This document shows positions 1 to 64,000 of a stretch of 64,000 nucleotides of DNA, piece by piece; the stretch's first letter is position 1, and each line of letters opens with the position of its first letter. A model generated the notes under the pieces. That model searched no databases and had not been told where the DNA came from. It saw only the letters and a list, made by a program, of their open reading frames with translations. The stretch comes from a virus (taxonomy: Duplodnaviria; Caudoviricetes): the IMG/VR virus record IMGVR_UViG_3300035208_008180. The stretch is one strand, 5' to 3'. The position numbers were made by a program, and so were the translations under genes.

Positions 1-297
1 AACATGCTCCATATCCCCATGTATGAACATAAATGAATTTGGCTTTAAAACACGATAACACTCGGCGGCCAAAACATTCCAATCAATACCCTTGCCATCA
101 TCCCCCAGAATGTGTTTATCAAACTTAGACTTGCTAACACCGGCTTTGTTCCATTTTTTATCCCCAGGAATATTGCTTTTATAACTACATCCATAGGGTG
201 GATCAAAATACATTAAATTAAATGCATCAGAGGGCACTTCTTTTATTATATCTTCCCAACGACCTAATACAAATTGATCTATAATTTTCATAACCAT
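1..297 (-). CDS. DNA N6-adenine/N4-cytosine methyltransferase (beta class), N-terminal part, runs off window
   Basis: Translated by hand (not in ORF track): MVMKIIDQFVLGRWEDIIKEVPSDAFNLMYFDPPYG...ECYRVLKPNSF; DPPY motif IV and RVLKP motif. Confidence 0.8.
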   Translation of the reverse strand, partial: MVMKIIDQFVLGRWEDIIKEVPSDAFNLMYFDPPYGCSYKSNIPGDKKWNKAGVSKSKFDKHILGDDGKGIDWNVLAAECYRVLKPNSFMFIHGDMEHV

Positions 298-326
298 AAT
301 AATATCATAATTAGTAAAATAATTCA
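298..326 (-). promoter_or_regulatory. sigma70-like promoter TTGAAT-N17-TATTAT
   Basis: Minus strand ttgaattattttactaattatgatattat directly upstream of the MTase ATG; near-identical copy at ~4338-4366. Confidence 0.6.
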
Positions 327-334
327 ATAGCAAA

Positions 335-369
335 GAAAAAGGACTCACACCCTTGCGAATGTGAGTCCC
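335..369 (-). terminator. Rho-independent terminator
   Basis: GGACTCACA...TGTGAGTCC inverted repeat followed by a T-run on the minus strand, downstream of the 401-712 gene. Confidence 0.7.
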
Positions 370-400
370 CACTTTTACAAAAGACCACGCTTTTGTTTCT

Positions 401-712
401 TTACACGCCTTTCTTCACCAAATCCAAAAGGTCTTCTCTTTGGTAGGTGGTGGAAACAAGCATATGCTCGGGCATACGCTTGCGAAGGCGACGACCACAT
501 TGTTTAATCTGGGCGATCTTGTCCTTGCGGAACGACTTGATGGGGGCTTCCTTGTAATCACGCACATCTATGCCAGAGCGTAATTCATAACCCTTGACAA
601 CATCTGTAGTGTCATCAATAACCAACACTGTTCTGCGGACGGGGTGCGAGTGATTACCTTTGTAATAAAACCTCGCAACAGGCAAATCTTTTACGACATC
701 GTATTCTTGCAT
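401..712 (-). CDS. WYL-like (Sm-fold) small protein
   Basis: F.Y...R.V...GY...KSFRKDKI pattern resembles a WYL domain; start moved to MQEY after a GAGG RBS. Confidence 0.45.
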   Translation of the reverse strand: MQEYDVVKDLPVARFYYKGNHSHPVRRTVLVIDDTTDVVKGYELRSGIDVRDYKEAPIKSFRKDKIAQIKQCGRRLRKRMPEHMLVSTTYQREDLLDLVKKGV

Positions 713-779
713 AACACACCTCAAATAAAAAAGGATCAATTGATTGATTTACTTAACTTATCAAATTGAATAACAATTG

Positions 780-1799
780 TCAAGATGATTTTGGTGGCGG
801 GCAATAGAAAATAATTTCATGCGACTCCTTCACAAAATCTGCATCTCCTCTCTCTATTCTATTTTTGCCCATGCGAGTTTCTCCCTGACCCATCGTGTAT
901 TGCCAAACAGGACAGCTACTATCATATCCTTTGTATAATTCTCTTATTTTTGGACAATCATTATAAGATAACACAAAGCCTCCCTTGTGATTTTTTAAAC
1001 ATTCGGCTAATAGGTCATGTTTAAATCCCTCATGATGTATTGGAATATTACGCATTGGATAAATTCCCTTAAACATTTTGGAGTCCTCTCCAATGTAATA
1101 TGGAGGATCACAATAAAAGAAATCATTTGGATGCTTTTTAAATACATCTGCAAAATCTGCACACTCAACCCTCAATTTTCCTGGGCTGAATTCTTGCACC
1201 ATCTTAAGCATTGATGTATATTTCTTTTCATTTAGATAAATTTTACCTGACCAGCCCAAAAACCCTGGCCCGTAAGATAAATTAAAATTAAAGAAATAAT
1301 GAACAGCTAAATCAATCCCCTCTAATTTTTGTTTTCTATCCCACTCTTTTTGCATATTTTCTTCTGCCAATGATTTATATCGCTTAAATCTATGACAAGC
1401 CTTACTCCAGCTTTCAAAATTCTTGGTTGTCTTGTCCCAATGATCTTCTAATCTGTCCTTAACCTCATCATATGTTTTTTGATCGGGTTTTAACTTTTTG
1501 AGTTCTTGATACATAGCCTCGGGCTGCTCTATTTGATACTTCCAATAATTGACCAATATATCAAAAATATCATACCCAATTACTTCTACGCCTACATCCT
1601 TGCTCATTGCTATTTCAACAGAGCCGCCTCCAAAGAAAGGCGACACCACTCGTTCCACTCCTTCTGGCACTAATTCAAGCACATGTCCAACACCCAAACT
1701 TTTGCCGCCTGCATATCTGATGGGCGAATTTACCACTCGTTTGTATTTTTGGTTTGTAATACTTTTTAAGAAATTAATTCTACGCTCTGTTGTATTCAT
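780..1799 (-). CDS. dam: DNA adenine methylase (Dam/D12 class)
   Basis: SPIRYAGGKS, SPFFGGGSVE, YCDPPY, VLSYND motifs. Confidence 0.9.
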   Translation of the reverse strand: MNTTERRINFLKSITNQKYKRVVNSPIRYAGGKSLGVGHVLELVPEGVERVVSPFFGGGSVEIAMSKDVGVEVIGYDIFDILVNYWKYQIEQPEAMYQELKKLKPDQKTYDEVKDRLEDHWDKTTKNFESWSKACHRFKRYKSLAEENMQKEWDRKQKLEGIDLAVHYFFNFNLSYGPGFLGWSGKIYLNEKKYTSMLKMVQEFSPGKLRVECADFADVFKKHPNDFFYCDPPYYIGEDSKMFKGIYPMRNIPIHHEGFKHDLLAECLKNHKGGFVLSYNDCPKIRELYKGYDSSCPVWQYTMGQGETRMGKNRIERGDADFVKESHEIIFYCPPPKSS

Positions 1800-1801
1800 T
1801 A

Positions 1802-2554
1802 TTATATTTCTCCATTATTTATTTTTGTTTTATCAGTCAATGGCTTTGTAATTAAATCATGAAACTTTTCACGAATATTGGTAGGCCATGCTTTGTGTCT
1901 TTCTTGAAAATTCCATTCTGGATAGTCGCCCTCTATTTCTTTAAACTGACATTTGCACTTATCTTCCATTTCCTTATAGGCATGTATCTCTTGGCTTTCC
2001 TCAGAATAAAGACCTTTTACAGGTGCCATTACGCCATCGGCAGTAATTGTGTAAATTTCTACTTTTTTCCCTTCTGTCAAGCATTCCTTAATCAAATATG
2101 CTACACCAAACGACCTAATACTCGGCTTGCCCTGCATGCCTGCTTTTTGATAAAAAGAGAGAGTAAACTTTATTCCACCCTTGCATTGAGACCCACCTAT
2201 TTTTACAATTCTTCCATCAACAACAATCAAATACACTCTTGCATTATCTCTGGTGTCTAAATTTTCGTTATAAATAAATTTTGGGAAGCCATCTGTGTCC
2301 AAAATCGCATTAGCAATCTTTGTTGCATTTGTTGCTTCTTGTATGTTAAATGTCCTAAAAACTACATTCACCAATTTTTTTTGTTCTTTTTTTACCTGCT
2401 TCGGTTGCGATGATTTTGTATAAAACACATGCCCACACTTACAAGATGAGCATTTGCTTCCTATGATTTCCTCACAACTCGGGCATCTCTTTTGCCCCCT
2501 TCCCGGCCTTTTATATCCTTGATTAAAATCAAATTCTATTTGTGCTACATTCAT
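1802..2554 (-). CDS. GIY-YIG-like nuclease (putative restriction endonuclease) with N-terminal Zn ribbon
   Basis: VYLIVVDGRIVKIGGS...R...E...PEWN pattern; CPSC..CSSCKCG ribbon; directly upstream of Dam. Confidence 0.55.
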   Translation of the reverse strand: MNVAQIEFDFNQGYKRPGRGQKRCPSCEEIIGSKCSSCKCGHVFYTKSSQPKQVKKEQKKLVNVVFRTFNIQEATNATKIANAILDTDGFPKFIYNENLDTRDNARVYLIVVDGRIVKIGGSQCKGGIKFTLSFYQKAGMQGKPSIRSFGVAYLIKECLTEGKKVEIYTITADGVMAPVKGLYSEESQEIHAYKEMEDKCKCQFKEIEGDYPEWNFQERHKAWPTNIREKFHDLITKPLTDKTKINNGEI

Positions 2555-2627
2555 GTTTTCCTCAGGGTTTATGGGATTTATATTAAACACCATAATACAC
2601 AAAAGAAAACAAATAGTCAAATGCAAT

Positions 2628-2798
2628 TTAATTATGATTTCCCTCCATTAAATTCTTTATCTCCGAAATGCGGAACCTCCTGTGATTTCCGGGTGTCCGC
2701 ACGCAGTTTATTTTTTTGTCCTTCTCCCAATTTCTTAATGTCATGACAGAAACTCCCAACATCTTCGCTGCCTGCCTCGGGCTAATTAGTTTGTCCAT
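2628..2798 (-). CDS. MerR/excisionase-type HTH protein (56 aa)
   Basis: Translated by hand: MDKLISPRQAAKMLGVSVMTLRNWEKDKKINCVRTPGNHRRFRISEIKNLMEGNHN; below the ORF-track cutoff. Confidence 0.85.
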   Translation of the reverse strand: MDKLISPRQAAKMLGVSVMTLRNWEKDKKINCVRTPGNHRRFRISEIKNLMEGNHN

Positions 2799-2935
2799 AG
2801 TTCTATCCTTATATAGTAGGTTTTTATATAATTTTACAAATATTTTAGAAAAAATGTGAAAAAATCTATAAAAATCAATTTATTCACACTATATAAGTAT
2901 AGTGAAAATCATTCACTATTACAAGGAGAAACAAA

Positions 2936-3085
2936 ATGAAATACACAATCAACCAAGTAGCCACCTGTGGTTGTGAAATTTTAAATGAAAAGAGAGAGGT
3001 CTTCGCATGGGCAGTAGACCGCATTTCCGCCGAGATCATTGCGAAGGCATTGGAAATATATGCAAAAACACAGGAGGAGAAATGA
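2936..3085 (+). CDS. small hypothetical protein (49 aa)
   Basis: AAGGAG RBS; MKYTINQVATCGCEILNEKREVFAWAVDRISAEIIAKALEIYAKTQEEK; stop overlaps next start (ATGA). Confidence 0.6.
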   Translation: MKYTINQVATCGCEILNEKREVFAWAVDRISAEIIAKALEIYAKTQEEK

Positions 3086-3816
3086 ATTACATAATTTATA
3101 GAATAACCAATAAAATAAATGACAAAAAATATATTGGATTTTCAAGCAAGTCATTGGAGGAAAGATGGAACAAACATTTGCGAGACGCCAAGGCAGGAAG
3201 AGACACGTATTTGTGCCGAGCTATTAGAAAATATGGCGGTGATAATTTTGACAGAGAAGTAATTTACACTGGCGACGATATATCCTATACCAAATATGTA
3301 ATGGAAAATAAATTTATTATAGAAAACGAAGCACATTGCACTACTGGCAAGGGCTACAATATGACAATGGGTGGAGATGGAACGCTGGATCATACTCATT
3401 CTGAAAGCACTCGCCGTCAAATGAGCATATCTCACACTGGCATGAGATTGTCAGAGTCGGCAAAACAAAAATTAAGTGAGCAAAGAAAAGGGGTGGGCAA
3501 TCCTAATTTTGGGAAACCGCCTTCTTTGGAAACAAGGAAGAAAATAAGCCAAGCTAATATGGGTCGCAACCACTCCGAAGAAGCAAAGAACAAAATGAGC
3601 GAACAAAAGAAAGGGGATAATAATCCAAATTTTGACAAACCCCCATCCCAAGAAACCAGAGAAAAAATAAGTGCATCACTTAAAAGAAGATATGCAATGA
3701 ATGGCAATCCCAATTTTGGCAAATCACCATCCAAAGAAACAAGAGAAAAAATAAGTGTATCACTTAAAAAAAGATATGCAATGAATAAAACTACGGATAC
3801 CACAACTCTCCATTAA
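3082..3816 (+). CDS. Free-standing GIY-YIG homing endonuclease with NUMOD3 repeats
   Basis: IIYRITNKINDKKYIG...GYNMTMGGDG, then repeated H/PS.ETR.KIS and NPNFGK units; GGAGGAG RBS before ATG 3082. Confidence 0.9.
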   Translation: MNYIIYRITNKINDKKYIGFSSKSLEERWNKHLRDAKAGRDTYLCRAIRKYGGDNFDREVIYTGDDISYTKYVMENKFIIENEAHCTTGKGYNMTMGGDGTLDHTHSESTRRQMSISHTGMRLSESAKQKLSEQRKGVGNPNFGKPPSLETRKKISQANMGRNHSEEAKNKMSEQKKGDNNPNFDKPPSQETREKISASLKRRYAMNGNPNFGKSPSKETREKISVSLKKRYAMNKTTDTTTLH

Positions 3817-4330
3817 CGAGAATTGGATTACAGCCAATTTTTCCACTATAAAACTCCAACTCCACGCCGCAGTCTCTCAACAATTGCAGCCCAGCATCCA
3901 CAGATGCTTTCCAGCGGTCGGGCGTCATATCCATTCGTTCTTTGTGTCCAATGACTTTCTTAATGCCCATCAATGCTATTGCTCTCGCACAGTCCGAACA
4001 AGCCAGCCACTGGCATATCATTGTTAATCCTTCCGTCGATCTTCGCCTTGCCAGAGAGAAAAGGGCATTACGCTCCGCATGCTCAATATAAAACAATTTC
4101 TTTTCACGGTCAGTAATCATGTCCTCCGTCACGGTTATTTGAGAAGGAAATTCATTACGACCTTCTGACAATATCTCCCACCTATCATCGAGTGGCGTAT
4201 CAGCATAATCTTTGCCAATAATGGTTATATTGCCAACTATTATCGCCCCATTTTGATTGGAACGATCAGGACTACCGGCAGCTAATTCATAACATCTAGC
4301 CAAATGTTTTTTTATATTTTCTTCATTCAT
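3791..4330 (-). CDS. dCMP deaminase
   Basis: EHAERNA and ACSDCARAI zinc-binding motifs; close to thyA. Confidence 0.85.
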   Translation of the reverse strand: MNEENIKKHLARCYELAAGSPDRSNQNGAIIVGNITIIGKDYADTPLDDRWEILSEGRNEFPSQITVTEDMITDREKKLFYIEHAERNALFSLARRRSTEGLTMICQWLACSDCARAIALMGIKKVIGHKERMDMTPDRWKASVDAGLQLLRDCGVELEFYSGKIGCNPILVNGELWYP

Positions 4331-4374
4331 ATCATAAATAATATCATAATTGGTAAAACAATTCAATGGCAAAA

Positions 4375-5034
4375 ATGCAATTCAAACAATGGTTATTACA
4401 TGAGCGTTACGGTCAATACAACACTAACAACACCATCATTGTTGATGTTCAGCCCATGTATGCACAGCACATGAATTTTGGCATTAAAAACTTCGCTGAA
4501 TTTTTAAAACAAACCTTAAAAAATCGAAAAGTAATATATTTTTTTAACGGAGATTCTATTGGTTCCAATGATAACAAAGAGGAAATTTCCAATTGGCTTG
4601 CAGAATCAGCCAGAGAAAATACGCCATATCCAGAAGACGACGATGAAGAAATATACTGGCAAGATCACGAAGACACCTACTCATTGTTCCATAACCGATG
4701 CCTATGGTATGATAAAGGTTATGGCTTCTTTAGGTCATGGATGGATCATGGAGTCAGTGATGCCACTATTATTAAAACAATTAGATATATGATAATGAAA
4801 CGCATCAATGACTCTAGAGACTTGGGAGAGGAAGAGCTTCAACTTATTACAAATGGAGAAGACATCCCATTGCACGACCCTTTGTTTATACCCTCCATTC
4901 CTCTGAATATTTTAAAACAATTCAGTGGAGCATTCCTTTGTGGAGGTGGTAAAAATGAATGCTTAAAAGAAGTGACACTTCTCATGAATGCTCTAAATAT
5001 AAAATATACAATTCTTTCAGAATTTACATATTAA
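4375..5034 (+). CDS. Cysteine hydrolase (isochorismatase/nicotinamidase-like) with N-terminal FxxW tag
   Basis: IIVDVQP, DKG and GGGKNEC supply a D-K-C triad; begins MQFKQWLLHE. Confidence 0.55.
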   Translation: MQFKQWLLHERYGQYNTNNTIIVDVQPMYAQHMNFGIKNFAEFLKQTLKNRKVIYFFNGDSIGSNDNKEEISNWLAESARENTPYPEDDDEEIYWQDHEDTYSLFHNRCLWYDKGYGFFRSWMDHGVSDATIIKTIRYMIMKRINDSRDLGEEELQLITNGEDIPLHDPLFIPSIPLNILKQFSGAFLCGGGKNECLKEVTLLMNALNIKYTILSEFTY

Positions 5035-5924
5035 ACCGCTACCGGAATTTTAATGGCCGCTTGCGGGTTGTAATCTACAATCTCAAAATCACTCATCTGA
5101 TACGAATAAATATCATCAGCCTTGTGCAAAATTAGCTTTGGAGAATCAGGTTTCGGTCTAGCCAGATATTCCTCAACGGCTGGTATTTGATCCTCGTAAA
5201 TATGAGAATCCGCTGTGCTGTGAATAAATTCATAAGGCTCCAAATCGCATTGCTGAGCCAACATATAAATTAAAGCACTGTAAAATTGAATGTTTGCTGG
5301 AATTCCCACAGGGAAGTCACAACTGCGTTGGGTCAACATCCCACTCAATTTACCATCATGCACAAAACACTGGAAAGTATAATGGCAAGGCGGCAGCCGC
5401 ATTTTCCATGTATCTAACGGATTCCACAACGAGAATAGATTTCGTCGGTCATCGGGATTTTCTTTTAAGGTTTTGACCATGTTGGCAAGTTGGTCAAAAC
5501 CACCCGCTCCATATTTCACCTTAAAATCCTGATCGCATTCAGTGACGGTGAATTCCTTGTCTCCGTCTCCATATTCGCCGCCAAAATGCCGTAGCTGGAA
5601 GCCGTATACAGGACCAAAGCTGCCCGGTATGAATCCATGTTTCTTTTCAAAATCATGATCTACCCACGGGGTCCATATCCCAGACCCTAATGCAATTAGA
5701 TCATTGTTGTTGGTAGAGCCTGAGAGAAACCACAACAATTCTCCAAAGATAGCCTTGGGCCACACTTTTCTCCCAGTTAGAAGGGGAAAATGCTCATTGA
5801 TTCTGTATCGGCTTTGGATGCCAAAAACAGCAACAGTTCTTACCCCCGTCCTGTTTTCCTTCCAAACTCCATTCTTAATAATGTTGCGTAAAGCATCGTC
5901 ATACGCCTGTAGGATGTATGTCAT
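5031..5924 (-). CDS. thyA: Thymidylate synthase
   Basis: NRTG, ELLWFLSG, GPVYGFQLR, LPPCH, QRSCD, HIYEDQ motifs. Confidence 0.97.
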   Translation of the reverse strand: MTYILQAYDDALRNIIKNGVWKENRTGVRTVAVFGIQSRYRINEHFPLLTGRKVWPKAIFGELLWFLSGSTNNNDLIALGSGIWTPWVDHDFEKKHGFIPGSFGPVYGFQLRHFGGEYGDGDKEFTVTECDQDFKVKYGAGGFDQLANMVKTLKENPDDRRNLFSLWNPLDTWKMRLPPCHYTFQCFVHDGKLSGMLTQRSCDFPVGIPANIQFYSALIYMLAQQCDLEPYEFIHSTADSHIYEDQIPAVEEYLARPKPDSPKLILHKADDIYSYQMSDFEIVDYNPQAAIKIPVAV

Positions 5925-6087
5925 CTTTATTTCCCCATGCAGCTTTTGCAAATCTCGTCTTTAGTTTTTCGAGAACTTGGTGCAACCGCCCCAAATCCTC
6001 CGTGGTCCAGCCATCTTCGTCAACCAGACTCTCAATAGCATCCAATAATTCATCTTTAGAAATCAAGCATGTAAATCGTGCGTTCAT
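5899..6087 (-). CDS. hypothetical protein
   Basis: 62 aa ORF abutting thyA. Confidence 0.45.
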   Translation of the reverse strand: MNARFTCLISKDELLDAIESLVDEDGWTTEDLGRLHQVLEKLKTRFAKAAWGNKDDIHPTGV

Positions 6088-6136
6088 AATAAAGCTATTT
6101 TATAACAAAACACAAATAAAGGCAATATATAAATTT

Positions 6137-6364
6137 ATGAAAACCTTTGCCCAATGGCTGGAGCATAATTACAACAACTCTGGCAATAAAATGGTACAGA
6201 AATTATGGAAATTCCAGGCAGAAAACCCGAACTCCTCATTTAGAGAATTCTGGCTGTTGCACGGCAATAACGACAAGAACGACCGTGAATTATGTCAGCA
6301 AGAATTCTATGGAATGAAAAACACACATGGGCAGCATGTTTCGGCAGCCGACTTGTTGAGGTAA
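6137..6364 (+). CDS. hypothetical protein with FxxW tag (putative internal virion protein)
   Basis: Real start MKTFAQWLE inside ORF 5918..6364, preceded by ATATATAAATTT. Confidence 0.7.
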   Translation: MKTFAQWLEHNYNNSGNKMVQKLWKFQAENPNSSFREFWLLHGNNDKNDRELCQQEFYGMKNTHGQHVSAADLLR

Positions 6365-6365
6365 T

Positions 6366-7115
6366 ATGAATTTTAAATTGTGGATAGAGAATGACGAAGA
6401 ATACGATACCTTTGGCGATCCCAAAGAATGGCATATCGGACAACTAGGCATCCTTGACGAATTTGGGCTAAAAGATTTCGCCGTCATTCAAGTTATCCGA
6501 TTTGAAGATGTTCCACAGGCTGATCCTGAATATTATAAAATGAAAGACCGCAATACTGTCATCTCTCTCAATAAATTTGGTGGCTCAACCTACAAAAGAG
6601 GTGAAAGTGTTCCTGTTAAAATTATTCAAGCATTCGGAAGTATATCAAAAAGTCACAAAGTTCATTTCTATGTCGGTGCCCAAAACCTCTATCGCACCAT
6701 TGATGACCTTATAAAAAAAGAAATGAAAGTGCTTTACCCAGACCTACTTATACAATTTTGGAACTCTCCACAATATCGGGCACTTATTACTGAATTTCCA
6801 CAACTAAAAATAAAAAACCAATCCCCTCTGGATCAGATTCAATACCAAGTCTACGACATTCAGGGATATACAGTCTATGTGATACCAGAGCCCCGAGTTC
6901 TAAAAAGACAAGCAGAATATCGAGCGTCTGGATATCCCCACCCTTTGCACGCCTACTACTTTGCCATTCCTGAGTTGAAGACTAGATCGCAAGACGAAAA
7001 AACAAGCCAATGGCTAAGGACGCAAAAAATGGGTGAAAATGGCATGTTCACCAGCGAACGAGAAGCACTAACTGGGGCGGAAAAATATATTAACTATTTA
7101 TTTTATGGAGAATGA
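6366..7115 (+). CDS. hypothetical protein with FxxW tag
   Basis: MNFKLWIENDEE; 249 aa. Confidence 0.75.
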   Translation: MNFKLWIENDEEYDTFGDPKEWHIGQLGILDEFGLKDFAVIQVIRFEDVPQADPEYYKMKDRNTVISLNKFGGSTYKRGESVPVKIIQAFGSISKSHKVHFYVGAQNLYRTIDDLIKKEMKVLYPDLLIQFWNSPQYRALITEFPQLKIKNQSPLDQIQYQVYDIQGYTVYVIPEPRVLKRQAEYRASGYPHPLHAYYFAIPELKTRSQDEKTSQWLRTQKMGENGMFTSEREALTGAEKYINYLFYGE

Positions 7116-7660
7116 ATTTCATTTCCCCAAGAAGTCCAACCCTCTCTACACACCCTCGCATACATATCTAACCTTGGGTCGGGCGAAAGCTTTTCCACTA
7201 ACTGATAGAACTCATCGGGCTTTTCGCTGTGTTTACCCCTGGGCCATTCGAAACAAGTCCCATCCGTCGCCTGAGCATGTCTGCCGCCTTGCCCAAATGG
7301 ATTGCCATGCCTCGATCCTACTCTGGCAACCAAAATATATTCTGTATTGCAACGAAACCTACCGACGCCCAACCCAGGCTTCTTCCATGTCCACAGAATT
7401 ATTGGCTGGGCTCCCCAAGTCTTTGCCACCTTATAGCCCCAATCCACATGCTGAGCAATGCACCAAATGTATAAATGGGCCTGTGTGGCTATCGGCGGCT
7501 TCATATAGCATATTTCTTCCAAGCTCATGGTTGGATAGAAATTTGTGGGATAAGCCTTGCTTTTTGCGTTCTTAAACCCACTATTCAATGTCGGTGTCCA
7601 CGGGGGATCAACTACAACAGTTTTGAATTCTGTGTCGAATTCTAATTCTCTATATACCAT
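7103..7660 (-). CDS. MT-A70 family N6-adenine methyltransferase
   Basis: VVDPPW, YPTMSLEEI, LYIW, FRCNTE, HSEKP, LDMYAR, WGNE. Confidence 0.92.
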   Translation of the reverse strand: MVYRELEFDTEFKTVVVDPPWTPTLNSGFKNAKSKAYPTNFYPTMSLEEICYMKPPIATQAHLYIWCIAQHVDWGYKVAKTWGAQPIILWTWKKPGLGVGRFRCNTEYILVARVGSRHGNPFGQGGRHAQATDGTCFEWPRGKHSEKPDEFYQLVEKLSPDPRLDMYARVCREGWTSWGNEIHSP

Positions 7661-8408
7661 TTAATCGCTCACAAGCAATATTAAAATATTTTTCTTCTTT
7701 TTCTATACCAATAAATTGACGACCAGTATCTGCACAAGCCACCAATGTGCTGCCAGAGCCTGCTGTGTTATCCAAAACTACCTCGAAATCCTTAGTGTAG
7801 GTGTAAATTAAATATTCCATTAATGCCACCGGCTTCTCTGTTGGATGATATTTACATTGCGACGAATGCTTAGGACAATATAATATACTTTTAGGGTATT
7901 TCATCCCACTTAAATCATCTTCCACTCTTTCTGAAATCAATCTGGTTTCCGAGACGTTCTTTTTTGATGCCCCTTGTTTGTGGTTAGGCTTACCCGGAAT
8001 TTTAATAGGATAATATGGTGATTTGCCTTTGCTGAAAACTACAATATTTTCATGTTGTTTTAAAGGCTGGTGCTTGGCGTTAGCAAAATTGGTGGGATTT
8101 TCTTTGTTCCAAATCCATTCGTATTTAAACCAATCCATGTTGCTCTGTATAAGTATAGTCGTAAAAGGTTGACTAGCTGTAAAGACAAAAGCACCATTAC
8201 CGATAATAATTCTCTTGTATTGTTCCCACAATTTATCTAAGGGAATGACCGAATCCCATTTGCAATAAGTCGTTCCGTAAGGAAGGTCGCAGATTACAGC
8301 ATGAACACTGTTATCTGGGATGAGCCGCATAACCTCTAAGCAATCCCCTAAAATCAAGGAATTCGGCTCTACCTTCCCTATGTCTTTGTAGTCCTTAATG
8401 AATTTCAT
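7650..8408 (-). CDS. DNA N4/N6 methyltransferase (beta class)
   Basis: GDCLE, CDLPYG, HPTEKPV, VLDNTAGSGST, FIGIE. Confidence 0.93.
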   Translation of the reverse strand: MKFIKDYKDIGKVEPNSLILGDCLEVMRLIPDNSVHAVICDLPYGTTYCKWDSVIPLDKLWEQYKRIIIGNGAFVFTASQPFTTILIQSNMDWFKYEWIWNKENPTNFANAKHQPLKQHENIVVFSKGKSPYYPIKIPGKPNHKQGASKKNVSETRLISERVEDDLSGMKYPKSILYCPKHSSQCKYHPTEKPVALMEYLIYTYTKDFEVVLDNTAGSGSTLVACADTGRQFIGIEKEEKYFNIACERLNGI

Positions 8409-8418
8409 TTTTTACACT

Positions 8419-8781
8419 TCACAACAATTCTTCTCTAACGGCATTCCACCCAGGGAACCCTCCCAGATTACGATCATCAATAACGCATTGACAATGTGGC
8501 TTCCTTTTTAATACGCCATAAGGACGAGGCTCATCCTCTGGCAAGGTCTCATTTATACCATCAAATTCTATTCCATTTCTACGACAAAATTCTATGGCTT
8601 GTGTAAGAAAATTGCCCTTAGGCTCATCTTCTCTGCAAGTCCATAAAACAAGCTTATATCCCGCTGCCTTTAAATCTTGCATTGTTTCAAAAGCACCGGG
8701 CAATGGCTTGCCAATATCTGGCCATGCGAACTCAACAATAGTGCCATCAAAATCTATAAACAGTGTATGATATACATTCAT
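8419..8781 (-). CDS. HAD-family phosphatase
   Basis: FIDFDGTIV, LWTCR, RKP, IDDRN. Confidence 0.8.
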   Translation of the reverse strand: MNVYHTLFIDFDGTIVEFAWPDIGKPLPGAFETMQDLKAAGYKLVLWTCREDEPKGNFLTQAIEFCRRNGIEFDGINETLPEDEPRPYGVLKRKPHCQCVIDDRNLGGFPGWNAVREELL

Positions 8782-8981
8782 TGCTGCATCCATAATTCTG
8801 TTGCTTTAGCACGTCGATCTGCTTTTAATTTATCTTTAGCATCACACTCATCGAAATGATCCTGAATCTCATCCACTTTTTTACCACAACGCAAACAAAC
8901 TCTTCTTTGTAGAAATTTGCCACAAGAAAGATGCGATTCTAAAATCTCCCAATCATGAAATCCAAAACTGCAAAGATTCAT
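8778..8981 (-). CDS. small Cys/His zinc-binding protein
   Basis: LCSFGFHDW...RVCLRCGK. Confidence 0.6.
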   Translation of the reverse strand: MNLCSFGFHDWEILESHLSCGKFLQRRVCLRCGKKVDEIQDHFDECDAKDKLKADRRAKATELWMQQ

Positions 8982-10393
8982 ATTGCCTCCAAAAATGACT
9001 TATCAAATTCCTTGGGAATGCCAAAATAAAACCTTTGGCAGGTTTTCTTTAAGTTTTTATACCATGCCGAACGGGATATATGCAAGATGTATTCAAAAAC
9101 ATACTTGTAATCCAAGTCCGTATTGGCCCTCCACCACACCTTAAAATCATCCTGTAAATTATCTTCTACTCCATCTATGGGCACAGTACGATTCGCACCA
9201 GGGCTTGAATTACGATTTACATCAAACTCGCAGTACCCAAAGTAGTCGGTTGATCCCTTGTTGGGATTGCCAGGGAAGTAGAATGATGGGCAGGGGTCTC
9301 TGTTTAACTCATAAACAAATGACCCCTTTTTTAAGAATGGATGCCTGAAATACCATCGATTTTCATTGCGATGCTGGATAGGCTTATAATTATCAATATC
9401 ACTTATGACATCTAAACTAAACCCTGGTAGTGTCTTGATTTCCTTTACATAATTGGCCACCACTTTTCGCTTATCTGCCTTGCCCAGGGACACCAGATGC
9501 AAATGTCCCTCATAGGTCAAATAATCCAACATGCTCCATGTTTCTGGATTTGCTGTAAACAAAAGACAAAGCCTCTGTTGAAAATGTTCTAATGGCTCAT
9601 CTTTAATCGAGAGGAAAATGGACTCACATGGCACGCTTCCGAGGTTGGTCTTTTTAAATATTTTTTGAAAAGGGATGTAATCCAGTTCATGGTAGAAATC
9701 AGCCACTTTTGCGAGCTTGCCATTGTGAAAATAATACTCACCGGGCTCTGTTCCTACCTCAAAAGAAACATACACCAAGTCTCTATTCACACCAGGAAAT
9801 TCCTTGGGTAAATCCCAAACACTAATCAGCGTTGCGTATTGCTTCAAGAACTTCTTGAAAGAAAGATAAGCCTTAGAATTATTGTCGAATATGGCTTTGG
9901 GCAGTATGTAATGGATGTAGCCCTTTTTCCCAGTAAGCAAAATAAGGTCTACGGTATGCACTAAAAAAATTACCGACTCTTCCCGCATATTGGTGATGCC
10001 ATATTTCTTCATCAAATTCTTGACAAAGGGCTTGCGTTCAGAGAGCGAATAGGCTGGGGAACGGAATGGCGGGTTGCCAATAAAGGTTACGCTGGTGCCG
10101 TCATCCGTAGGTGGGTCAATAAAATCATAGAAATTACCTGTCATTATAAATTCTTTGCCATGATATTGTTTAACAATATCTGAGTCTATTTCTATGCCCA
10201 AAATATCAGCATCTGGAAATTTCTTCTTGATTTTATCAACAAACACACCTACACCGCAACTCGGTTCAATTATGTATTCTGTCTTGATTTCTGTGCGAGC
10301 CAAACAAAAATCAGCTATTGAATCAGGTGTTGGAAATTGACCTAAAAGAATTTCTTTACTTGAAATATCTTTGTTTATTGAAGAATTAGCCAT
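8978..10393 (-). CDS. N6-adenine DNA methyltransferase (gamma class, Eco57I/TaqI-like)
   Basis: LGQFPTP, IEPSCGVGVF, GIEID, IGNPPF. Confidence 0.8.
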   Translation of the reverse strand: MANSSINKDISSKEILLGQFPTPDSIADFCLARTEIKTEYIIEPSCGVGVFVDKIKKKFPDADILGIEIDSDIVKQYHGKEFIMTGNFYDFIDPPTDDGTSVTFIGNPPFRSPAYSLSERKPFVKNLMKKYGITNMREESVIFLVHTVDLILLTGKKGYIHYILPKAIFDNNSKAYLSFKKFLKQYATLISVWDLPKEFPGVNRDLVYVSFEVGTEPGEYYFHNGKLAKVADFYHELDYIPFQKIFKKTNLGSVPCESIFLSIKDEPLEHFQQRLCLLFTANPETWSMLDYLTYEGHLHLVSLGKADKRKVVANYVKEIKTLPGFSLDVISDIDNYKPIQHRNENRWYFRHPFLKKGSFVYELNRDPCPSFYFPGNPNKGSTDYFGYCEFDVNRNSSPGANRTVPIDGVEDNLQDDFKVWWRANTDLDYKYVFEYILHISRSAWYKNLKKTCQRFYFGIPKEFDKSFLEAI

Positions 10394-10398
10394 AATAA

Positions 10399-10430
10399 AA
10401 CAGCCCTGTTAAACATTTCAACAAGGCTGT
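10399..10430 (-). terminator. terminator-like hairpin
   Basis: Minus strand ACAGCCTTGTT...AACAGGGCTGT followed by TTTATT. Confidence 0.55.
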
Positions 10431-10636
10431 CCCTAAGACGGGATAAGACGGGATAAGACGGGATAAGACGGTCACTGGGATTCGAACCCTTTAGCCCCAA
10501 TAGCAGACCGTTGTTTCCAAGATCATCGGCTTTTGCCAGTTGGTTCTCGGAACACCACTGAGTTTGTGGCTCAAGTTGGCCATTTAATAAATTTTAAAAC
10601 GTTAAATAAATATTGGGCTTTCGCCCTATTAGTATT
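10430..10636 (-). ncRNA. Candidate structured ncRNA or degenerate tRNA-like element
   Basis: GGGTTCGAATCCC T-loop motif, several hairpins (GGGC-GAAA-GCCC, TGAG/CTCA, GGC-AAAA-GCC, ACGGTC/GACCGT), upstream promoter and downstream terminator. Confidence 0.45.
10434..10473. repeat. 10-bp tandem repeat (TAAGACGGGA)x3 plus TAAGACGGTC
   Basis: Read directly from sequence. Confidence 0.95.
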
Positions 10637-10642
10637 AAATAT

Positions 10643-10671
10643 ATAATATCACATATAAATTACTTTGTCAA
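10643..10671 (-). promoter_or_regulatory. sigma70-like promoter TTGACA-N17-TATTAT
   Basis: Perfect -35, 17-nt spacer, TATTAT -10, pointing into the noncoding region. Confidence 0.7.
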
Positions 10672-10848
10672 CTTCTTTTTCTTTTTCTTTTTGAAAAAAT
10701 CATCTTCATCAGTGTTAAACATCTGCGGGAATTTTCTTTGTATCATTGGCAAAGAAGGTCTAGCAAAAACAGCTATGCAACTCGTGCCAGTTGCATTTTC
10801 TTTTATAATTTCTTTTTCAATCCAATTTTTAAAGTTTATAGAGAGCAT
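10660..10848 (-). CDS. small Lys-tailed protein with FxxW tag
   Basis: MLSINFKNWIEKE...FFKKKKKKKLTK. Confidence 0.55.
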   Translation of the reverse strand: MLSINFKNWIEKEIIKENATGTSCIAVFARPSLPMIQRKFPQMFNTDEDDFFKKKKKKKLTK

Positions 10849-11248
10849 ATCCAGGGGCTACCTCCGAAGTAGTTATGTTTACCGCCTGGAAAAATTTCTT
10901 ACTTGTTTTGTTCCACGGACACACACGCAAATATCTGCCTCTCCGATTGGCTATCTCTCTAGCCTTCTGCATCAATCGACTGCCATAGCCCTTTCTGCGA
11001 TACTGCCGCTTCACATAAACATAAGTGCGAAGACACTTGCTGTTTTTAGATAGTCGGAAATCACACATCGCCCAACCCAAGAGATTATTGCCAGAGTACA
11101 GAGCGATGGCTAAATAATCACCCTTCCTGGGGTCTGATTCATTGGCAGCCGCATGCATGTAATCCTCTTTGTCGTCAGGCGTTGCATCACGCAAATACCT
11201 GCGGCTTGCTGGATTGATGCGAGCGTAATCTTTAATCAACCATCTCAT
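10829..11248 (-). CDS. GNAT acetyltransferase
   Basis: VYVKRQYRRKGYGSRLM motif A; N..SKKFF motif B. Confidence 0.85.
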   Translation of the reverse strand: MRWLIKDYARINPASRRYLRDATPDDKEDYMHAAANESDPRKGDYLAIALYSGNNLLGWAMCDFRLSKNSKCLRTYVYVKRQYRRKGYGSRLMQKAREIANRRGRYLRVCPWNKTSKKFFQAVNITTSEVAPGYALYKL

Positions 11249-11538
11249 CTTCCTAAAACCCTCATTTTTTGAGCAATATACCACTTTCCACCTTGTCCAG
11301 CAGGCCGTTTGAATTCATAATAATCCTTGAACTCAACCTTATACCACAGCCTGCCCTTCATGGAAAGATGGGGACAAGGGGCACAAGCGATGTGCCAACC
11401 AGGACGAAATGAATACCCCTTAGTTGGGTACTCTTTGGCATCTATCCACTGACCTATGGGAATAATGGCTTTTCTATTAATGAAAAGAGAGCCAAGAGTG
11501 CCATTCTTACGCATTCGAAATAATTTATAGCCAATCAT
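11245..11538 (-). CDS. hypothetical phage protein
   Basis: MIGYKLFR...GYSFRPGWH...PHL; overlaps the GNAT start. Confidence 0.7.
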   Translation of the reverse strand: MIGYKLFRMRKNGTLGSLFINRKAIIPIGQWIDAKEYPTKGYSFRPGWHIACAPCPHLSMKGRLWYKVEFKDYYEFKRPAGQGGKWYIAQKMRVLGR

Positions 11539-11574
11539 ATTGTTGTTGTAATATAATTAGCCATAAATGTCAAG

Positions 11575-12117
11575 CTATTGTATAGGGGTTGCTTGAGGGA
11601 TGCCGCCTGGACCGGGTAGACTTCCAGGTATTCCACCACCGGCACCAGGACCAGTTGCCTTATCTTGGAACATGACTTTTTTGAACCAGTCATAATCAAC
11701 ATACTGCGGTATTCGTTTAGTGGCTCGGGCACCTTGGGGAACAATTTTCCACTTCATTCCTTGCCTGCCTGTTAAATCTCGTAGTCCTTTAGTTCCCGCT
11801 TTTGTAGTGGGCAAGAAATCAATTTTCATTCCCTTAATTTCTTCTCCGTCATTATCAACAGCTTTTACGGTAAAAGCTCGCAAGTTAGAAAGATTTCCGC
11901 CAGAGGGACCGATCCATGATCCAACGAACGTCTGCCCTCTTAGATCGTTAGGCTCAATACCTAATTCATAAGCTAAATTATTCCAGTCGGGCATTGGTTG
12001 GCCTCCACCCGGCATTCCTCCCGGCATTCCTCCCATAGGCGGTGCTCCTTGCATCCCTCCCATTCCAGGTGGCGGGGGTGGTCCTTGTTCCATAAATTGT
12101 CGAAAAGATAATGTCAT
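11575..12117 (-). CDS. Pro/Gly/Met-rich protein with FxxF tag
   Basis: True start likely MTLSFRQFMEQGPPPPPGMGG at 12117; the upstream part of the listed ORF is antisense to the 12137 gene. Confidence 0.7.
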   Translation of the reverse strand: MTLSFRQFMEQGPPPPPGMGGMQGAPPMGGMPGGMPGGGQPMPDWNNLAYELGIEPNDLRGQTFVGSWIGPSGGNLSNLRAFTVKAVDNDGEEIKGMKIDFLPTTKAGTKGLRDLTGRQGMKWKIVPQGARATKRIPQYVDYDWFKKVMFQDKATGPGAGGGIPGSLPGPGGIPQATPIQ

Positions 12118-12136
12118 TATAAAGATATATACCTCT
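12118..12136. promoter_or_regulatory. bidirectional TATATA box between divergent tagged genes
   Basis: 19-nt gap TATAAAGATATATACCTCT between head-to-head ATGs. Confidence 0.55.
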
Positions 12137-12574
12137 ATGAACACAACATTTGAACATTTTGTCGAAGAAAAAGCCCAAAACAACAAAGAGCAAATAAAAG
12201 CTATGTTAGGCTCCAATGATTTTGTTTTCTTCTTTGAAAAAAACAAAGAAATTTTTGGTGCCCCCGAAGAGAGCCGACTTATGTTTGCCCGCATGAAAAA
12301 CCCAGACCCCGAAGATAATGACTGGGTTAAAGAAGCTAATTTCAGCGGATTAAACCTCAATAGAGCCCTAAAGGGAGAGAAAACAGAAAGTCTATTTTCC
12401 CATACTGATTTGACCAAAATCAAAATATTGGACCAAGAAGAAGCATATGATAAATTGTCCAGATTAACTTCGGATACAGATAAGATAAAAACCGTTCTTT
12501 CTGACGATGATAATCCGCACCCAGAAGCTCCTGATGCGGCTCCAGGCATCCAACAATTAAAAGACAAAAAATGA
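12137..12574 (+). CDS. hypothetical protein with FxxF tag
   Basis: MNTTFEHFVEE; 145 aa. Confidence 0.75.
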   Translation: MNTTFEHFVEEKAQNNKEQIKAMLGSNDFVFFFEKNKEIFGAPEESRLMFARMKNPDPEDNDWVKEANFSGLNLNRALKGEKTESLFSHTDLTKIKILDQEEAYDKLSRLTSDTDKIKTVLSDDDNPHPEAPDAAPGIQQLKDKK

Positions 12575-13377
12575 ACTTTAGGCTATTTTTAGAGCGAGAA
12601 GAGGGTGCTATAGAATGGGATACATATTATCCCAAGTGGACTCCACGACAACTTGGCGATAGGGGCATGATATCCGCATACGTTTCTAATAAACATATCA
12701 GCATTGACCAAAGCCCCTATCATCCGATGTTGAAAAAAGCCCTAAGGATATTGCTGCGACAAAAGCCACATTTAGCAAACAAGCCCTTGGATTTTGATGG
12801 TTGGTCACCAGGAACATTACAACAATTCTTATATAGCTCAGAACCTATTGCCCCTAAAGATACACTCCCACAATTTATGTATCACGGCACATCCCTCCAT
12901 CGCTGGGAACACATTAAAGAAGATGGCTTAAAACCCCTAATTGCGAGTGGTGGAGAATATGGGGCAGAGCCAATGAGTGCTCCACTTACCAACCCTAATA
13001 ATGTTTACTTATCTGCAACTTTTGGAGCAGCTACCAGATTGGCCGCTTACGACGCTTCCAAAAAAGGAACAGGCGATGTTCCTGTTGTGTTGAAAATTAA
13101 CACCAAACAACTTGATCCTCAAAAAATCAGACCTGATGAAGAGTCTCGTGCTACAACATGGCAAAAAAGTCTGCATGGCTTAAACACTATCGCCTACGAA
13201 GGCGAGATACCACCACAATCCATAGAACTCTATAAAGCTTGGAATCAACAAACGGATAAGTGGGAAAACCCAGGACAGTGGCTAGAGCCAACTGATTTTA
13301 TAGCTCAACAAATGCTTCACAGGACAGGATATAAAGACATTCCCAACAGCACCGGCAAATATAAGTGGGCTAAATAG
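12571..13377 (+). CDS. ADP-ribosyltransferase-fold protein (YHGT; KptA/Tpt1 or PARP-like), tagged
   Basis: MNFRLFLE; MYHGTS...IKEDGLKP...VYLS...PVVLKIN...YEGEIPP. Confidence 0.6.
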   Translation: MNFRLFLEREEGAIEWDTYYPKWTPRQLGDRGMISAYVSNKHISIDQSPYHPMLKKALRILLRQKPHLANKPLDFDGWSPGTLQQFLYSSEPIAPKDTLPQFMYHGTSLHRWEHIKEDGLKPLIASGGEYGAEPMSAPLTNPNNVYLSATFGAATRLAAYDASKKGTGDVPVVLKINTKQLDPQKIRPDEESRATTWQKSLHGLNTIAYEGEIPPQSIELYKAWNQQTDKWENPGQWLEPTDFIAQQMLHRTGYKDIPNSTGKYKWAK

Positions 13378-13543
13378 CAAAAAACGCTATCGGCCCCAAA
13401 GCCAAACAAAGTAAAAAACAAAATAAAAAAGAAACCCATTCTGTCAAACTCTTCGGCACACCACATTGCCAACTCACTCTACAAAATTGCATAAATCCAA
13501 GTAACATCCATATCAACAACACAATTAAAAGAAAATATGCCAT
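13370..13543 (-). CDS. small two-TM membrane protein (57 aa)
   Basis: Translated by hand: MAYFLLIVLLIWMLLGFMQFC...FLFCFLLCLALGPIAFFAI; GGAGG RBS. Confidence 0.55.
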   Translation of the reverse strand: MAYFLLIVLLIWMLLGFMQFCRVSWQCGVPKSLTEWVSFLFCFLLCLALGPIAFFAI

Positions 13544-13572
13544 TTCGGCCTCCTTTTAATATATATATCAAT

Positions 13573-14229
13573 ATGACATTGCCATTTGAAAACAATAAAG
13601 ACGTAAGAAAGTACCAGTGTTTTGTCTGTGGAGTGCAGTTCTTAGAACTCAACGAAATGACAGAGCACATCAAAGAAAAACACCAAGAAGGCAGAGATTA
13701 TGTGCTTTGTCCTTTGCTCTATTGCAAATGTTGCGTTAGGGATTTAGTTCATCATTTTAAAGCACGTCACCCTTCTCAGCCCCTGCCCAAAAACAGACAA
13801 ATGAAAGCTATTGTATGGAAAGATTTTACCGCCCAAGGAACGGCAAAAAAGAAAAAACAAAGATTTAAAGAGGGTTGGTATGTTTCTACAAAAATGAATA
13901 AGCAATTTTATTTTAGAAGCGGTTGGGAAGAAACTGTATTCGAATGTCTGGACCAAATGAATGAAGTAGCCGCTTATGAAGCAGAGCCTTTTAAAGTTCC
14001 CTACATCTGGGAAGGCACTCAGCACGAATACAATCCCGACATTCTGGTGGTGTTTAATGATGGGCGTAAAGAGGTTTGGGAAATAAAACCATCAGATCAA
14101 ACCTCTTTACAACAAAATAAAAATAAATGGCATGCAGCTAATGAAATGTGTAAAGCTAGAGGATGGGAATTTATTGTAATGACAGAGAAGGGAATCAATC
14201 AATTAAAGAAAAGGGTTGGAAAGAAATGA
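13573..14229 (+). CDS. TnsA-like PD-(D/E)xK nuclease / T4 gp4-like head completion protein with N-terminal C2H2 zinc fingers
   Basis: FRSGWE, EPFKVPY, YNPD, EIKP, KWHAA...GWEFIVMTE; CFVC..H..H and CP..C..H..H. Confidence 0.75.
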   Translation: MTLPFENNKDVRKYQCFVCGVQFLELNEMTEHIKEKHQEGRDYVLCPLLYCKCCVRDLVHHFKARHPSQPLPKNRQMKAIVWKDFTAQGTAKKKKQRFKEGWYVSTKMNKQFYFRSGWEETVFECLDQMNEVAAYEAEPFKVPYIWEGTQHEYNPDILVVFNDGRKEVWEIKPSDQTSLQQNKNKWHAANEMCKARGWEFIVMTEKGINQLKKRVGKK

Positions 14230-14804
14230 CTTTTCGCATCTGGTTGGAACAGAATCGTCCACAAGTTGAGCCGAATTTTTCAATGCAAGTCTGGGATGCC
14301 TGCATTAAGCACGTTCCTGTTGGTACTACTATTTACCGAGGGTTTAGAATCCATAAAGATTTGCGAAAAATGACCATTCGACAAATTCTCTCACAATCTT
14401 TTAAAAGCAATGCAAAACCCTTCGATCCGTGGACTTTGGATTTTGCCGTAGCTCAAAGATTTGCTGCCGGGGCTCACAGCAATGCTGATGGAACATCAGG
14501 AAGAATGGAAGACACAGCCAGAGTAATTGTATCAGCTAAAATTGTCCAACATAGAAATGTAATAGATTTGAAACAATTTGGCGACAAAATAATGGGCCAC
14601 AACGTAAGCAAAGGCAGTGGCATTAACACCTATTGGCAACCTAGAATGATTGGCAAAGCAACAATCGATGATCGTGATGTGGAAAATGAAATACCCATTT
14701 TAAGAACCGCCTATGCTAACCCTCAACTATTTCCTTTAACTGGATATTGGACAGAAGAAAACGGACAATGGGTGCAAGGAAACAAACCAGCAGCCTTATC
14801 TTAA
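14226..14804 (+). CDS. R-S-E-type ADP-ribosyltransferase-like protein, tagged
   Basis: True start MTFRIWLE; IYRG, PWTLDFAVAQRFA, ENEI motifs. Confidence 0.55.
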   Translation: MTFRIWLEQNRPQVEPNFSMQVWDACIKHVPVGTTIYRGFRIHKDLRKMTIRQILSQSFKSNAKPFDPWTLDFAVAQRFAAGAHSNADGTSGRMEDTARVIVSAKIVQHRNVIDLKQFGDKIMGHNVSKGSGINTYWQPRMIGKATIDDRDVENEIPILRTAYANPQLFPLTGYWTEENGQWVQGNKPAALS

Positions 14805-15115
14805 AACCCATCAATAAAAATAACAGTCTCTACACCTTCTTTGCTTTCTAAATATACTGTATCTGGCTCTATTGTGTTATCTATCACAAGCTCCAATCGC
14901 CGTTCTCCAAATCCTGTTTCTAATTGCTCCTCAAAACTTGGCATACAATAAAAAGTAGAGGCAATATCACTGGTAGTTCTGAGTTTGGTGGTGCTGAAAC
15001 CACAACGCCCTTTGATGAAATAATGCAATGCATTAATTTTTTCAACTTCAGTGGCGGGTGGATGGTCAACAACTATATTAAAGTCATAAGTTAAAGCGTT
15101 CATGATCTTAGCCAT
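14801..15115 (-). CDS. hypothetical protein
   Basis: 104 aa ORF coupled to the CCA gene. Confidence 0.6.
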   Translation of the reverse strand: MAKIMNALTYDFNIVVDHPPATEVEKINALHYFIKGRCGFSTTKLRTTSDIASTFYCMPSFEEQLETGFGERRLELVIDNTIEPDTVYLESKEGVETVIFIDGF

Positions 15116-16317
15116 TCCCTAAATCCCATCTTACGCAACATTTCCTTGGTGTTATGTTGCATAATATGTTGCCCAATTTCTTTGCCTTGTAATTCGGCTG
15201 CCCCTGGAACTTCATCCCTGTTCATCAATTGGTGTGTTCGCAACTGTTGAATAGCACGAGTATCCAGACCATGCAACTGACTCCATGCTTCCAAATCCTC
15301 AGGTGACATATCCCGCTGCCCTTTTCTCAGACTCCACAAGAAGGCAGGATGCTCTTTTAGCTTATCTTGAATATTGGGCAAATGAAGCAAATTGACCAAA
15401 TACACCACATTGTCCACTTCATCATTAGTGTATTTTAATTGATTTAATTTTCTTCTGATCTTTTCCACATCATTGAGCCGCAACAGATGGGCAACCAATA
15501 TAACAGGATTCTTGGTCTCCACATAATCATGGCTGACCACTAACCCTGGAAATACATATTTTTGCAACAATCCTAATTGATGATAGAGACTTACATAACC
15601 CACAACTGATTTAGCAGATTTTAAACCCTTAATAAATTCGTCTCTGACCCGCTCGGGTGCCACAGCCACGCCATTATCGCTTGCCAGCCCATTATTGACT
15701 CGTTTTTCAATAGCCGCACGAGTTGCTTCATCAATGCCTCTGATGTCGCCATGATTTACACGGCAATAGAACCGCACATATCTTAAAACTCTCAGAGCAT
15801 CCTCGCCAAACCGTTGGTCGGGATCACCCACAGTTTTAACACGTCGCTCTTTCAAGTCTTGTAATCCGCCAACCAAATCAACCACTTCATGACTGTCTAA
15901 ATCATAATAAAGAGCGTTGATTGTTAAATCTCTTCTTTCGGCATCGTCTTGGATATGGGAAAATTTATCAGCTACTTGACGACTGCCAGAATCCTTGCGA
16001 AAAGTGGCAATTTCATAATCTTCATTACCAATTGAGGCTATAACCACCCCGAATTGATTTCCTACAGCACCTTTGGTATGGTTAATGCCACCAGCTTTAA
16101 GAATTTCCATTACTTCTGTGGGCTGTGCATTCGTGGCTAAATCGAAATCTTTGGGCTGTTTTCCCAATACTGCATCTCGTACTGCACCTCCCACCAAATA
16201 TAGATGTTTGCCCGATTTTTTAAATACTCTATGAATAACATGAATATCCTCTGGCAAATTGATTGACAGGTGCATTCGCACTTCTTTACTTTCTAAAAAT
16301 TGCATAAAACTAACCAT
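15100..16317 (-). CDS. cca: CCA-adding tRNA nucleotidyltransferase / poly(A) polymerase family, tagged
   Basis: LVGGAVRD, KDFDLAT, EIATFR, DAERRDLTINAL, EDALRVLR, ERVRDE; begins MVSFMQFLE. Confidence 0.9.
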   Translation of the reverse strand: MVSFMQFLESKEVRMHLSINLPEDIHVIHRVFKKSGKHLYLVGGAVRDAVLGKQPKDFDLATNAQPTEVMEILKAGGINHTKGAVGNQFGVVIASIGNEDYEIATFRKDSGSRQVADKFSHIQDDAERRDLTINALYYDLDSHEVVDLVGGLQDLKERRVKTVGDPDQRFGEDALRVLRYVRFYCRVNHGDIRGIDEATRAAIEKRVNNGLASDNGVAVAPERVRDEFIKGLKSAKSVVGYVSLYHQLGLLQKYVFPGLVVSHDYVETKNPVILVAHLLRLNDVEKIRRKLNQLKYTNDEVDNVVYLVNLLHLPNIQDKLKEHPAFLWSLRKGQRDMSPEDLEAWSQLHGLDTRAIQQLRTHQLMNRDEVPGAAELQGKEIGQHIMQHNTKEMLRKMGFREWLRS

Positions 16318-16336
16318 ACCTTATATATAATATAAA
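16318..16336. promoter_or_regulatory. bidirectional TATATA box between divergent tagged genes
   Basis: 19-nt gap ACCTTATATATAATATAAA. Confidence 0.55.
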
Positions 16337-16981
16337 ATGAACTTTAGAAATTGGATAGAGCACAAATGGTACGAATTTAAAGATACCGTGGAATTATATC
16401 ACGGCACCTCTAGTGCCTTGCTTCCAATTATTAAAACGAATGGATTGGTGCCACCTGATGAGTGTTTAGAGTCATATGCTATTAAAATAATCAAATCATA
16501 TGGAGTTGCCGCAAGCCCGCAATTAATGGAATGGATTCACAAATACGCAATTTCATCAAGAGCTAATGAACCAAACAACAAAATAGCTAACGTAATTTAT
16601 TTAACTCCCAAATTCGAGAATGCAAAAAACTACGCAAAATCCACCCATAAATTTGGGGGAGAAATGGCGGCTGACATTTGGCGAGCTATCAATGTAATTG
16701 AAAGCAAAAAAAGAGGTTTGCCAAAAATGCAGGAAATTATACCTCCCATTTACAAAGAATCTCATCCTGTAGTATTAGAAGTAGAAATCCCATCTAAATG
16801 GATGAATACATATCATGATTTAGCACAACGATATAAAGATGCATTAGACTACTGGGCAACCTTGAAATCTAAGCCAGATGTTCACGATTTTATGGAGAAA
16901 GAATTTGGTCGCTTTGAAATAAGAGTAGAAGAGACTATTCCTGCGTCAATGATAAGAAAAATTCACGCAATAATGTCCTGA
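16337..16981 (+). CDS. ADP-ribosyltransferase-fold protein (YHGT), tagged
   Basis: MNFRNWIE; LYHGTSS...IKTNGL...IYLT...AKNYA...PVVLEV...EIRV..TIP. Confidence 0.6.
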   Translation: MNFRNWIEHKWYEFKDTVELYHGTSSALLPIIKTNGLVPPDECLESYAIKIIKSYGVAASPQLMEWIHKYAISSRANEPNNKIANVIYLTPKFENAKNYAKSTHKFGGEMAADIWRAINVIESKKRGLPKMQEIIPPIYKESHPVVLEVEIPSKWMNTYHDLAQRYKDALDYWATLKSKPDVHDFMEKEFGRFEIRVEETIPASMIRKIHAIMS

Positions 16982-17613
16982 AATATCTTGTGATTCTCTG
17001 AATCTTTCCCTGGGATGGCAAACACTACGTTTTCAAACACTTTGTCAAATTCACCACCCTTCAAAAACACCTTAAATGTAGTAGCAATCATGGCGGGAGA
17101 ATTATTAAATATTCCACATCCCCATGCTCCAAGAATTAAATGTTTGTGGTTGTGAACAGCGGCAATTTCAAGAATGCGACGAATACGATTCACAATCAGC
17201 AAAGTGTCTTTTGGCTCGGGATTAACCACCGCTGGCATGGAAATTACAGCTACCGAATAAGGATCAACAGGGTCTAATTGCTTGTCTTTATTCACCACCA
17301 CATTAGAGCAATATATAGCATCTAGTCCATTGCGAGGAAGAGGATAGTATTTATGAATCTCAGGAATATCTAACAATTCTGGCAAATTGGAACGACGAAA
17401 AAGGTCTTCTTCTTGAGTGCGAATCGGCATACGCAAATTGCGAACTGATTCGTAGCCCCCACCAGGACGCTTATGAGAAGCAAAATTTAAACAACAAGCG
17501 TGGTCAAACTCAGCGGCTGTTGTGAATGTGTCATTATCAACAACTGAGAATTGTGTCTGCTCCACCACAGGAGATGGCACAAATGAGAACCCCTCTGAAT
17601 ATAATTGAATCAT
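16963..17613 (-). CDS. Microbial PARG-type macrodomain (TIGR02452-like) ADP-ribose glycohydrolase
   Basis: LNFAS..PGGG...QEEDLFRRS and LILGAWGCGIFNN...F..VVFAI. Confidence 0.85.
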   Translation of the reverse strand: MIQLYSEGFSFVPSPVVEQTQFSVVDNDTFTTAAEFDHACCLNFASHKRPGGGYESVRNLRMPIRTQEEDLFRRSNLPELLDIPEIHKYYPLPRNGLDAIYCSNVVVNKDKQLDPVDPYSVAVISMPAVVNPEPKDTLLIVNRIRRILEIAAVHNHKHLILGAWGCGIFNNSPAMIATTFKVFLKGGEFDKVFENVVFAIPGKDSENHKIFQDIIA

Positions 17614-17616
17614 AAT

Positions 17617-17895
17617 CTACCAATGTTCTTTGGTGTTTAATGTATGAATAAAATTTCCAATCTCCTGCAATACCTTTTCAGCATCATTACCTTCTGCCTC
17701 AAAAATTATTTCGCTGCCTGATTGAATGCCCATAGAAAGCATTTCCAACACAGAGCTAACATGTGCTCTTTCGCCATTATGTACAAGTATTACTTTAGCT
17801 GAAAATGGCTTAATTAACGCTGCCAACGCTGTGCATGGTCGAGCATGTAAGCCGCAAGGATATGTTAAAATAAGGGTTTTTGTCACTCTGTCCAC
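17617..17895 (-). CDS. ptsH: HPr phosphocarrier protein
   Basis: GLHARP (His15), SSVLEMLSMGI (Ser46 region), AEGNDAE. Confidence 0.92.
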   Translation of the reverse strand: MDRVTKTLILTYPCGLHARPCTALAALIKPFSAKVILVHNGERAHVSSVLEMLSMGIQSGSEIIFEAEGNDAEKVLQEIGNFIHTLNTKEHW

Positions 17896-18161
17896 CTATT
17901 ATTTTGAGAATGATCTTCTTCTATCCACCTTTGGGCCTGTAAACAATCTCTTCTATAAGGACAATGCAAAGCACAATAACAAGCCCGATAGCCAGCATTA
18001 AATCCTGATGCGTATAGCTTTAGAAAATGCTCTTCGGCAAATTCCCACCCCACATCCTTGTGTTGCTCTTCAGATAAATACCATTTATCCTCCTCAATTG
18101 CATGTTGCATTATTTTAGCCTGGAGGATAAAAAAATCTTTGTTAGTACAAACTTGCTGCAT
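17883..18161 (-). CDS. hypothetical protein (DUF4032-like)
   Basis: IEEDKWYLSE...DVGWEFA; GGAGG RBS before MQQV. Confidence 0.55.
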   Translation of the reverse strand: MQQVCTNKDFFILQAKIMQHAIEEDKWYLSEEQHKDVGWEFAEEHFLKLYASGFNAGYRACYCALHCPYRRDCLQAQRWIEEDHSQNNRWTE

Positions 18162-18190
18162 GGCACCTCCTTGCAGATTATTTATACTTG

Positions 18191-18724
18191 TTATGCTGGT
18201 GTTTCCAGCCACAAATCCCCAGATTTTTCTATTGCCAAATCTTCATAGGGTGCAGTTCTTCTTCTATACATTTCGTCAATTACATCTGTAAAAACGCCAA
18301 GAAAGAAAATGCACTCTTCTGGGGTGTAAAATTCTCGCTGACTCATCACCGCTCGCCACAATGCTCCCTTTATAAAAGATCGCATACAATATCTCGCCGG
18401 GGGTCTACCTGGAGCATCACCTGTTAGTCCCCAACACAAACTGGATAGGCTATAATTCAAGTCACCAGCCATATCCTCTTTGTTGGCTGGAAGGGTTCTT
18501 GCTAATTCAGTGGCATATTCTTTTAGCTTTGCTCCCATTCCAGTTATAGTGGTATTAGGAAACTTCGGGTCAGCCAATCTTTTTATTTCACGTACTAAAC
18601 TGCTTGAAAAAGTGGCAACCAAAGTGGCTTGTATCATTGGTGATTCATTACTGGGAATTAGCCCCATCACCTTTGCAATTATTGCATCGTACTTCGATCT
18701 ATTTTCGTTCTTGATGTATGGCAT
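18191..18724 (-). CDS. conserved phage hypothetical protein
   Basis: MPYIK...GDLNY...EMYRRRTAPYED..I...GD. Confidence 0.7.
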   Translation of the reverse strand: MPYIKNENRSKYDAIIAKVMGLIPSNESPMIQATLVATFSSSLVREIKRLADPKFPNTTITGMGAKLKEYATELARTLPANKEDMAGDLNYSLSSLCWGLTGDAPGRPPARYCMRSFIKGALWRAVMSQREFYTPEECIFFLGVFTDVIDEMYRRRTAPYEDLAIEKSGDLWLETPA

Positions 18725-18733
18725 TTTTATTCC

Positions 18734-19339
18734 TTATGTTTTACTTGCGATTATAGACTGCACTTTTTCTTGTTGTGCGTTTTTTACGACTTCCCGCTCT
18801 TCCATTCTTTGTTCTAAAATATCACCCATTATGGCACTATTGCGTATATATTCCGAAGCTCTTTGTAGAGTTTGATAATCCTCAGCGAAATAAGAAAGAC
18901 CAAAATTACACCTAAAGCACAACAGCCCTCTAATTTTTCCACAGTTATGATCGTGATCTACATGTAATCGCTTGCCTTCCTTAGGCGGCTTACCACAAAT
19001 AGCACACCCACCGCCTTGTTGCTCAAGCATAAAACTATAATCATCTATAGTCAACCCATACTGTCTGAGTTTTTTGATATGGTTGTAGTCTTTGTCTTTT
19101 TTGGCTACCCACTCTTTTTGAACTTGCTTCTTGCGTTGCTTGTTTTTTTTGGTCCACTCTACACAATTATCCTTCTGTTTCTTTAAATACTCTGGATTAT
19201 TTTGCTTAAGCCATTTGTCATAACAACTCTTGCACAACCCTCTTGCCCAAACTGGCCTATCGCTATGCACAGAACACATTTTACTGGCTTTTATATCTTG
19301 CTTCAATCCACCCTGTTTGTTTTTAATTTTCTTTAACAC
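18734..19339 (-). CDS. Endonuclease VII-family HNH nuclease
   Basis: YGLT..Y..M...Q...CAIC...LHVDHDH..GKIRGLLCFRCN. Confidence 0.88.
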   Translation of the reverse strand: MLKKIKNKQGGLKQDIKASKMCSVHSDRPVWARGLCKSCYDKWLKQNNPEYLKKQKDNCVEWTKKNKQRKKQVQKEWVAKKDKDYNHIKKLRQYGLTIDDYSFMLEQQGGGCAICGKPPKEGKRLHVDHDHNCGKIRGLLCFRCNFGLSYFAEDYQTLQRASEYIRNSAIMGDILEQRMEEREVVKNAQQEKVQSIIASKT

Positions 19340-19400
19340 AACTTCCCTTCTGCCAATTGTTTGCCTTATGTATTATATAGTAATTGGCAGAAATATTTTT

Positions 19401-19787
19401 TCATCTATTTTTCAAAATATTTGGAAGATTGTCTAGTTCTTTTGGCAAAATGCCCGCATTTATCATCTCTTGAGTTTCTAATAAACAGCAAGCGTTCCAA
19501 ATCACCGCACTCAGGTGATCTTCGTCTTGTAGTCCTGCTGTAAATTTAAATGCGTGCCGAAGCATAGAATCCAAATACCTGCTCAGGGGAATACCCTTTG
19601 CCCAATTTGAATCTCCATATTTCCTAGCCCCGTTTTCAAAATGTTGTGCCAGTCGGGTAATCGCATAATATGGCAACAAATCAAACCTTCCCTTGCCATC
19701 TTGGGTGTCCCTAACAGCCCCGGTGCCAAACTCTTGTCTAGCCCCTGAATCCATTACCTTGTCGAATTTAGTTGGTGTCTCGCTCAT
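19401..19787 (-). CDS. dATP/dGTP diphosphohydrolase (DUF5664-like)
   Basis: TGAVRD..GKGRFDL, GARKYGDSNW.KG, RH, EDHL. Confidence 0.85.
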   Translation of the reverse strand: MSETPTKFDKVMDSGARQEFGTGAVRDTQDGKGRFDLLPYYAITRLAQHFENGARKYGDSNWAKGIPLSRYLDSMLRHAFKFTAGLQDEDHLSAVIWNACCLLETQEMINAGILPKELDNLPNILKNR

Positions 19788-19844
19788 GTTAAACCTCACT
19801 TGTAATCTCTACATACTATACTATAATGTGATGCAGAGGTCAAT

Positions 19845-20180
19845 ATGTTAAAAAAGAAAAAATTAAAACCAATTTGTAAAAATTGTAGTTTATTTGATCG
19901 AAACAACAGCATATGCAGAGTGGTTATTTTATCCGAAGGTGAACGCATCAACATTCCTGTTGACCCCGATGATAAGTGTTTTTTCAACAATAAGTTTACT
20001 GCTCTTGAAGAAAAAGCAGGGAAAATTGTTGAAGAACAATTTAAGCCAGAAATTGAACAAGTCCGATGGTGGGTAGAAGACCCAGAAACTGGACAACAAA
20101 CTAAGGGAAACGGCGTTGTAAAAATGCAATATCCAAAAAACTTTTTCTCTCCCGAGGATAAAGATGTTCGAAAAAATTAA
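19845..20180 (+). CDS. hypothetical protein
   Basis: GAGG RBS; Cys-rich N-terminus. Confidence 0.65.
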   Translation: MLKKKKLKPICKNCSLFDRNNSICRVVILSEGERINIPVDPDDKCFFNNKFTALEEKAGKIVEEQFKPEIEQVRWWVEDPETGQQTKGNGVVKMQYPKNFFSPEDKDVRKN

Positions 20181-20802
20181 ATACAAATACTGGGAAATAG
20201 TGCCGTATGATTGGCGACCTTGGCAAATGTGGTATCGCTTCAAGTCCTTTATTTGGACTCGCCCCACAGTTATCAAGCCTCGCTATTTACCTTATACTTG
20301 GTGCGACAGAATGGAAATGCTGCCCCATATGATGTTTGAGATATTATCTCAATTCATTGAACAAGAGTGCTCGCCTGGGCATGTGGATTGGGAAGCTTCC
20401 GATCACAAGATTCGTGTGGTAAAAGACGATTCTATTGATCCCGGTAGCGGCCTTCCATTGGACCCCGGCAAAATGGTCAATGTTCGTGACGAAATGCAGG
20501 AACTTTATGATTGGTGGCATAATGTTTATATGAAAGAATATAAAGAGGTAGAAGAAATTCTTTGGGCAGAAGCCAGAAAACACGAGCCAATTGACCGATG
20601 GGAAGAAGACGATGATAAAAAAATGGCTGGACTCTACGGCGAAACCCTTTATAAATGGGAGCAAAATTTTAAAACCACCGAAGATGAAGAAATTTATCAC
20701 GATTGTTTAATGGCACTCAACAAATTAGAAGCCAATCAACACAAAGCATTATTAGCAAGGATGCACAGAATAGTCAATCTGACTGGTTATTTGTGGACGT
20801 AA
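20164..20802 (+). CDS. hypothetical protein
   Basis: 212 aa, Trp-rich, ends YLWT. Confidence 0.7.
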   Translation: MFEKIKYKYWEIVPYDWRPWQMWYRFKSFIWTRPTVIKPRYLPYTWCDRMEMLPHMMFEILSQFIEQECSPGHVDWEASDHKIRVVKDDSIDPGSGLPLDPGKMVNVRDEMQELYDWWHNVYMKEYKEVEEILWAEARKHEPIDRWEEDDDKKMAGLYGETLYKWEQNFKTTEDEEIYHDCLMALNKLEANQHKALLARMHRIVNLTGYLWT

Positions 20803-20817
20803 TATCTATATACTTCT

Positions 20818-21171
20818 ATGAGTTTTAGACAATTTGTAGAAGATGCTGCGGCTTGGGATGCTTTTCAAGACGTTTTCTTTGTTGGAGAATACGAAGGGCA
20901 AGCAAGTGATTTCTATTGCTGGCTTCGCCAACGCTGGAGTGCCAATCAATCCCCTCAAGATTATGATTACAAAGGATTGGAAAGATTGTTTGCTGATTGG
21001 AAAAAAAGCACAGTTCGTGGTGCATGGTGTGCAAAAATGGATCGAAGTCGAGATCGCAAACGAAGAAAAGACTTCGGCCCAGGCAAATATTGGGCACCTA
21101 CATCAGCAGGTGTCTTCCTAAATAAAAACTTTGTAAAAGGATGGAGAGGTATCAATCCAGCAAACCCATGA
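20818..21171 (+). CDS. hypothetical protein with FxxF tag
   Basis: MSFRQFVE preceded by CTATATACTTCT. Confidence 0.7.
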   Translation: MSFRQFVEDAAAWDAFQDVFFVGEYEGQASDFYCWLRQRWSANQSPQDYDYKGLERLFADWKKSTVRGAWCAKMDRSRDRKRRKDFGPGKYWAPTSAGVFLNKNFVKGWRGINPANP

Positions 21172-21584
21172 AATTCAAACAATGGCTTGAATCCATATAC
21201 TATCACGGCACCACACCCGAAAACGCCGAATCTATCCTAAAAAATGGCATCGACCCAGATCGCTATAAAAGCGGGATGTTCAGAGGATTCTACCTTACAC
21301 CAAACCCAACTTACTTCAATGGCTTTAGCGGGCCAAAGAAAACAATTTTGGCCATAGAAATTGATGACTCGCAAATACTCGATGTAGAAAGCGTCAAGGA
21401 TGAGGATTTGCTGCCAATTGATCCTCACTTCAAAATGATGAGCCCAATGTATAAAAATACTATGATTATGAAGTTGGCTCTTGAAAAAGGATATTCTGGC
21501 GTCAAAAACGGAAAAGAAGTTGTTCTTTTTACTGACAGAGCAATCCGCTCTATTCGACCCATAAATTCCAGTCATTCAAAGTAG
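21168..21584 (+). CDS. PARP-like (H-Y-E) ADP-ribosyltransferase, tagged
   Basis: True start MKFKQWLE; YYHGT..ENAESILKNG...GFYLT...GYSGV...KEVVLF. Confidence 0.65.
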   Translation: MKFKQWLESIYYHGTTPENAESILKNGIDPDRYKSGMFRGFYLTPNPTYFNGFSGPKKTILAIEIDDSQILDVESVKDEDLLPIDPHFKMMSPMYKNTMIMKLALEKGYSGVKNGKEVVLFTDRAIRSIRPINSSHSK

Positions 21585-21801
21585 TCCGCATTTCACGGGC
21601 ATGTTTCATGCACAAAAAATTTGAAGTGCTGCGGCTACCACTTCCAGTTTCTATCTTTAAAACCGTGGTGCCCTTAGGCAAAGCAGATTCCTTTACTCCC
21701 TTCTCATGCTTTTTGACAGAATAAGGTGGAGTATTAATTTCATCATAACACATCGGGCAATAAGCATTATTGCCTTTAACAACCGTTAGTTCATATTTCA
21801 T
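21550..21801 (-). CDS. small zinc-binding hypothetical protein
   Basis: CPMC...LCMKHA. Confidence 0.55.
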   Translation of the reverse strand: MKYELTVVKGNNAYCPMCYDEINTPPYSVKKHEKGVKESALPKGTTVLKIETGSGSRSTSNFLCMKHAREMRTTLNDWNLWVE

Positions 21802-23852
21802 TTTAGCCCCATTGACATTAATCTAGCTTGATTACATATCGATTCAATATTGGCTCGGCTCATCTTCAAAATTGCCTGAACCCTGTCAACATCACGAGAA
21901 ACGTCATTATAATTTCTAAATCCAGCCTGCCATAATTTCTCTGCTCTGACCTTACCGACATTATTCAACTCACAGAATGGAACCAAATGAGCAGCCACAC
22001 CATATTGCATCCTTTTCTGTAATGCGTTTAGGCAACCTTGTTTTCCCCATTTGCCAGACATTTGATCGATCATTTGAATCACTGTTGACAATCGAGGGAA
22101 ATCAAACTGCAAATTACGAGCAGTTCCAGTGAACACCCCCAGCGGCAGTCCATTCATCAAACAAAAATAGCAATACGCCCCTTTCCAGACCGTATCTTGA
22201 AATTGCTTTCCAAATATCTTCTCAGCAATTTTTGCTTTGTTCATCCAGACTGCCATTTCATCTTTTTCAGCCCGACTCACAATACCCATCCGAATAGAGT
22301 CAACATTACCCAATGCTACAGCCATCGCTATGTCATTGTCTTCTGCGTTTGTTGCAAATAAAGTATTGAAATTACTGCGAAGGTCGGCCACATCGAATGG
22401 TGAATAATAGAACATGGAGGAAACCATGCCAATAGAAGTGCATTTGTATTCTCCATCTACTTCTTTAATTGCTCCAAATTTCAACAACAAATTCAAAGTA
22501 GACTCTATAATCTTTTCATCCAAACCATGCGTCTGAAAATTGGCCAAACTCCTCTTGTACCAAAGAGTTACATCATCCTTTGTTTTAATGCCACCGTGAT
22601 GAATCTCCGATACCAAATGAAAAGCCAAGGTTTTATAATGAGGATCAGTAGGCGTTCCTACATAATCCAATAGTCTAGAAACCACCTTGTAATTTTTGGT
22701 AAGCCGATTCATATGATATTGGCATTCAGAATGTTCTGAGGGGAGCAAAATGTAACAATCCCCACGATCATCATATCCTGGCCTTCCGCTTCTTCCTGCC
22801 ATTTGCCAAATATCATAAGGCTGAACCTCATCCAACCCTCGATGCACCCCAACAATAATTACTCGACGTGCCGGTGTATTACATCCCCAAGCAAGAGTTG
22901 AAGTCGCAATCAGAATTTGAAAATCTTTGTTTGTTTTAAATTCATTCTCAAACTTATGTCTATCCTCCATAAGTAAATCAGCGTTATGAAACTGAACAGG
23001 AAATCCCGACTTCTCTAGGGCGGTTTTCATCAACTGTCCGGTTCGCTTTGTGTGTGTAAAAATTAAAAATTTGTCATCAGGATGAGTTTCAACAATTTCC
23101 AGTGCTGCATTAACCTTCTCCTCCTCTGTTGACTCATATCTTCTTGTTTTTTCATAAGTTGTATAATGCACACCCAAAGGGATGGGTCGATAATCAGATT
23201 CAATCAAATATGTTTCTTTGCCAGTGAGAATATATGAAATCCATTCAGCCACTTGGATGGCATTAGGAATCGTAGCAGACAAAGCAACTATTCTTGCATC
23301 TGGATTTATCTCGCAAAACTTCATTAAACCAACTTCAAGATGATCTCCTCGGCCAGGAACCGTGAGCAGGTGTGCTTCGTCAAGAATTAGCACCTTAATA
23401 GACTTCAACCACTCATTATGCTCAGAGGCATAATTGCGGATTCGACTATTCATCATTTCTGGTGTTAAAATAATGATATCGGCTTCGTCTAATTCCTTTT
23501 TTCGTTGCGGGGTCAGTCGATAATCCCCAGTACAGATACTTACCTTTAAGTCAGCAAAATGATGGTCTGCATCTCCCCAGTCGTCCGTCTTTTCTTTAGC
23601 CAAAGCTTTCATGGGTGCCAAATAGGCAATCTTACCACCATGCTTTCTGATTTCATAAGAAGCAATAATTTCCGCACAAACAGTTTTGCCACTAGCGGTT
23701 GTGGATGCAACCACTACGTTGGCTTGTTTGTCGTAAATCTCATAGATTCTTGATTGAACAGGGTTGAACTTATCAAAAGGAAACTTGCCATATAGGAAGT
23801 CCTTTGGATTTACTAATTCATTTTGATCGCTCAGTTTAATTACAGGTGGCAT
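21798..23852 (-). CDS. Ski2/Hel308-like SF2 DEAH helicase
   Basis: TASGKT, DEAH, LSAT, FHNA, TSTLAWGCNTPA, QMAGRSGRPG; C-terminal HhH. Confidence 0.9.
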   Translation of the reverse strand: MPPVIKLSDQNELVNPKDFLYGKFPFDKFNPVQSRIYEIYDKQANVVVASTTASGKTVCAEIIASYEIRKHGGKIAYLAPMKALAKEKTDDWGDADHHFADLKVSICTGDYRLTPQRKKELDEADIIILTPEMMNSRIRNYASEHNEWLKSIKVLILDEAHLLTVPGRGDHLEVGLMKFCEINPDARIVALSATIPNAIQVAEWISYILTGKETYLIESDYRPIPLGVHYTTYEKTRRYESTEEEKVNAALEIVETHPDDKFLIFTHTKRTGQLMKTALEKSGFPVQFHNADLLMEDRHKFENEFKTNKDFQILIATSTLAWGCNTPARRVIIVGVHRGLDEVQPYDIWQMAGRSGRPGYDDRGDCYILLPSEHSECQYHMNRLTKNYKVVSRLLDYVGTPTDPHYKTLAFHLVSEIHHGGIKTKDDVTLWYKRSLANFQTHGLDEKIIESTLNLLLKFGAIKEVDGEYKCTSIGMVSSMFYYSPFDVADLRSNFNTLFATNAEDNDIAMAVALGNVDSIRMGIVSRAEKDEMAVWMNKAKIAEKIFGKQFQDTVWKGAYCYFCLMNGLPLGVFTGTARNLQFDFPRLSTVIQMIDQMSGKWGKQGCLNALQKRMQYGVAAHLVPFCELNNVGKVRAEKLWQAGFRNYNDVSRDVDRVQAILKMSRANIESICNQARLMSMGLK

Positions 23853-23920
23853 TAAATCTCTTTATCTATTGATTGTAGTTGTGGCAAGAAATCATTCTAC
23901 CACGATATATAACTTTGTCA

Positions 23921-24277
23921 ATGAGAACATTCTTCGAATCCATTCAAAAACGTGTGCATCTTCGCTTTGTGGCTACCACTGGTCCTGAGCATGCTCAGGG
24001 CCTAATGCACCAAGAGCCATTAAAACATAACGAAGGTGCCCTTTTTGTTTATGAAGCCCCGTCAAAATCAAAATTTTGGAACAAGAACGTAAACTTTCCC
24101 ATAGAAATTGGTTTCTTTGATATCAATAAAAAATTAGTTGATATTCGACAATTACAAGCCAATCAAACACAAGAAATTGGCTGCAAACAAGAGTTTGTTT
24201 ATGCTTTGGAAGTTTCTACCGGATTTTTTTCACAAAAAGATATTGGCAAATCATTGGATGACTTCATACTAAGCTAA
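23921..24277 (+). CDS. DUF192 family protein
   Basis: AQGLM, GALF, FWNKNVNFPIEIGF, YALEV; TATATA upstream of MRTFFE. Confidence 0.8.
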   Translation: MRTFFESIQKRVHLRFVATTGPEHAQGLMHQEPLKHNEGALFVYEAPSKSKFWNKNVNFPIEIGFFDINKKLVDIRQLQANQTQEIGCKQEFVYALEVSTGFFSQKDIGKSLDDFILS

Positions 24278-24342
24278 AGTATGCTACATTTATCCCAGCT
24301 TTTTGACCCAAGCATAAGAGCAAAAGCAATAGAGGCATTAAA

Positions 24343-25407
24343 TTACATTGCTACCCAATAAAGAATTTCCTGAGCCCTAGAGGCAGCAGTATAAGCCCAC
24401 CTAACGTGATCCCACTGTCCACCCCGTTGTTCAAAAACCATAACTGAAGGCCATTCTGAGCCTTGGGCTTTGTGTGCTGTAACAGCATTGCAAAAATCAA
24501 ATGGATCAGGATCGTCTTTGTTGCCTTGAAGTTCATATTTTTCCACATTGAAATTCGAAGGATCAAAAATCACATCAAAAAGCGTGCCTTCATCACTTCT
24601 AAAATGCATCCGATTTTTCTTTGTATAAAGAAACTTACAATCACCCTGCATGCCGTTAAATAATCCAATTTTTCGATTATTGCGAAGACACATTACTCGA
24701 TCACCAACCAGTGGATAATCTCCAGTAAATCCCTTTAACCCTCTTGTCTTTTTATTTAATTGCACTCTGGTTTTATTGAATGCACAAATAATTTGATCCA
24801 CTTTTGTAAGGTATGCATCAGCTTGAAAACGACTAAGAAACCGCACTTTGCCTTCAAACGATGGTCGGAATGCAGCAGGTCGATAACCATTTCTGATGAA
24901 TTCGCAGAAGCGAGCAATCTCACCAGCATTACGATGAATAGTTTCTAACACAAAATCGGGCTTGGCCATAAGGTTGATATCCTTGCCCACTGGCTCCAAT
25001 TGCCCGTGGTCGCCCACAAAAATAATAGGAATATGGAAGCTTACCAAATCTTCATATAAATCCCTACTAATCATAGATGCTTCATCTACAATAATACCAG
25101 AAGCATCTAAAGAAGGCACTCTGGCAAAGATTGGATTGCCGTGATGGTCACGCATCAAATGCCCTTCATCATCTACCATTGGATGGTAAATAAGGCTGTG
25201 AATTGTGCTGGCTGGAACTCCTTTTTGCCTCAAAACACTGGCTGCTTTGCCGGTAAAAGCACACACGGCAAAATGAGGCAGTGTTTTGACCAATTGAGAA
25301 ATAAGTGTCGTTTTGCCAGTTCCAGCATACCCGCCCAATGTTTGAACAGGCTTCTTAAATTGTATGAGATTGGCGATAATATTTTTTTGTTCTTGTGTTA
25401 AATTCAA
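24343..25407 (-). CDS. RecD2/Dda-like SF1 helicase
   Basis: GYAGTGKTT, TGKAA, TIH, VDEASM, GDHGQL, TAHKAQGSEW, YTAASRA. Confidence 0.9.
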   Translation of the reverse strand: MNLTQEQKNIIANLIQFKKPVQTLGGYAGTGKTTLISQLVKTLPHFAVCAFTGKAASVLRQKGVPASTIHSLIYHPMVDDEGHLMRDHHGNPIFARVPSLDASGIIVDEASMISRDLYEDLVSFHIPIIFVGDHGQLEPVGKDINLMAKPDFVLETIHRNAGEIARFCEFIRNGYRPAAFRPSFEGKVRFLSRFQADAYLTKVDQIICAFNKTRVQLNKKTRGLKGFTGDYPLVGDRVMCLRNNRKIGLFNGMQGDCKFLYTKKNRMHFRSDEGTLFDVIFDPSNFNVEKYELQGNKDDPDPFDFCNAVTAHKAQGSEWPSVMVFEQRGGQWDHVRWAYTAASRAQEILYWVAM

Positions 25408-25691
25408 TTTTTACCCCTTCGTTGATAGCCACAGCACACAAATAACATATGGCCAAAGTGCTGCGATGTATACCTTTTCTTTAAAGGTCATATGCTGCTC
25501 GCTTGCGGCAAAAACCAACAGCCCCGCAAAACCCAGAAACCATATTCCAAACACAATTGCCAAAATTGTCCAAAGCATACCTCTTCTCCTTCAAAAAAAA
25601 CAGGGCGAGGAAAATGCCTCCCCACCCTATCTATACCCAATAGTGGTCATTACAGTTGGGTATCACACAATTTATTCTTAGCATCCTGCTC

Positions 25692-25952
25692 TTATCTTCT
25701 TCTGGGCTTTTCTTGGTCTCTTCGACCATACTCTCTCATAACTGCCTCTTCGACCTGATCCATCATTTCATAAAAATCCTCAGCATTAGTTGCTTTAAGC
25801 AACCAACGATCTACTTCTTTGTCTTGAGCCAGAATATTGCATACTGCGGCTTTGTCGCCCTCCAAATCTTGTCGTATACGGTTTCGCAACTCAAACAAAG
25901 TATCATCGGAAAGTCGTCGCACATACTCTGATACTACATTAGATTTCATCAA
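25692..25952 (-). CDS. hypothetical protein
   Basis: GAGG RBS; 86 aa. Confidence 0.6.
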   Translation of the reverse strand: MMKSNVVSEYVRRLSDDTLFELRNRIRQDLEGDKAAVCNILAQDKEVDRWLLKATNAEDFYEMMDQVEEAVMREYGRRDQEKPRRR

Positions 25953-25960
25953 ACCACCTC

Positions 25961-26245
25961 ATGAAAATAGATAAACAAAATTTTGAAAAATTGGGAATAA
26001 AAAATTGGTCTTCATTTATTGATCCCAGACAACTATTCGCTCATCTTGCAATACTTGCTGATGAGCAACTAAGCATAAAAGGAAAAGTAACATCTATCCG
26101 CATCACCCGTTTTGAACTTTCATTAAAGGGTATTATCATCTGGATAGAGTATATTGTAAATTATAATGCGGCTTCTGTCAATATAATTAGTGAATTTTTA
26201 TTGGTAAATGATGAACTAATTCATCAGACAACAGCAAAAATGTGA
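25961..26245 (+). CDS. hypothetical protein
   Basis: 94 aa ORF. Confidence 0.55.
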   Translation: MKIDKQNFEKLGIKNWSSFIDPRQLFAHLAILADEQLSIKGKVTSIRITRFELSLKGIIIWIEYIVNYNAASVNIISEFLLVNDELIHQTTAKM

Positions 26246-26502
26246 TTGTCTGCATTTTCATCATCAAAAAACACACGATTTCTACCAAATTGTAACTCCA
26301 TGTTATAGTCATCCATCGACATAACCCTATCATCTTGGGAGGCAACCACGTAGCAATAATCATCGGTTTTTTGTATGCCATGTTTGTTTTCTTTGGTGAT
26401 GCCTACTTCTAATTTCACTCCGCTCGGCAAGGTAAATTCAACTTGCCCCTCTTTTAACAGATACGTGATTAAAAGGTGCTGAAGTTTGTCTTTCTTTGTC
26501 AT
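26224..26502 (-). CDS. hypothetical protein
   Basis: GGGAGG RBS before MTKKDK. Confidence 0.65.
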   Translation of the reverse strand: MTKKDKLQHLLITYLLKEGQVEFTLPSGVKLEVGITKENKHGIQKTDDYCYVVASQDDRVMSMDDYNMELQFGRNRVFFDDENADNHIFAVV

Positions 26503-26735
26503 TTTGTACCTCCCTTTTGGTATACAGTATTTACACATAATACCAATCAAGAAAGGTTATTAATTACAAAATTTGGTAATTAAAAGCGTGTCCGATCATT
26601 CCTAAGCCACCAGCACCAACTATTATAGCGATTATTGGCTCAACTCCCCAAAAATGCCAGCCAGCCACGGCAGCACCGACAATAATAAATCCTACAATCG
26701 CCTCTAAAACTTTTAAAACTATATTGTGCATGATA

Positions 26736-27185
26736 TTAGTGGAAGTCCACTTCTCCAGGTTTTACGAATTGAAACTCAAAACCATTATATTCCCGAGAAT
26801 GCGTTTTCATGGGATGCATCCAAGGCATCGGGCGACCAGTGCCATCTGTACAAATGGCCCAACACCAATACATTTTTCCCCTAATGGCTTGCTCAATCAA
26901 TGATAAATGGCTGGACCCTAAAAATTTCTGGCCTATTTTTGCCACAACAGGGAATGGTAAAAAAGGAATGTTTTCACCACTCATTTGACAAGTCTCAACA
27001 AAGTGGGTGTCATAGTCCATTTTATTGAAATGTACCCTGACCGTGTAGCCATCGACCTCTGTTAAAATAGTTTTAAATAAACCAATATAATCCTCAAGTG
27101 CAGGGTCATTCTTTGGATAATTATATGGGATCAAATGATCTCCCATCATTCTCAGCGTATCTATGGCGTCATCTAGCTTCTTCAT
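26736..27185 (-). CDS. hypothetical protein
   Basis: 149 aa ORF downstream of the amidoligase. Confidence 0.65.
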   Translation of the reverse strand: MKKLDDAIDTLRMMGDHLIPYNYPKNDPALEDYIGLFKTILTEVDGYTVRVHFNKMDYDTHFVETCQMSGENIPFLPFPVVAKIGQKFLGSSHLSLIEQAIRGKMYWCWAICTDGTGRPMPWMHPMKTHSREYNGFEFQFVKPGEVDFH

Positions 27186-27188
27186 ACA

Positions 27189-28151
27189 CTATATATCCAG
27201 CCGTAATTCTGAAATAATATCCTGCACCTGTTTTGCAGCAAATCCCCTGCTTTCCATATTCCAAAATCCTGTACCTTTGCCGATTCGAAGCTTTAGATTC
27301 TTTAAAAACCACCTTCGTACACTGATTAAATCTTCTGACAATTCGTAGTCGCCCATGAACCCCAAAAGCTCCATTACTTGCCGAGGATCATCCCACAATA
27401 AACCAGACCACAAATTAGCATAGTTATTGAATAATTGCTTCTTCTTGGCCATCTCCACAAAATGCATTACTAAAATAATCCAATTTCTACCTATCTCTGT
27501 GCATCGGCAGCCCTCATTGCCCATAATTCTAAATTCAATTGTTGGCCTATTATTCTTCATCTTGTGATAAGTATTGATGGTCATATACTTGTGCGTGCCT
27601 AACAACCGTTCTAAAACATCGCCAGATTCCAGCATCGGCCCAATCAAATTGCTGGCACCAATGCATTGAAAATAACGACTCTTTTTACGATAAGCAGGAA
27701 GAGCATCAATGAAAACAGGCTCGGCTTTAATCCAACATCCTAAAATAGAGGCTATCTCTCGACGGCTGCAATCGGAGACATTTACATGAACATGTAACGA
27801 ACAACGATGATCTATGGGAATTCTATCATCGTGATTTAACACATCTAATACATCACAAATTTTATTGAGTCCATATCTGCCATTGCTTACAGGCGAACAA
27901 ATCTCAATGCCACAACTTCTATCTGACTTTAAAACCCATTGATTGTTATTGTGAGTATAATGCCATGTCTTAATGGCAACCGGCTCTTTTAACAATCTTG
28001 ACATACTTTCGCCTATATAATCGATACCCTCAGGGATTTCTCCGTCAGATAATGGATAATTGATAAAATCTCTGCTGTCTAAAGCATTGACCTCAATTTC
28101 CACACCGAATCTTCGATGGCAATTTTCGAATGACAAATGTGTAGTATCCAT
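27189..28151 (-). CDS. Amidoligase family (COOH-NH2 ligase-type 2) enzyme
   Basis: FGVEIE, W..KSD.SC.IEICSP, SLHVHV, KY..IN, TIEFR. Confidence 0.85.
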   Translation of the reverse strand: MDTTHLSFENCHRRFGVEIEVNALDSRDFINYPLSDGEIPEGIDYIGESMSRLLKEPVAIKTWHYTHNNNQWVLKSDRSCGIEICSPVSNGRYGLNKICDVLDVLNHDDRIPIDHRCSLHVHVNVSDCSRREIASILGCWIKAEPVFIDALPAYRKKSRYFQCIGASNLIGPMLESGDVLERLLGTHKYMTINTYHKMKNNRPTIEFRIMGNEGCRCTEIGRNWIILVMHFVEMAKKKQLFNNYANLWSGLLWDDPRQVMELLGFMGDYELSEDLISVRRWFLKNLKLRIGKGTGFWNMESRGFAAKQVQDIISELRLDI

Positions 28152-28198
28152 ATCTTTACTTTACCATTATTTTCTAAAAAAATCAATCTAAATAATGT

Positions 28199-28975
28199 AT
28201 GAATATAGTCACCATTATTAACGTACATACAGACCCAGAATTAGTACAACACACAATTGGATCAGTAAAAAAATGGGTTACAGATAAAATTGTAGTAGTA
28301 GTAGACCAAAGAAACTGGGATGCGTTTAAAAATTTTCCATTTCAAAACATTGATCTTATCAAAGGGGCTTTCAATGCACCCCCTTATAAAAACATTGCCA
28401 TTGGCATGAACTATGCTTATGCTAAATACCCAAATGCAGATTGGTACAATTATATTGAATATGATGTTTTGTATTTAAATGATTTTTTTAAAGAAGATTT
28501 GATAAAAAGGTCCAATTGTGCCAATTTAGGATTTTGTCATTGTATTGCTGGTTGTCAAACTGATGGCGATCTTCCGAGAAAAATTCTCAACAAACCAGAA
28601 TTACAAGCTGAATATATGCTGGGTGCGGTTAATTTTTATTCTAATAATTGTGTTCAACAATTGATGAGTTTTGATTTTTTTAACGAAGTATTAAATCAAA
28701 CAAACAATGGTTATAACTTTCCAAATTTTGGACATGTTACAGTAGAAGAAATCATTTACCCAACAGCGGCTGGTGCTTTTGGTCCGGTAGACAACCTCAC
28801 TGATTATGCAAATCCATTAAAAATATCAGGTTATGGAAGCACCTGTGAACGGTACGCAGTTCGTTATATACCGAATATAGAATTAGATGATGTTACCCCC
28901 TTGACTAGTATTATACACCCTTCCAAAAATCTAAATTGCCCAATAAGACAGCAGCATATTGATTTCTTGTGTTAA
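28199..28975 (+). CDS. GT-A-like glycosyltransferase (putative)
   Basis: IVVVVD, YPNADWYNYIEYD, EE...PT, IIHPSK. Confidence 0.5.
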   Translation: MNIVTIINVHTDPELVQHTIGSVKKWVTDKIVVVVDQRNWDAFKNFPFQNIDLIKGAFNAPPYKNIAIGMNYAYAKYPNADWYNYIEYDVLYLNDFFKEDLIKRSNCANLGFCHCIAGCQTDGDLPRKILNKPELQAEYMLGAVNFYSNNCVQQLMSFDFFNEVLNQTNNGYNFPNFGHVTVEEIIYPTAAGAFGPVDNLTDYANPLKISGYGSTCERYAVRYIPNIELDDVTPLTSIIHPSKNLNCPIRQQHIDFLC

Positions 28976-29007
28976 TTTGATATAATTAAATAAACAGGAG
29001 ACATACT

Positions 29008-29481
29008 ATGTTTAAAGATTGTTTATTAATTACCACCAGTGATAATCGTAACCTATTTACACAAAAGCGTTATTTAAATCAATTGGTAGAATTTTCCAAA
29101 GTATTCGGAGCAGAAATAGCCATAGCAAAGGCAGATAACCCAGAAATTCTATCATTAGAAGCCTTGGCACCTGCCCTTTGCGATTCTGGTTATAATTCAA
29201 CCGCACCATTTGAAATACTTGAATACAAACTGCCAAAAATTGCAATCAAACAACGGTTTATTAAAATAGCCTCTCAAATTAAACAACATATACGAGAAGC
29301 TCTGCTAAGAGGCGAAACAGTAGAATTACAAAACATTATGCAACAGTTTCATAAATTCAAATTAACTACCGCATGTTTCTGTAACCATTTTTCTAAAGTA
29401 CGCCAAGAACTTGTGGCCGAAGGACATGTTATAGAAAAAATTGGTGGCGGCAAGTATAAAATAAAAAATGAACACGAATAA
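29008..29481 (+). CDS. hypothetical protein with possible C-terminal winged HTH
   Basis: CAGGAG RBS; ...VRQELVAEGHVIEKIGGGKYKI. Confidence 0.65.
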   Translation: MFKDCLLITTSDNRNLFTQKRYLNQLVEFSKVFGAEIAIAKADNPEILSLEALAPALCDSGYNSTAPFEILEYKLPKIAIKQRFIKIASQIKQHIREALLRGETVELQNIMQQFHKFKLTTACFCNHFSKVRQELVAEGHVIEKIGGGKYKIKNEHE

Positions 29482-29503
29482 AAATACTCGTGTTCATTTT
29501 TTA
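29462..29503. terminator. bidirectional terminator
   Basis: 16-bp perfect inverted repeat TAAAAAATGAACACGA/TCGTGTTCATTTTTTA between convergent genes. Confidence 0.75.
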
Positions 29504-29514
29504 ATACATTCCTT

Positions 29515-30711
29515 CTATTCGTCGTCTTCGTCTTTATGACCAATCACTGCATTCAAGATATCCTCTTGATCGGTTGGCTCTTCTTCAATTGAATCTCCAT
29601 TGCTGATTTGCAAAGCGGATTCAAAATGGCTCAAATATTCCTTTACTTCTTCGGTGCTTGTCGCATCCACTAAAGCTGGACAATCCATCAGCAAGCTAAT
29701 AGGAACATCGTTTCTTACCTTACTGGCCTTGAAGGTGACTGTGTTGCCACCAGCCCAAGGCTCACATACTTTGTAAGTGCCTTTGCCAGACATTTCAACA
29801 CGACCCGCACCTATCAAAATTGTCAGTAAACCGCCAACAGGGTTAATGCCACCATCAAAGTAAATTTGAATACCTTCGGTCGATAGGAACGGTCTATGAG
29901 TTCGGTTCTTCTCATTCCTAACCGTTAAATTAACTCCTATCACCACCTTGGTTTTCTTTTGCACAATCTTCTTTCTGGCGGCTAAGGCCAATCGGCAACT
30001 AGCATAATATTTCAATGCTTCGCCACCACCAGCCTGAGTTTTGGAAGGACCGTACATCACACCAATCTTTGACCGCTCTTGATTGACAACATACATAGTT
30101 GCATTGTTGTCATCAATAAATGGGCAAAGTTGTCGCAACACTTTTCCTGATGCTTTGGCTCTTTCACCAGGACGCTCATTACCGCCCGCTTCCTTGACCT
30201 GTTCTTTAGTGGGTTTATCGGGCAAATTAATTTCATTCCATTCTCGATCCGTCATGGCCACACCGATTGAGTCCCACACATAAAGAATTGGTTCATCGGG
30301 GCGTGCTTTACGAATCACTCTGGTAGTCTTTAATACATTTCTGCCGAATTCTTCAATCGTTGGCGGATAATGTGTAACCATTTGACTGGAGTCTAAATGT
30401 CCGCATGATTCAGCGAATTCAGCATTTCCTGCACGCTCTGCATCTTCGTAAATGCCAATTCCGCCTAAGCGTTGAACACCACCTAAGCAACAAAAACCCA
30501 CAAGAGATTTGGCCGCTGCTTCTGGTCCGTAGACTTCAATGATTTTCCCGCCAGGAATACCACCAGTAATAAATTTGCCAGAACAAATATAATTTAATGC
30601 AAAGTTGCCTGTATCGATGTAATAATTGACTTTGCCGGAATCTTTGAACACTTCGCCACCTGTTGCGGTAGCTAACATACTAAAAAAATCTTCTGCTTTC
30701 TTTTTTGCCAT
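29515..30711 (-). CDS. recA: RecA/UvsX recombinase
   Basis: IDTG, GGIPGGKIIEVYGPEAAAKS, DAE, WDS, VNQ.R.KIGVMYG, GGEALKYYAS. Confidence 0.93.
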   Translation of the reverse strand: MAKKKAEDFFSMLATATGGEVFKDSGKVNYYIDTGNFALNYICSGKFITGGIPGGKIIEVYGPEAAAKSLVGFCCLGGVQRLGGIGIYEDAERAGNAEFAESCGHLDSSQMVTHYPPTIEEFGRNVLKTTRVIRKARPDEPILYVWDSIGVAMTDREWNEINLPDKPTKEQVKEAGGNERPGERAKASGKVLRQLCPFIDDNNATMYVVNQERSKIGVMYGPSKTQAGGGEALKYYASCRLALAARKKIVQKKTKVVIGVNLTVRNEKNRTHRPFLSTEGIQIYFDGGINPVGGLLTILIGAGRVEMSGKGTYKVCEPWAGGNTVTFKASKVRNDVPISLLMDCPALVDATSTEEVKEYLSHFESALQISNGDSIEEEPTDQEDILNAVIGHKDEDDE

Positions 30712-30810
30712 AATTTTTACCTTTATATATATTTTCAGACTAAGCTGATATGAATAATGAAAAATAGCTCAAGCATCATTCGTTGATGCTTGAGCTATAA
30801 AGATTACCGA

Positions 30811-31719
30811 TTAGAGGTTTTCCAAACCAGCAGCAAATTCGTCGTCAGCAAGCTGTTGATCGCCGCCACCGACAGTTACAGGCATCTCAGGCTCTTCAGT
30901 CGTTACAGTTGGTTTGGCAACGGCTGTAGTTCCTACAGTAGTGGTTGCGGTTGCATTAGCAAATTCTCTAACGTCGAAACCAACCGAATTGTCCTTTTCC
31001 ATTCCGAAATGGACTCTCAAATTGAAAAGCAACTCTTCGTAAGGCAATAGCTTACGCAAATCACAGAGATTGTGCAACGATGCAGCCCATTTTGCAACCT
31101 CTTCAGGAGTTCCTGCCACGGATGGTTCCTCGAATTTGCTCTTCACATAATCCGGGTATTCTCCGTCCGGTCCCTTTTTGATGTTTTTGACCACACGGAA
31201 ATCCATGCCATTTTGTGGGTCTGTAACATCGCATGATTCTGAGAGTTTCTCAATGATGATCTCATGTAATGTCTTGCCACAACCAAAAATCTTGGGGCCA
31301 ACATTGGTGAGCATCGCACCAGTTTCTTGATCTTGCTCTTGTCGAACGATTACGTTGTAGTAATAGCGTTCAATAGGCTTAATCGCACGGGCAACAGCTT
31401 TGTCATGCTCTTGCTCTTCGGGTGACTTGTTTTTCAAAGTCTTCCAAAGTAGTGAGTAATACTCACAAATTGGGCAAGGACCACGCCAATAACCATCATC
31501 ACCCAATTCTCTCGGGCAATGAATGTTTTTGCCGTTTATCATGTGAATGCGTGTGCGAACGAAAACGCCACCGCTGACTGCATTGAATTTGGGGTTAGAC
31601 AACAGTCTCAAGACTAGAACCCCTTTACCATCGGGCATTTTTACCAGATTTTGCCCAAATCCACCACCACTCGCAAGCCTCCCTGCCTCTTTCTTGATTC
31701 CTGAAAAATCCATAGCCAT
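30811..31719 (-). CDS. T4 gp32-like single-stranded DNA-binding protein
   Basis: LRLL, H..C..CPICE, RYYYNVIVR, GPKIF, DP.NG.DF...K, YPDY..SKF; acidic C-terminal tail. Confidence 0.85.
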   Translation of the reverse strand: MAMDFSGIKKEAGRLASGGGFGQNLVKMPDGKGVLVLRLLSNPKFNAVSGGVFVRTRIHMINGKNIHCPRELGDDGYWRGPCPICEYYSLLWKTLKNKSPEEQEHDKAVARAIKPIERYYYNVIVRQEQDQETGAMLTNVGPKIFGCGKTLHEIIIEKLSESCDVTDPQNGMDFRVVKNIKKGPDGEYPDYVKSKFEEPSVAGTPEEVAKWAASLHNLCDLRKLLPYEELLFNLRVHFGMEKDNSVGFDVREFANATATTTVGTTAVAKPTVTTEEPEMPVTVGGGDQQLADDEFAAGLENL

Positions 31720-31730
31720 AGTTACACCTC

Positions 31731-31777
31731 GTTAAAAAAGTTAAAAAAGTTAAAAAAGTTAGAAAGTAAAAAGTTAC
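31731..31777. repeat. 9-bp tandem repeat (GTTAAAAAA)x3 plus degenerate copies in the SSB 5' leader
   Basis: gttaaaaaag ttaaaaaagt taaaaaagtt agaaagtaaa aagttac. Confidence 0.85.
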
Positions 31778-31815
31778 AACGTAGTAAAGTTTTAATCGTT
31801 CTTCCTTATATATGA

Positions 31816-31844
31816 GTTATACGATAAATAATTCATAAAGTCAA
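31816..31844 (-). promoter_or_regulatory. sigma70-like promoter of SSB (TTGACT-N17-TATAAC)
   Basis: Motifs and spacing read directly. Confidence 0.6.
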
Positions 31845-31852
31845 TACAATTT

Positions 31853-32329
31853 TTACAAATTATTTTCATCTTTTTTTGGGGCTATATTTATGTCCACCTG
31901 ATTATATTCATCTTCTATTTGAATCCCATTCATAGCCTCAAGTGTTTGTTTTGTTTTCTCAATTAATGACATGCCCCCCGCTGCTTTTGTGGCTTTCTCT
32001 CCCATCGCTTGAATTTTATCCACCAATGTTAAATGTCCATCTGCCTCTAGGTCGGCATTGGTTTTCGATCTCCTCTCTTGCTCTTTTTTGTATTCTTCTT
32101 CTAGCTTGTGAAGAATTTCCATATTATGGGCCAAAGCCTTTTGTTTCCTTAATTGTTCTTTATATGGATTTATGATAGGCATAATTTTTTCGACAGACCC
32201 TGCTACATCTTTATCCAAGCTTTCATCATATTTCTTCTGTTTGCGTATTGCTTCTCGCCTACGCACAATCTTACCTTTGGCTTCTTTTTCTCGACGCTTC
32301 TTTTTTCGCTCTTGCAATTTTTTATTCAT
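31853..32329 (-). CDS. basic coiled-coil hypothetical protein
   Basis: 158 aa, K/R/E-rich. Confidence 0.7.
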   Translation of the reverse strand: MNKKLQERKKKRREKEAKGKIVRRREAIRKQKKYDESLDKDVAGSVEKIMPIINPYKEQLRKQKALAHNMEILHKLEEEYKKEQERRSKTNADLEADGHLTLVDKIQAMGEKATKAAGGMSLIEKTKQTLEAMNGIQIEDEYNQVDINIAPKKDENNL

Positions 32330-33129
32330 TATTTTCTCCGCAAAGTTGATAAATCTGGCATATCTGTTTTAACTTGATCTCCAAACGATAATGTTGGCTC
32401 AGGTCCATCACCACCCACATAAGCCGCACGGTCCTCTATAAATGCTCCATCCAAACGAGGCGGCACCACAAAGAATCTGTCACTTAATTCTCTTTGCACA
32501 CCAGCATCGTCTGTTGTCATATACAACAACCCAAGCCTTGGGTCTATTCCTACTGGTTTTTCTTGAAGAATTGGATATCTTCTGCCCTTTGTAAACTTAA
32601 ACCCTTTACTAAGCCCACCTAAAGTTCCTGGGGGTGGAACGCCGCCCTCTACAGGATCAAAAATCTCAAATCGTATTGGTCCTATTGGGGCGGGTTTGGA
32701 ACCACCATTTTTACCTAATATTTGTTGTAATTTTGTTTTGTCCTTAGTGGTGATATTTTCTATTAAATCTAAAATATTAGGATTAGTATTCAGCAATCCC
32801 AACAACTTATCCTCAACATCTGATTCATCTGTGTCTTCTGTGCTGAATTTAACCGTGCCATCAAAACTAAACTTCCGTCCCTTAATCTTTATGCCATCCT
32901 CTGCCTCGATGTAATTGACTTTCTTTTTATAATATTCATAAACTTCAACGTCAGTCACTAAAATATTGCGGCGAGCTAATTGAGCAATAATCTTTCCGGC
33001 AACGTCTTCAAGTGGCGTATCTTCAAATGGCTTGCCACACTTGATTATCTTCTCTTTAGTTTCTTCCCGATTATATTCTCCCTTTACTTCAGTTTCTTCA
33101 TGATACTTTAACAAAATTTCATAACTCAT
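32329..33129 (-). CDS. hypothetical protein
   Basis: 266 aa ORF in the operon. Confidence 0.75.
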   Translation of the reverse strand: MSYEILLKYHEETEVKGEYNREETKEKIIKCGKPFEDTPLEDVAGKIIAQLARRNILVTDVEVYEYYKKKVNYIEAEDGIKIKGRKFSFDGTVKFSTEDTDESDVEDKLLGLLNTNPNILDLIENITTKDKTKLQQILGKNGGSKPAPIGPIRFEIFDPVEGGVPPPGTLGGLSKGFKFTKGRRYPILQEKPVGIDPRLGLLYMTTDDAGVQRELSDRFFVVPPRLDGAFIEDRAAYVGGDGPEPTLSFGDQVKTDMPDLSTLRRK

Positions 33130-33130
33130 A

Positions 33131-33727
33131 TTATTTCCTCAACAATGCCACTCCATATCGAGTGTCCACAAATACAGGTTTTCGATTAGCTATTTTGAAG
33201 AAGTCAGGCAACACCTGCTTACAATCTCCACCATACTTAGCATGATCTATTAGCAAAAGACCATCATATGCCAAATGATTCCAAGCTGTATCGAGAACGC
33301 TACGGTAATCATCTAAAGCATAATCATCATCATTTATTATAACGAAATCAAATTCACCTGCCAAGTCCAAAATGTCATTTATAAAAGTAAATTTATTTTT
33401 ATATACAGAAAAAATATTTCTACGACCTATTAAAAAACTATAAAACTCATCCTTGATGTGTTGATAAGCAGTGAACTCCTCGACAGTCTTACAACCCTGA
33501 AGAAAACAGCCACTAACAAACCCTAATCCAAACCCTATTTCTAAAAACCTTTTGGGCTGAATTCGTTTTCCCAAATAATAGAAAAAGGGAAAATACTTGG
33601 GATCAGACATAATTTGAGCAAATTTAGAACCTTCAGAGAGAAAGCAAAATCTGCTCATCAAAATTTTGGTAGGCAGAGTAATTGCTTTATTAATGTCTGC
33701 TTCTAATTCTTTGGCCAAATTCTCCAT
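33131..33727 (-). CDS. class I SAM-dependent methyltransferase-like (Methyltransf_24-like)
   Basis: PKRFLEIGFGLG, FDFVIIN, L..DGLLLID. Confidence 0.6.
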   Translation of the reverse strand: MENLAKELEADINKAITLPTKILMSRFCFLSEGSKFAQIMSDPKYFPFFYYLGKRIQPKRFLEIGFGLGFVSGCFLQGCKTVEEFTAYQHIKDEFYSFLIGRRNIFSVYKNKFTFINDILDLAGEFDFVIINDDDYALDDYRSVLDTAWNHLAYDGLLLIDHAKYGGDCKQVLPDFFKIANRKPVFVDTRYGVALLRK

Positions 33728-33780
33728 ATAATCATTAGAGTTAGCTTATAAAAAAAGGCGTCCCCTAAAGTCAATAGTTA

Positions 33781-33840
33781 AAAACAAAGAGCCGACCCCT
33801 ATCGCTCCAGTTGAAAAAATAGAACTTGGGATCGGCTCTC
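33781..33840 (-). terminator. large hairpin terminator
   Basis: AGAGCCGA/TCGGCTCT stem followed by TTGTTTTT on the minus strand. Confidence 0.55.
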
Positions 33841-33904
33841 TTGCACGACACGCACTAACTATCAAATTAAAGGAGATATAAAAATGAACGACATAATTAT
33901 CTCT

Positions 33905-34038
33905 CCTGCCTTGCTGAGACTTTTTTAGTCTCCCCATCCAGTCTTTAAGACCCATGTAGAATGGTTTTAGTGTTGCGATACGACATTTAACATGGTTAGC
34001 CGAAACCGCCACTTTTGAAACTGCATTTTCAAGGCACT
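33905..34038 (-). ncRNA. candidate multibranch structured ncRNA (strand uncertain)
   Basis: Terminal TGCCTTG/CAAGGCA stem enclosing GAGACT/AGTCTC, GTCTT/AAGAC and CCATG/CATGG stems; ATAAATATAA motif just upstream on the minus strand. Confidence 0.45.
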
Positions 34039-34043
34039 TATAT

Positions 34044-34247
34044 TTATGCTTTGTCTGATAAATTTTCTGCTCGATCCTTCTTGGACTCAGCTACCAGATA
34101 CTCCATAAACACATAATTTTCCATTTCATCCAATGGTAATAAATACCAATCATCAGGCAAATAATTTTTCGTCTCTCCTGGCGTTATCTCTATTCCCTGA
34201 TTATTGAGACTTTGTGTAATTACTATTGCTATATTTTCAGTATTCAT
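34044..34247 (-). CDS. hypothetical protein
   Basis: 67 aa, overlaps the UvsY-like stop. Confidence 0.55.
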   Translation of the reverse strand: MNTENIAIVITQSLNNQGIEITPGETKNYLPDDWYLLPLDEMENYVFMEYLVAESKKDRAENLSDKA

Positions 34248-34738
34248 AAACTAGATTGTTCGTCATTGCTCCAATTCTCATCCTTCTCTGCCTTCTCATC
34301 TTTGTGGGTGGCTCGCAATATATCCATTATTCTCTCATCAACCCCAGGATCAGCCTTAAACCGGATATCACTATTCAATTTTTCCATTTCACGTCTGATG
34401 TTGTGTCCAAAAGATATAGCATTTGCATGATTCATGTCCCATGCTCTCAAATGACCCTTTATCTTTTTAATAGCTAATGCAAGGTCTACAACATCGGGGT
34501 TAGACCTGCATCTGGCTTCTACATATTTCTCCGTGCCGCCCTCATCCTTGTATTCAATAAATAACAAGTGATACTTTTTGTCATGCAAAGATTCCAACTC
34601 AGCTAGCTTAGCCTGCAAATAAGCACATTGCGGACCTGCTTTTTGTAGGTAGATGTTGAGATTGGATTCATTAAATGCAAACAACTTGTCATCTAAAAAA
34701 ACCTCAATACCACACACACTAATTTTTTCTTCTGCCAT
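34244..34738 (-). CDS. UvsY-like recombination mediator
   Basis: Helical protein (TEKYVEARCRSNPDV...) near gp41, gp32 and UvsX; context-based call. Confidence 0.5.
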   Translation of the reverse strand: MAEEKISVCGIEVFLDDKLFAFNESNLNIYLQKAGPQCAYLQAKLAELESLHDKKYHLLFIEYKDEGGTEKYVEARCRSNPDVVDLALAIKKIKGHLRAWDMNHANAISFGHNIRREMEKLNSDIRFKADPGVDERIMDILRATHKDEKAEKDENWSNDEQSSL

Positions 34739-34740
34739 AA

Positions 34741-35622
34741 TTATTCCTTCTTATTGTATTTTAAATAGTAATCTAATAGAAATTCGCCACAACTTGCTCC
34801 CACCCCTTTTCCAGGCGGTTCATAATATTCTACCCTTTGACCAAACCGCTCAATAATTTCCATAAATGCCTGCACATGGGGGCTGGCTTTATTATCAATA
34901 GTAGGACGCTCATTGTATTGCAACAACTTTATGGGAATATCTCGGCCAAACAACAACTCACATAATCTACGGGCATCTTGGGGCGAATCATTCACCCCTT
35001 CAATCAAAGTGTAATGAACCTCTACTTTGCTGCCCCTAGTCAATTTCGACATCATCTTCTGATAAAATTCCAAGGCGGCAATGGATGATTCTATTTCTAA
35101 TGCCGCTGGCATCCATTCTTTACGTAATTTATTGTCCGTAAAGTGCAAAGATAGATGGATTTTTACATCTAAATGATAAAGTATGATTCCTTCAACCAAA
35201 TTGAAAAACTTAAACCAATTACGTTTTGGAATAAGAGTGGCAACAGCAAATCGACAAGGGGCATACTTCTTTTTGGCAGAAAGCATCACACTCACAACAC
35301 TATCATTTTCTAATGGTTCGCCACAACCCATAAAAGAAATCAACAACATCCGTCCACCAAGTTTTAAGTCTTGGTGAATAAATTCTATTTGCTCATTCAT
35401 TTCACCCATATCCAAATAATTAACATGCACCTTGCCTTGACAATCCGTTGTATGACAGAATTTACATCCCAGATCACAAGACGTGTGCGTAGATACACAA
35501 ATGATATCTTTGCCAGTATTGTTATCAATATAAGCAACCTCACTTATCAAACCACTTTCCAATTGAAAAACATATTTAATTGTCTTGTCAATTTTGGAAT
35601 GTATTTTGTCAAGTAATTTCAT
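34741..35622 (-). CDS. rlmN: RlmN/Cfr-like class A radical SAM RNA methyltransferase
   Basis: ICVSTHTSCDLGCKFC, FMGCGEP, LSLH, YTLIEGVNDS, ASCG. Confidence 0.8.
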   Translation of the reverse strand: MKLLDKIHSKIDKTIKYVFQLESGLISEVAYIDNNTGKDIICVSTHTSCDLGCKFCHTTDCQGKVHVNYLDMGEMNEQIEFIHQDLKLGGRMLLISFMGCGEPLENDSVVSVMLSAKKKYAPCRFAVATLIPKRNWFKFFNLVEGIILYHLDVKIHLSLHFTDNKLRKEWMPAALEIESSIAALEFYQKMMSKLTRGSKVEVHYTLIEGVNDSPQDARRLCELLFGRDIPIKLLQYNERPTIDNKASPHVQAFMEIIERFGQRVEYYEPPGKGVGASCGEFLLDYYLKYNKKE

Positions 35623-37199
35623 TCTATGGGTTCCCCAGGATCACTTTTGAATTTTTTTTCGGCTTTTAATCTTTTCTTTTCATCAGTAATTTGTTGGAGT
35701 TGACTTCTCTTGTCTGTTGCTTTCTTTTGCAATTCTTCCAAATGCCGAGCAGTCACTTCCTTATTAGCCGACACTTCATTAATTCTCTTATCAAATTCTG
35801 CCTTGCTGATCTCTTGCATTCCTAAAGTACGATCTCTATCCATTTCTATCCAAAACTCAAAACGACATTCTCCAAAACGAGTTTTTACAACTGATACTCT
35901 TGCGACCTTGGCCTCATATTCTACCTTTCGCTGATTCAAACTCCACAAAGCATCTAGGGGACGTGTCTGGCCTTTAGCATCAGCCAAATTATCATCATCG
36001 ATCAATTCTCCCATGTTTACCTTGCTGCGAGAATCTCCCGTAGCCTGCATGGCGGTTAACAAACATACTTTCTCTCGACTGGCAAACCCTTTTAATGCAC
36101 GAATAATTAAAAATCGACTTTCATAGGTTTTCATACCGGCAAAATCTTTCATTTCGCCAATATAATCCACTATCACTAAATCAGGCACAAAACCACGCAT
36201 TTGCAGTTGTTTGTAATAAGCCTGCATCGTGGCCACGTCCATCTCACCGCTGGGAAAGTGTTTGATAACCAGTCGGCGTGGGTCTTCATAATCCTTTGTA
36301 TAATTCTGTAAAGATTGGAATACGATATCCTTGTTGGGAATCAAATTCTTGATACCGATTCCGTATCGATTGCCAGGATCAGCTAATTGGGCGTCAAATC
36401 GTTCAGCAACACGACTTTCATCCAATTCGGTAGAAATATACAAAACCTTCTTGCCACGATGAATGTTGGCAACCGCCGCCTTGATTAAGCAAAGGGATTT
36501 GCCAGAACCAGAGAGCCCAATCCATGACGCTATTTCGCCTCTCTGCATTCCGCCGCCTTGCATGGCGTTATCAATGGACTCAAAGCCGGAAGTGAAAATA
36601 TCACCCTCGGCAATGCTTTTAATCATCTTGTCATAACGCTGTTCATATGTTTGAAAATATTCCTCTCCAATGTCAAAATCCCGATCTACCGACAAAGCAT
36701 CCTGTAGCTTGGTTTGAATGATGCTCCACTTATCCTGGTGATTGTATTTCAATTCATCCATACAACTAAAGAACGCCGCCTTGATTGCTTGTTCTTTAGC
36801 AAAGTCTAATATTCTATCCCTTAAATAATCTCTATCTTCTACACCTGGAACGTAGTGTTCGTAGACATTGTTAATTTCGGCTCGCCAATGCATTTTTACA
36901 TCGGCTGGCTTTTCCTTAATTCTGTCGGCTATGAATTGTTCTATAAACAATCGCTTGGGCAGAACTTTATATTGGTCAAAATACTTAAACAACCAATTGG
37001 CGACTTCTTTGTGAACTTCATTGGTAAAATAAAAAGGCTTTATTAAACCAAAGCTTTGGGTGAGAAACACCGCATCATTTAAAAGAAGAGAAAGAATTGT
37101 GCGTTGAAAATTCTCTTCCCACTGATATTGTACTTCAGCTTGAACATCGGGGTCATCAAACGCCCCCTCCTCATATTTGGAAACATCAATTTCAGGCAT
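35619..37199 (-). CDS. DnaB-like replicative helicase (T4 gp41-like)
   Basis: GGMQRGE, GLSGSGKS, YISTE, RFDA, IVDY, TAMQ, KTRFG. Confidence 0.9.
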   Translation of the reverse strand: MPEIDVSKYEEGAFDDPDVQAEVQYQWEENFQRTILSLLLNDAVFLTQSFGLIKPFYFTNEVHKEVANWLFKYFDQYKVLPKRLFIEQFIADRIKEKPADVKMHWRAEINNVYEHYVPGVEDRDYLRDRILDFAKEQAIKAAFFSCMDELKYNHQDKWSIIQTKLQDALSVDRDFDIGEEYFQTYEQRYDKMIKSIAEGDIFTSGFESIDNAMQGGGMQRGEIASWIGLSGSGKSLCLIKAAVANIHRGKKVLYISTELDESRVAERFDAQLADPGNRYGIGIKNLIPNKDIVFQSLQNYTKDYEDPRRLVIKHFPSGEMDVATMQAYYKQLQMRGFVPDLVIVDYIGEMKDFAGMKTYESRFLIIRALKGFASREKVCLLTAMQATGDSRSKVNMGELIDDDNLADAKGQTRPLDALWSLNQRKVEYEAKVARVSVVKTRFGECRFEFWIEMDRDRTLGMQEISKAEFDKRINEVSANKEVTARHLEELQKKATDKRSQLQQITDEKKRLKAEKKFKSDPGEPIE

Positions 37200-37373
37200 T
37201 CTATTCTTTCAAAGCTGGTTTGAGCGTTACTAAACGATCTATCATATGCTCATAAGTGGCTTGCGTAATTTCGCCTTCCTCAAACTCATGCTCAAAATAA
37301 TTCATCAAAGCAAGCCAATCATTCCATCTCATATCATCATCAAGGATGCTGCTCTTGCATTCACTGCACCTTA

Positions 37374-37784
37374 TCATATCACACTACTCCATTTCTTTAC
37401 CAGCCATTTATATGCCCCGACAATCCTTGCCCATAATATACCACCCCGTTTACAACCTTCGGGCTGGTCATCTACCCAAAATAGCACAACATATCCAGCC
37501 TTCTCACACACGTCAATCTTCCAATGACGACCACACCAAATAACATCGTCTACCCAAGCATTGTCCCCAATCAATCCTGCTTGTTCAAATACTTTAATAT
37601 CATCGGCTGTGCCTGTTCTGCTAGTTGCTACGATAAGTTTTAAACTCAAGTCTTTAGCTAACTTAGGCAAATGGGCCGCAAATATAGATGGGGAGAGGGA
37701 AATGGTATTGTCATAATCAACCGCTATTGCGAATTTCGTGAGTAAATTCAATTCCAAATAAGGAGCATAAACATATTCAGACAT
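37374..37784 (-). CDS. HAD-like hydrolase
   Basis: IAVDYDNT, VATSR, K, WVDDQP. Confidence 0.7.
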   Translation of the reverse strand: MSEYVYAPYLELNLLTKFAIAVDYDNTISLSPSIFAAHLPKLAKDLSLKLIVATSRTGTADDIKVFEQAGLIGDNAWVDDVIWCGRHWKIDVCEKAGYVVLFWVDDQPEGCKRGGILWARIVGAYKWLVKKWSSVI

Positions 37785-38341
37785 TATTTTCCCCCAAGAT
37801 AGTCAAACTCACTTAATGAAACCGATGCTGCTCTAATTGATTTTTCCTTTGTAATCTTTTTCCCCATCGCCTTTAAACGATTCCAAGAAATGGATTTACA
37901 ATATGTTTTAAATTTGGCATCGATCTTTAAAGGGGCTTGTTTTGATGGCTGCTTCTCATCAGGCACATAAGTAGACACCAAGAGCGTCAACATTTGTTCT
38001 TGATGTGGCCCAAACTTTTGCCGACTGGCACCATGCCGAGTTTTATTATTCCATAAATTCTGAAGTTCGTCAAGAACACTCATAAGAAATCTGTCTGTAA
38101 TATGCAATTTACATATTTTTAAACATTTTTCAATATATGTTTGCCTCTTAAAATATGTTCCCGCTGTTAGCAAGGAAATTTTTAAATCTTGAACAATATC
38201 TTCTTGTTCATCAGTATGATTGTTTTTGGTATTCTTAAAATACAATTGCCAAGCCTGATAATGGCTTAATTTGCCGAAGTTATCTTCTAGCTCTTCATAC
38301 TCCTGATTTGTGACCGGAAAATTTTCAAAAATATAATTCAT
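37784..38341 (-). CDS. hypothetical protein (possibly sigma region-2-like)
   Basis: EDIVQDL...KFKTYCKSISWN; weak similarity only. Confidence 0.55.
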   Translation of the reverse strand: MNYIFENFPVTNQEYEELEDNFGKLSHYQAWQLYFKNTKNNHTDEQEDIVQDLKISLLTAGTYFKRQTYIEKCLKICKLHITDRFLMSVLDELQNLWNNKTRHGASRQKFGPHQEQMLTLLVSTYVPDEKQPSKQAPLKIDAKFKTYCKSISWNRLKAMGKKITKEKSIRAASVSLSEFDYLGGK

Positions 38342-38353
38342 ATAACCTTTCTG

Positions 38354-38575
38354 TTAAATATCATCACATATATCTTTATAGCATTCCTTGCATAACCAAA
38401 CCTTACGCTTCGCCTCTGGACTGTCTGGATATATCTCGGCAGCAAATGGGTTTGGTCCATATATCATCCTATCTGCAACGTGTATTTTGTTACAAGAACC
38501 ACAACAATGTGTATTCTTGCCTTTGGCAAGTTGTACTGCCTCTTTACGCTTTCTCTTCGATAATATCTTGGTCAT
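38354..38575 (-). CDS. small zinc-binding protein
   Basis: CCGSC...NPFAAEI...LCKECY...DI. Confidence 0.65.
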   Translation of the reverse strand: MTKILSKRKRKEAVQLAKGKNTHCCGSCNKIHVADRMIYGPNPFAAEIYPDSPEAKRKVWLCKECYKDICDDI

Positions 38576-38975
38576 TGCTAAGAATTTCCTTCATAGAAAT
38601 GGGACAACAATACGATGAAGATTCATATGAAAACGACCAGGGAATATACTCAAAACCGTAATCTGAATCTGGTTCGTGCATCGGCGGGGGCATCTTTACA
38701 TCATTAAATTTCCAATATTCCATAAGCTCATTATTACCGCCATAGAGCCTTATTTCGGCTGACGTTACGAACGACACAACATCTTGATTAAATTCTTCGA
38801 AAACACAAAATTGCATAGTTCCACTAATGGGAACAATCTTGCCGCCATTTTCATCCCCAACTGCCATATAGGGAAACGCCGGTCGTTCTTCCGGCCTAAT
38901 AATAATTTCTGGAATTATTATTTTTCCATCAGCATTCTTTCCCTCAAACATCCATCGCCATTTTCTTTTTAACAT
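38544..38975 (-). CDS. tail-tube (gp19-like) related protein, divergent
   Basis: LKRKWRW.F...IP...RP...LYG...MEYW.F...FSYE pattern of huge-phage tube proteins. Confidence 0.4.
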   Translation of the reverse strand: MLKRKWRWMFEGKNADGKIIIPEIIIRPEERPAFPYMAVGDENGGKIVPISGTMQFCVFEEFNQDVVSFVTSAEIRLYGGNNELMEYWKFNDVKMPPPMHEPDSDYGFEYIPWSFSYESSSYCCPISMKEILSNDQDIIEEKA

Positions 38976-38982
38976 TTTTTCC

Positions 38983-39294
38983 TCATATCCCTGCTAGACC
39001 AACCTTGTGATCGAATCCAAGTATCACTTCAACCCTGGTTTGGATTTCTCGGATGGAATGGCCAAGTAAGTGATAACCCTTGTGTTCTAATTCGTCCTGA
39101 GTTTTCTCCCAATCCAACCTGCGTTTTTTCTCATGTGGCAGCGGCTCCACAGGAAGATCATTGTCAGCACAAATCTGTCGAACCATTTCTTCATGAAACC
39201 GTTCCCAAAAAAGATTATATTTTGCTCTCCAAACAGAATAACGCACCTTTTGGCCACGATAAGCACAACGCTCTTTGTTCTTGACTTTCCTCAT
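38983..39294 (-). CDS. hypothetical protein
   Basis: 103 aa ORF. Confidence 0.55.
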   Translation of the reverse strand: MRKVKNKERCAYRGQKVRYSVWRAKYNLFWERFHEEMVRQICADNDLPVEPLPHEKKRRLDWEKTQDELEHKGYHLLGHSIREIQTRVEVILGFDHKVGLAGI

Positions 39295-40589
39295 TTCACT
39301 ACTTTCAACTGATTGAGATTTCTACCTCTATAGGCTTTAACCCGCAATCTTAAACCAGGATACAACCCATCCTCTTCCTCTAAAATGTCTTTACACAAAT
39401 TTAAAACATTTATTTCTTGCCCCACATTTGGAATTATATAATATCCATCGTGAACATGAAAGCTAATTCTTGCAATTCCCTGAATAATTTTATGTAATTT
39501 CACCAATTTGTGTAAACAAATAACAGATGCTGGGGCCTGGATGTGGAAGTTTCTTAGTTGTGTGCGATAATATTCTTCTTCAAATAAACGATTTCGCCCA
39601 TAGTAATCAATTGCCCTATTATCTTTTACGTCCTTGTTGTTCAACCAGCCCATAGCTATGGGAAACTTTTTATAAATTCGACTAATAATGGTTTTTGCCG
39701 TTTCCTCAGCTACATCATTTTTCTTGGCTAAAGTAGCCGCACCCATGCCAAATGCCACAGGCAAAAAGAACCCTTTGCACACCTTTCGCCGTGATGGAGA
39801 ACATTCGAGCCCGGTTATGGTTTCCCAAATAGACTCATACACATCTCGACTACGATTTAAGATATTGCCTAACAAAGTGTCTTTGGATAGCCATTGCAAC
39901 ACGGAAACTTCCATATTTTTGAAGTCGAAATACAAAAAATCCTTGCTATCGAAATCAGGAGTGGTTAAAAATTGCTTCTCAGATTCTTCAAGGGTATGTG
40001 GATTGAAGGACTTATTAAAAGCATCCCTGCACTTCATTCGACCATTCTTCTGCCCCTCAATCTCATAATAGGGATGTAAAATAGCCTTTTGATCGGTATG
40101 TGCCAATCCCAAGGTTTCAATCCGAGGAAGAACCTCTCGAATCAATGGAGTATATATGGTTTTATATATGGTTTTTGTCTGCTCCCAACTAGAATTACCA
40201 ACAACCCTTGCCAATCGCCCTTTGGCTTGATTAAAACTACCAGGACAGGGCTCAGAATGCCCCAGGAATGCCTCAATTAGCTTTAAATCAACGATTGATG
40301 CCGATATGCTCAATTCCTTGCCCGTAATTGCTAAAATAAAACTAAACAAATTCTTGGCATTCCAGGCAATCAACACCTTGGACTGATCTAAATAATACTT
40401 TAGCTCGCCAATAATATTAATAAGTTCCGCTGGCTTATGGCTTAAAGGAATATCCATCCTTTTATTCGGAGCCATAATTACAAGGGTAGCGGGTGCCTTT
40501 GGATTGGTAAAATCCAATACTTCGGGAGAAGTGGCAACAAAAAGGGTTTGACCAACAAGAGACTCTAGAGTTTCTGCCAATTCCGACAT
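39291..40589 (-). CDS. Family A DNA polymerase, polymerase domain only (divergent)
   Basis: NGRM, motif A YFDFKNMEV, motif B RKVCKGFFLPVAFGMG, NFHIQ, motif C VHDG. Confidence 0.8.
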   Translation of the reverse strand: MSELAETLESLVGQTLFVATSPEVLDFTNPKAPATLVIMAPNKRMDIPLSHKPAELINIIGELKYYLDQSKVLIAWNAKNLFSFILAITGKELSISASIVDLKLIEAFLGHSEPCPGSFNQAKGRLARVVGNSSWEQTKTIYKTIYTPLIREVLPRIETLGLAHTDQKAILHPYYEIEGQKNGRMKCRDAFNKSFNPHTLEESEKQFLTTPDFDSKDFLYFDFKNMEVSVLQWLSKDTLLGNILNRSRDVYESIWETITGLECSPSRRKVCKGFFLPVAFGMGAATLAKKNDVAEETAKTIISRIYKKFPIAMGWLNNKDVKDNRAIDYYGRNRLFEEEYYRTQLRNFHIQAPASVICLHKLVKLHKIIQGIARISFHVHDGYYIIPNVGQEINVLNLCKDILEEEDGLYPGLRLRVKAYRGRNLNQLKVVK

Positions 40590-40622
40590 AAGATAAAGTA
40601 TACCAAAAGGAAGGTAAAAAAG

Positions 40623-42278
40623 CTAATCCTCAAAATCACCAAACTTTGTGCCAAACTTCTCGCCATGTTTTTTGAAAAACTCTTCCCTTTGTTTGATATT
40701 ATCGAGAACCCTCTTTAATTCTTCCCCATAATACTTTTGATTTAATAAATCCAACCAATCCTTTTCCTCTATGAATTTTAAGGTCTCTTGGGGTTTGGCC
40801 TTATAACATCTACTCAGAAAGTGATGTAAATTCTCGGCGGCGGGCTCTTTATACATCATTTCCAACATTTTTTCTGGCTGTTTTTCTGTTTTCCCGTAAT
40901 TACCATCATAACAATCAAAGACTTTGCGACGATTGTCGTTGTCGGGAGCATCCTCATATAATTTAAGTACGTCGTTCCAACCCTTCTGTCCAGCCAAATA
41001 AATAAATTTTTCTTTTACCAAGTAATAAGGATCAAAACTTCCTTTGGCTGTGGGGTGGAAAATTTTGGACAACTTCTCCGCAATCATTTTTACAGTTGGC
41101 TCTAATTCCTTATTGGTATAGCCACCTGCCTTCCATTTCGCTTCCGCTTCTTCATAACCTGGATCGTTGTATCTGGTTTTGCGAAATTCCCTATATCGAG
41201 TGTAGAATCTATCGAACAAAACTTCAGTATTGCGAAGTTTTAAAATAGGCTCCTTGGCGGTCAACACCATGTTGATTGTGGCATGTAAATCATTGAAATC
41301 CTCTCCCTCCACCTCAGTTCCATCTTTTTCCCAATCCTGTAGCCCACCATTCACAAATGAATTAAACAACTTTGGATCAAGTTCTCCTGTAAGTGCTTTT
41401 TTCGGAACCTTGAAATGAAAGGTGTTTTTTAGGGTGTTAGCGTCAGCCACCATCATTTCTTCTGGGGTCATGCTCTTATGCCCGCCACGGTTCGACATTG
41501 TATCAGAGATATTATACCAACCACCTTGTGGACCATTGGGACCAAAATTAGTGGGGACTGTTCCTAAAAGCAAATAAGCAACGTCAGAGGGATTGTAGAT
41601 ATGCCCCTTCTTCCAATTATCCATCACATAATCAACCCGCTCTTTTTCGTGCTCCCCAGTCAAAACTTTTAGATCACTTTGACGAATTGGGGCTCCTCCA
41701 GCACCGATACTAATAACAGGGTCTTCATCATCTTGACCTCCTTGCTGTGCCCCATAGGAAGAGAGAGGATTGGGTTTAATGGGGTCTACATAAATTCTGG
41801 ATTTATCGTGGTCAACGTAGGTAACTTTCCAATAGGGTGTCATATTTAAAGCATGATCGCCTACCTTGTCGCCTATTTGGACATCTTCTAAATTGTTGAT
41901 AGAACCAGGGTCATCTGCCCAATCATAATAATAACCCTCGATGTTGTCTTGCTTCACATTCCCAAACTTAAGTTGCCAAATACCATAGTGGGCTTTAATT
42001 TGTTGTCCTAATACCATTTTCCCAATATAAACCCGGCCTCTTTGTTGATCTATTCTTTCCACCTGAAATCGACCATCTGGACGTTCGATAGGGGTTTTTA
42101 TTTTAATTTTGGCCAGTTCATCAATCGCACCACCAGCTTGTTGAAAATCGATGTAGTAATCCCCATTCTCATCGTTTTGGATTTGTCCCCATTTCAACAA
42201 GAGGAAAGAAGGCCAAGGTCTTTTTCTTTGAGCCTCATTCAACAACAATAAATTAAAATCAAAAAAGTTCACAAACAT
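40623..42278 (-). CDS. hypothetical protein (551 aa), possible virion protein
   Basis: Long ORF; weak tag-like N-terminus MFVNFFDFNLLLLNE. Confidence 0.75.
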   Translation of the reverse strand: MFVNFFDFNLLLLNEAQRKRPWPSFLLLKWGQIQNDENGDYYIDFQQAGGAIDELAKIKIKTPIERPDGRFQVERIDQQRGRVYIGKMVLGQQIKAHYGIWQLKFGNVKQDNIEGYYYDWADDPGSINNLEDVQIGDKVGDHALNMTPYWKVTYVDHDKSRIYVDPIKPNPLSSYGAQQGGQDDEDPVISIGAGGAPIRQSDLKVLTGEHEKERVDYVMDNWKKGHIYNPSDVAYLLLGTVPTNFGPNGPQGGWYNISDTMSNRGGHKSMTPEEMMVADANTLKNTFHFKVPKKALTGELDPKLFNSFVNGGLQDWEKDGTEVEGEDFNDLHATINMVLTAKEPILKLRNTEVLFDRFYTRYREFRKTRYNDPGYEEAEAKWKAGGYTNKELEPTVKMIAEKLSKIFHPTAKGSFDPYYLVKEKFIYLAGQKGWNDVLKLYEDAPDNDNRRKVFDCYDGNYGKTEKQPEKMLEMMYKEPAAENLHHFLSRCYKAKPQETLKFIEEKDWLDLLNQKYYGEELKRVLDNIKQREEFFKKHGEKFGTKFGDFED

Positions 42279-42334
42279 ATGTAGCCAAAAAGCCTTTCAT
42301 TTTTATTGTTGTTTATTTGTTTTATTATATATTA

Positions 42335-42740
42335 TGGCTTTCCCTTTAGGGGGAAATAAGTACTTAAGTAACTTACTAGACCCTAAAAGTTTTTATACTT
42401 GTGGCTAAACGTAACAGAGTCACCTTTGGCACCCCTTTTCAGGGGTAAAGCCTTATGGGTTCAGGCTGCCTTTAACGGTTCTCTCGCTTTTCACGTTTTC
42501 CCCGCCCCTATTCATAAGCTTAGGGGCAAGCGTGACCGGCAATAGGCAGACTTTTGACCTGCCTATCGTATACCACTTCTGGTATAGACGTAAATACCCA
42601 GCCATTTAACATGCATCCCAATTTCTGTAGGAATGCAAGGACGGATCAATACCGCCCCGTTGCCCGGTAGAGATTTACGTTTAGGTCCACAAATATTTTT
42701 CTGTTTAAATTGTAGTTCTTTCACGGGGTGACCGTGAATT
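42335..42740 (-). ncRNA. candidate ~400-nt highly structured ncRNA (or origin)
   Basis: ORF-free, about 10 hairpins, long-range stem 42399-42414 with 42675-42692, promoter at 42747-42775. Confidence 0.6.
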
Positions 42741-42746
42741 GGTTAT

Positions 42747-42775
42747 AATATAGTTTATCGCTTTTCAGGAGTCAA
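42747..42775 (-). promoter_or_regulatory. sigma70-like promoter TTGACT-N17-TATATT
   Basis: Motifs and spacing read directly; points into the structured region. Confidence 0.6.
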
Positions 42776-42823
42776 CTAGATTTTTCTATTTCATGTTTTT
42801 TATGAATGGTATATAATACTGCC

Positions 42824-43498
42824 ATGAACAACTCCCGTCTAGAAGCTGTGTTAAAATACAAGATGACAAAACTCGAAGCATTGGCATTTCGGGTAGCATT
42901 GTTATGGGAGGAAGTTTCCCAAAAGGAATTTCCCAATGAACATTTTGTAAAATTGCGAATAAAAGGTGATCCTCGTAAGTCACTATTGTTTAAATATTGT
43001 TACACACTGGTCCGACAAACGCAAGGTCTTTTACAGCCCAAGGAGTATCGATTTTACATCCTGGCACAACTTCAATTAATGGCAAAAATGGGGAATGGCG
43101 AAGTTCACGCTCTGCTGGAGCCCTGTATTTTGGTTGGACCAAAAGCATGGATACGTTGGACTTGGTGGAAAAGTAAATATGAAAAAAATATGAGGCTATT
43201 AACCACCAATACAGAGGATTTGAAACTAACTCCGCAAATAGAAAATATTCAAAGGGATTTATTAAAAACCAAGAAATTTTTGGGCGATCCTTCAAAAGAG
43301 CAAGTACAACAATGGTTGGAAGAAAAAAAATTGCAAGAATGGATAACCACCAGTAAAATATCGCCTTATTACATATTGCTACACCCTTTGGTGATTGAGT
43401 GCTTATCTGGACAGTCGATCAATCAAGTGTTTGAAAGAGATTTGAGCATTTATAAAATTTCTGATGAAATAAAATCATTATTCTACACTATATTTTAG
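42824..43498 (+). CDS. hypothetical protein
   Basis: 224 aa; divergent from the ncRNA candidate. Confidence 0.75.
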   Translation: MNNSRLEAVLKYKMTKLEALAFRVALLWEEVSQKEFPNEHFVKLRIKGDPRKSLLFKYCYTLVRQTQGLLQPKEYRFYILAQLQLMAKMGNGEVHALLEPCILVGPKAWIRWTWWKSKYEKNMRLLTTNTEDLKLTPQIENIQRDLLKTKKFLGDPSKEQVQQWLEEKKLQEWITTSKISPYYILLHPLVIECLSGQSINQVFERDLSIYKISDEIKSLFYTIF

Positions 43499-43502
43499 AC
43501 AT

Positions 43503-43682
43503 ATGATAAACATAATCCTCCCAGAAACCGTGGCGGGTTTTGCCCGCCCTATATGCCCACATTGTGATAAAGAATATGATTTAGAGATTGTTGATAAAGG
43601 CCCCACTAAATGCATTGAATGTAGTAGATGGTTTAAGGTGTCGTCTAAAACCATTTACCAGTCCAGAGAAATTTTAGAATAA
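43503..43682 (+). CDS. small Zn-ribbon protein (59 aa)
   Basis: Translated by hand: ...ICPHCDKEY...KCIECSRWFKV. Confidence 0.6.
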   Translation: MINIILPETVAGFARPICPHCDKEYDLEIVDKGPTKCIECSRWFKVSSKTIYQSREILE

Positions 43683-44225
43683 TTTTCTTTGAGGCGGTTC
43701 GTCTGGCCATAAAGCAAACTTTTTTTGCCAAGGCTTGAATCTTAATGTTCCAATTGGCTCGGGTGCTGGTATTTCTATTGGTTTTGGTGGTATTTCTATT
43801 GGTTTTGGTGGTATTTCTATTGGTTTTGGTGGTATTTCTATTGGTTTTGGTGGCACAACGATTGGTGCTGGTTTTTCTATTGGCTTTGGTACTTCGACTG
43901 GTTCTTCCGGCTTTTCTGGCTTAAAGCCCTCTTCATCACTCAGTCTAATTCCCCCTCTTATTCTGCTTCTTTCTAATTGAGCACCAATAAGAGACAATAC
44001 TTCTTCTATACTGTCATCTTCCGCTTTTTTAAGTCTTTTTAATACTTTAGATTTAAATTCATCATAATCAAAACTATATTGATGTTTTTCATACCATCTT
44101 TCTATTGCTCTGACTGCAACTGGACCTAATTTAGAAAACTCTATATCGCCATCGATAAAATTTAAGTATAGTTCTTCTGCTCGGGACAGAGCACTTTCAG
44201 AAATTATCCATTCTTTGAAATTCAT
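43674..44225 (-). CDS. Pro-rich repeat protein with FxxW tag
   Basis: MNFKEWIISE; (PKPIEIP)x4. Confidence 0.75.
   Translation of the reverse strand: MNFKEWIISESALSRAEELYLNFIDGDIEFSKLGPVAVRAIERWYEKHQYSFDYDEFKSKVLKRLKKAEDDSIEEVLSLIGAQLERSRIRGGIRLSDEEGFKPEKPEEPVEVPKPIEKPAPIVVPPKPIEIPPKPIEIPPKPIEIPPKPIEIPAPEPIGTLRFKPWQKKFALWPDEPPQRKLF
43767..43853. repeat. 21-bp coding tandem repeat, about 4 copies
   Basis: TGGTATTTCTATTGGTTTTGG repeated. Confidence 0.9.
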
Positions 44226-44227
44226 TT

Positions 44228-45004
44228 TTAATACCAATACATCCAGTTAGAAATGCATTCAACAACTTCCTCCATCGGCTGGCTTGGGAAGAAATATAAC
44301 TCTAAATCCTGTTGTGATTGTTGCCATTCACGCCCTTTTTGCGGAGAATAAATATTAAAATTACTTAATTTAATGACGCCGTGATCTTTGTTATAATTTA
44401 GCCTTGTATGATTTTCTTCTATGCGTCTTTGTTGTCTCCACCCTTGTCCCATTCCTCGAACTGAAAAACGGATGATATATTCATCTTCATCATTTTTTCT
44501 AGTTCCTTCGAAAATAAACAATGAATTGGATGTCTTTTTTAACATATTACTCATAGAGGCTGCTAATTCTTCTAAATCTTTATAGTCATGATTGGCTGAA
44601 TCAAGTGGTTCCATATCAACTTGTTTGATAACTTCCATAATTTCTTGAGATACTGATTCTTCTTGACCGCCTGAGCCATCTTGAGGAATTTGATAAAACC
44701 TTTTACAACCCCATCGTTTCATGCCTTGTAAGTCTATATTGAGCCTTTCGACCATAACACAAAGCTTGTTTCCAATTCTTACCCTTATGGCTCCTGGGTC
44801 TTGTCCCCATTGAATTTCATTGATAAATCTGATATTGGGTTCTTTGACTCCCAAAGGATATTGTCCAAGACTGGTCATCAATCGAGTAAGACTAAATTCT
44901 TTGACTGGTTTTTCAAGTTTTTCTGGCTTAGGATCAGCATAGAGTTCTCTTTCAAACCCAAAAATATCTTTTGATTCAATCCAGCATTTAAAGGTATTTT
45001 TCAT
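44228..45004 (-). CDS. hypothetical protein with FxxW tag
   Basis: MKNTFKCWIE; 258 aa. Confidence 0.75.
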   Translation of the reverse strand: MKNTFKCWIESKDIFGFERELYADPKPEKLEKPVKEFSLTRLMTSLGQYPLGVKEPNIRFINEIQWGQDPGAIRVRIGNKLCVMVERLNIDLQGMKRWGCKRFYQIPQDGSGGQEESVSQEIMEVIKQVDMEPLDSANHDYKDLEELAASMSNMLKKTSNSLFIFEGTRKNDEDEYIIRFSVRGMGQGWRQQRRIEENHTRLNYNKDHGVIKLSNFNIYSPQKGREWQQSQQDLELYFFPSQPMEEVVECISNWMYWY

Positions 45005-45240
45005 TCGGCGGCTCTCACAACTTTCTCTTTTACCATATTGTCAAAATCATCAACATAAACTTGATAAATTCTATCTGTGCGTTTGTTTTTCAAATTGTAA
45101 GAATCTCTATCTTCTGAAGGCATTACAAGATATGTTCCTTTGGGCAAGGAAATAGCTCCCCTGGCACCCGCAGGTATATTTTGAAGCACAAACACCCAAT
45201 TACCCGGTTCTGGGTAAGTAAGCCATTCACGAAATGTCAT
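45001..45240 (-). CDS. hypothetical protein with FxxW tag
   Basis: MTFREWL preceded by CTATATATTCTT. Confidence 0.7.
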   Translation of the reverse strand: MTFREWLTYPEPGNWVFVLQNIPAGARGAISLPKGTYLVMPSEDRDSYNLKNKRTDRIYQVYVDDFDNMVKEKVVRAAE

Positions 45241-45252
45241 AAGAATATATAG

Positions 45253-45579
45253 CTATGCAGGACCACTTTCTTCTTCCCGATAACTATCAGAATCTTCGTG
45301 ATGTGTGGATATTTCTAATATTTTAGAATCTTCCAAGCCTGTAAAACGATGTTTTTGGTGCGGCTCGATTGTCTGTATGTCCATAGGCCCCATCGTTCTT
45401 ATCTGTCCATCTACCTCCATTAGGACTTTGCCATCCATAATTATAAAAGTTTCATCCTTGATATGATGACAATGTAGAGAACATTTAAACCCCTTTTTAA
45501 GATTGAGAAATTTACCACAATATTCTCTGTTTACCAACCACACTTCGTTTCCCCATACTTTTTCTACTAATTTAATCAT
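45253..45579 (-). CDS. cupin (mannose-6-P/lyxose isomerase-like)
   Basis: KVWGNEVW, SLHCH..KDETF, HRF, EIST.H...DSYR. Confidence 0.85.
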   Translation of the reverse strand: MIKLVEKVWGNEVWLVNREYCGKFLNLKKGFKCSLHCHHIKDETFIIMDGKVLMEVDGQIRTMGPMDIQTIEPHQKHRFTGLEDSKILEISTHHEDSDSYREEESGPA

Positions 45580-45602
45580 AATTTACCTCTATATAATAAA
45601 GT

Positions 45603-45908
45603 ATGAAATTCTCTATTTGGTTAGAATCGCAGTTTAACGACGATATAGAAAAAGCTTTACTTAATTTAAAGTATACTGCACCTGATCTAGATATGAGCAG
45701 ATTTGATGATTTAATTTCTGATCTAAATGACAGGGGTTTAATTCCTGCTGGTGTCAATCCTGCACGCTTTGCAGCGGCTTTGAAATCACGCATAAAAAAC
45801 CCACCTCTGGACAAAATAGATAAAACTGGGGAACGTATCCCGCCAGAACATCGAGATGCTGTAGAGCTATCACTAAGAAAATATTGGGGAGCATATAAAA
45901 AAAGATGA
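45603..45908 (+). CDS. hypothetical protein with FxxW tag
   Basis: MKFSIWLE preceded by CTATATAATAAAGT. Confidence 0.75.
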   Translation: MKFSIWLESQFNDDIEKALLNLKYTAPDLDMSRFDDLISDLNDRGLIPAGVNPARFAAALKSRIKNPPLDKIDKTGERIPPEHRDAVELSLRKYWGAYKKR

Positions 45909-46186
45909 AATTTTCCATTTGGCTTGAAACACGTAGTATAGAAAATCTCAAAAAAACCATATTGGTTTCTTTATTTCCCACCCTCGATAGCCATCAGCAG
46001 GAAGATAATTTGGTACTAACTATGGATACTTTAGACCAAGACCTGATTGATAGCATGTTGGATAATGGAAATGTCAAAGAGTATCTTGGCGAACGTAATC
46101 CACACCAATTCTTACAATCTAAAAAAGGGATCACTGTTCAGCAATTTGTTGATTGGTTGGCAAGTGGTCAAGCTGCTACTGTTTAA
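45905..46186 (+). CDS. hypothetical protein with FxxW tag
   Basis: MKFSIWLE, same tag as the preceding gene. Confidence 0.75.
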   Translation: MKFSIWLETRSIENLKKTILVSLFPTLDSHQQEDNLVLTMDTLDQDLIDSMLDNGNVKEYLGERNPHQFLQSKKGITVQQFVDWLASGQAATV

Positions 46187-46372
46187 TTTTATCAATAAGC
46201 CGCATGATTTGTGCCGCAATCCAAATAGGGATTATAATAATAAACGCAAATATAAGCCCAACAAGACCGCAGGCCAAGTATAACCAAGTGTGCCAGTCAA
46301 ACCAATTCATTTTAGGGTCTGCCATGTAAATATATATTGCATTGCTTGTCATAATAAGCTACAATAAAATTG

Positions 46373-47824
46373 ATGAATCAATTAGTTTTAGAAAATCATT
46401 ATTCCCGTTTAATAACACAAGACGACCACCTAAATCTACTTCTTTGGTCAAAACTAAGATTTAGGGATCGTGACTATTTTCATAGTCGTTTGTATAAACA
46501 AAAGAAGTGGGATGGTTTTCATAATTTTTATTCTAAAGAGACCGGCAAATTCCTGACAGGCATTCTGCCAGAGATACTGTTGGTTATGAATAAATTGAAA
46601 GTCAAATATGAAATCATTGATAATCGTAAGATGATTCAATGGCGAGTGCCCACAATCAATGACCAGTTTCTTAACTATTGGCTCACCGAATACAACGCCA
46701 GTGTCACCACAGAGGAACAACAAAAAGATTATACTTTGCGGGACTTTCAACCAGATGTAGTAAATGGAGTGTTGAAGCATTTTAGGGGATTAGTGGTTGC
46801 TCCTACTGGCACCGGCAAAACAGCCATCTTGATCTCATTAGTTAAATGTCTACCCAAACATTGTCCAACTTTAATTTTGTCAAATCGACGGGGCTTATCT
46901 GACCAACACTATTCGGACTTAAAGAACTGGGGTGTGCCTGATATTGGTAGACTATATGACAAATATAAAGACCCTAATTTTATTACCTGTGCTACTTGGC
47001 AATCAGCGGGCAAATTAGGCAAGTTGTTACCCCAAATTAAAGTTTTGCTTGTTGATGAAATTCACGAAATGATGACGGCAGGCACCCGTAAAATCTACAA
47101 TAAATTAACAGGATGTAGTGTCCGGGTTGGTATATCTGGAACGCCTTTTAAATACGATGGTAAAGACTCCAAACAGAAATGGCTTACCAAAGGATACTTT
47201 GGGCCTCCCATTCAAATAGCTTCTGCCAAAGACGGAAAACTTACGGTCAAAGAAGCTCAACAAAAGGGTATGCTTGTATCATGCAAAGCGGTTTTTTGGC
47301 CCATTCGAGAGCCGATGTTGCCTTATGATATTTACCTCGATGCCGTCACCAGAGGCATTGCTGAAAATTATGATTTTCATCATATTATTGAGAGATTGGT
47401 AAAAACTCTCAAAGGCAGGACGTTGATCCTGGTAGAAAGATTGGCTCATGGAGATATATTAAACAACATAATTCCAGGCTCTTTGTGGGTGCAAGGCAAA
47501 GACAATCTAGAAACTCGTAAACACGTAATTCGTGAATTGATGTTTGCAAAGGAATGTGTGGCGATTGCCACAAGTGGTATATTTTCAGCCGGTATCAATG
47601 TTTTTTGTCACAATTTTTTGAATGCCCAAGGAGGACAAGCAGATCATCAAATTATTCAGAGAATAGGAAGAGGATTGCGTCCTGCTGACGATAAGGATGT
47701 ATTATATTACCATGACTTCTATTTTCACATAAATGAATATCTTGAAGATCATTCTAAAAAAAGAATTAAAATTCTAAAAAAACAAGGGCACGAAGTAATT
47801 ATAAAAGATTCTATAGATTTTTGA
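46373..47824 (+). CDS. uvsW: UvsW-like SF2 helicase
   Basis: WDG, LRDFQ, PTGTGKT, DEIH, SGT, QRIGRGLR, HS.KR. Confidence 0.85.
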   Translation: MNQLVLENHYSRLITQDDHLNLLLWSKLRFRDRDYFHSRLYKQKKWDGFHNFYSKETGKFLTGILPEILLVMNKLKVKYEIIDNRKMIQWRVPTINDQFLNYWLTEYNASVTTEEQQKDYTLRDFQPDVVNGVLKHFRGLVVAPTGTGKTAILISLVKCLPKHCPTLILSNRRGLSDQHYSDLKNWGVPDIGRLYDKYKDPNFITCATWQSAGKLGKLLPQIKVLLVDEIHEMMTAGTRKIYNKLTGCSVRVGISGTPFKYDGKDSKQKWLTKGYFGPPIQIASAKDGKLTVKEAQQKGMLVSCKAVFWPIREPMLPYDIYLDAVTRGIAENYDFHHIIERLVKTLKGRTLILVERLAHGDILNNIIPGSLWVQGKDNLETRKHVIRELMFAKECVAIATSGIFSAGINVFCHNFLNAQGGQADHQIIQRIGRGLRPADDKDVLYYHDFYFHINEYLEDHSKKRIKILKKQGHEVIIKDSIDF

Positions 47825-47846
47825 TAACACAAGCATAAATATATGT

Positions 47847-48545
47847 ATGAACTCAACAGAAATACATAATCAAAAAATTACAAAGATTTGTCCCCAGTGT
47901 GGAAAGACATACAAGGTCCGCAGACCAAGTGAAATGTCTATCCGAATTTTTTGCTCAAAGCAATGTGCCCATGATTCTACTAAAAAAGAAAAAACAATTG
48001 TTAGATGTGAAATTTGCGACAAAGAAATTGAGGTTTTGCCATGTTTGTTAGAACAAACAAAATATTGTTCAAAAAAATGTAAATGGATTGGAACCAGAAA
48101 AATAAGAGACGGTCTTAGTCGTCAATGCAATCAATGTAAAGAAACGAAACCTTTAGATTGTTTCGGCAGCACAGAATATAGCAGAAAGCATGAATATATT
48201 TGTAAAATTTGCAGAGCAAAATTGAGCCACGCCAGAATGCGAACAACAAAAGGACAATTTGCTGCCTGTAAACATATTGCTAAACGAAGAAAATTAGAAT
48301 GGAACATAAGCGAAGAAGAATACACAGAATTACGCAAGATGAAGTGCCACTATTGTTATGAGTCGTTAAATGAAACAGGAACTGGTCTCGACCGCAAGGA
48401 CAACAGCAAAGGCTATATATTAGACAATGTGGTGCCTTGCTGTTGTCATTGCAACAGAACCAGAAGCGACCATTTTACATATGAAGAAATGCTTCGATTA
48501 GCAGTGTTGATAAGAGAAATAAAAAGAGATAGGTTAAATGCGTAA
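47847..48545 (+). CDS. HNH endonuclease with multiple zinc fingers
   Basis: Repeated CxxC/FCS..C; CHYC...GLDRKDNSKGY..DNVVPCC..CN. Confidence 0.85.
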   Translation: MNSTEIHNQKITKICPQCGKTYKVRRPSEMSIRIFCSKQCAHDSTKKEKTIVRCEICDKEIEVLPCLLEQTKYCSKKCKWIGTRKIRDGLSRQCNQCKETKPLDCFGSTEYSRKHEYICKICRAKLSHARMRTTKGQFAACKHIAKRRKLEWNISEEEYTELRKMKCHYCYESLNETGTGLDRKDNSKGYILDNVVPCCCHCNRTRSDHFTYEEMLRLAVLIREIKRDRLNA

Positions 48546-48574
48546 ACTTCACAGGCCAACCGGGGATGGCTCGA

Positions 48575-48811
48575 TCACTCAGAATCAAGTGAAATTTGAC
48601 CCAAGCCATATGTGGGAGGGTCTTTTAACGAAATCATCTCCACTCTTGTTTCTGAATTAGGTCGAGTAGGCAATACCATCACCTCATAACCATCATCTTG
48701 CAATTTTTTAAACAAATCGCCATGATCTTTTTTTGTTTTATCAACAAAAGCTTCAGCTTGAGTGGGTGCCAAGGTTCCGATATCCAGATAAATAACAAAT
48801 AAACCGTTCAT
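48575..48811 (-). CDS. small hypothetical protein with portal-like motif
   Basis: IYLDIGTLAPTQAEAFV; AAGGAG RBS. Confidence 0.6.
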   Translation of the reverse strand: MNGLFVIYLDIGTLAPTQAEAFVDKTKKDHGDLFKKLQDDGYEVMVLPTRPNSETRVEMISLKDPPTYGLGQISLDSE

Positions 48812-48835
48812 ATAATCTCCTTTTTAATAAAGGAG

Positions 48836-49930
48836 TTATATTTCTGGATATTCCATAATCTTTCCTTCGAAATTTCTTAAAATAACCTTCTCTGGGGTTT
48901 GAGAGATCAAATAAGTTGGCAATATTGGAATTTTACCACCAGGAGTGTCTATCACATATTGAGGGATGGCCAAACCAGATAATCTGCCTCTTAGATGCTC
49001 CATAATCTCAATGCCCTTGGCGACCTTTGTTCGAAAGTGATTGGCACCATTCACTATATCACATTGAAATAAGTAATAAGGTCTTACCCGCATTCTGACA
49101 AGTTTGCGGCACAATTCTTCCTGAATAAACTTATCGTCATTCACGCCTTTCAATAAAACGGATTGATTATTGACAGGGATACCATTGTCGATGAGTTTTG
49201 CACAAGCTGCTTGGGACTGGGCCGTGATTTCCCGAGGATGATTGAAATGAGTGTTCACAAAAACTGGTTGGAAATCCTTGAGCGTTTCCACCAATTCGTC
49301 ATCAATTCTCATTGGTAAAACTACTGGAACTTTGGTGCCGATCCTGATGATTTGAACCGATTCAACAGCCCTGACTTGACTGAGAATAAATCGTATGTCA
49401 TATCTGTCTAATAGCAATGGATCGCCACCAGAAAGAATCACATCAGTTATCTCAGGGTGATTTTTAAGATACTCTTTAATATCAGCCACTTCACCATCGG
49501 TTAGATTGCAATAGAAAGGACTACCAACTGTTCTTTTTCTGGTGCAATAACGACAGTAAACACTGCATTGGGCTGTGCAAATAATGAGTGCCCTATCTCT
49601 ATAACGATGCACAAGATGAGGCACCGGCATTTGTTGGTCTTCTTGGAGAGGATCATCTACGCAGCAATCTCCCGATAACTCAGCTATATCAGGAACACAC
49701 ATCCTATAGATAGGATCAGATGAGTTGTATTGCTCGATGAGAGAGAGATAATAAGGCGTAATAGAGAAAGGAAATGTTTGACTGGCCTCTTGAGAAATTG
49801 GCAATCCTTTTTTTGCAGCATCTCCTACTGATTGTATCCTGTTCCTAAGCTGCCACTTCCAATCATTCCATTTACCAGGAGGCTCTTCGGCAACTTCCAT
49901 GTTACCGAATAAATTCGATTCATTATCCAT
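48836..49930 (-). CDS. kamA: Lysine 2,3-aminomutase (KamA/EpmB radical SAM)
   Basis: WNDWKWQL, LVHRYRDR, CSVYCRYCTRKR, SGGDPL, HFNHPRE, NQSVLLKGVND, PYYLFQCD, LSGLAIP. Confidence 0.93.
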   Translation of the reverse strand: MDNESNLFGNMEVAEEPPGKWNDWKWQLRNRIQSVGDAAKKGLPISQEASQTFPFSITPYYLSLIEQYNSSDPIYRMCVPDIAELSGDCCVDDPLQEDQQMPVPHLVHRYRDRALIICTAQCSVYCRYCTRKRTVGSPFYCNLTDGEVADIKEYLKNHPEITDVILSGGDPLLLDRYDIRFILSQVRAVESVQIIRIGTKVPVVLPMRIDDELVETLKDFQPVFVNTHFNHPREITAQSQAACAKLIDNGIPVNNQSVLLKGVNDDKFIQEELCRKLVRMRVRPYYLFQCDIVNGANHFRTKVAKGIEIMEHLRGRLSGLAIPQYVIDTPGGKIPILPTYLISQTPEKVILRNFEGKIMEYPEI

Positions 49931-50049
49931 TTTTGTCTTGTGTGTTTCCTTGTAAAAACAATATTTATAAATAATAAAGTAGTTTGTGTCAAGTGAAAAA
50001 TTTTTGGTTGAGAAAAATAGATAAGTTGTCCAACCAATAAAGGAAAATC

Positions 50050-50235
50050 ATGGTCAGCAAAAGAAAAATGAAACCAGCACCAAAGCCGATGCCAGTGCCA
50101 ACGCCAGCACCAAAACCAGCACCAAAGCCTGCACCAGTGCCAGCACCAAAGCCTGCACCAAAGCCTGCACCAGTGCCAGCACCAGTGCCAGCAAAACCTG
50201 CACCAGCACCAGTGACAACGCCAACTAAGGAATAG
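50050..50235 (+). CDS. Pro/Ala/Lys repeat micro-protein (PAPK/PAPV)n
   Basis: AAGGA RBS; 61 aa made almost entirely of PAPK/PAPV units. Confidence 0.7.
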   Translation: MVSKRKMKPAPKPMPVPTPAPKPAPKPAPVPAPKPAPKPAPVPAPVPAKPAPAPVTTPTKE

Positions 50236-50241
50236 CCAGAC

Positions 50242-50658
50242 TCAACTTGTTTGAAATTCTGGATAAGGACTTATAATATTTACCGCTTTTGGAGAAATGG
50301 TTTCTTCTAAATAAACGAAGCCATTCTCCAAAGCGGTTTTTAAAGAGATCATCCCGAAATTATCCAAAAGCATCTGTACGGCGGCAAAATTTGGCATATG
50401 TTCTGGATTAGAACTCTCGACAGAAATCGACATGTGTTTGCACCAACCAAATGGCTGCTGCTCAATAGTGAAAACAACTCGAAAGCCCATTGGAATTTCA
50501 ATGTCGAAACCAACATTTCCGGGGGCATCCATTGTGCCTTCCAGTATTTTCACTAATGCCTCTAAAGGCATGGGATGTGCTTCCGCAAACTCTATCAGAG
50601 TTTTGATTTTGGCTTCTATACTTTCGTCAATGATGAGTGCCGTCATGATGCTCTCCAA
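50242..50658 (-). CDS. hypothetical protein
   Basis: 138 aa; FTIEQQP.GWCKHMSISV. Confidence 0.7.
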   Translation of the reverse strand: MESIMTALIIDESIEAKIKTLIEFAEAHPMPLEALVKILEGTMDAPGNVGFDIEIPMGFRVVFTIEQQPFGWCKHMSISVESSNPEHMPNFAAVQMLLDNFGMISLKTALENGFVYLEETISPKAVNIISPYPEFQTS

Positions 50659-50851
50659 ACTTTGAGTGTAAATTGCTTTATTTCATCGCCATAACTGACA
50701 ATTATTTCAATCTTATCAATATCAAGTTTAAATGATTCAACAACAATCTGGTCGCCTTGTTCCAACTCACCAAATTCGGTAAGTGGACCTGATTGCAAAA
50801 GTATTATTTCAGCAATCTGTGCCATTTGTGGACTAATAGACAATAGATCAA

Positions 50852-52057
50852 TCATAGCTTTTTCTCTGGATTGTCCCAAACTAATCGTTCTTTGGGAGCA
50901 TTGATAGATTCGCACAAAAAGGGCGTGGGGTCGGCAATATAATCATGCTTCGGTTGTCCTAGCTTCCAAGACTTAGAGGCAGATTTTGTGCCGTGTTTGT
51001 AAAGCTCAATATGCAGCATTGCTCTACTATGACCTGGGATGTCAGGTCGTTCTTTGCCTTCTTTTAGCACCGGAATCACTTCGCCAAGGGGTTGTCCTCT
51101 TACAATGATGTCCCCAACCGAAAACGTATATGGCTTAATTTCACCATAACAAACCACTCCTGATCGGCCTTCAACCAAAAGGCAATCAGTGTTATTCCAC
51201 CAGGGAGATTCATCCTGCTCGCCAGTAAAATGCTCAGTGGCTACCACTCTGCCAGATTCTACCGCATGGGCAATAGTGCAATTTTCTCTTGACCGAATAT
51301 GATGATGAACCTCTGATACATAAAATCGGGGTGTATACAAATCGACTCCAGTATGATTGGATTGGCGGCGAGGGAATGCAAAAGCCCCAGGATGGTAATT
51401 GATGGGAATACCAGGACAATGTTCAATGGGGAATTGCCACTTCATAAGCCATTTTAGTTTTTCCACAATGAGTGAAATATCAGCCATTGCCCCTTTGCCC
51501 TCATCCCCACATGCCAACATCTTTTTCTGAGGAGGAATAACTTGGAATTGATCCCCAAATAATTTGACAAGTTTGAATAAATGATCTTCGGTAAATGGAC
51601 TCTCCCACATACGAGTATTCATAGCGGGAGCAACAATCACTGGTTTCGCCCAATCCCAAGCTCGAAAAACGCTGGTCAAAAGATTGTCGCAAAGACCATT
51701 CGCCATTTTGGCCAAAGTATTAGCCGACAAGGGGGCGATTACAAAAACATCAGCCCAGTCACGTAGATTGATGTGAACAACTGGGTCATCTTTCTTCCAT
51801 ACATCGGATATTGCCGCAGCCTGCGACGGTGGCGGCTGTGGAGCAGGTCGGCTCCATTGCCATTCATCGATGTCTCTCCACAATCTGCAATTTAACAGAT
51901 CGAACCCAGTAATATCTTCTTTGTCGATAAAATGCATTGCCGATTCAGTGGAAACAATTTCGACATTGCCAATTTCCGAAAGTTGTTGGCACATTTTCTT
52001 TACCAAAACTGTAGCAACCGAACCAGTGATCCCTAAGAGAATGTTTGGTTTATTCAT
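50852..52057 (-). CDS. coaC: PPC decarboxylase (CoaC/HAL3 flavoprotein) fused to an M23 peptidase-like domain
   Basis: GITGSVA, HINLRDWAD, APLSANTLAKMANGLCDNLLT, PAMN, LACGD.G.G; C-terminal HTGVDL and MLHIELY. Confidence 0.85.
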   Translation of the reverse strand: MNKPNILLGITGSVATVLVKKMCQQLSEIGNVEIVSTESAMHFIDKEDITGFDLLNCRLWRDIDEWQWSRPAPQPPPSQAAAISDVWKKDDPVVHINLRDWADVFVIAPLSANTLAKMANGLCDNLLTSVFRAWDWAKPVIVAPAMNTRMWESPFTEDHLFKLVKLFGDQFQVIPPQKKMLACGDEGKGAMADISLIVEKLKWLMKWQFPIEHCPGIPINYHPGAFAFPRRQSNHTGVDLYTPRFYVSEVHHHIRSRENCTIAHAVESGRVVATEHFTGEQDESPWWNNTDCLLVEGRSGVVCYGEIKPYTFSVGDIIVRGQPLGEVIPVLKEGKERPDIPGHSRAMLHIELYKHGTKSASKSWKLGQPKHDYIADPTPFLCESINAPKERLVWDNPEKKL

Positions 52058-52314
52058 TATTCATCTCCTCTGCCTGGAAGGCCATATCCACCACCTAAAT
52101 CAAAAGGAATTTCTGGATAATCTTCTATGGGAGTTGGCATTGGTAGCTTACTCCATTTTTTTAGTTCCGCAGTTAGAAGCTTGATGGTTTCAACATCGTC
52201 ATCACAGATTTTTTTGTATTCTTTGCACAACCGTGACCAAAAAATAGTTTGCAGAAAATTGCCGATCACGGCAGCAACGAACAATATTGCAAACAAAATA
52301 GCAAGAAATGTCAT
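52057..52314 (-). CDS. small membrane protein
   Basis: N-terminal TM helix. Confidence 0.55.
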   Translation of the reverse strand: MTFLAILFAILFVAAVIGNFLQTIFWSRLCKEYKKICDDDVETIKLLTAELKKWSKLPMPTPIEDYPEIPFDLGGGYGLPGRGDE

Positions 52315-52667
52315 TTTTGTATCCCCACAATTTCAAATGTTGCTAGTAAACAACAAAAATGGGCGAATTGATCGAAGCCAATGATATTGAAAAAAAGCCT
52401 ACAAGGACCATGCTTTCTCCATGCCCAGGATGTCAGACGACTTGAAGAAAAATCCAGTAAAAAATGCAATAGAAAAGTTATGCAAAAATAGAATGCAATC
52501 GATGCGGACCAAAAGAAACTGGCCCAAAATGTCATGCCCACACTATAAATGAAACAATGAACTCCCAAAGGGATGTATAAATGGTGTTTGTTCGTCGCCA
52601 TCCAATTGGATTGTGCTAGGAAATCAAACAAATAATGGCACCACATCATACTAATTAATAACCACAT
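52311..52667 (-). CDS. DUF3307-like membrane protein
   Basis: HYLFDF..Q..WMA..K, HCFIY, HFLLD, IGFDQFAH. Confidence 0.8.
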   Translation of the reverse strand: MWLLISMMWCHYLFDFLAQSNWMATNKHHLYIPLGVHCFIYSVGMTFWASFFWSASIAFYFCITFLLHFLLDFSSSRLTSWAWRKHGPCRLFFNIIGFDQFAHFCCLLATFEIVGIQK

Positions 52668-53443
52668 TTTTCCGCCTTGAGTAACGCCAATGACTCGGCA
52701 ACAACTACACTGGGCAAATAATGCAAAGACCCAGAATGATATTCAGAGGTAATGAAACTCTTGTCACTTTTATTCCAGCGGACAAGTCGCAACGTGTGAT
52801 CGTTGTTTTTGATGTCACGCAAATCATTGGCCACCACCAAATCACAACCATTGGTTTCAATGCTTCTACAAGCGGCTTGAAACAACTCATTACTGGTGCT
52901 GTTGACCAACAGTTTGAATCCTACCAGTTTACAGCCTGGATGCCATCGCTTGATTTTACTAATCAGTTTCTCGGCAGGAGCAAGCTGAATGGATAAAGCA
53001 TCGCTTGACCGTACTTTGCCTTCTGTGGGATTGGATACCAAGTAATCACTAACAGCCGCTGCCAGAACCACAATGTCGGGCTTTTGGTCCCTGATAATCA
53101 TTTCCAATTTCAGGGAATATTCATCATAGTTGCGATAATACACTTGATGGCAGCGATGACGAACTTTTTGACACCAAAAATAAAAGTCCCAAAACCTATT
53201 GATTGATCTTTGATCGTCAGGATGCATATGAAACTGTTCTGCATCCGAGGTAAAATCCACATCTATTTTGAATGGACGACAACCATCCTGGGAGCCTAAA
53301 TACCACACTTCGATATCGTGATCGGTTCTATCGAGAAATGCCCGACAAATTTTTGCCCCAAAAGTCCCTTTGGACATATTGGTAATATCCCGTACAGCAT
53401 CAATGGGAACCTTGGTTCCACCACTAGTGACAAGTATTTTCAT
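52655..53443 (-). CDS. coaB: Phosphopantothenate-cysteine ligase
   Basis: VTSGGT.VPIDAVR.ITNMSKG, LAAAVSDY, LVGFKL, VVANDL. Confidence 0.88.
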   Translation of the reverse strand: MKILVTSGGTKVPIDAVRDITNMSKGTFGAKICRAFLDRTDHDIEVWYLGSQDGCRPFKIDVDFTSDAEQFHMHPDDQRSINRFWDFYFWCQKVRHRCHQVYYRNYDEYSLKLEMIIRDQKPDIVVLAAAVSDYLVSNPTEGKVRSSDALSIQLAPAEKLISKIKRWHPGCKLVGFKLLVNSTSNELFQAACRSIETNGCDLVVANDLRDIKNNDHTLRLVRWNKSDKSFITSEYHSGSLHYLPSVVVAESLALLKAEKCGY

Positions 53444-54236
53444 CGCAAGCCCTTTCCAGGTTTACATGCAACTCTGCCAATCTGAACAATAACTTGTTCA
53501 TTTCATCTGCCAAATCTTCTCGCCGCCACTTTTCTATCAAATCTTTACCACGCTGTGCCAATGCCTTTTCTCTTTCTAATTCTTTCTCTAGCTCATTGAT
53601 TTTCAATTGAGAATATTCAGCACCACCGCCAGCTATAGCGATGAAAGGCACAATTACAGCCATCATATACCAACCAACATAAACAGCAAATAAACTAAAG
53701 AGAGCAGAAGTCACACAACTGCCAATAAAAGAAATTTTCGTGGCTTTTTCCAGCGGTAGCCAACGAGCTAAGCTCGATCTTATGACTCTACCACCATCAA
53801 GCGGAAACACAGGAACGAAAAGATTAAAAGCGGCCCACATCAAATTGAGCTTTCCTAAACCAAAATCAGAATCATCAAAATATAGTAAAATTAGACCCAG
53901 CACCAACGAAATAAAAGGCCCAGTAATGGCAATTAACAATTCTTGATTTGGGTTTTTGCCCCAATCGCCGTCGATATAAGCGGCGGCACCAAATGGATAC
54001 CACACAATTTTGGTGGTGCGGAAGCCAAAATGCTGTGCCACTAGGGAGTGTCCGAGTTCGTGAGCGGTAATACAAATGAACACAAGGAGCAACATACACA
54101 AGACGGCAAATGATTCAAGAAAACTCCCGCAAAAAAGAGGAATAAGCAGCATTGGCCCGAAAAAGCACCACCAAAAAATGCTGGTTTTAATTGGGATGTT
54201 ACATAATTTTGCCAAATATAGATTTTTCAATTTCAT
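53424..54236 (-). CDS. Site-2 protease (M50)
   Basis: HELGH, ITGP, FNLFVPVFPLDGGR; multiple TM segments. Confidence 0.9.
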   Translation of the reverse strand: MKLKNLYLAKLCNIPIKTSIFWWCFFGPMLLIPLFCGSFLESFAVLCMLLLVFICITAHELGHSLVAQHFGFRTTKIVWYPFGAAAYIDGDWGKNPNQELLIAITGPFISLVLGLILLYFDDSDFGLGKLNLMWAAFNLFVPVFPLDGGRVIRSSLARWLPLEKATKISFIGSCVTSALFSLFAVYVGWYMMAVIVPFIAIAGGGAEYSQLKINELEKELEREKALAQRGKDLIEKWRREDLADEMNKLLFRLAELHVNLERACDENTCH

Positions 54237-54508
54237 GTTTTGAAAGTTCCTTTAGGCACATCAGAAGCTTTGCGATGATCCCTGTGTACCCGATGGTGTT
54301 CTACTAAATCACTATCTTCGCAAGAAGTTCCCACTCCGGTTACAAGCCAACCATCCTCCCAATCCCCGGCCCCATCCCTGATTTTCAGAATCATGCCTTT
54401 GATAGCAAATTTTGAGGGAATCCAAGCAATTTGATGCCGGGAGGAAGTTTCATCTATTTTCTTTTCTAACGAACATTGATTATACATTGTTTTATGATAA
54501 AAAAACAC
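54233..54508 (-). CDS. hypothetical phage protein
   Basis: QC.L...IAWIPSKFA..G. Confidence 0.6.
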   Translation of the reverse strand: MFFYHKTMYNQCSLEKKIDETSSRHQIAWIPSKFAIKGMILKIRDGAGDWEDGWLVTGVGTSCEDSDLVEHHRVHRDHRKASDVPKGTFKT

Positions 54509-54551
54509 CCTCCACGAAGCATGGCAACGTGGAGGGTTGGTGAGCCAAATA

Positions 54552-54842
54552 CTAAGCTGCCAAGAGTTTCAGTTGCCGTTTCTTGGGAGTAATGTGGGAT
54601 TGAGCATAGTTTTCAGCCTGTGCTGTCAAACCGGAACGCCAATCCATTACTTTGATGCCGTTTCGTTGCAAACATGAGGAAATACACCTTGTGTCATTTG
54701 GTGTAACCCTTTTCAAAGGCTTGTCGAATACAAGCGAAGCAATGAATCGGTGTGCAAATCCCCCGAATCGACCTAGTTGACAAACCTTCCAAATTTGGAG
54801 CTTGTCGAGACGATTCTTGCGTCTGGCTTTCTTTTTCTCCAC
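54552..54842 (-). CDS. hypothetical protein
   Basis: AAGGAG RBS, GTG start. Confidence 0.6.
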   Translation of the reverse strand: MEKKKARRKNRLDKLQIWKVCQLGRFGGFAHRFIASLVFDKPLKRVTPNDTRCISSCLQRNGIKVMDWRSGLTAQAENYAQSHITPKKRQLKLLAA

Positions 54843-54852
54843 AGGAGTCTCC

Positions 54853-55170
54853 TTAGAGTAGGGTTGCGATTACTGCACGTAATTTTTGAATTTCCCGTCG
54901 TGCCAATTCCAACTCCACAGATTCAGAAATGGTCGATTCGGGCTTGGAAATCTTGCGACATGAACGCTTGACCTTCCTTTTGGATTTCTTGACACCAGGA
55001 ACTAGACCCTGTTCCGTCATGCGGCTTTTAGTGTCATAGAAATTAGCGGCATTGATTTCAACACCACTTTTCGCCAATGCAGCCACTGCTTGCTTGGCGT
55101 TAAAATCCGGGTGTTTTGTAAGAACAGCCCGAATCGCCTCAGCCTTAGTAGGCTCGTTCTTCTTTGGCAT
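54853..55170 (-). CDS. basic hypothetical DNA-binding protein
   Basis: TKAEAIRAVL..HP...AVAALAKSG. Confidence 0.6.
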   Translation of the reverse strand: MPKKNEPTKAEAIRAVLTKHPDFNAKQAVAALAKSGVEINAANFYDTKSRMTEQGLVPGVKKSKRKVKRSCRKISKPESTISESVELELARREIQKLRAVIATLL

Positions 55171-55191
55171 ATATGCCCTTTCAAAAAAGAG

Positions 55192-55416
55192 TTACATCTT
55201 CACACAGTTGTCGTTCAAAAAGTTTACCAGCCATTCTTCAACAGCGATTTGTCTTGCGGTCGAATAAACATGTCCTTCTGTCACAAGAACTTGTGTCCTT
55301 TGAAGAATTAATTGTCGATCTTCAAAACTTTCTTGCCCCTCATCCGTCAAAGCCTCTACATGTGAGAGGAAATCATTTCTCAACAGCCTTTCTATTCGTT
55401 GAGCTATTTGTCGCAT
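55192..55416 (-). CDS. hypothetical protein
   Basis: AAGGAG RBS; 74 aa. Confidence 0.55.
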   Translation of the reverse strand: MRQIAQRIERLLRNDFLSHVEALTDEGQESFEDRQLILQRTQVLVTEGHVYSTARQIAVEEWLVNFLNDNCVKM

Positions 55417-55696
55417 CTTCGCACTCCTTTTGGCGGTAGATTTCTACGTCATCGGGTCCATTGTAAATGATTGTATACTTCATTCCGTGAATAGTTATGG
55501 GAATTGCTTCCCCACTCTTCGGACTATCTATAACAGATCGAGACACAGGAGCAACAGGCATATGTGTAATGGATGGCTCTTTTGATTTTCCATTGATGAC
55601 AGCAAAAATGACCGGCACCAACAACGCAAGCAAAATGCCAGCAATAGTAATTACTACCAACAATTCAACTAACGTAAATGCTTTTCTACTCTTCAT
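55373..55696 (-). CDS. Prepilin-type N-terminal cleavage/methylation protein
   Basis: True start MKSRKAFTLVELLVVITIAGILLALLVPV. Confidence 0.85.
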   Translation of the reverse strand: MKSRKAFTLVELLVVITIAGILLALLVPVIFAVINGKSKEPSITHMPVAPVSRSVIDSPKSGEAIPITIHGMKYTIIYNGPDDVEIYRQKECEDATNSSTNRKAVEK

Positions 55697-56213
55697 TGGT
55701 AAACTCGTAGGTTCGGTTCCATACTGAGCCTTTGACGATCCAAACGTCATCGGGGTTATCTCGGTTACGCACAATGTAATCGCCACTGTGCCCTGTTTGA
55801 CGGAATGAGCCATCAGCTTGGCGGTCGCCCCACAATGCCTTGATGTAGAATTCGCCCGTCTCATTCAACTCAATATAACAGGCGTCTCGAATAGCCTCAG
55901 GCTTGGGCTCAAAGGTCGTCCACCCCTCTTCGTCAACATGGGTCGGAACATAAGACTTGTGGAGAGTGGCATTATCTTGCTGCCACACATCATTACAGGG
56001 TCCAAGGCAGACCATAGAATTAGCCTTGAGCATCTGAGTGCCTTCCAGAGTATCCAAGAGAAACTTGGTGATTACCCTGGGATCAGTGAGCAATGCCCTC
56101 ATGGGCTTTGCCTGCAACGATTTGGTTTTCTTAGCCGTTTTGAAAGACAGACTGGATGGGTCTATTGTTTCACCCACATCTGCCGAATAGGCAGCAGCTT
56201 CAAGCTCAAGCAT
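55686..56213 (-). CDS. PGDYG-like hypothetical protein
   Basis: TLEG...G.SGDYIV...WIVK..VWNRTY. Confidence 0.65.
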   Translation of the reverse strand: MLELEAAAYSADVGETIDPSSLSFKTAKKTKSLQAKPMRALLTDPRVITKFLLDTLEGTQMLKANSMVCLGPCNDVWQQDNATLHKSYVPTHVDEEGWTTFEPKPEAIRDACYIELNETGEFYIKALWGDRQADGSFRQTGHSGDYIVRNRDNPDDVWIVKGSVWNRTYEFTNEE

Positions 56214-56321
56214 GATTTTTCTCCGTAAAAGGCTTCTTTAACCACCCCCATTATACTTCAGAAAACGGGGTTGTAAACTACCCATAGCGGAAAAATTGCC
56301 GTATGAAAGGGGGGTGTGATC

Positions 56322-56816
56322 CTATGGAAACGGAATGACTTCATGCCGATCATGCCTATACCAGTATTGCCCCAAAGCTTCTTCAAAACCTCCACAGACT
56401 CGCCATTTTTCATTAGCCCACGTTAATGATACGCTATCAACTGGCGGTTTTTTTCTGGCCTTGTCGGCAAATGGCAAAAGATACTTGGGCAGTTTTTTAT
56501 TTCTTCTGGCAAGTACGTCGTTTACATAACCAGGAAGCCTGCCTTCAAAGTCACGCACAAAATCAGTTTCTCCTGGTCTTGGTTCATATACGCTGTATAT
56601 TCCAATGATTTTGTTATATCGCTTTACCAAATATATTTTCGCCCCATCTTTGGGATCGATTCCCTCCACAGAAATAGTGAAGCCATACTTTTGTTCCAAG
56701 TATTTAGAAAAATTTTCTGCACCGGGCAATTCTATTTTATTGGTCTTTGGACCAATCGCACCAGATGCTTTCCATATTTTTTTAAATCTGTTGTCGTTTG
56801 CTTTGCTTGTGTTCAT
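56322..56816 (-). CDS. hypothetical protein
   Basis: 164 aa ORF. Confidence 0.65.
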   Translation of the reverse strand: MNTSKANDNRFKKIWKASGAIGPKTNKIELPGAENFSKYLEQKYGFTISVEGIDPKDGAKIYLVKRYNKIIGIYSVYEPRPGETDFVRDFEGRLPGYVNDVLARRNKKLPKYLLPFADKARKKPPVDSVSLTWANEKWRVCGGFEEALGQYWYRHDRHEVIPFP

Positions 56817-57012
56817 TGAGCTTCCTACATACGTTGATAAGCGTATTTAAAGAGGCAGAGCGGTGATACCCTCCGCAGTATTTACACTTGTAAACTGTCT
56901 GATTTTTGCAAATAGCCGCTTCTTCAGTGGTGTATCTTTTTTTGCGGCCACAAGCCCGAAGACGACGATTATTTTGTTTGGCTATTTCTGCAAAATGAGC
57001 ATATTTATTCAT
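56782..57012 (-). CDS. small zinc-binding protein
   Basis: C..KKRY...YKCKYCGGYH. Confidence 0.65.
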   Translation of the reverse strand: MNKYAHFAEIAKQNNRRLRACGRKKRYTTEEAAICKNQTVYKCKYCGGYHRSASLNTLINVCRKLNEHKQSKRQQI

Positions 57013-57899
57013 AAATCTACCATTACATCTACTCGTTGGCCGGGAAGTAAATTACAATTTTTTAAAGAGAGCCAAAATTCTCTGGTCTTTGTATCTGTTT
57101 TTTCAGAGGGCATATCAGAAAATAATACCTTTCTTCCTAAAAAAGGTGCTGCCTGAGTTACAATTGCTTTTATTGGTTGGAAATTATCAAATGTAATTTT
57201 AGCAGATTGTCCTACTTTTATTAAAGAGGCATCAAGTTCATCAACATAAGCCCTGACTCGTAATTCTGAAATATCTGCCATTATAATTAATGGCATTTGA
57301 GAGGTGGCAATTTCTCCAATTCTGGCATCTATTTTTAGAATTTTGCCATCTATTGGTGCTTCTATTTTTGTGTGGTCTAATTTTATTTGTGCCAATTGTA
57401 TTTGGGATTTTGATATTTCTATTTGTGACTTGGCAACATCAATCTCTGCCCTCAAAGAATCGTAGGAACATTTTAATATGTCCATACCCTCTTCAGACAA
57501 TACTTTCTTCTTGTTTAATATAATCCCTCTTTCCAAATTCAACTTTGCCAACTTTAGTTGTGCCTCTTTAGCCTGTAACAATCCTTTGTTTGCTAATTCC
57601 TGAACTATAGCCAACTCTTTCTCGAAAAAATATTGTCTGGCATCTATTTCTAGTAAAACATCTCCTTTTTTTACTAATTGATTTTCCCGAACAGGAATGC
57701 TTTTTATCTGCCCGGAGATTAGGACACACAAATATGTGTTCTCCGTTTTTCCTTCGATTCTGCCTGAAGCAAAAACACATTGTTTTTGTGGTAGCGGCGG
57801 TCTCACAATAGCAGGGCTGCTATTGTGATCTATTAAAAATGCTATACCTAATATGACGCCAATACATAAAACAAAAAAAGCAATTATTTTACCACGCAT
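57009..57899 (-). CDS. HlyD-family membrane fusion (periplasmic adaptor) protein
   Basis: N-terminal TM, ISGQI..I.V.E...VKKGDVL, coiled coil, IEAPIDGKI, LLPG..V.V. Confidence 0.88.
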   Translation of the reverse strand: MRGKIIAFFVLCIGVILGIAFLIDHNSSPAIVRPPLPQKQCVFASGRIEGKTENTYLCVLISGQIKSIPVRENQLVKKGDVLLEIDARQYFFEKELAIVQELANKGLLQAKEAQLKLAKLNLERGIILNKKKVLSEEGMDILKCSYDSLRAEIDVAKSQIEISKSQIQLAQIKLDHTKIEAPIDGKILKIDARIGEIATSQMPLIIMADISELRVRAYVDELDASLIKVGQSAKITFDNFQPIKAIVTQAAPFLGRKVLFSDMPSEKTDTKTREFWLSLKNCNLLPGQRVDVMVDL

Positions 57900-57901
57900 G
57901 G

Positions 57902-58693
57902 TCAATAATTCATCCAAAGATTTTCAGTTACTACTGTTTTTTTACGAGTAGCAGCACCCTTTAGTTCCGCACCCCTGCCAATTGACAATTTTTTGTAGCC
58001 TTTTAGCTCTTTGGCATAAAGGTCCGTTTCATAACCACTAAGAGCCCATCTGAAAGACACACTCTTTAACATCAATAATAACACAGAATGATCGATTTGT
58101 CCATAATACTCATCCGATGTTTCGTGATAGGGCGGATCAAGATAAACAAAATCTTTGGGACCATAGGTAGTCCAGGGAAGATTTTGCCAATGAAGAGAGG
58201 TAATTTTCACGCCCTGAGCAGACAGCAATTCCTTTGCCATTGCAGCACGGGGAATATATTTGTCTCTAGTAAAAGGTGGATGTGACCCCATTTTGCCTTC
58301 TGGAGCTTCATACCCCAAATTAGCACCAGCCGACCAACCTTTTCCACCCCATGTAATTTCAGGCTCCAAAACAACACCAAGAGGGTTTTCTTTCTCTGCT
58401 TGTTTTTGCCAATGCTGAAAACTTTTTTTAGACGTAATAGATTTAGGGAGTTTTTCCAAGTCAGCGGCTAAAAGAGAGTTGAAAAAGTTTCCCCGCAAGT
58501 CATTGATATGCCATTCTTGGAAATCTAATTCCTGCTTGGCTTTGAAAAACACATTACCCCGCCCAGCAAAAGGCTCTACATAAATTCTTCCTTCTTTAGG
58601 GAAATGGGCAAGCAACCAATTGCGTAATCGACTTTTGCCCCCTACTGTGCGAAATGACGGTGTTTTCATTCCCATCCATTGTTTAAAATCCAT
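57902..58693 (-). CDS. dam: DNA adenine methylase with FxxW tag
   Basis: MDFKQWMG then VGGKSRL, YVEPFAGRG, YLDPPY, WALSGY, ENLWMNY; CTATATAAAAT upstream. Confidence 0.9.
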   Translation of the reverse strand: MDFKQWMGMKTPSFRTVGGKSRLRNWLLAHFPKEGRIYVEPFAGRGNVFFKAKQELDFQEWHINDLRGNFFNSLLAADLEKLPKSITSKKSFQHWQKQAEKENPLGVVLEPEITWGGKGWSAGANLGYEAPEGKMGSHPPFTRDKYIPRAAMAKELLSAQGVKITSLHWQNLPWTTYGPKDFVYLDPPYHETSDEYYGQIDHSVLLLMLKSVSFRWALSGYETDLYAKELKGYKKLSIGRGAELKGAATRKKTVVTENLWMNY

Positions 58694-58708
58694 ATTTTAT
58701 ATAGTAAA

Positions 58709-59692
58709 TTATCGCAATTTACTGGATCGGAAACTCTCCTTTGCTATATCATGGTTATAGATTATTGTTATTTGGGGGTTTTGTGGCGTATATCGGGAAT
58801 GATACTGACACCAAGCCCCATGATAGGCATTGGGAATAAACCCCCACCCAGAGGATGATGAGTAAATAGCAATTGGATGTGTGAATACTACCTGATAACC
58901 GCCACCATTACGAGTGTATACTTTTTCATTTGGAAACATTTCGTGAACGGCAGCATAACAATATGACCAGAACTCATTGTGAGATTGGCAGCAATATACT
59001 GTGCAATCACAAGAATGAGATCGATGTTTCTGAACGTAGTTTTTCCACCACTCTGCCCAAACGTCTCTTTGCTGAACCACCGCCTTTATAGGCTTTGGCT
59101 TGATAGGCTGAAGTTTTGGCAACTCCACACGGGGAGTTTCCTTGGCTCGCTGTTTTATTTCGCCATCAATTTTTTTGTGCCATTTTTCAATATCCTTGAC
59201 AGCAATCTCGGCAGCCTCTTGCTGGCTCAACGATCTGGCAATGCCTTCTTCGGGCAAAGTAGGTGCGTCGATAAACTTCTTTACCTCATCCTCTCTCGCC
59301 TTGCGATGTGCTTCAAAAACATCTTGATTTACCACATGTCGCAAATATTCTGCCTCTTTCTTGGCCTTCTTAATACAAACATCTACTTGATGTAACTCGC
59401 TGGCCAAGTATCTGGCTACTTCGTCTTTGCCAAGGTCTTCAATGGATTTAAAACCTTTGGCTTCAAAAGTACGTATGAGTGTTTCTCGATCAATTTCCAA
59501 TTTTTTAATCAATTGGACCACATCCTCCAACTTTTGATTGGAAGATTTTTCCACCGGAGCAACACATTTGGTTGCAGGGGGCGGATCATGCGTCGTCTGC
59601 ATTTTCTGGCAAGGAAGTCTCCAATCCTGGTCGCAACCCACCGCAAATACACAAAGCACAATCAAGCAAAAACGTTTCATGGTTTTCTCCAA
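58709..59692 (-). CDS. putative lipoprotein
   Basis: MKRFCLIVLCVFAVGC lipobox. Confidence 0.6.
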   Translation of the reverse strand: MEKTMKRFCLIVLCVFAVGCDQDWRLPCQKMQTTHDPPPATKCVAPVEKSSNQKLEDVVQLIKKLEIDRETLIRTFEAKGFKSIEDLGKDEVARYLASELHQVDVCIKKAKKEAEYLRHVVNQDVFEAHRKAREDEVKKFIDAPTLPEEGIARSLSQQEAAEIAVKDIEKWHKKIDGEIKQRAKETPRVELPKLQPIKPKPIKAVVQQRDVWAEWWKNYVQKHRSHSCDCTVYCCQSHNEFWSYCYAAVHEMFPNEKVYTRNGGGYQVVFTHPIAIYSSSSGWGFIPNAYHGAWCQYHSRYTPQNPQITIIYNHDIAKESFRSSKLR

Positions 59693-59819
59693 AAAAATAT
59701 CCGCAACTCTGGGGTAGAGCAGCGGAACCTATTTCACCCAATATTCAATGTAATACATTCCGCCCAATTGTCAATAGTTGCTCGGAAAACACTTCCGCAA
59801 CATATTGACACAAAAGGAC

Positions 59820-60344
59820 TTACTTCCAAACCCCCCTGTGGTTTTTCTGAGCTTCTTTTTGAGCAGCGGCAAAATCTTTTCGATTTACCGTGGTTTTTGC
59901 CAATCCTGCTCGCAATTGTTCTATGCAGCAATTGTTACCGTTTTCAGCATAGACAATACCAGCATACCTTCCCCAGCTTTCAAGGACTTCGACTCGCACA
60001 TCATCATTGGGAGAAACAATTTTAGAAAGATTTTCTTGAGCCTGTTTGCCAACTGTAGGAGGTATTTCGAGACCATAGAGATACAAATCACTTTCTCTAC
60101 GGCCAAACAATCCAGCCCTCACAGTTAGATGATTGCCTCCCTCTACACTCACAACTGCTTCTGTGCCAATAAGTGTTTCTTCTTTGTGTCTGCTAAAAAT
60201 GCGATTAGAACAAGCGGCCCACCCCAAGATGAAGCAGAAAATGTATGGAAAGGATTTTCTGGCATAAGGATAAACGAATTTTACAAATGACCAGCACCAG
60301 CCAGCGATTGTAAGAACTAGATTGACAATAGATACCCAACCCAT
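59820..60344 (-). CDS. Membrane-anchored thermonuclease (SNase)-like protein
   Basis: LYGLEIP, WGRYAGIV, EQLRAGLA, AQKEAQKNHRGVW. Confidence 0.75.
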   Translation of the reverse strand: MGWVSIVNLVLTIAGWCWSFVKFVYPYARKSFPYIFCFILGWAACSNRIFSRHKEETLIGTEAVVSVEGGNHLTVRAGLFGRRESDLYLYGLEIPPTVGKQAQENLSKIVSPNDDVRVEVLESWGRYAGIVYAENGNNCCIEQLRAGLAKTTVNRKDFAAAQKEAQKNHRGVWK

Positions 60345-60537
60345 AATTCACCTCATAAAAAAAAAGCCATCCCAAGGAATGGCTTTGTATTTTCAAAAAA
60401 TAAGGGCCAGTGTTTAATTCCCTTGTTCGACACAGTGCTTTTCCCTCCTGGCCCTTGCCCATTGCTAAATAGCAAATCTGGGCTCTTTATTAGTTCGGGA
60501 TTGCATACCATGTCAGGTTATACACTATATATGCGGC

Positions 60538-60756
60538 TCAGCCCCCTTTCGCTTGCCAATAAAAAGCAATCAGCGTACAAACACCAGTTGCAACAGCTAT
60601 AACAGGCAACAGAAGGACAGCACAACCCGATAATACTGTTAGGGTTACAATAAAATCCTTGTCCTGCTTTTGTTTTTGTTTAAAATACCACCAAAGATAG
60701 GTAGTAACCAAACAAATAACCAATGATACGATTCCTACGCCTTGGAGCATCGTCAT
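60538..60756 (-). CDS. small membrane protein
   Basis: Two hydrophobic segments. Confidence 0.55.
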   Translation of the reverse strand: MTMLQGVGIVSLVICLVTTYLWWYFKQKQKQDKDFIVTLTVLSGCAVLLLPVIAVATGVCTLIAFYWQAKGG

Positions 60757-61388
60757 TTAGCACCCCCTTCTTCTGTTTCCTTAGTTTTCTTTTTTGCCCA
60801 AATACCTCTGTGTGCTTTTTGGGCTTCTTTTTGGGCTGCTAAGAGTGCGTTATTATCTTTCTCCACAGAGACTTTGGCCAATCCAGCTTTCAATTGTTCC
60901 AAACAACAATTCTCGCCACTCTTAGAATATGGCAATCCTGAAATATCTCCAAATTTATCCTCTACCCACCCTTCAGCACCTTCTTTAATTTCCACACGAA
61001 TTTCATCATCAGCAGAAATTAATTGTTCCAAATTAACTTTTGCTTCTTTTTCCACCTCTGCCGGTATGGATATTCCCCAAAGCGTACAATTTTTGGTTCG
61101 CCGTGAACGATCACGTATTCCAGCTTTTAACTTGATAACATTACCACTATCTACAGTGACAACAACCTCAGTTTTTGTCACTGTTTTTCCAAAAAACTTA
61201 TCAATAGTGTTCCTGATTTTATGGCAACCCCACATCCCAAAAAGCAAACTGGCCAGGGAGATTAGAATTGGTGCCAACACCAACAGGGATATAAATTGTT
61301 TTTGAGCCCTTCTTCGCTTATAATCCCAAACTGCCCAACCAACTAGAAAGGCAATAAACAAAAGAACTAAAACGTCATAAATACTCAT
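60753..61388 (-). CDS. Membrane-anchored SNase-like protein (paralog)
   Basis: LWGISIP, DKFG, NCCLEQLKAGLA, AQKEAQKAHRGIW. Confidence 0.75.
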   Translation of the reverse strand: MSIYDVLVLLFIAFLVGWAVWDYKRRRAQKQFISLLVLAPILISLASLLFGMWGCHKIRNTIDKFFGKTVTKTEVVVTVDSGNVIKLKAGIRDRSRRTKNCTLWGISIPAEVEKEAKVNLEQLISADDEIRVEIKEGAEGWVEDKFGDISGLPYSKSGENCCLEQLKAGLAKVSVEKDNNALLAAQKEAQKAHRGIWAKKKTKETEEGGAK

Positions 61389-61735
61389 TACCAGCCTCCT
61401 TCCGACCTTATTTGTGATTTCAAAATCACTGTTTCTGGGCTACAGCGATCTGTTAAATTTCGACCATACAAACTGAACAACAAAGCGGCGGCGTCTTCGC
61501 CAAAATCACGAAAATCATTGAACATAATGGTGTAAAATTCAGTTTCAAAAGTGTTTTTAGCATCCAATAACTTGGTGTTCTTTTGAATTTCTTTCACCAT
61601 TTCGTCTCTGCCATCCCACTCAAACAGCGATTTTACAGCCTCATCTGGCAGATATTCCTTATCGGATAATATCTGCCAGATGATCGTAAAACTTGCTGAG
61701 CTTGAATTAGACACAAAGCCTGTTCTAATTTTCAT
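61388..61735 (-). CDS. GFVSNSS-family protein 4
   Basis: MKIRTGFVSNSSSASF. Confidence 0.85.
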   Translation of the reverse strand: MKIRTGFVSNSSSASFTIIWQILSDKEYLPDEAVKSLFEWDGRDEMVKEIQKNTKLLDAKNTFETEFYTIMFNDFRDFGEDAAALLFSLYGRNLTDRCSPETVILKSQIRSEGGW

Positions 61736-62109
61736 TAATAATCTTCTTCCTGATAGTATGTATCCTTTTGTTTGCGAACTTTACTGATATACTCCCCGAT
61801 TAGCTCGCCAGCAAAATATGTGATATCTTCAGCGAATTCAAGCTTTTCAGATGCATCAAATGCTGCCTGTAAAGCTTTTGCTTTAAACATATCAGCTATC
61901 CACTCATCGCCACCCTCGCCAGAAATGTAATTGAGTACAATGGCATCTTGTCCCAATACTTTTCTTTTTTTCAAGCCACTATAGCCTGACATTGCCTTGG
62001 CTTTTAATTCGCCAAGTTTTTCAAGTGCCGCTGCGTGGCTAGTTGGGGTAGTAATAACCAAAAAACTTGTCGTACTGCTGTTGGACACAAATCCTGTTCT
62101 AAATTTCAT
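61735..62109 (-). CDS. GFVSNSS-family protein 3
   Basis: MKFRTGFVSNSSTTSF. Confidence 0.85.
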   Translation of the reverse strand: MKFRTGFVSNSSTTSFLVITTPTSHAAALEKLGELKAKAMSGYSGLKKRKVLGQDAIVLNYISGEGGDEWIADMFKAKALQAAFDASEKLEFAEDITYFAGELIGEYISKVRKQKDTYYQEEDY

Positions 62110-62118
62110 GATATTCTC

Positions 62119-62478
62119 CTAATCGTGATAGGCTTCTTGATGAGTTTCACATTCAACTTTCTTGCCGCACATTTTTTCCACAAGGGCTTCTACACGATCT
62201 TTGAATTGTCTACCTGTTTCATTATCGTCCACGTCGCTCCAAGACTTTCCAATATAACAAGGCCAGTCACTATCAGGATGGTGATATTCTAGTCCTAATT
62301 CTTGAGTTTTCTTTTCCAAAATTTCATAAAGCTCATCACCATAATCATCTTCGTCGTAATTTTCTTCCTGATCCTTGTTCAGAAACATAGCCTCCAAAAC
62401 ATCGCAATCTATGGCTGCACCATAAATACAAAAACTGCTGGTTGAACTGTTAGACACAAATCCCATTCGTAATTTCAT
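62119..62478 (-). CDS. GFVSNSS-family protein 2
   Basis: MKLRMGFVSNSSTSSFCIYG. Confidence 0.85.
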   Translation of the reverse strand: MKLRMGFVSNSSTSSFCIYGAAIDCDVLEAMFLNKDQEENYDEDDYGDELYEILEKKTQELGLEYHHPDSDWPCYIGKSWSDVDDNETGRQFKDRVEALVEKMCGKKVECETHQEAYHD

Positions 62479-62493
62479 TTTAATTATCCTTGT

Positions 62494-62790
62494 TTAACCA
62501 TTATACCAAGCGTCTATATGAGTTGCACATGCAACTTTTTTACCGCATAAGTTTTCTATAAGGGCTTCGACACGGGCTTTAAATTGATTTCCTGTTTCAT
62601 CGCCACCAATATCTGCCCAACATAATCCGACATAATAATTATCATATGGTCGATAACATTCAAGCCCAGCTTCTTCCGCTGCTGCGTAGACATCATCATC
62701 CTCGGGCAAATCTTTTTTGTCTACCCTGGCACCATAAATGCAAAAACTGCTCGTAGAGCTATTGGATACAAACCCCATTCGTAATTTCAT
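62494..62790 (-). CDS. GFVSNSS-family protein 1
   Basis: MKLRMGFVSNSSTSSFCIYG. Confidence 0.85.
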   Translation of the reverse strand: MKLRMGFVSNSSTSSFCIYGARVDKKDLPEDDDVYAAAEEAGLECYRPYDNYYVGLCWADIGGDETGNQFKARVEALIENLCGKKVACATHIDAWYNG

Positions 62791-63110
62791 TTTTGTTTCT
62801 CCACTTTCATTTTTGTTTCCACCCCATCTCCTATCGAAGTATGGGTGATGGTTAAATATTTTGGATGATAGTAAATTTTGTTTACAACCCCTAATTTTAA
62901 ATTAATGGGAATATTGTAATAACAACGTAGTTTGGTAATGCGGCCATCATCAAAATAAAAAAACACTGCTGTGACTGAGTTATCCTCAGGCACACACTGT
63001 ATTTTTTCTAATTTGCCTTCGCACATCGAGTCTTCGGTTATTGATGGCGAAACGCTACCCGATTTGCAACCAACTAATAGCACAAGAGCCAAAAGACTAA
63101 ATCTCCACAT
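62787..63110 (-). CDS. putative lipoprotein
   Basis: MWRFSLLALVLLVGC lipobox. Confidence 0.7.
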   Translation of the reverse strand: MWRFSLLALVLLVGCKSGSVSPSITEDSMCEGKLEKIQCVPEDNSVTAVFFYFDDGRITKLRCYYNIPINLKLGVVNKIYYHPKYLTITHTSIGDGVETKMKVEKQK

Positions 63111-64000
63111 TTTGACTATCCTTACATGCTGTTACATTAAATACCGGACATGATCTGCATTGTTTAACAAATTTACAATTACAACCACAAGAGGATGTTG
63201 TAATTGTTGCTCGCCATTGAATGGCCTTTTTGGCAAACCACACATCTTTGAGAAAGTCTTGACAATTTAATACATCAAGACCTTCTTCCCATCCTTTTTC
63301 GCCTTCGCAGAAAGAGCAAGCAAAATATTTCCCTTCACAATTGATATATGAGGAAAAGAGCCCCGATTCACACGGCTCAGCCAGGATAAGCATTTGTTCT
63401 TCATCAGCTTGTCCTTCTACAGTTTTGAAAAACAAAGGGGCGGAACAGGAATCGAACCCCGCACCAACACCCTTGTCTTTGGAGTAAGCAATTAACTTTT
63501 TGTATTTTTTGACTGTTGAAATAGGATGAAATGCGTCAGTATTATGACCCTTGGGCTTATATTGCAGATAAACTATGGCATTGACTTTTTTAAGCCGAGG
63601 ATCAGAAGCAACATCATCAATAATATTAAATGCTTTTTCCCATGTTTCTTCTGACAACATGAAGTGAATGTTTACTGCATTAAGTGTGTTTCCAGGTTTG
63701 CCAATTTCATCAGTGAATAATTTTATAGCATCATAGCTTTTTTCTTTATTCACAATGCTAACAGCTAAGGCTCCACAAAGTCTACCGGCAAGCTCAGCAA
63801 CCACAGGCGTTACATCTTGTCCTGATGTGGTAAAATTGGGAATTATTCCTTTGCTTCTAGCATACATTGCCATTTTAAAGAAGTCAGGATTGCTATGCAT
63901 ATCGCATAACCCAAAAGCAATTTGCGTGAGGACTTTCGGCATTTTGTCCAAAATAATTTTGAACTGCTCGAAAGTCATATTGACTTCTTCTTCATTGGGG
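63097..64000 (-). CDS. Radical SAM protein with C-terminal SPASM-like domain (5' end outside window)
   Basis: Frame stays open to the window edge (PNEEEVNMTFEQF); QIAFG..SNPD, PNFT, GFDSC, CESGLFSSYIN..G...ACSFC, CRSCP; CxxxCxxC expected upstream, not visible. Confidence 0.75.
   Translation of the reverse strand, partial: PNEEEVNMTFEQFKIILDKMPKVLTQIAFGLCDMHSNPDFFKMAMYARSKGIIPNFTTSGQDVTPVVAELAGRLCGALAVSIVNKEKSYDAIKLFTDEIGKPGNTLNAVNIHFMLSEETWEKAFNIIDDVASDPRLKKVNAIVYLQYKPKGHNTDAFHPISTVKKYKKLIAYSKDKGVGAGFDSCSAPLFFKTVEGQADEEQMLILAEPCESGLFSSYINCEGKYFACSFCEGEKGWEEGLDVLNCQDFLKDVWFAKKAIQWRATITTSSCGCNCKFVKQCRSCPVFNVTACKDSQNVEI

Follow-up and report, generated by a model that had tools for sequence, protein, structure and literature searches.

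Results

The window, the whole 64,000-nucleotide stretch of viral DNA analysed here, lies on C200, a 340 kb contig from a mixed metagenomic bin. Many of its genes encode a short N-terminal peptide, or tag, with the consensus M-x-F-[KR]-x-[WF]-[LIV]-E. The first-pass annotation had listed 19 such peptides, and all were recovered at their exact coordinates and on their strands; 17 of the 19 fit the core F-x-x-[WF]-[LIVM]. The first three genes lie on the + strand: a 219-aa ORF with its Glu in an L-x-x-E register and no significant Pfam family (4375..5034), a 75-aa ORF with an MKTF-type tag and a TATATAA box 4 nt upstream (6137..6364), and a Shine-Dalgarno-led 249-aa ORF of no known family (6366..7115). 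They are followed on the - strand by a 62-aa ORF whose tag comes after a 4-residue prefix (10660..10848) and by a 180-aa ORF (11575..12117), the divergent partner of a 145-aa ORF on the + strand (12137..12574); a 19-bp spacer with a TATATA box (12118..12136) separates these two tagged genes. Next come two + strand ORFs of 268 aa (12571..13377) and 192 aa (14226..14804). A further divergent pair, leaderless-type on both strands, flanks a 19-bp palindromic TATATA box (16318..16336) and consists of a 405-aa class II nucleotidyltransferase of the CCA-adding/poly(A) polymerase family (15100..16317, - strand; PF01743, 123 bits) and a 214-aa ADP-ribosyltransferase (ART)-fold enzyme of the H-Y-E type (16337..16981, + strand).

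Three more genes on the + strand encode a 117-aa ORF with a CTATATA box upstream (20818..21171), a 138-aa possible ART relative with a Y-H-G-T motif directly after the tag (21168..21584), and a 118-aa DUF192 protein (23921..24277; PF02643, 63.8 bits) with a partial tag that is missing the second aromatic residue. Further along are three - strand ORFs of 183 aa (43674..44225), 258 aa (44228..45004) and 79 aa (45001..45240; CTATATA box upstream), followed by two + strand ORFs of 101 aa (45603..45908; CTATATAA box upstream) and 93 aa (45905..46186), which have the same 8-residue tag on unrelated bodies. The last listed gene encodes a D12-class Dam DNA adenine methyltransferase of 263 aa (57902..58693, - strand; PF02086); its tag, and that of the 79-aa ORF, have no Glu directly after the aliphatic residue. 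A weaker extra candidate of 76 aa, with the form Y-x-x-F-A-E (56782..57012, - strand), was absent from the original list. Pfam confirmed the earlier identification of a CCA enzyme (here a PolyA_pol-head nucleotidyltransferase), Dam and DUF192, and the observation that no replication gene is tagged also stands, as none of the window's helicases, nor its PolA or RecA, carries the tag.

The first-pass annotation had further noted that the protein bodies are unrelated and that many of the genes run against the dominant strand, and the genome-wide counts bear this out. No other pattern in the phage is as strongly tied to N-termini as the tag: when gapped patterns were scanned motif-blind, F..W.E (17 seen at N-termini, 0.16 expected) and F..WL (18 against 0.69) ranked highest among those specific to N-termini. 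Using a neutral first-ATG gene call and an expectation taken from internal positions, the core was found at 33 of 586 N-termini on C200, where about 2.3 are expected. It was also present at 12 of 113 N-termini on a second contig, C242, and at only 10 of 3209 on the 70% GC contigs of the same bin. The motif is at least 14-fold commoner at N-termini than at internal positions, and a stricter definition that includes the Glu retrieves 41 N-termini among about 700 ORFs, as against 5 of 2670 after internal Met. On C200 and C242 together, about 40-70 genes (6-9% of ORFs) are tagged. The 47 tagged proteins compared fall into 44 BLAST clusters, and conservation ends 8-10 residues in, right after the Glu. 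The second aromatic residue is mostly Trp, which is the best-conserved residue of the tag. Because the codons at conserved positions vary freely (TTT 25 and TTC 14 for Phe, six codons at the Lys/Arg position, 14 different codons at the aliphatic position), the constraint acts on the protein.

Tagged genes cluster and lie mostly on the minority strand: 61% of them are on the + strand of C200, compared with 21% of untagged genes (p = 2e-7). The most enriched upstream 7-mer is [CT]TA[TA]ATA, which comes without a conserved -35 element. It stands 2-9 nt (peak 4-6) before the ATG of 35 genes, 15 of them tagged. Tagged genes often follow a leaderless TATATA-type box, and many have ordinary Shine-Dalgarno leaders.

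The tag is retained in a 595 kb relative, LR756511.1, where 36 tagged N-termini were counted and 4.7 expected, and it is kept in 13 of 14 homologue pairs at 32-56% body identity. In both phages the mature bodies of tagged proteins are more basic than other proteins; the internal proteins of T4 are basic as well.

The contigs C200 and C242 belong to a single huge phage whose head genes are of the T4 type. It encodes a T4-type Peptidase_S77 prohead protease (PF03420, 89.5 bits with Pfam; head maturation protease in PHROG) that keeps the catalytic His and Ser equivalent to T4 H85 and S140, and whose N-terminal L-L-E parallels the T4 gp21 self-cleavage site, L-I-E-9 (PMC9026906). A Gp23 MCP (PF07068, 289 bits) and a T4 portal, gp20 (PF07230, 258 bits), are present, and tail sheath and tube genes were located on C200. 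Between the protease and the MCP lies an acidic, helical protein of 307 aa that contains 23 hydrophobic-x-E sites; a family match was sought for it and none was found, and from its position and composition we infer a scaffold-like role. A tagged acidic 100-aa ORF adjoins the head genes, and in T4 gp67 and gp68 occupy the corresponding position.

Of the ARTs claimed earlier, one was confirmed by its fold; a second candidate is borderline. The confirmed enzyme (16337..16981) has H22, Y99 and E109 invariant in an alignment of 57 homologues, and its AF2 model (pLDDT 94) is closest in fold to Tpt1/KptA and DarT. VIA-align gave a Z of 11.4 to the KptA ART domain (rmsd 3.1 A, 88 residues) and of 10.7 to the TreX toxin, with essentially all of the 50 top matches being ART folds; the Foldseek matches were all ART but weak. 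The 268-aa ORF at 12571..13377 matches PF01885 of the Tpt1/KptA family (ART superfamily) at 26.8 bits, just over the cut-off of 26 and over one short stretch, and a PDB sequence search returned only a very weak Tpt1 match. At least four further Y-H-G-T proteins are tagged, and weak J-domain matches were found in two tagged proteins.

Judged from the sequences, the tag is a discrete, portable add-on to otherwise unrelated proteins, in agreement with the earlier suggestion that it was grafted. Homologues of the confirmed ART mostly begin with the domain itself, whereas a subset has either this tag or a different L-x-E peptide of 8 residues in front, and an untagged paralogue is encoded in the same genome. 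Most Dam homologues likewise begin with the domain, and in a subset the tag precedes it as 8-18 additional residues; in the AF2 model of Dam the tag forms a short low-confidence helix outside the fold, and the DPPY region is invariant in the alignment. The nucleotidyltransferase keeps the tag in homologues down to 39% identity.

Discussion

[quoted passage not shown] A T4-type CTS is a short propeptide of 10-19 residues at the extreme N-terminus. In the T4 record, IPII and IPIII start with MKTYQEFIAE and IPI with MKTFKEF, the same pattern as the tag, and the variants found here include MKTFKDFMRE and MKTYKEFAEQ, nearly letter for letter those of T4. The T4 signal is reviewed in PMC9026906 and PMC9958956; in IPIII, targeting is determined by residues 4 and 7, processing by 8 and 10 (PMC9026906). 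The conserved columns of the tag line up with these positions, with the Glu mostly one residue early. Among 70 loosely defined tags, the first aromatic position is F in 63 and the second is W, F or Y in all 70, where the T4 residues are Y4/F7 (IPII, IPIII) and F4/F7 (IPI). The aliphatic position is conserved, and a Glu follows within 1-3 residues in 41 of 69 tags.

Taken with the head genes, this match makes it probable that the tag is this phage's version of the T4 CTS, expanded onto about 40-70 proteins, enzymes included, as injected head cargo. The expectations tested in silico (head machinery, residue match, portability, conservation in a relative, an ART among the tagged proteins) favour this reading, which the first-pass annotation had also put forward; the Glu register gave a mixed result. 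The N-terminal amphipathic helix (aromatic, x, x, aromatic, aliphatic) would dock each new protein on the scaffolding core during prohead assembly, and the gp21-type protease would then cut after the tag-terminal Glu and free the mature protein inside the head. We infer that the cargo, predicted to comprise ART-fold enzymes, the CCA-adding-type nucleotidyltransferase, the Dam methylase, J-domain-like proteins and many small proteins, is encapsidated in this way and enters the next host cell with the phage DNA. From the 3-4 proteins of T4 to about 40-70, the expansion would be about tenfold, onto enzymes. Since a tag matching the T4 CTS sits on so many unrelated proteins, the phage probably pre-loads an unusually large enzyme cargo.

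Several observations weigh against a CTS. About a third of the loosely defined tags have no nearby Glu. Among the 41 that do, 15 have L-x-E or L-x-x-E, but in the majority (26) the Glu stands immediately behind the aliphatic residue (aromatic-[LIV]-E), so that the register is shorter by one residue than the I/L-x-E of T4. The sites at which gp21 cleaves behind a Glu are I/L-x-E and, less strongly, x-x-E (PMC12991175). The scaffold-like protein was scanned for tag-like repeats and showed none, and therefore no partner site for the tag was identified. Neither a Dam methylase nor a tRNA nucleotidyltransferase is an obvious choice as head cargo. Most of the tagged genes run in the direction opposite to that of the head and tail genes. 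In T4, the late promoter is TATAAATA, a gp55-dependent, -10-only box upstream of late genes; here, the TATATA-type box was not seen before the tail genes, and a search with T4 gp55 as the query found no homologue.

The likeness to the T4 CTS covers the attachment of some 10 N-terminal residues to unrelated bodies, the aromatics at 4 and 7, the aliphatic position 8 and a Glu at the end, in a phage that encodes a gp21-family protease, a scaffold-like protein, Gp23 and a T4 portal, and whose predicted cargo is basic on average. However, T4 has three internal proteins plus the CTS-like opening of gp61.1, as against about 40-70 tagged genes in the present phage, which would add recognisable enzymes to its cargo and has many tagged genes as leaderless-type units on the minority strand. 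Its second aromatic residue is mostly Trp and its Glu usually comes one residue earlier than in I-A-E.

Two other systems offer partial parallels. The Alt protein of T4 is an ADP-ribosyltransferase that is packaged in the head and injected (PMC9958956; PMC5694885). Like Alt, the tagged ART combines an ART fold with a putative propeptide at its N-terminus, its phage encodes a gp21-type protease, and it would arrive with the DNA and modify host targets before phage gene expression. However, Alt is of the R-S-E type, has a mass of about 70 kDa and bears propeptides of its own at either end, whereas the tagged ART has 214 aa and is of the H-Y-E type. In phiKZ-like giant phages such as SPN3US, ejection proteins have long N-terminal propeptides (PMC5694885, PMC7411985). 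There too, many head-internal proteins (among more than 50 head proteins) are cut after Glu by the prohead protease and ejected into the host, but the propeptides have 80-130 residues with no short shared motif, the cleavage motif is A/S/G-x-E, and no T4-type gp22 scaffold is known.

A broader reading, which we hold tentatively as somewhat short of an even chance, is that a short, exchangeable, lineage-specific address peptide loads dozens of enzymes into the head as an injected "starter proteome" acting before phage transcription. Several ADP-ribosyltransferases, a tRNA CCA-type nucleotidyltransferase, a Dam methylase and J-domain-like proteins would belong to it, and new cargo would be acquired whenever a captured gene received the tag, in many cases along with a leaderless TATATA promoter cassette.

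It is also conceivable, though unlikely, that the tag serves some machinery other than the prohead, as an address or as a control signal, for instance as a degron that times proteolysis or as a docking site for a shared chaperone or membrane complex, and that its likeness to the T4 CTS is convergent. The shared stretch is only 8-10 residues long and short amphipathic N-terminal helices have many uses; the tagged genes are independent-looking minority-strand units with their own box, which could mark an early class; and the weak J-domain matches would fit. However, the position-for-position match to experimentally mapped T4 residues, together with a cognate protease and head genes in the same phage, argues for the prohead, and the peptide ends in Glu like gp21 substrates, as do the alternative L-x-E tags on the same enzyme families.

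We consider it quite unlikely that the tag is CTS-derived but gives most of its carriers only a passing role in the prohead core, after which the protease degrades them and they are expelled rather than injected. T4 gp22, gp67 and gp68 are indeed degraded to peptides (PMC9958956), a small acidic tagged ORF lies beside the head genes, and many tagged proteins are small (61-140 aa) with no known fold. Against this, the tagged proteins include intact enzymes, namely the nucleotidyltransferase and those with conserved catalytic residues (ART H-Y-E, Dam DPPY region), and the tagged bodies, taken together, are basic, as are the internal proteins that T4 retains, whereas core proteins are acidic. Finally, a translation-start requirement (an AT-rich unstructured 5' end, or a downstream element of leaderless mRNAs), which the share of tagged genes among the boxed ones and the AT-rich first codons might suggest, is very improbable, being largely refuted by the variable codons at conserved positions. 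The prominence of Trp (TGG), the ordinary leaders of many tagged genes, the lack of a tag on most leaderless-type genes, and the retention of the tag at the amino-acid level in diverged homologues also speak against it.

From a biological perspective, the proteins that a phage injects are what host defences encounter first, and those of T4 include the restriction inhibitor IPI* and Alt, an ART that modifies RNA polymerase. Should a short tag mark head cargo in huge uncultured phages, their injected arsenal could be read from sequence alone, giving dozens of candidate anti-defence and host-takeover proteins per genome, and a tRNA nucleotidyltransferase and a Dam methylase, unusual as virion components, may travel in capsids. 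Short tags could also extend the T4 protein-packaging toolbox. In more distant phage clades the nucleotidyltransferase carries other N-terminal peptides. Lineage-specific tags on orthologous enzymes also provide a natural experiment on the co-evolution of address and scaffold.

An N-terminal peptide on many proteins of one phage

All 19 N-terminal peptides listed in the first-pass annotation as capsid-targeting-like tags (M-x-F-[KR]-x-[WF]-[LIV]-E) were found, with their coordinates and strands correct. With genes called neutrally (longest ORFs, first ATG), we located the core F-x-x-[WF]-[LIVM] near the N-terminus of 33 of the 586 proteins of C200, the 340 kb contig that contains the window (G000:C200:160001-224000), where internal positions predict about 2.3, and of 12 of the 113 proteins of contig C242. 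The core is almost absent from N-termini on the other low-GC contigs of the same bin and occurs on 10 of 3209 proteins from its high-GC contigs. A scan of gapped residue patterns that was blind to the motif recovered the N-terminal enrichment too, with F..W.E (17 seen, 0.16 expected) and F..WL (18 versus 0.69) as the top-ranked N-terminus-specific patterns. Alignment at the first aromatic gives the consensus M-x-[TNKE]-F-[KR]-[QEN]-[WF]-[LIV]-E, with no conservation past the Glu. A strict census, which requires the tag plus a Glu at most three residues from the aliphatic position, gives 41 tagged genes on C200 and C242, and a loose census gives 69; the strict pattern follows an internal Met in 5 of 2670 cases. 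This census is incomplete: the variants it misses include those of four tagged genes in a row at C200:282.7-284.5 kb. Besides this tag, the blind scan gave a single strong family of N-terminus-specific patterns, a serine-rich tag, distinct from the CTS-like one and shared by small proteins beside a radical SAM enzyme (window 61388-62790). Dual isoforms were rejected as a general feature, with second Met residues not enriched genome-wide (10/55 versus 97/644, p = 0.56); in the Dam family, a Met follows the tag.

Bin G000 is mixed and chimeric: most of its contigs have about 70% GC and are bacterial, and 17 contigs (about 1 Mb), including C200, have about 40% GC. The tag is common to C200 and C242 only; the other low-GC contigs (C137, C226, C44 and others) lack it and may be of different origin. 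The head genes of C242 stand in T4 order, with a T4-type portal (PF07230, 258 bits), a Peptidase_S77 prohead protease (PF03420, 89.5 bits; PHROG head maturation protease), a 307-residue acidic helical scaffold-like protein with 23 hydrophobic-x-E sites where T4 has gp22, and a Gp23 major capsid protein (MCP; PF07068, 289 bits). C200 encodes the tail sheath and two tail-tube paralogues, so the two contigs complement each other as pieces of a single phage, at least 437 kb in size. Among sequenced phages it is closest to the uncultured LR756511.1 (595,163 bp), whose MCP is 72% identical; MCP identity to cultured T4-like phages is about 30-35%. Megablast matched the window to no phage sequence, and no tRNAs were found in the window.

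Replication genes had been described as free of the tag, which holds for the large genes of the window: three helicases, a DnaB-like ATPase, a family A DNA polymerase and RecA/UvsX are untagged, as are the radical SAM enzyme and a flavoprotein. The family A polymerase is a fragment (39294-40589) and is present despite the T4-type head genes; T4's own DNA polymerase belongs to family B. The 551-aa ORF adjoining this fragment has no Pfam match.

A portable and conserved tag

The protein bodies under the tag are indeed unrelated, with 47 tagged proteins falling into 44 BLAST clusters. Pfam confirms the identity of the Dam methylase (D12; window 57902-58693). Most of its 64 homologues have no tag in front of the domain, so that their G-G-K motif lies at residues 9-11, and a subset including ours carries 8-18 extra residues that are the tag. 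In an AF2 model of this protein (mean pLDDT 90, and 56 over the first ten residues), the tag forms a short helix (residues 3-7) outside the fold. Similarly, an exhaustive search with a tagged 214-residue protein (window 16337-16981) gave 76 representatives whose body starts at a conserved W-W motif, preceded by nothing, by the tag of this phage or by another 8-residue peptide with a canonical L-x-E end. The boundary between tag and body always falls after Glu, and an untagged paralogue is encoded in the same genome (C200:47233-47841). In many of the homologues P0198-P0231, the conserved body is immediately preceded by an 8-residue opening, M-R-x-x-[ED]-L-x-E, which has the form of a canonical L-x-E protease site and comes from another set of genomes.

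The nucleotidyltransferase (15100-16317) keeps the tag in homologues down to 39% identity, and more distant phage-like homologues have other N-terminal peptides. In five IMG/VR contigs of 31-35% GC from other phage clades (L003-L006 and L009), the orthologue and several of its neighbours share a peptide of the M-K-x-x-I-K-x-I-L-R-E type. As these neighbours share the alternative peptide of the nucleotidyltransferase, the tag tracks the phage lineage and not the enzyme, which suggests that such putative address tags are lineage-specific.

Across the whole sequence of LR756511.1, 36 of 1067 ORFs have tagged N-termini (4.7 expected). This relative has a homologue for 14 of 58 tagged proteins, and 13 of these 14 homologues start with the tag or something close to it; the bodies of the tag-keeping pairs are 32-56% identical. 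A faster turnover of tagged genes was considered and rejected: tagged and untagged genes have homologues in LR756511.1 equally often (27% versus 30%), so cargo turnover does not exceed that of the rest of the genome.

Identity of the tagged proteins

Most tagged proteins have no family in the searches made, 9 of 10 proteins searched against PHROGs had none, and PDB sequence searches with two tagged proteins gave nothing useful. Among the identities proposed earlier, that of the nucleotidyltransferase is confirmed by Pfam (PF01743, 123 bits); for the DUF192 protein, the family stands but the tag is only partial. Pfam also gives a borderline Tpt1/KptA match among the tagged proteins of the window and, outside it, one weak PARP match and two weak J-domain (DnaJ) matches, the latter in tagged proteins at C200:227585-228325 and C242:94648-95700, starting about ten residues past the tag.

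An ADP-ribosyltransferase (ART) had also been proposed, and the 214-residue protein fits this assignment, with H22, Y99 and E109 invariant in 57 homologues. Its AF2 model (pLDDT 94) gave Foldseek matches that are all ART folds, although weak, and the VIA-align list is filled by ART folds, including the KptA ART domain (Z 11.4, rmsd 3.1 Å over 88 residues, 24% identity) and an Rhs ART toxin (Z 10.7). The protein is thus an ART-fold enzyme. A Y-H-G-[TS] motif directly follows the tag in four further tagged proteins. The 214-residue protein parallels T4 Alt, an ART that is packaged and injected. The mature tagged bodies are also more basic than the other proteins (median pI 8.2 versus 6.3, p = 0.019), likewise in LR756511.1 (8.3 versus 6.5, p = 0.003), as T4 internal proteins are.

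Comparison with the T4 capsid-targeting sequence

Established knowledge covers the capsid-targeting sequence (CTS), its portability and the idea that it serves T4-like phages for loading a variety of proteins (PMC3012670, PMC9026906, PMC9958956); none of the full texts searched described huge uncultured phages with a large set of CTS-tagged enzymes. We searched the T4 record NC_000866 for DNA able to encode the CTS and found it exactly in ipII and ipIII, and also in ipI and the small gene 61.1. IPII and IPIII open with MKTYQEFIAE and IPI with MKTFKEF; in IPI, a Glu at residue 19 explains the 76-residue mature IPI* obtained from the 95-residue precursor. Gene 61.1 (18966-19130, minus strand), beside the primase gene, encodes a 54-residue hypothetical protein, gp61.1, with the CTS-like opening MKTFKEFIKE. 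Tag variants of our phage, MKTFKDFMRE and MKTYKEFAEQ among them, are almost identical to the T4 CTS. Amber-suppression mapping of the IPIII CTS assigned targeting mainly to residues 4 and 7 and processing to residues 8 and 10 (PMC9026906), and the conserved columns of the tag (aromatic, x, x, aromatic, aliphatic, then Glu) are these mapped residues. The gp21 protease cleaves after Glu in I/L-x-E and more weakly in x-x-E (PMC12991175). Unlike in T4, Glu directly follows the aliphatic residue in 26 of the 41 strict tags, which places an aromatic at P3; L-x-E or L-x-x-E is found in the remaining 15.

The prohead protease of our phage keeps the equivalents of the catalytic His85 and Ser140 of T4 gp21 (sequence from the T4 record), and its N-terminal L-L-E site resembles the L-I-E-9 site of gp21 (PMC9026906). 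The head proteins of the phage open with L-x-E sites, like those of T4. A tagged acidic ORF of 100 residues (pI 4.5), between the portal and protease genes, occupies the place of the acidic core protein gp67 of T4. Repeats resembling the tag were looked for in the scaffold-like protein and rejected, as it has no aromatic-x-x-aromatic-aliphatic unit. Directly upstream of the protease gene, C242:21268-22983 (minus strand) encodes an acidic protein of 572 residues that matches no family and contains 23 hydrophobic-x-E sites; it may be an extra core or scaffold component. LR756511.1 encodes a second, weaker Peptidase_S77 paralogue (242621-242989, minus strand; 34.8 bits) distant from its head module.

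The directly observed tag, with its statistics, modularity, conservation, residue-by-residue agreement with the mapped T4 CTS and cognate head machinery, is best explained as a T4-type CTS, expanded about tenfold and placed on enzymes. The tag would dock each protein onto the core, cleavage would occur after its Glu, and the cargo would be encapsidated and injected. It is less likely that the tagged proteins are transient core components that are degraded rather than injected, and likewise less likely that the tag is a degron or an address for another machine.

Gene arrangement and an upstream box

The observation that many tagged genes lie against the dominant strand was upheld: the plus strand of C200 holds 61% of tagged and 21% of untagged genes (p = 2e-7), and 59% versus 23% run opposite to the local majority strand (p = 3e-6). 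Tagged genes also cluster, with 17 near-adjacent pairs (5.5 expected). Upstream of gene starts, CTATATA is the 7-mer with the highest enrichment, beside Shine-Dalgarno words. The corresponding box, [CT]TA[TA]ATA, has no conserved -35 element, and its spacing from the ATG is most often 4-6 nt, which implies leaderless or nearly leaderless mRNAs. Such a box precedes the ATG of 35 genes by 2-9 nt, and 15 of them are tagged. With a late-promoter role of the box in mind, we found that the portal gene has one 43 nt upstream, that the tail genes have none, and that a T4 gp55 query gave no homologue in the genome.

A translation-level effect of the tag is largely excluded. Codons at its conserved positions vary freely (Phe, TTT 25 and TTC 14; 14 codons at the aliphatic position; six for Lys/Arg), which contradicts such an effect and places the constraint at the level of the peptide rather than the DNA. 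Tagged genes other than those with the box are led by an ordinary Shine-Dalgarno sequence; the tag is therefore no element of leaderless translation.

TATATA is a palindrome, which allows a single box to serve both genes of a divergent pair with ATGs 15-20 bp apart, as in the tagged pairs at window 16317(-)/16337(+), with the box in 16318-16336, and 12117(-)/12137(+), with the box in 12118-12136. This arrangement suggests a bidirectional promoter that would give leaderless mRNAs on both strands. Further divergent pairs sharing one palindromic box lie at C200:2869/2890, C200:226951/226969 and C242:38087/38103.

Follow-up and report, generated by a model that had tools for sequence, protein, structure and literature searches.

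RNAs that are both large and intricately folded are rare; several of the earlier examples proved to be ribozymes, guide RNAs or self-assembling particles. ColE1 RNA II, in turn, is a folded primer that is extended by Pol I, and unrelated RNA families upstream of one gene are a known pattern of cis-regulatory leaders. Here we describe a phage locus whose putative RNA resembles GOLLD, ROOL, OLE, raiA and HEARO in its multi-branched fold of several hundred nucleotides, its conserved junctions and loops and its obscure function. The locus lies within a 64,000-nucleotide stretch of DNA that we analysed as a whole (the window). Overall, positions 42290-42740 of its minus strand are best explained as a structured non-coding RNA (ncRNA) gene of ~400-450 nt, giving rise to a separate RNA associated with the replication module, a reading to which we assign a probability of roughly 60%.

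A strand-specific fold beside the replication genes

A sequence-only reading of the window had singled out a hairpin-dense, ORF-free region as a candidate novel large ncRNA. All stems that it named are present at the positions it gave: 42720-38, 42542-66, 42569-86, 42504-27 (nested in CACG/CGTG), 42431-46, 42449-67 and 42612-37, as well as a long-range stem pairing 42399-42414 with 42675-42692, which extends to 20 bp on the minus strand through G·U pairs. As it had also observed, the region is more GC-rich (0.475-0.495) than its two flanks (0.29 and 0.35), and it contains only ORFs of ≤53 aa, none of them conserved in the homologue L104 described below. When the 441 nt delimited by that reading were folded, the minus strand reached z = -6.72, versus z = -3.55 for the plus strand. 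Restricting the analysis to the 306-nt core (42393-42698) gave -124.1 kcal/mol for the minus strand, where shuffled sequences averaged -87.0 (z = -7.05); 0 of 100 shuffles matched this stability, and the minimum free energy structure was close to the centroid structure. The plus strand of the core yielded -100.7 kcal/mol (z = -3.99). The minus strand alone offers eleven G·U pairs and a GAAA tetraloop, and the core is more stable on this strand because such G·U pairs extend five helices, the closing stem included. Within the two-sequence alignment of the window and L104, ~11 % of the paired cells are G·U, several of them conserved.

The region had further been credited with its own promoter, TTGACT-N17-TATATT. 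This site is indeed present, and conserved in L104, but its strand had to be corrected: it runs from 42775 to 42747 on the minus strand, so transcription of the RNA proceeds towards lower window coordinates, as does that of the gene P0001 and the polymerase gene polA (Table 1). It fits the promoter consensus at 10 of 12 positions, with a predicted transcription start at ~42740, and is the single occurrence of its type in 64 kb, where 0.06 are expected by chance. A recurrent 'phage-type' promoter motif, ATGGTATATAATA, was rejected as a candidate, its five occurrences versus 2.8 expected not amounting to over-representation. Downstream of P0001, the minus strand carries the PolA-like gene and a DnaB/KaiC-like ATPase gene.

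Table 1. Predicted parts of the RNA, in 5' to 3' order on the minus strand, and the surrounding genes (window coordinates)
Feature	Position	Strand	Description
Gap holding the RNA	42279-42805		527 nt, between P0001 (-) and divergent P0002 (+)
Sigma-70-type promoter	42747-42775	-	-35 TTGACT 42775-42770, 17-nt spacer, -10 TATATT 42752-42747
5' hairpin H0	42720-42738	-	UUCACGG/CCGUGAA, 7 bp, 5-nt loop
RNA core	42393-42698	-	Five-way junction closed by P1
Closing stem P1	42675-42696 with 42395-42414	-	20 bp, 2-nt bulge, G·U-extended; encloses 302-nt core
Domain A	42595-42669	-	Three-way junction; hairpins 42638-42658 and 42612-42637
Hairpin B	42569-42586	-	UAUACCA-GAAG-UGGUAUA; 7 nt shorter in L104
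Hairpin C	42541-42567	-	10-11 bp, UCAAAAG loop invariant
Domain D	42486-42540	-	UCACG/CGUGA stem and 10-bp hairpin, CUUAU conserved in loop
Domain E	42416-42484	-	Three-way junction, invariant GAACCCAUA loop, GAAA tetraloop
3' hairpin T1	42343-42389	-	CUUUUAGGG ... CCCUAAAGG; apical part differs in L104
T2	42288-42342	-	GAAAGCC ... GGCUUUU pairing, then U's; weak, 41-nt AU-rich loop
P0001	40623-42278	-	551 aa; directly downstream of the RNA, outside the RNA unit
PolA-like polymerase	39291-40589	-	432 aa; PF00476, 8e-16
P0002	42806-43498	+	230 aa; divergent gene, conserved huge-phage family

The base of domain A and its flanking junction strands are nearly invariant (AAUCUCUACCGGGCAACGGGG; GGCUGGGNAUUUACGUCU). 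At this base, RNAalifold prefers an alternative long-range CCGG/CCGG pairing, both strands of which are invariant. Complementarity between the arms 42585-95 and 42673-83 is 91 %. In the switch suggested by the sequence-only reading, ACGTAAAT (42588-95) would compete with the closing stem for 42673-80; the strands involved are identical in the window and L104, which speaks neither for nor against it. A tetraloop-receptor motif (CCUAAG...UAUG) considered for domain D is not kept in the L104 alignment and was discarded. The A1 loop contains a self-complementary GAUC, through which the RNA might multimerise. At the other end of the RNA, T2 stops 10 nt short of the P0001 start codon. A terminator consensus scan did not call T2, which could serve as the 3' end of the transcript or as an attenuator.

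A homologue with compensatory changes

The homologue L104, reached through P0002-family loci and then closer PolA relatives, is a 3.4-kb JGI metagenomic contig whose PolA is 64 % identical to that of the window and in which polA and the start of a P0002-like gene are 621 nt apart. A single-sequence model of the window RNA (R1) matched L104:282-586 on the polA strand with 192.8 bits (E 1.5e-59). According to the model alignment, 20 of 99 pairs are altered on both sides yet still paired, a further 8 of 99 differ by a one-sided change that creates or removes a G·U pair, and 95.4 % of cells are paired, the covariation counts representing one pairwise comparison (two sequences) in an alignment partly fitted to the structure. 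None of 500 shuffles reached the observed pairing and covariation values, and control alignments with the 3' partners slid by 1-3 columns retained only 1-2 double changes. RNAalifold, applied to an independent MAFFT alignment, recovered most helices (the outer part of P1, both A hairpins, B, C, D and all of E) and 19 compensatory pairs.

Substitutions are concentrated in the helices, and junctions and loops are almost invariant, as exemplified by 21 consecutive identical nucleotides where P1 meets domain A, by the UCAAAAG and GAACCCAUA loops and by GUUAAAGGC. Hairpin C alone shows double-sided changes in four pairs and one-sided changes in three. Indels between the window and L104 measure 7 nt; domain E of L104 carries an additional 7-nt mini-hairpin. 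No ORF is common to the window RNA region and L104, and both the indel length and this lack of an ORF argue against a coding role. Nucleotide identity is only slightly higher in the core (71 %) than in the polA coding sequence (66 %).

Elements outside the core recur in L104 as well. Both promoter hexamers and their 17-nt spacing are identical, with a diverged spacer sequence, and a 7-bp hairpin of unrelated sequence (CUCGGGG/CCCCGAG) takes the position of H0 after the -10 box. T1 and T2 are both present, T2 being a tighter hairpin there that is followed by U6. Directly after the RNA comes polA, without P0001; ~95 nt lie between T2 and polA, and a TGcTATAAT extended -10 box lies 6 nt before the ATG. 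A third, nearer relative, the 22,988-bp contig ENA ERZ1426851, has the same gene order as the window (P0001 93 %, polA 91 %) and a 525-nt gap.

The covariation sought in homologues was hence observed in one related phage. Given a fold and promoter that are kept in L104, and no match in Rfam (see below), the novel ncRNA proposed by the sequence-only reading is very probably a real, conserved RNA representing a new family.

Known families and distribution of the RNA

No match to Rfam 15 was obtained for the whole window at gathering thresholds. A permissive search of 42200-42900 returned four hits only (E 0.35-8.4), all far below gathering, so that the covariance models gave no credible hit at E up to 10. 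Weak Rfam hits in L104 differ from those in the window, leaving nothing consistent between the two. ARAGORN detected no tRNA or tmRNA and the Rfam RNase P models did not match, in agreement with the initial impression that hallmarks of RNase P, tmRNA and group I introns were missing. A group I intron was rejected on two further grounds, as RF00028 gave no hit and the RNA is intergenic between divergent genes, its upstream neighbour being on the other strand. Regarding guide RNAs of the IscB/IsrB/TnpB/HEARO type, P0001 showed no Pfam or PHROG match; regarding riboswitches and leaders, competing 3' hairpins are present and the gene that follows the RNA is not the same in the two phages. No account of an RNA of this kind was found in the literature.

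Neither the region nor P0001 had a BLAST match among 50,697 phage records. No homologue was found in 60 relatives of the MAG to which the window's contig is assigned, a comparison that is uninformative for a mis-binned phage contig, and R1 detected no paralogue in the assembly. Neither R1 nor a two-sequence model (R3) matched any of 78 IMG/VR loci, and exact-pattern scans of the conserved blocks in IMG/VR, JGI metagenomes and GTDB genomes produced chance matches only, all of which were rejected by the models. The RNA is absent in L024, whose PolA is 60 % identical, and in L190 and L192 (46-47 %). Since close PolA relatives do without it, the RNA is dispensable for the polymerase. As no further homologues were found, the RNA family looks lineage-restricted.

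Directly upstream of polA, L024, L025 and L192 encode a ~400-aa protein with the N-terminus YLYNP... (L024:4271-5470, L025:2289-3485, L192:2225-3439). These proteins, which replace the RNA, had no Pfam match and no homologue in the window's assembly; in L024, a GIY-YIG homing-endonuclease gene is located between the gene for this protein and polA. The IMG/VR loci with the nearest polA (40-44 %) have a slot of ~540-700 nt that is ORF-free or nearly so (L032:2804-3500, L030:2911-3500, L027:2959-3500, L026:2817-3500), and these intervals matched neither RNA model. L030 and L032 have a common GAAACC(A/C)UC(C/U)CC(U)AAAAA motif, possibly the sign of a third element.

Another RNA family upstream of polA

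Many P0002/polA loci contain intervals of 540-1000 nt that lack ORFs. Four founding loci, all on minus strands (L083:2781-3026, L099:2864-3102, L101:3083-3321, L102:3096-3338), have a common core of ~240 nt with 21 of 58 pairs compensatory. The model built from them, R2, identified, among the loci searched, 12 more instances at E ≤ 0.0031 (10 distinct sequences) and two weaker ones; these 12 IMG/VR loci include L047, L079, L082, L085, L076, L098, L044, L074, L075 and L070. All instances share the strand of polA and precede that gene by 210-390 nt. In a set of 20 distinct sequences, 55 of the 58 pairs are altered on both sides, and 92 % of cells are paired. The R2 RNA is multi-branched, measures ~250 nt and has a 5' ACUGAGAUGG motif. 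A sigma-70-like site is often found upstream, and one cluster of loci has a 5' hairpin as well as a downstream hairpin that is followed by U7. Conservation goes on downstream of the modelled part, with a GTTTAAAC-like motif. The R2 family has no match in Rfam, and searching the whole assembly of the window with R2 gave no credible hit.

The possibility that the window RNA is a diverged R2 member was rejected, its best score being 3.6 bits with filters off and the 5' ACUGAGAUGG motif being absent; R1 and R3 likewise failed to match the R2 loci. Both RNAs are found in the same slot and on the same strand between polA and a P0002-like gene, with a promoter-like site upstream, whereas their helix layouts differ. 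One and the same genomic slot is apparently occupied by two unrelated families.

Neighbouring genes and the contig

Metagenomic huge-phage contigs contain 66 homologues of P0001, whose upstream gaps measure 0-193 nt and whose gene contexts are unrelated; the RNA model matched none of these gaps. Short gaps, varied contexts and the missing RNA rule out a guide-RNA/effector relation. A role of the RNA as guide or partner of P0001 was accordingly rejected from both sides, as L104 has the RNA without P0001 and the homologues have P0001 without the RNA. Neither L104 nor any of the 78 P0002/polA loci has P0001, whose homologues, ~40 % identical and aligning over ~60-84 % of its length, are scattered over unrelated contexts in other huge phages. 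Judged by this pattern, P0001 behaves like a mobile or shuffled gene. With polA directly after the RNA in L104, P0001 would have been inserted in the window lineage (or lost in L104).

On sequence evidence, polA is the gene to which the RNA slot is linked across phages. Divergent synteny of polA and a P0002-like gene was observed in ~70 of the 78 IMG/VR loci, which stem from a scan of IMG/VR with the P0002-family alignment. The P0002 family comprises 211 representatives of ~225 aa with the invariant residues D55, P56, W115, R117, W118 and W121; the L024 member is 59 % identical to P0002. NCBI calls P0002 as a 224-aa protein, and its true start is probably at 42824. This start follows a TATAAT box by 6 nt, and the P0002 mRNA may therefore be leaderless. 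The structure of P0002 is confidently predicted as an all-alpha fold (pLDDT 91), and the model had no match in the PDB.

The window corresponds to positions 160001-224000 of contig C200, and its parent MAG has 252 contigs. C200 measures 340 kb, has 40.5 % GC versus 65 % GC overall in the rest of the assembly, and carries tRNA clusters; the top similarity of its PolA (36 %) is to LR756511.1, an uncultured 595-kb phage. Based on the GC contrast, the tRNA clusters and the proximity of its PolA to that of a huge phage, we read C200 as a huge-phage contig wrongly binned into a high-GC MAG. The main contigs of the MAG have ~70 % GC, and besides C200 it holds ~0.7 Mb of further low-GC contigs (C137, C226, C242, C44 and others), which look like mis-binned huge-phage or foreign DNA. 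Because the bin contains mis-binned contigs, inferring the host from it is unsafe. In a composition-corrected scan, the most over-stable 300-nt segments of C200 were found at 38401-38850, 334051-334650, 246901-247350 and 273751-274200. All four stretches are outside the window, match only tRNAs in Rfam and may be further RNA genes; the first two adjoin tRNA clusters yet reach past the tRNAs.

Separate RNA or regulatory leader

In our preferred reading, host RNA polymerase would produce an early transcript from the sigma-70-type promoter. This transcript would consist of the 5' hairpin, the core with its five-way junction and the two 3' hairpins, and would end at the T2 hairpin and its U-run, remaining distinct from the downstream mRNA. 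The folded RNA would then act together with the replication module, as a protein-binding scaffold or as a catalytic or sensor RNA. We propose this specific course, an early transcript that ends at T2 and functions as a folded RNA, tentatively and at slightly below even odds. A separate transcription unit is favoured because the gene downstream differs (P0001 in the window, polA in L104), because the terminator-like T2 of L104 is followed by an extended -10 box before polA, and because the R2 analogue looks like a self-contained gene. In the window, T2 is weak and its end is separated from the P0001 start by 10 nt, which makes read-through into the operon plausible.

Such read-through is central to the alternative that survives best, in which the RNA is a cis-acting 5' leader of the leftward replication operon, that is, a riboswitch-like, protein-binding or antitermination element. 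Whether transcription from the early promoter continues into P0001/polA would then depend on the competing hairpins (T1, alternative and T2). The RNA does lie on the same strand as a co-directional gene array of ~13 kb and directly upstream of it, but the first gene behind it is not the same in the two phages. Likewise, T2 is weak and abuts the start codon of P0001 in the window, whereas L104 leaves ~95 nt between T2 and polA and places the TGcTATAAT box before the ATG. Switching would be well served by the segment CCCC(C/A)UAAAGGGAAAGCC, which can enter three mutually exclusive pairings and is conserved at 19 of 20 positions, and two unrelated RNA families upstream of the same gene are what cis-regulatory leaders show. 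However, a 300-nt five-way junction far exceeds known protein-binding operators, and relatives express polA without the RNA. Taken together, we consider a leader unlikely.

Another reading would make the RNA a working partner of the minimal, exonuclease-less PolA-like enzyme, be it as primer, template or specificity subunit. Huge phages would, on this reading, keep a dedicated folded-RNA gene upstream of polA, drawn from at least two unrelated families. We regard this proposal as quite unlikely; if true, it would imply that huge phages have a step in DNA replication or repair that depends on RNA and has no described counterpart.

Also quite unlikely, in our view, is an origin-associated primer RNA like ColE1 RNA II, which would create an R-loop within the AT-rich stretch just downstream (42279-42335) and be extended by the exonuclease-less PolA-like enzyme. 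The arrangement of the locus, with a promoter, a structured RNA and then a stretch of ~80 % AT within a replication module, is suggestive of this, as are the nearby family-A polymerase and DnaB-like helicase, the constant position of the R2-family slot immediately upstream of polA (210-390 nt) and the precedent of RNA II as a folded primer for Pol I. An origin had also been entertained from the sequence alone, with GC skew as the check, but the cumulative GC skew, taken along all 340 kb of the contig, has no inflection at the locus. Neither iterons nor repeat arrays were found, relatives lack the RNA, and a primer would not need a tertiary fold as elaborate as the one indicated by the conserved loops and junctions.

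That the locus has no RNA function at all, being a decaying gene remnant, a cluster of DNA-level palindromes or a chance fold, would suit the very narrow family but is very unlikely in view of the strand-specific G·U pairs, z = -7, the 20 double compensatory changes versus 1-2 in the slid controls of the two-sequence alignment, the promoter conserved in L104 and the missing conserved ORF.

Together, these findings point to a new large folded RNA, backed by compensatory evolution, whose place upstream of a minimal family-A polymerase is fixed, and to a second, apparently unrelated family with very strong covariation that holds the same slot in sister lineages. They provide RNA biologists with two concrete candidates whose replication context is testable, and suggest that the replication modules of huge phages hide RNA genes missed by annotation pipelines.

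Comparison with known systems

Among structured RNAs located 5' of replication or early operons, the T4 gene 43 and gene 32 operators and HK022 put are comparable in position. They measure 20-80 nt, however, whereas the window RNA is built around a 300-nt five-way junction, and unlike them the RNA of L104 has its own apparent end before the polymerase gene. ColE1 RNA II is closer in size: it too is a promoter-driven, folded RNA of hundreds of nucleotides beside an AT-rich stretch, with a family-A polymerase in the system. In contrast to ColE1, no antisense RNA I-like partner was found at the window RNA, and GC skew gave no evidence of an origin.

The window RNA further resembles the GOLLD/ROOL group in being phage-encoded and GC-richer than its surroundings. 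The Rfam models of GOLLD, ROOL, OLE, raiA and HEARO all failed to match it, with E values of up to 10 allowed. It also differs from the GOLLD/ROOL group in its smaller size (~300-nt core), in its occurrence, so far, on only two or three huge-phage contigs and in its fixed slot upstream of a PolA-like gene. The RNA is new within the kind of large structured phage RNAs, and its distribution is narrow.

Follow-up and report, generated by a model that had tools for sequence, protein, structure and literature searches.

A radical SAM/SPASM-like enzyme and a portable N-terminal protein tag co-travel in phages and some bacterial immune operons and probably form a protein-modification system

We analysed a 64,000-nucleotide stretch of viral DNA (hereafter, the window) whose end carries, on the minus strand, the gene of a radical SAM/SPASM-like enzyme, a lipoprotein gene and four tandem, co-oriented genes for small proteins (98, 119, 124 and 115 aa) that begin with the same sequence, which we call the tag:

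63097..64000, minus strand: radical SAM/SPASM-like enzyme, C-terminal 300 of 371 aa; runs past the window end
62787..63110, minus strand: lipoprotein of 107 aa with lipobox LVGC, MWRFSLLALVLLVGC, between the enzyme and the tag array
62494..62790, minus strand: tagged protein 1, 98 aa, MKLRMGFVSNSSTSSF; body cluster 1, with an 'ETGxQFK' motif and C-terminal WYNG
62119..62478, minus strand: tagged protein 2, 119 aa, MKLRMGFVSNSSTSSF; paralogue of protein 1
61735..62109, minus strand: tagged protein 3, 124 aa, MKFRTGFVSNSSTTSF; body unlike the others
61388..61735, minus strand: tagged protein 4, 115 aa, MKIRTGFVSNSSSASF; body unlike the others
60753..61388, minus strand: membrane-anchored staphylococcal-nuclease homologue, 211 aa (Pfam SNase, 28.2 bits for a cut-off of 21)
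60363..60386, minus strand: terminator-like hairpin, 10 pairs followed by a T run

The first-pass annotation had reported four adjacent genes with a common 16-residue N-terminus, which we confirmed at positions 61388-62790, and had placed them after the lipoprotein and the radical SAM enzyme; this order also holds, but the enzyme is incomplete in the window, which contains its last 300 aa. The complete enzyme gene (L001:1598-2713:-, corresponding to G000:C200:223097-224212) extends to the window-equivalent position 64212 and encodes 371 aa. Since neighbouring genes overlap at their start and stop codons or are separated there by 9-15 nt, the window genes form one operon, which likely ends at the hairpin. 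The lipoprotein gene overlaps the genes on both sides; its product had no Pfam or PHROG match, and it was missing from the recurrent neighbour clusters and not kept in other loci. The start of the nuclease-homologue gene overlaps the stop of tagged protein 4, indicating that both are co-transcribed. The nuclease homologue is at most a candidate member of the system. In total, the contig of this giant phage carries nine tagged genes, five of them far from the enzyme.

In all four window genes the tag reads MK[ILF]R[TM]GFVSNSS[ST][AST]SF (16 residues), and its general form is M-K-[IV]-R-x-G-F-V-[ST]-N-S-S-[ST]-x-S-[FY]. Tag genes were found with a degenerate DNA pattern for the tag, single-protein searches having yielded almost nothing; this pattern matched at least 119 stretches in IMG/VR and 89 stretches in GTDB genome assemblies. 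The tag was seen 492 times in 2.2 Mb of phage and bacterial DNA with varying serine codons, so that the shared N-terminus cannot be due to chance. Its most conserved residues are N10 and S11 (both 492/492), S12 (491/492), R4 (490/492) and F7 (489/492), and its core begins exactly at residue 1 in 538 of 543 cases. In the AlphaFold2 model of tagged protein 2 (pLDDT 84 overall), residues 1-12 are predicted to form a flexible tail (pLDDT ~50, falling below 50 for residues 9-11), and only tag residues 13-18 enter beta-strand 1, which spans residues 13-23. The tag might have been simply a buried structural strand, as the first-pass annotation had contemplated, but this does not apply to residues 1-12, which are poorly ordered in the model and yet the most conserved part of these proteins.

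The bodies that follow the tag are extremely diverse. In agreement with the initial description, those of the window are acidic (pI 4.4-5.5) and only two of them are paralogous: proteins 1 and 2 share 48% identity beyond the tag (E 1e-20), whereas proteins 3 and 4 have nothing in common with the others after residue 18. BLAST clustering of all post-residue-18 sequences gave about 90 unrelated groups, ranging from 45 to 290 residues, some of them zinc ribbons or short helical proteins. Single tagged proteins retrieved next to nothing as queries (tblastn against phages gave no match, and in a large protein database tagged protein 3 retrieved only itself and one copy 88% identical) because the bodies diverge too fast and the serine run is masked as low complexity. 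The tagged proteins scanned had no significant Pfam, NCBIfam or PADLOC match, and in PHROGs they gave just a weak N-terminal match to phrog_7397. The body of tagged protein 2 is predicted to adopt a ferredoxin-like beta-alpha-beta-beta-alpha-beta fold (pLDDT 84), but a fold search with this model yielded no significant match, only an unspecific similarity of the ferredoxin-like kind to the folds of cyclases, mCpol and IS200 (E 0.06-0.5); these matches being non-significant, we did not assign any body function from them.

This predicted fold could suggest that all tagged proteins are diverged members of one family, in which the tag would be the first strand plus a serine-rich ligand loop, comparable to the beta-1/phosphate loop of palm-type cyclases, and which would act with the enzyme in a small-molecule or nucleotide pathway. 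The modelled beta-strand 1 (residues 13-23), the weak likeness to the palm domains of class III cyclases and mCpol (ESM Atlas TM about 0.5; Foldseek E 0.06-0.3) and the polar C-terminal motifs shared by several body clusters (W-x-[DN]-G, S-x-H) are in line with this idea. We nevertheless consider it quite improbable, as the structural matches are below significance, the modelled fold does not include the invariant residues 1-12, the bodies differ enormously in size and type, and domain databases recognise none of those scanned.

The enzyme corresponds to PHROG 7293 (E 8e-72), and more than 1,000 homologues were found, although a single-protein scan of viral contigs was empty and only an alignment query succeeded. 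It possesses a CX3CX2C motif (C59-KSG-C63-KF-C66) in which C63 and C66 are kept in 51/51 homologues and C59 in 49/51; in some relatives the first two cysteines are further apart (CX8CX2C). C146, C256, C281, C299 and C355 are also invariant. SPASM motifs consist of CX9-15GX4C, followed by CX2CX5CX3C and a last Cys. The SPASM-like C-terminus announced in the first-pass annotation stands for its first half, which is present and invariant (C281-X12-G294-X4-C299), but the second half is non-canonical: its cysteines are oddly spaced (C342-x-C344-x-C346-X5-C352-X2-C355-X7-C363), only C355 is invariant, and this set is missing in half of the family. The window enzyme had no Pfam SPASM match, and that model was passed by the enzymes of C137 and L010 and by bacterial homologues (23.5-34.1 bits vs 21.5). 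Likewise, it scored below the gathering threshold of Pfam PF04055 Radical_SAM (22.3 vs 29.5 bits), a cut-off passed by the bacterial sister enzymes (55.6 and 57.3 bits). It matched no curated NCBIfam family (the best was TIGR04317, 32 bits for a cut-off of 380), and no anSME or FxsB model appeared at E values up to 0.1; some sources label its relatives 'AslB'.

The AlphaFold2 model of the enzyme (pLDDT 93.8, pTM 0.91) shows a partial TIM-barrel fold that matched more than 40 solved radical SAM enzymes with Z scores of 13-25, the highest being SuiB (Z 24.6 over 320 residues), SkfB (22.5), anSMEcpe (20.3 over 287 residues), CteB (20.2) and ChlB (19.8), versus 18.8 for viperin and 13.4 for PFL-AE. 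Judging from the model, the nearest structures are thus SPASM/twitch maturases that modify peptides or proteins. Residues 1-50 are predicted to form an extra four-strand beta domain without helices, and the SuiB and SkfB alignments start at model residues 5-8. A Pfam scan of the enzyme as a whole detected no PqqD-like domain.

The presence of a PFL activase among the structural matches, together with two features of the tag, its invariant Arg and the aromatic residue next to its Gly, could evoke an activase that places a glycyl radical on Gly6 within R-x-G-F-V. Glycyl-radical motifs have the form R-V-x-G-[YF], in which the Gly is indispensable. The R-x-G-F of the tag is one residue shorter than this motif, and 9/492 tags have Ser, Cys, Asn or Thr in place of Gly6, which is also substituted in all four tags of L227. 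Moreover, an exposed, flexible tail would not keep a radical stable, and the enzyme is far closer to SPASM maturases than to PFL-AE, all of which makes this activity highly improbable.

The distribution of enzyme and tag strongly supports their link, and the co-occurrence check suggested by the first-pass annotation turned out strongly positive in both directions. Starting from the tag, the PHROG 7293 enzyme was present in 36 of 49 tag-bearing IMG/VR viral records and in 9/9 of those at least 90% complete, the 13 records without it being at most 42% complete; its base rate is 172 in 50,697 phage records. Starting from the enzyme, all viral loci found by homology (9/9) had tags somewhere in the record, and 6/6 metagenome contigs picked by enzyme homology alone had 2-8 tagged genes within 10 kb. 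These counts include related phages and therefore do not represent phylogenetically independent events. Enzyme and tags lay on the same strand in 92 of the 93 loci holding both, mostly within about 500 bp. In cellular genome assemblies the enzyme was found within 8 kb at 49/89 tag loci, and the assembly that contains the window has exactly two such enzymes, located on its only two tag-bearing contigs. The enzyme was the only recurrent neighbour of tag genes; we rejected the other neighbours as system members, among them the lipoprotein, NAD-salvage genes, macro-domain genes and a second radical SAM enzyme (contig C137), since these recur in at most 12 of about 120 loci. A Thr at tag position 9 occurred solely beside a divergent enzyme clade (19/27 loci vs 0/66), a co-variation that could be a lineage marker. 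The two-way genomic linkage of enzyme and tag is obligate, and the pair co-travels in phages by the hundreds as well as in some immune operons of bacteria.

Adjacency is not required for this linkage, as shown by the five remote tagged genes of the window phage and by the T4-like phages RB16 and KP27, which carry the enzyme and two tagged genes about 20 kb away. RB16 has no tagged gene within 5 kb of its enzyme (RB16p156), which seemed to speak against the linkage until these two distant genes overturned that objection. In RB16 and KP27, the enzyme and the two tagged genes show the same record distribution (172, 174 and 175 records), and the tagged genes flank a gene with a vWA domain. In KP27 they belong to a cluster of early/middle genes preceded by a predicted middle promoter. 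The cultured Klebsiella phage KP15 also has the system. A sister form exists inside Avs-like bacterial immune operons, whose neighbouring genes match Avs1a/LmuA (MBL) and Avs2/Avs1b (PADLOC); these operons are not phages. PADLOC gave only generic pVip-type radical SAM matches (51 bits) for the bacterial sister enzyme, and no match for the bacterial tagged protein (L138) or the window enzyme.

A strictly N-terminal tag could also be an address for capsid packaging, export or degradation that is read by another factor, the enzyme being a syntenic passenger of the same accessory module. T4 internal proteins carry an N-terminal capsid-targeting sequence that is read by the prohead and removed after a Glu by the prohead protease. 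Like the proteins described here, they are small and hypervariable, have a conserved tag of ~10-19 residues and are encoded in plastic tandem loci; the resemblance of our tandem arrays to the T4 locus, as well as the lipoprotein and membrane-anchored nucleases in the same window operon, would agree with an address. In contrast with T4 internal proteins, a radical SAM enzyme is involved here, the tag has no T4-type Glu cleavage site, and the tagged genes of KP27 lie among early/middle and not late virion genes. In addition, synteny alone cannot explain a linkage that extends from T4-like coliphages to huge phages and bacterial chromosomes and that persists with enzyme identity down to 26%, nor does it account for the 9/9 and 6/6 tests. 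We consequently find an address function distinctly unlikely.

Since the pair travels together across phages and bacterial operons, the enzyme probably modifies the tag chemically. We thus favour, as the probable reading, a two-part protein-modification system composed of a SPASM/twitch-type radical SAM enzyme and a portable N-terminal tag. The same linkage data would also fit a docking handle: the unmodified tag would plug into the enzyme and the variable bodies would bring host molecules to it, much as F-box proteins serve the SCF ligase. Such an adaptor would account for one enzyme with up to 13 very different bodies and for the flexible, strictly terminal tail. However, the active site of radical SAM enzymes is inside the barrel, where the tag would block a second substrate, and every one of the closest structural relatives modifies the peptide bound to it. 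Some bodies have just 45-65 residues, which leaves little for a recognition module, and an absolutely invariant Asn-Ser-Ser would be expected at a reaction site more than in a docking strand. For these reasons an adaptor role appears unlikely.

Modification of the tag would have partial parallels in known systems. The best structural matches of the enzyme are the RiPP maturases SuiB/StrB-streptide (PDB 5V1T), SkfB, CteB and ChlB (a cyclophane synthase, PDB 9GMC), with which it shares auxiliary-cluster cysteines, a gene adjoining others that carry a common short recognition/reaction motif, and the capacity of one enzyme to serve several precursors. RiPPs are short, cleaved and exported, whereas here the enzyme would act on folded proteins (60-300 aa) whose bodies are of dozens of unrelated types, with the tag at the extreme N-terminus as leader and core in one, with no PqqD-like RRE detected by Pfam and no protease or exporter, and in hosts that are mostly large lytic phages. 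Anaerobic sulfatase maturases (anSMEcpe, AtsB) are also SPASM enzymes and act on whole proteins, modifying a Ser or Cys within a short motif close to the N-terminus, but the tagged bodies have no sulfatase domain, the tag lacks the (C/S)-x-(P/A)-x-R motif (there is no Pro/Ala plus Arg after Ser) and our enzyme has the extra N-terminal four-strand domain. In Haft's FxsB/FxSxx-COOH families, the F-x-S-x-x motif reportedly constitutes the last five residues. FxsB, a radical SAM/SPASM protein, is part of vWA-MoxR (VMAP) conflict systems (Kaur et al. 2020, PMC7159879). Both cases combine a radical SAM enzyme in conflict loci with a variable protein bearing a terminal F-x-S-x-x (here F7-V8-S9-N10-S11), although our tag is N-terminal in nearly all cases and the protein follows it; the resemblance may be coincidental.

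We infer that the tag is the substrate and propose the following sequence of events. The dedicated enzyme would recognise the 16-residue tag at the free, flexible N-terminus of unrelated small acidic proteins; most likely, the tail would thread end-first into the barrel, held by Lys2, Arg4 and Phe7, and the 5'-deoxyadenosyl radical would take a hydrogen from a residue within the invariant Asn10-Ser11-Ser12. Our best guess for the product would be a carbon-carbon (cyclophane-type) cross-link to the invariant aromatic Phe7 or Phe16, our second choice a serine oxidised to a formylglycine-type carbonyl, and our third an epimerisation, proposals derived from motif logic and the structural neighbours of the enzyme. 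All tagged proteins would receive the same modification, which might arm or stabilise a fast-diversifying group of early/middle phage proteins whose probable role is host take-over or counter-defence. More tentatively, and with some doubt, the tag could be a universal 'arsenal' handle, by which one enzyme would install the same reactive or rigidifying change on dozens of interchangeable effectors (or, as a variant, the effectors would steer the enzyme to host targets), used by phages against bacterial immunity and, in a version with a single member, by bacteria within Avs-like NLR operons.

To our knowledge, the substrates of known radical SAM maturases are either short peptides or a single dedicated family of proteins, for instance the sulfatases; here, one enzyme appears to serve a portable tag joined to about 90 or more unrelated bodies. 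As the first-pass annotation had anticipated for the pairing, we found no description of it in the literature open to our search on phage radical SAM/SPASM enzymes, on RB16, KP15 and KP27, or on jumbo phages. The system is present in tractable cultured phages, namely RB16 of E. coli and KP15 and KP27 of Klebsiella. If the linkage is confirmed, it would provide a new post-translational modification together with a short tag that can be genetically encoded to have proteins modified by an enzyme. It would also offer a functional entry point to early phage proteins that are now called "hypothetical", hundreds in number, and a direct connection to Avs-like bacterial immunity. If, in addition, the arsenal reading were true, the arms race between phages and bacteria would include a post-translational layer that both sides share and that had not been seen before.

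On the minus strand at the edge of the window, we found a compact set of genes, each overlapping its neighbour or separated from it by 9–15 nt, in which a radical SAM gene is followed by a lipoprotein gene and by four genes sharing a 16-residue N-terminal start (hereafter the tag):

63097 to past the window end, minus: radical SAM gene, first in transcription order (full gene in the fetched locus L001, L001:1598-2713:-, encoding 371 aa with C59-X3-C63-X2-C66)
62787-63110, minus: lipoprotein gene (107 aa), second in transcription order
62494-62790, minus: tagged gene 1, start MK[LFI]R[MT]GFVSNSS[ST][STA]SF
62119-62478, minus: tagged gene 2 (119 aa), same start pattern
61735-62109, minus: tagged gene 3, same start pattern
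61388-61735, minus: tagged gene 4, same start pattern
60753-61388, minus: membrane-anchored staphylococcal-nuclease homologue (Pfam SNase, 28 bits), overlapping the stop codon of tagged gene 4
60386-60363, minus: strong terminator-like hairpin after that homologue
59820-60344, minus: second membrane-anchored staphylococcal-nuclease homologue (Pfam SNase, 27.5 bits)
58709-59692: large ORF near the Dam-type gene, with a lipoprotein-like signal at its start
57902-58693, minus: Dam-type DNA methyltransferase with a DPPY motif, a few genes beyond the operon's downstream end

Both nuclease homologues lie immediately downstream of the tag array. The first-pass annotation of this region, which had described four adjacent, co-oriented genes with a common N-terminal motif behind a radical SAM gene and a lipoprotein gene, and acidic, diverging bodies of which two were paralogous, was right in all details, since gene order, tag, acidity and paralogy were all seen. 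The four proteins are acidic (pI 4.4–5.5); proteins 1 and 2 are paralogous past the tag (48% identity, E 1e-20), and comparison among the four revealed no similarity past residue 18 for proteins 3 and 4.

The enzyme belongs to a family (PHROG 7293) with more than 1,000 homologues. Its Pfam Radical_SAM score, 22.3 bits, is under the cut-off, and the Pfam SPASM domain is above cut-off in relatives and not in the window's enzyme. Its AlphaFold2 model is confident (pLDDT 93.8); before the barrel, N-terminal residues 1-50 fold into a four-strand domain that contains the family signature YNYxF...TGxFxRWG. The top structural matches (VIA-align) were SuiB (Z 24.6 over 320 residues), SkfB (22.5) and anSMEcpe (20.3), followed by CteB (20.2), ChlB (19.8) and TigE (19.4), with viperin (18.8), MoaA (16.9) and PFL activase (13.4) ranking lower. 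Besides the SAM-cluster cysteines, C146, C256, C281, C299 and C355 are invariant; C281-X12-G-X4-C299 corresponds to the first half of a SPASM signature, and only some half of the family members retain the other C-terminal cysteines. NCBIfam yielded no curated family for the enzyme; on the fold matches of its model we group it with the SPASM/twitch maturases, among which we treat it as a distinct family not described before.

To what extent are enzyme and tag linked in public data? Enzyme-based retrieval yielded nine IMG/VR loci, and all five that came from environmental phages had 2–13 tagged genes abutting the enzyme, with 13 consecutive ones in a complete 461-kb phage; like all linkage counts reported here, these include related phages and are not independent events. 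Four T4-like records from this retrieval had zero tagged genes within 10 kb of the enzyme; in three T4-like records checked (RB16- and KP15-type included), two tagged genes were found ~20 kb from it. The two tagged proteins of phage RB16, RB16p106 and RB16p111, share the N-terminal start MKIRSGFVSNSSSSSFI, and across phage records the enzyme (172 records), RB16p106 (174) and RB16p111 (175) have identical genus distributions. Starting instead from the tag, a degenerate DNA pattern found it in at least 119 IMG/VR stretches. Among the matches listed, the enzyme was present in 36 of 49 tag-bearing records and in 9 of the 9 that were at least 90% complete, and the 13 without it were at most 42% complete. 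In a reverse test, enzyme homologues were picked on long metagenome contigs blind to their neighbours, and all six contigs with DNA examined had 2–8 tagged genes on the enzyme's strand, no more than 10 kb from it. The genomic co-occurrence proposed as a check in the first-pass annotation was thus borne out in both directions. Enzyme and tag share the same strand in 92 of the 93 loci holding both, mostly spaced within ~500 bp, and the pairing is kept across enzyme identities as low as 26% and across altered gene order. When all neighbouring ORFs were clustered, every family other than the enzyme accompanied the tag in at most 12 of ~120 viral loci. In about ten viral loci (e.g., L094, L102, L120, L025), representing a minority of phages, NAD-salvage/ADP-ribose genes lie near tag arrays; visual inspection of their N-terminal sequences suggests genes of the NadE, nicotinamidase, NAMPT and macro-domain types.

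The assembly holding the window (G000; window at G000:C200:160001-224000) gave a further view of this linkage. When all 252 contigs were scanned in six frames for the motif, tagged genes appeared on just two, C200 (340 kb, 40% GC) and C137 (145 kb, 38.5% GC), and a PHROG 7293 search found exactly two enzymes, one on each. C200 has nine tagged genes (the four in the window, a tandem pair at ~6.5-7.3 kb and singles at 16, 230 and 240 kb) and C137 has six in tandem. The four lie downstream of the enzyme on C200 and the six directly upstream of it on C137, so that the pairing is retained despite different gene order. Both contigs were binned into a 70% GC genome; these two, at least, are large-phage contigs mis-binned with a bacterium. 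The 38–43% GC group of this assembly also includes C226, C242, C44 and C140. About 1 kb from the tag-linked C137 enzyme lies a second, unrelated radical SAM/SPASM gene (L005:6831-7898, i.e., G000:C137:30831-31898, minus), whose top NCBIfam matches are TIGR04133 (54 bits), PqqE and viperin-type models and which did not recur in other loci.

Past residue 18, the tagged proteins are highly diverse: 269 distinct sequences (60–305 aa, median pI 4.7) fell into ~90 BLAST clusters, 62 of which are singletons. Zinc-ribbon proteins are represented among the clusters, as are the 'ETGxQFK' group of the window and the group of RB16p111. RB16p111-type bodies (cluster 3, e.g., L010:12977-13510) look enzyme-like, share SDNDG and LEHGxIF motifs and always end in His (S-x-H). 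In cluster 1 (62119-62478 and 62494-62790 in the window) many bodies end in W-x-[DN]-G and some in W-H-D; the [DN]-G ending is also common to several unrelated clusters. For the 119-aa protein of the window, AlphaFold2 run with 26 homologues (pLDDT 84) produced a ferredoxin-like fold, for which a structure search gave no significant match. The first-pass annotation had named, as a refuting alternative, that the motif is simply a buried structural strand. Residues 13-23 do form the first strand of the modelled fold, but the most-conserved residues, 1-12, are unstructured (pLDDT ~50), a pattern more in keeping with a linear motif recognised by a partner than with a strand buried in the fold.

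A fuzzy search (five substitutions allowed in 15 positions, none fixed) collected 492 tags. Asn10 and Ser11 are invariant, followed by Ser12 (491), Arg4 (490), Phe7 (489), Ser15 (484), Lys2 (483) and Gly6 (483); position 5 is free and position 14 loose, Ser, Thr, Ala and, rarely, Gly occupy position 9, and Phe or Tyr position 16. Codons for the tag serines differ from copy to copy, which implies selection at the protein level, and the start codon lies exactly five codons ahead of Gly6 in 538 of 543 cases, which indicates that the tag is a free N-terminus. One locus (L227:11082-12627, Logan ERR6290778) has four tandem tagged genes beside the enzyme with the variant tag MKIRTSFVGNSSSSSF, containing Ser6 and Gly9. 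This variant helps exclude Gly6 and the position-9 side chain as reaction sites: a glycyl radical is disfavoured because Gly6 is replaceable, and side-chain chemistry at position 9 because Gly is tolerated there in these four tags. Thr at position 9 occurs only beside a divergent enzyme clade (19 of 27 loci vs 0 of 66), a pattern consistent with the enzyme contacting the tag directly, but one that could also be a lineage marker.

Taken together, these features favour an enzyme-substrate pair: the pairing is obligate, the enzyme is of maturase type, and the tag is a flexible terminal tail with an invariant Asn-Ser-Ser. An enzyme working with a substrate motif, putative here, is a likeness to RiPP or anSME maturases. 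However, membership tests for anSME, FxsB/FxSxx-COOH, glycyl-radical pairs and all curated radical SAM families tested were negative. The F-x-S-x-x of the tag resembles the FxsA peptides of conflict systems (PMC7159879), but this likeness is unsupported, as those peptides have a C-terminal motif and a different enzyme family, whereas the tag is N-terminal. We found no description of the enzyme-tag pair in the literature searched; the first-pass annotation had stated that no characterised function was known for the pairing. We class the pair as a radical SAM maturase that would take as its substrate signal a portable protein tag at the N-terminus.

Mechanistically, the tag tail would thread end-first into the enzyme barrel, where the 5'-deoxyadenosyl radical would take a hydrogen from within Asn10-Ser12. 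Radical SAM cyclophane synthases make cross-links between aromatic rings and side chains inside three- to five-residue motifs (PMC11499958). Since two invariant aromatic residues, Phe7 and Phe16 (with Tyr tolerated), lie on either side of the tag's invariant polar core, and the leading structural matches include SuiB and ChlB, we rank first, by analogy, a carbon-carbon cross-link from an aromatic to Asn/Ser. An anSME-like oxidation of a serine to a carbonyl of the formylglycine type would come second, and epimerisation, as in EpeE, third, with invariant Cys146 as a possible hydrogen donor.

In phage KP27, a predicted middle promoter precedes the early/middle gene cluster to which the tagged genes belong. 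Both RB16 and KP27 have their two tagged genes on either side of a ~738-aa gene with an N-terminal vWA domain (L016:2111-6501, RB16 66610-71000; L136, KP27 65509-69879), in an early/middle cluster with the radical SAM gene ~20 kb away. The tag family shows traits typical of genes for host take-over or counter-defence: it is acidic, diversifies fast and is expanded in large phages. In GTDB genome assemblies, 89 stretches matched the tag pattern, with the enzyme within 8 kb in 49. Of these stretches, 14–16, spanning at least five phyla, hold a fixed operon with a single tagged protein and a divergent enzyme, found in isolates including Acetatifactor muris (L138:1061-7997), Lachnobacterium bovis (L187:28-5206) and Veillonella parvula (further operon loci: L144, L151, L153, L160, L162, L164, L170, L176, L177, L186, L194, L195, L222, L225):

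Gene 1: MBL-fold protein, often present (PADLOC Avs1a/LmuA-like)
Gene 2: trypsin-like protease-STAND NTPase fusion, 800–984 aa (Avs2/Avs1b-like)
Gene 3: uncharacterised protein, ~140 aa
Gene 4: single tagged protein, MKIRxGFVTNSSSTSF, ~137 aa
Gene 5: divergent radical SAM/SPASM enzyme
Gene 6: ~320-aa protein with an M1E1E6-like C-terminus

This operon is a candidate defence system using the same tag-enzyme module, which is thus common to phages and an apparent bacterial immune system.
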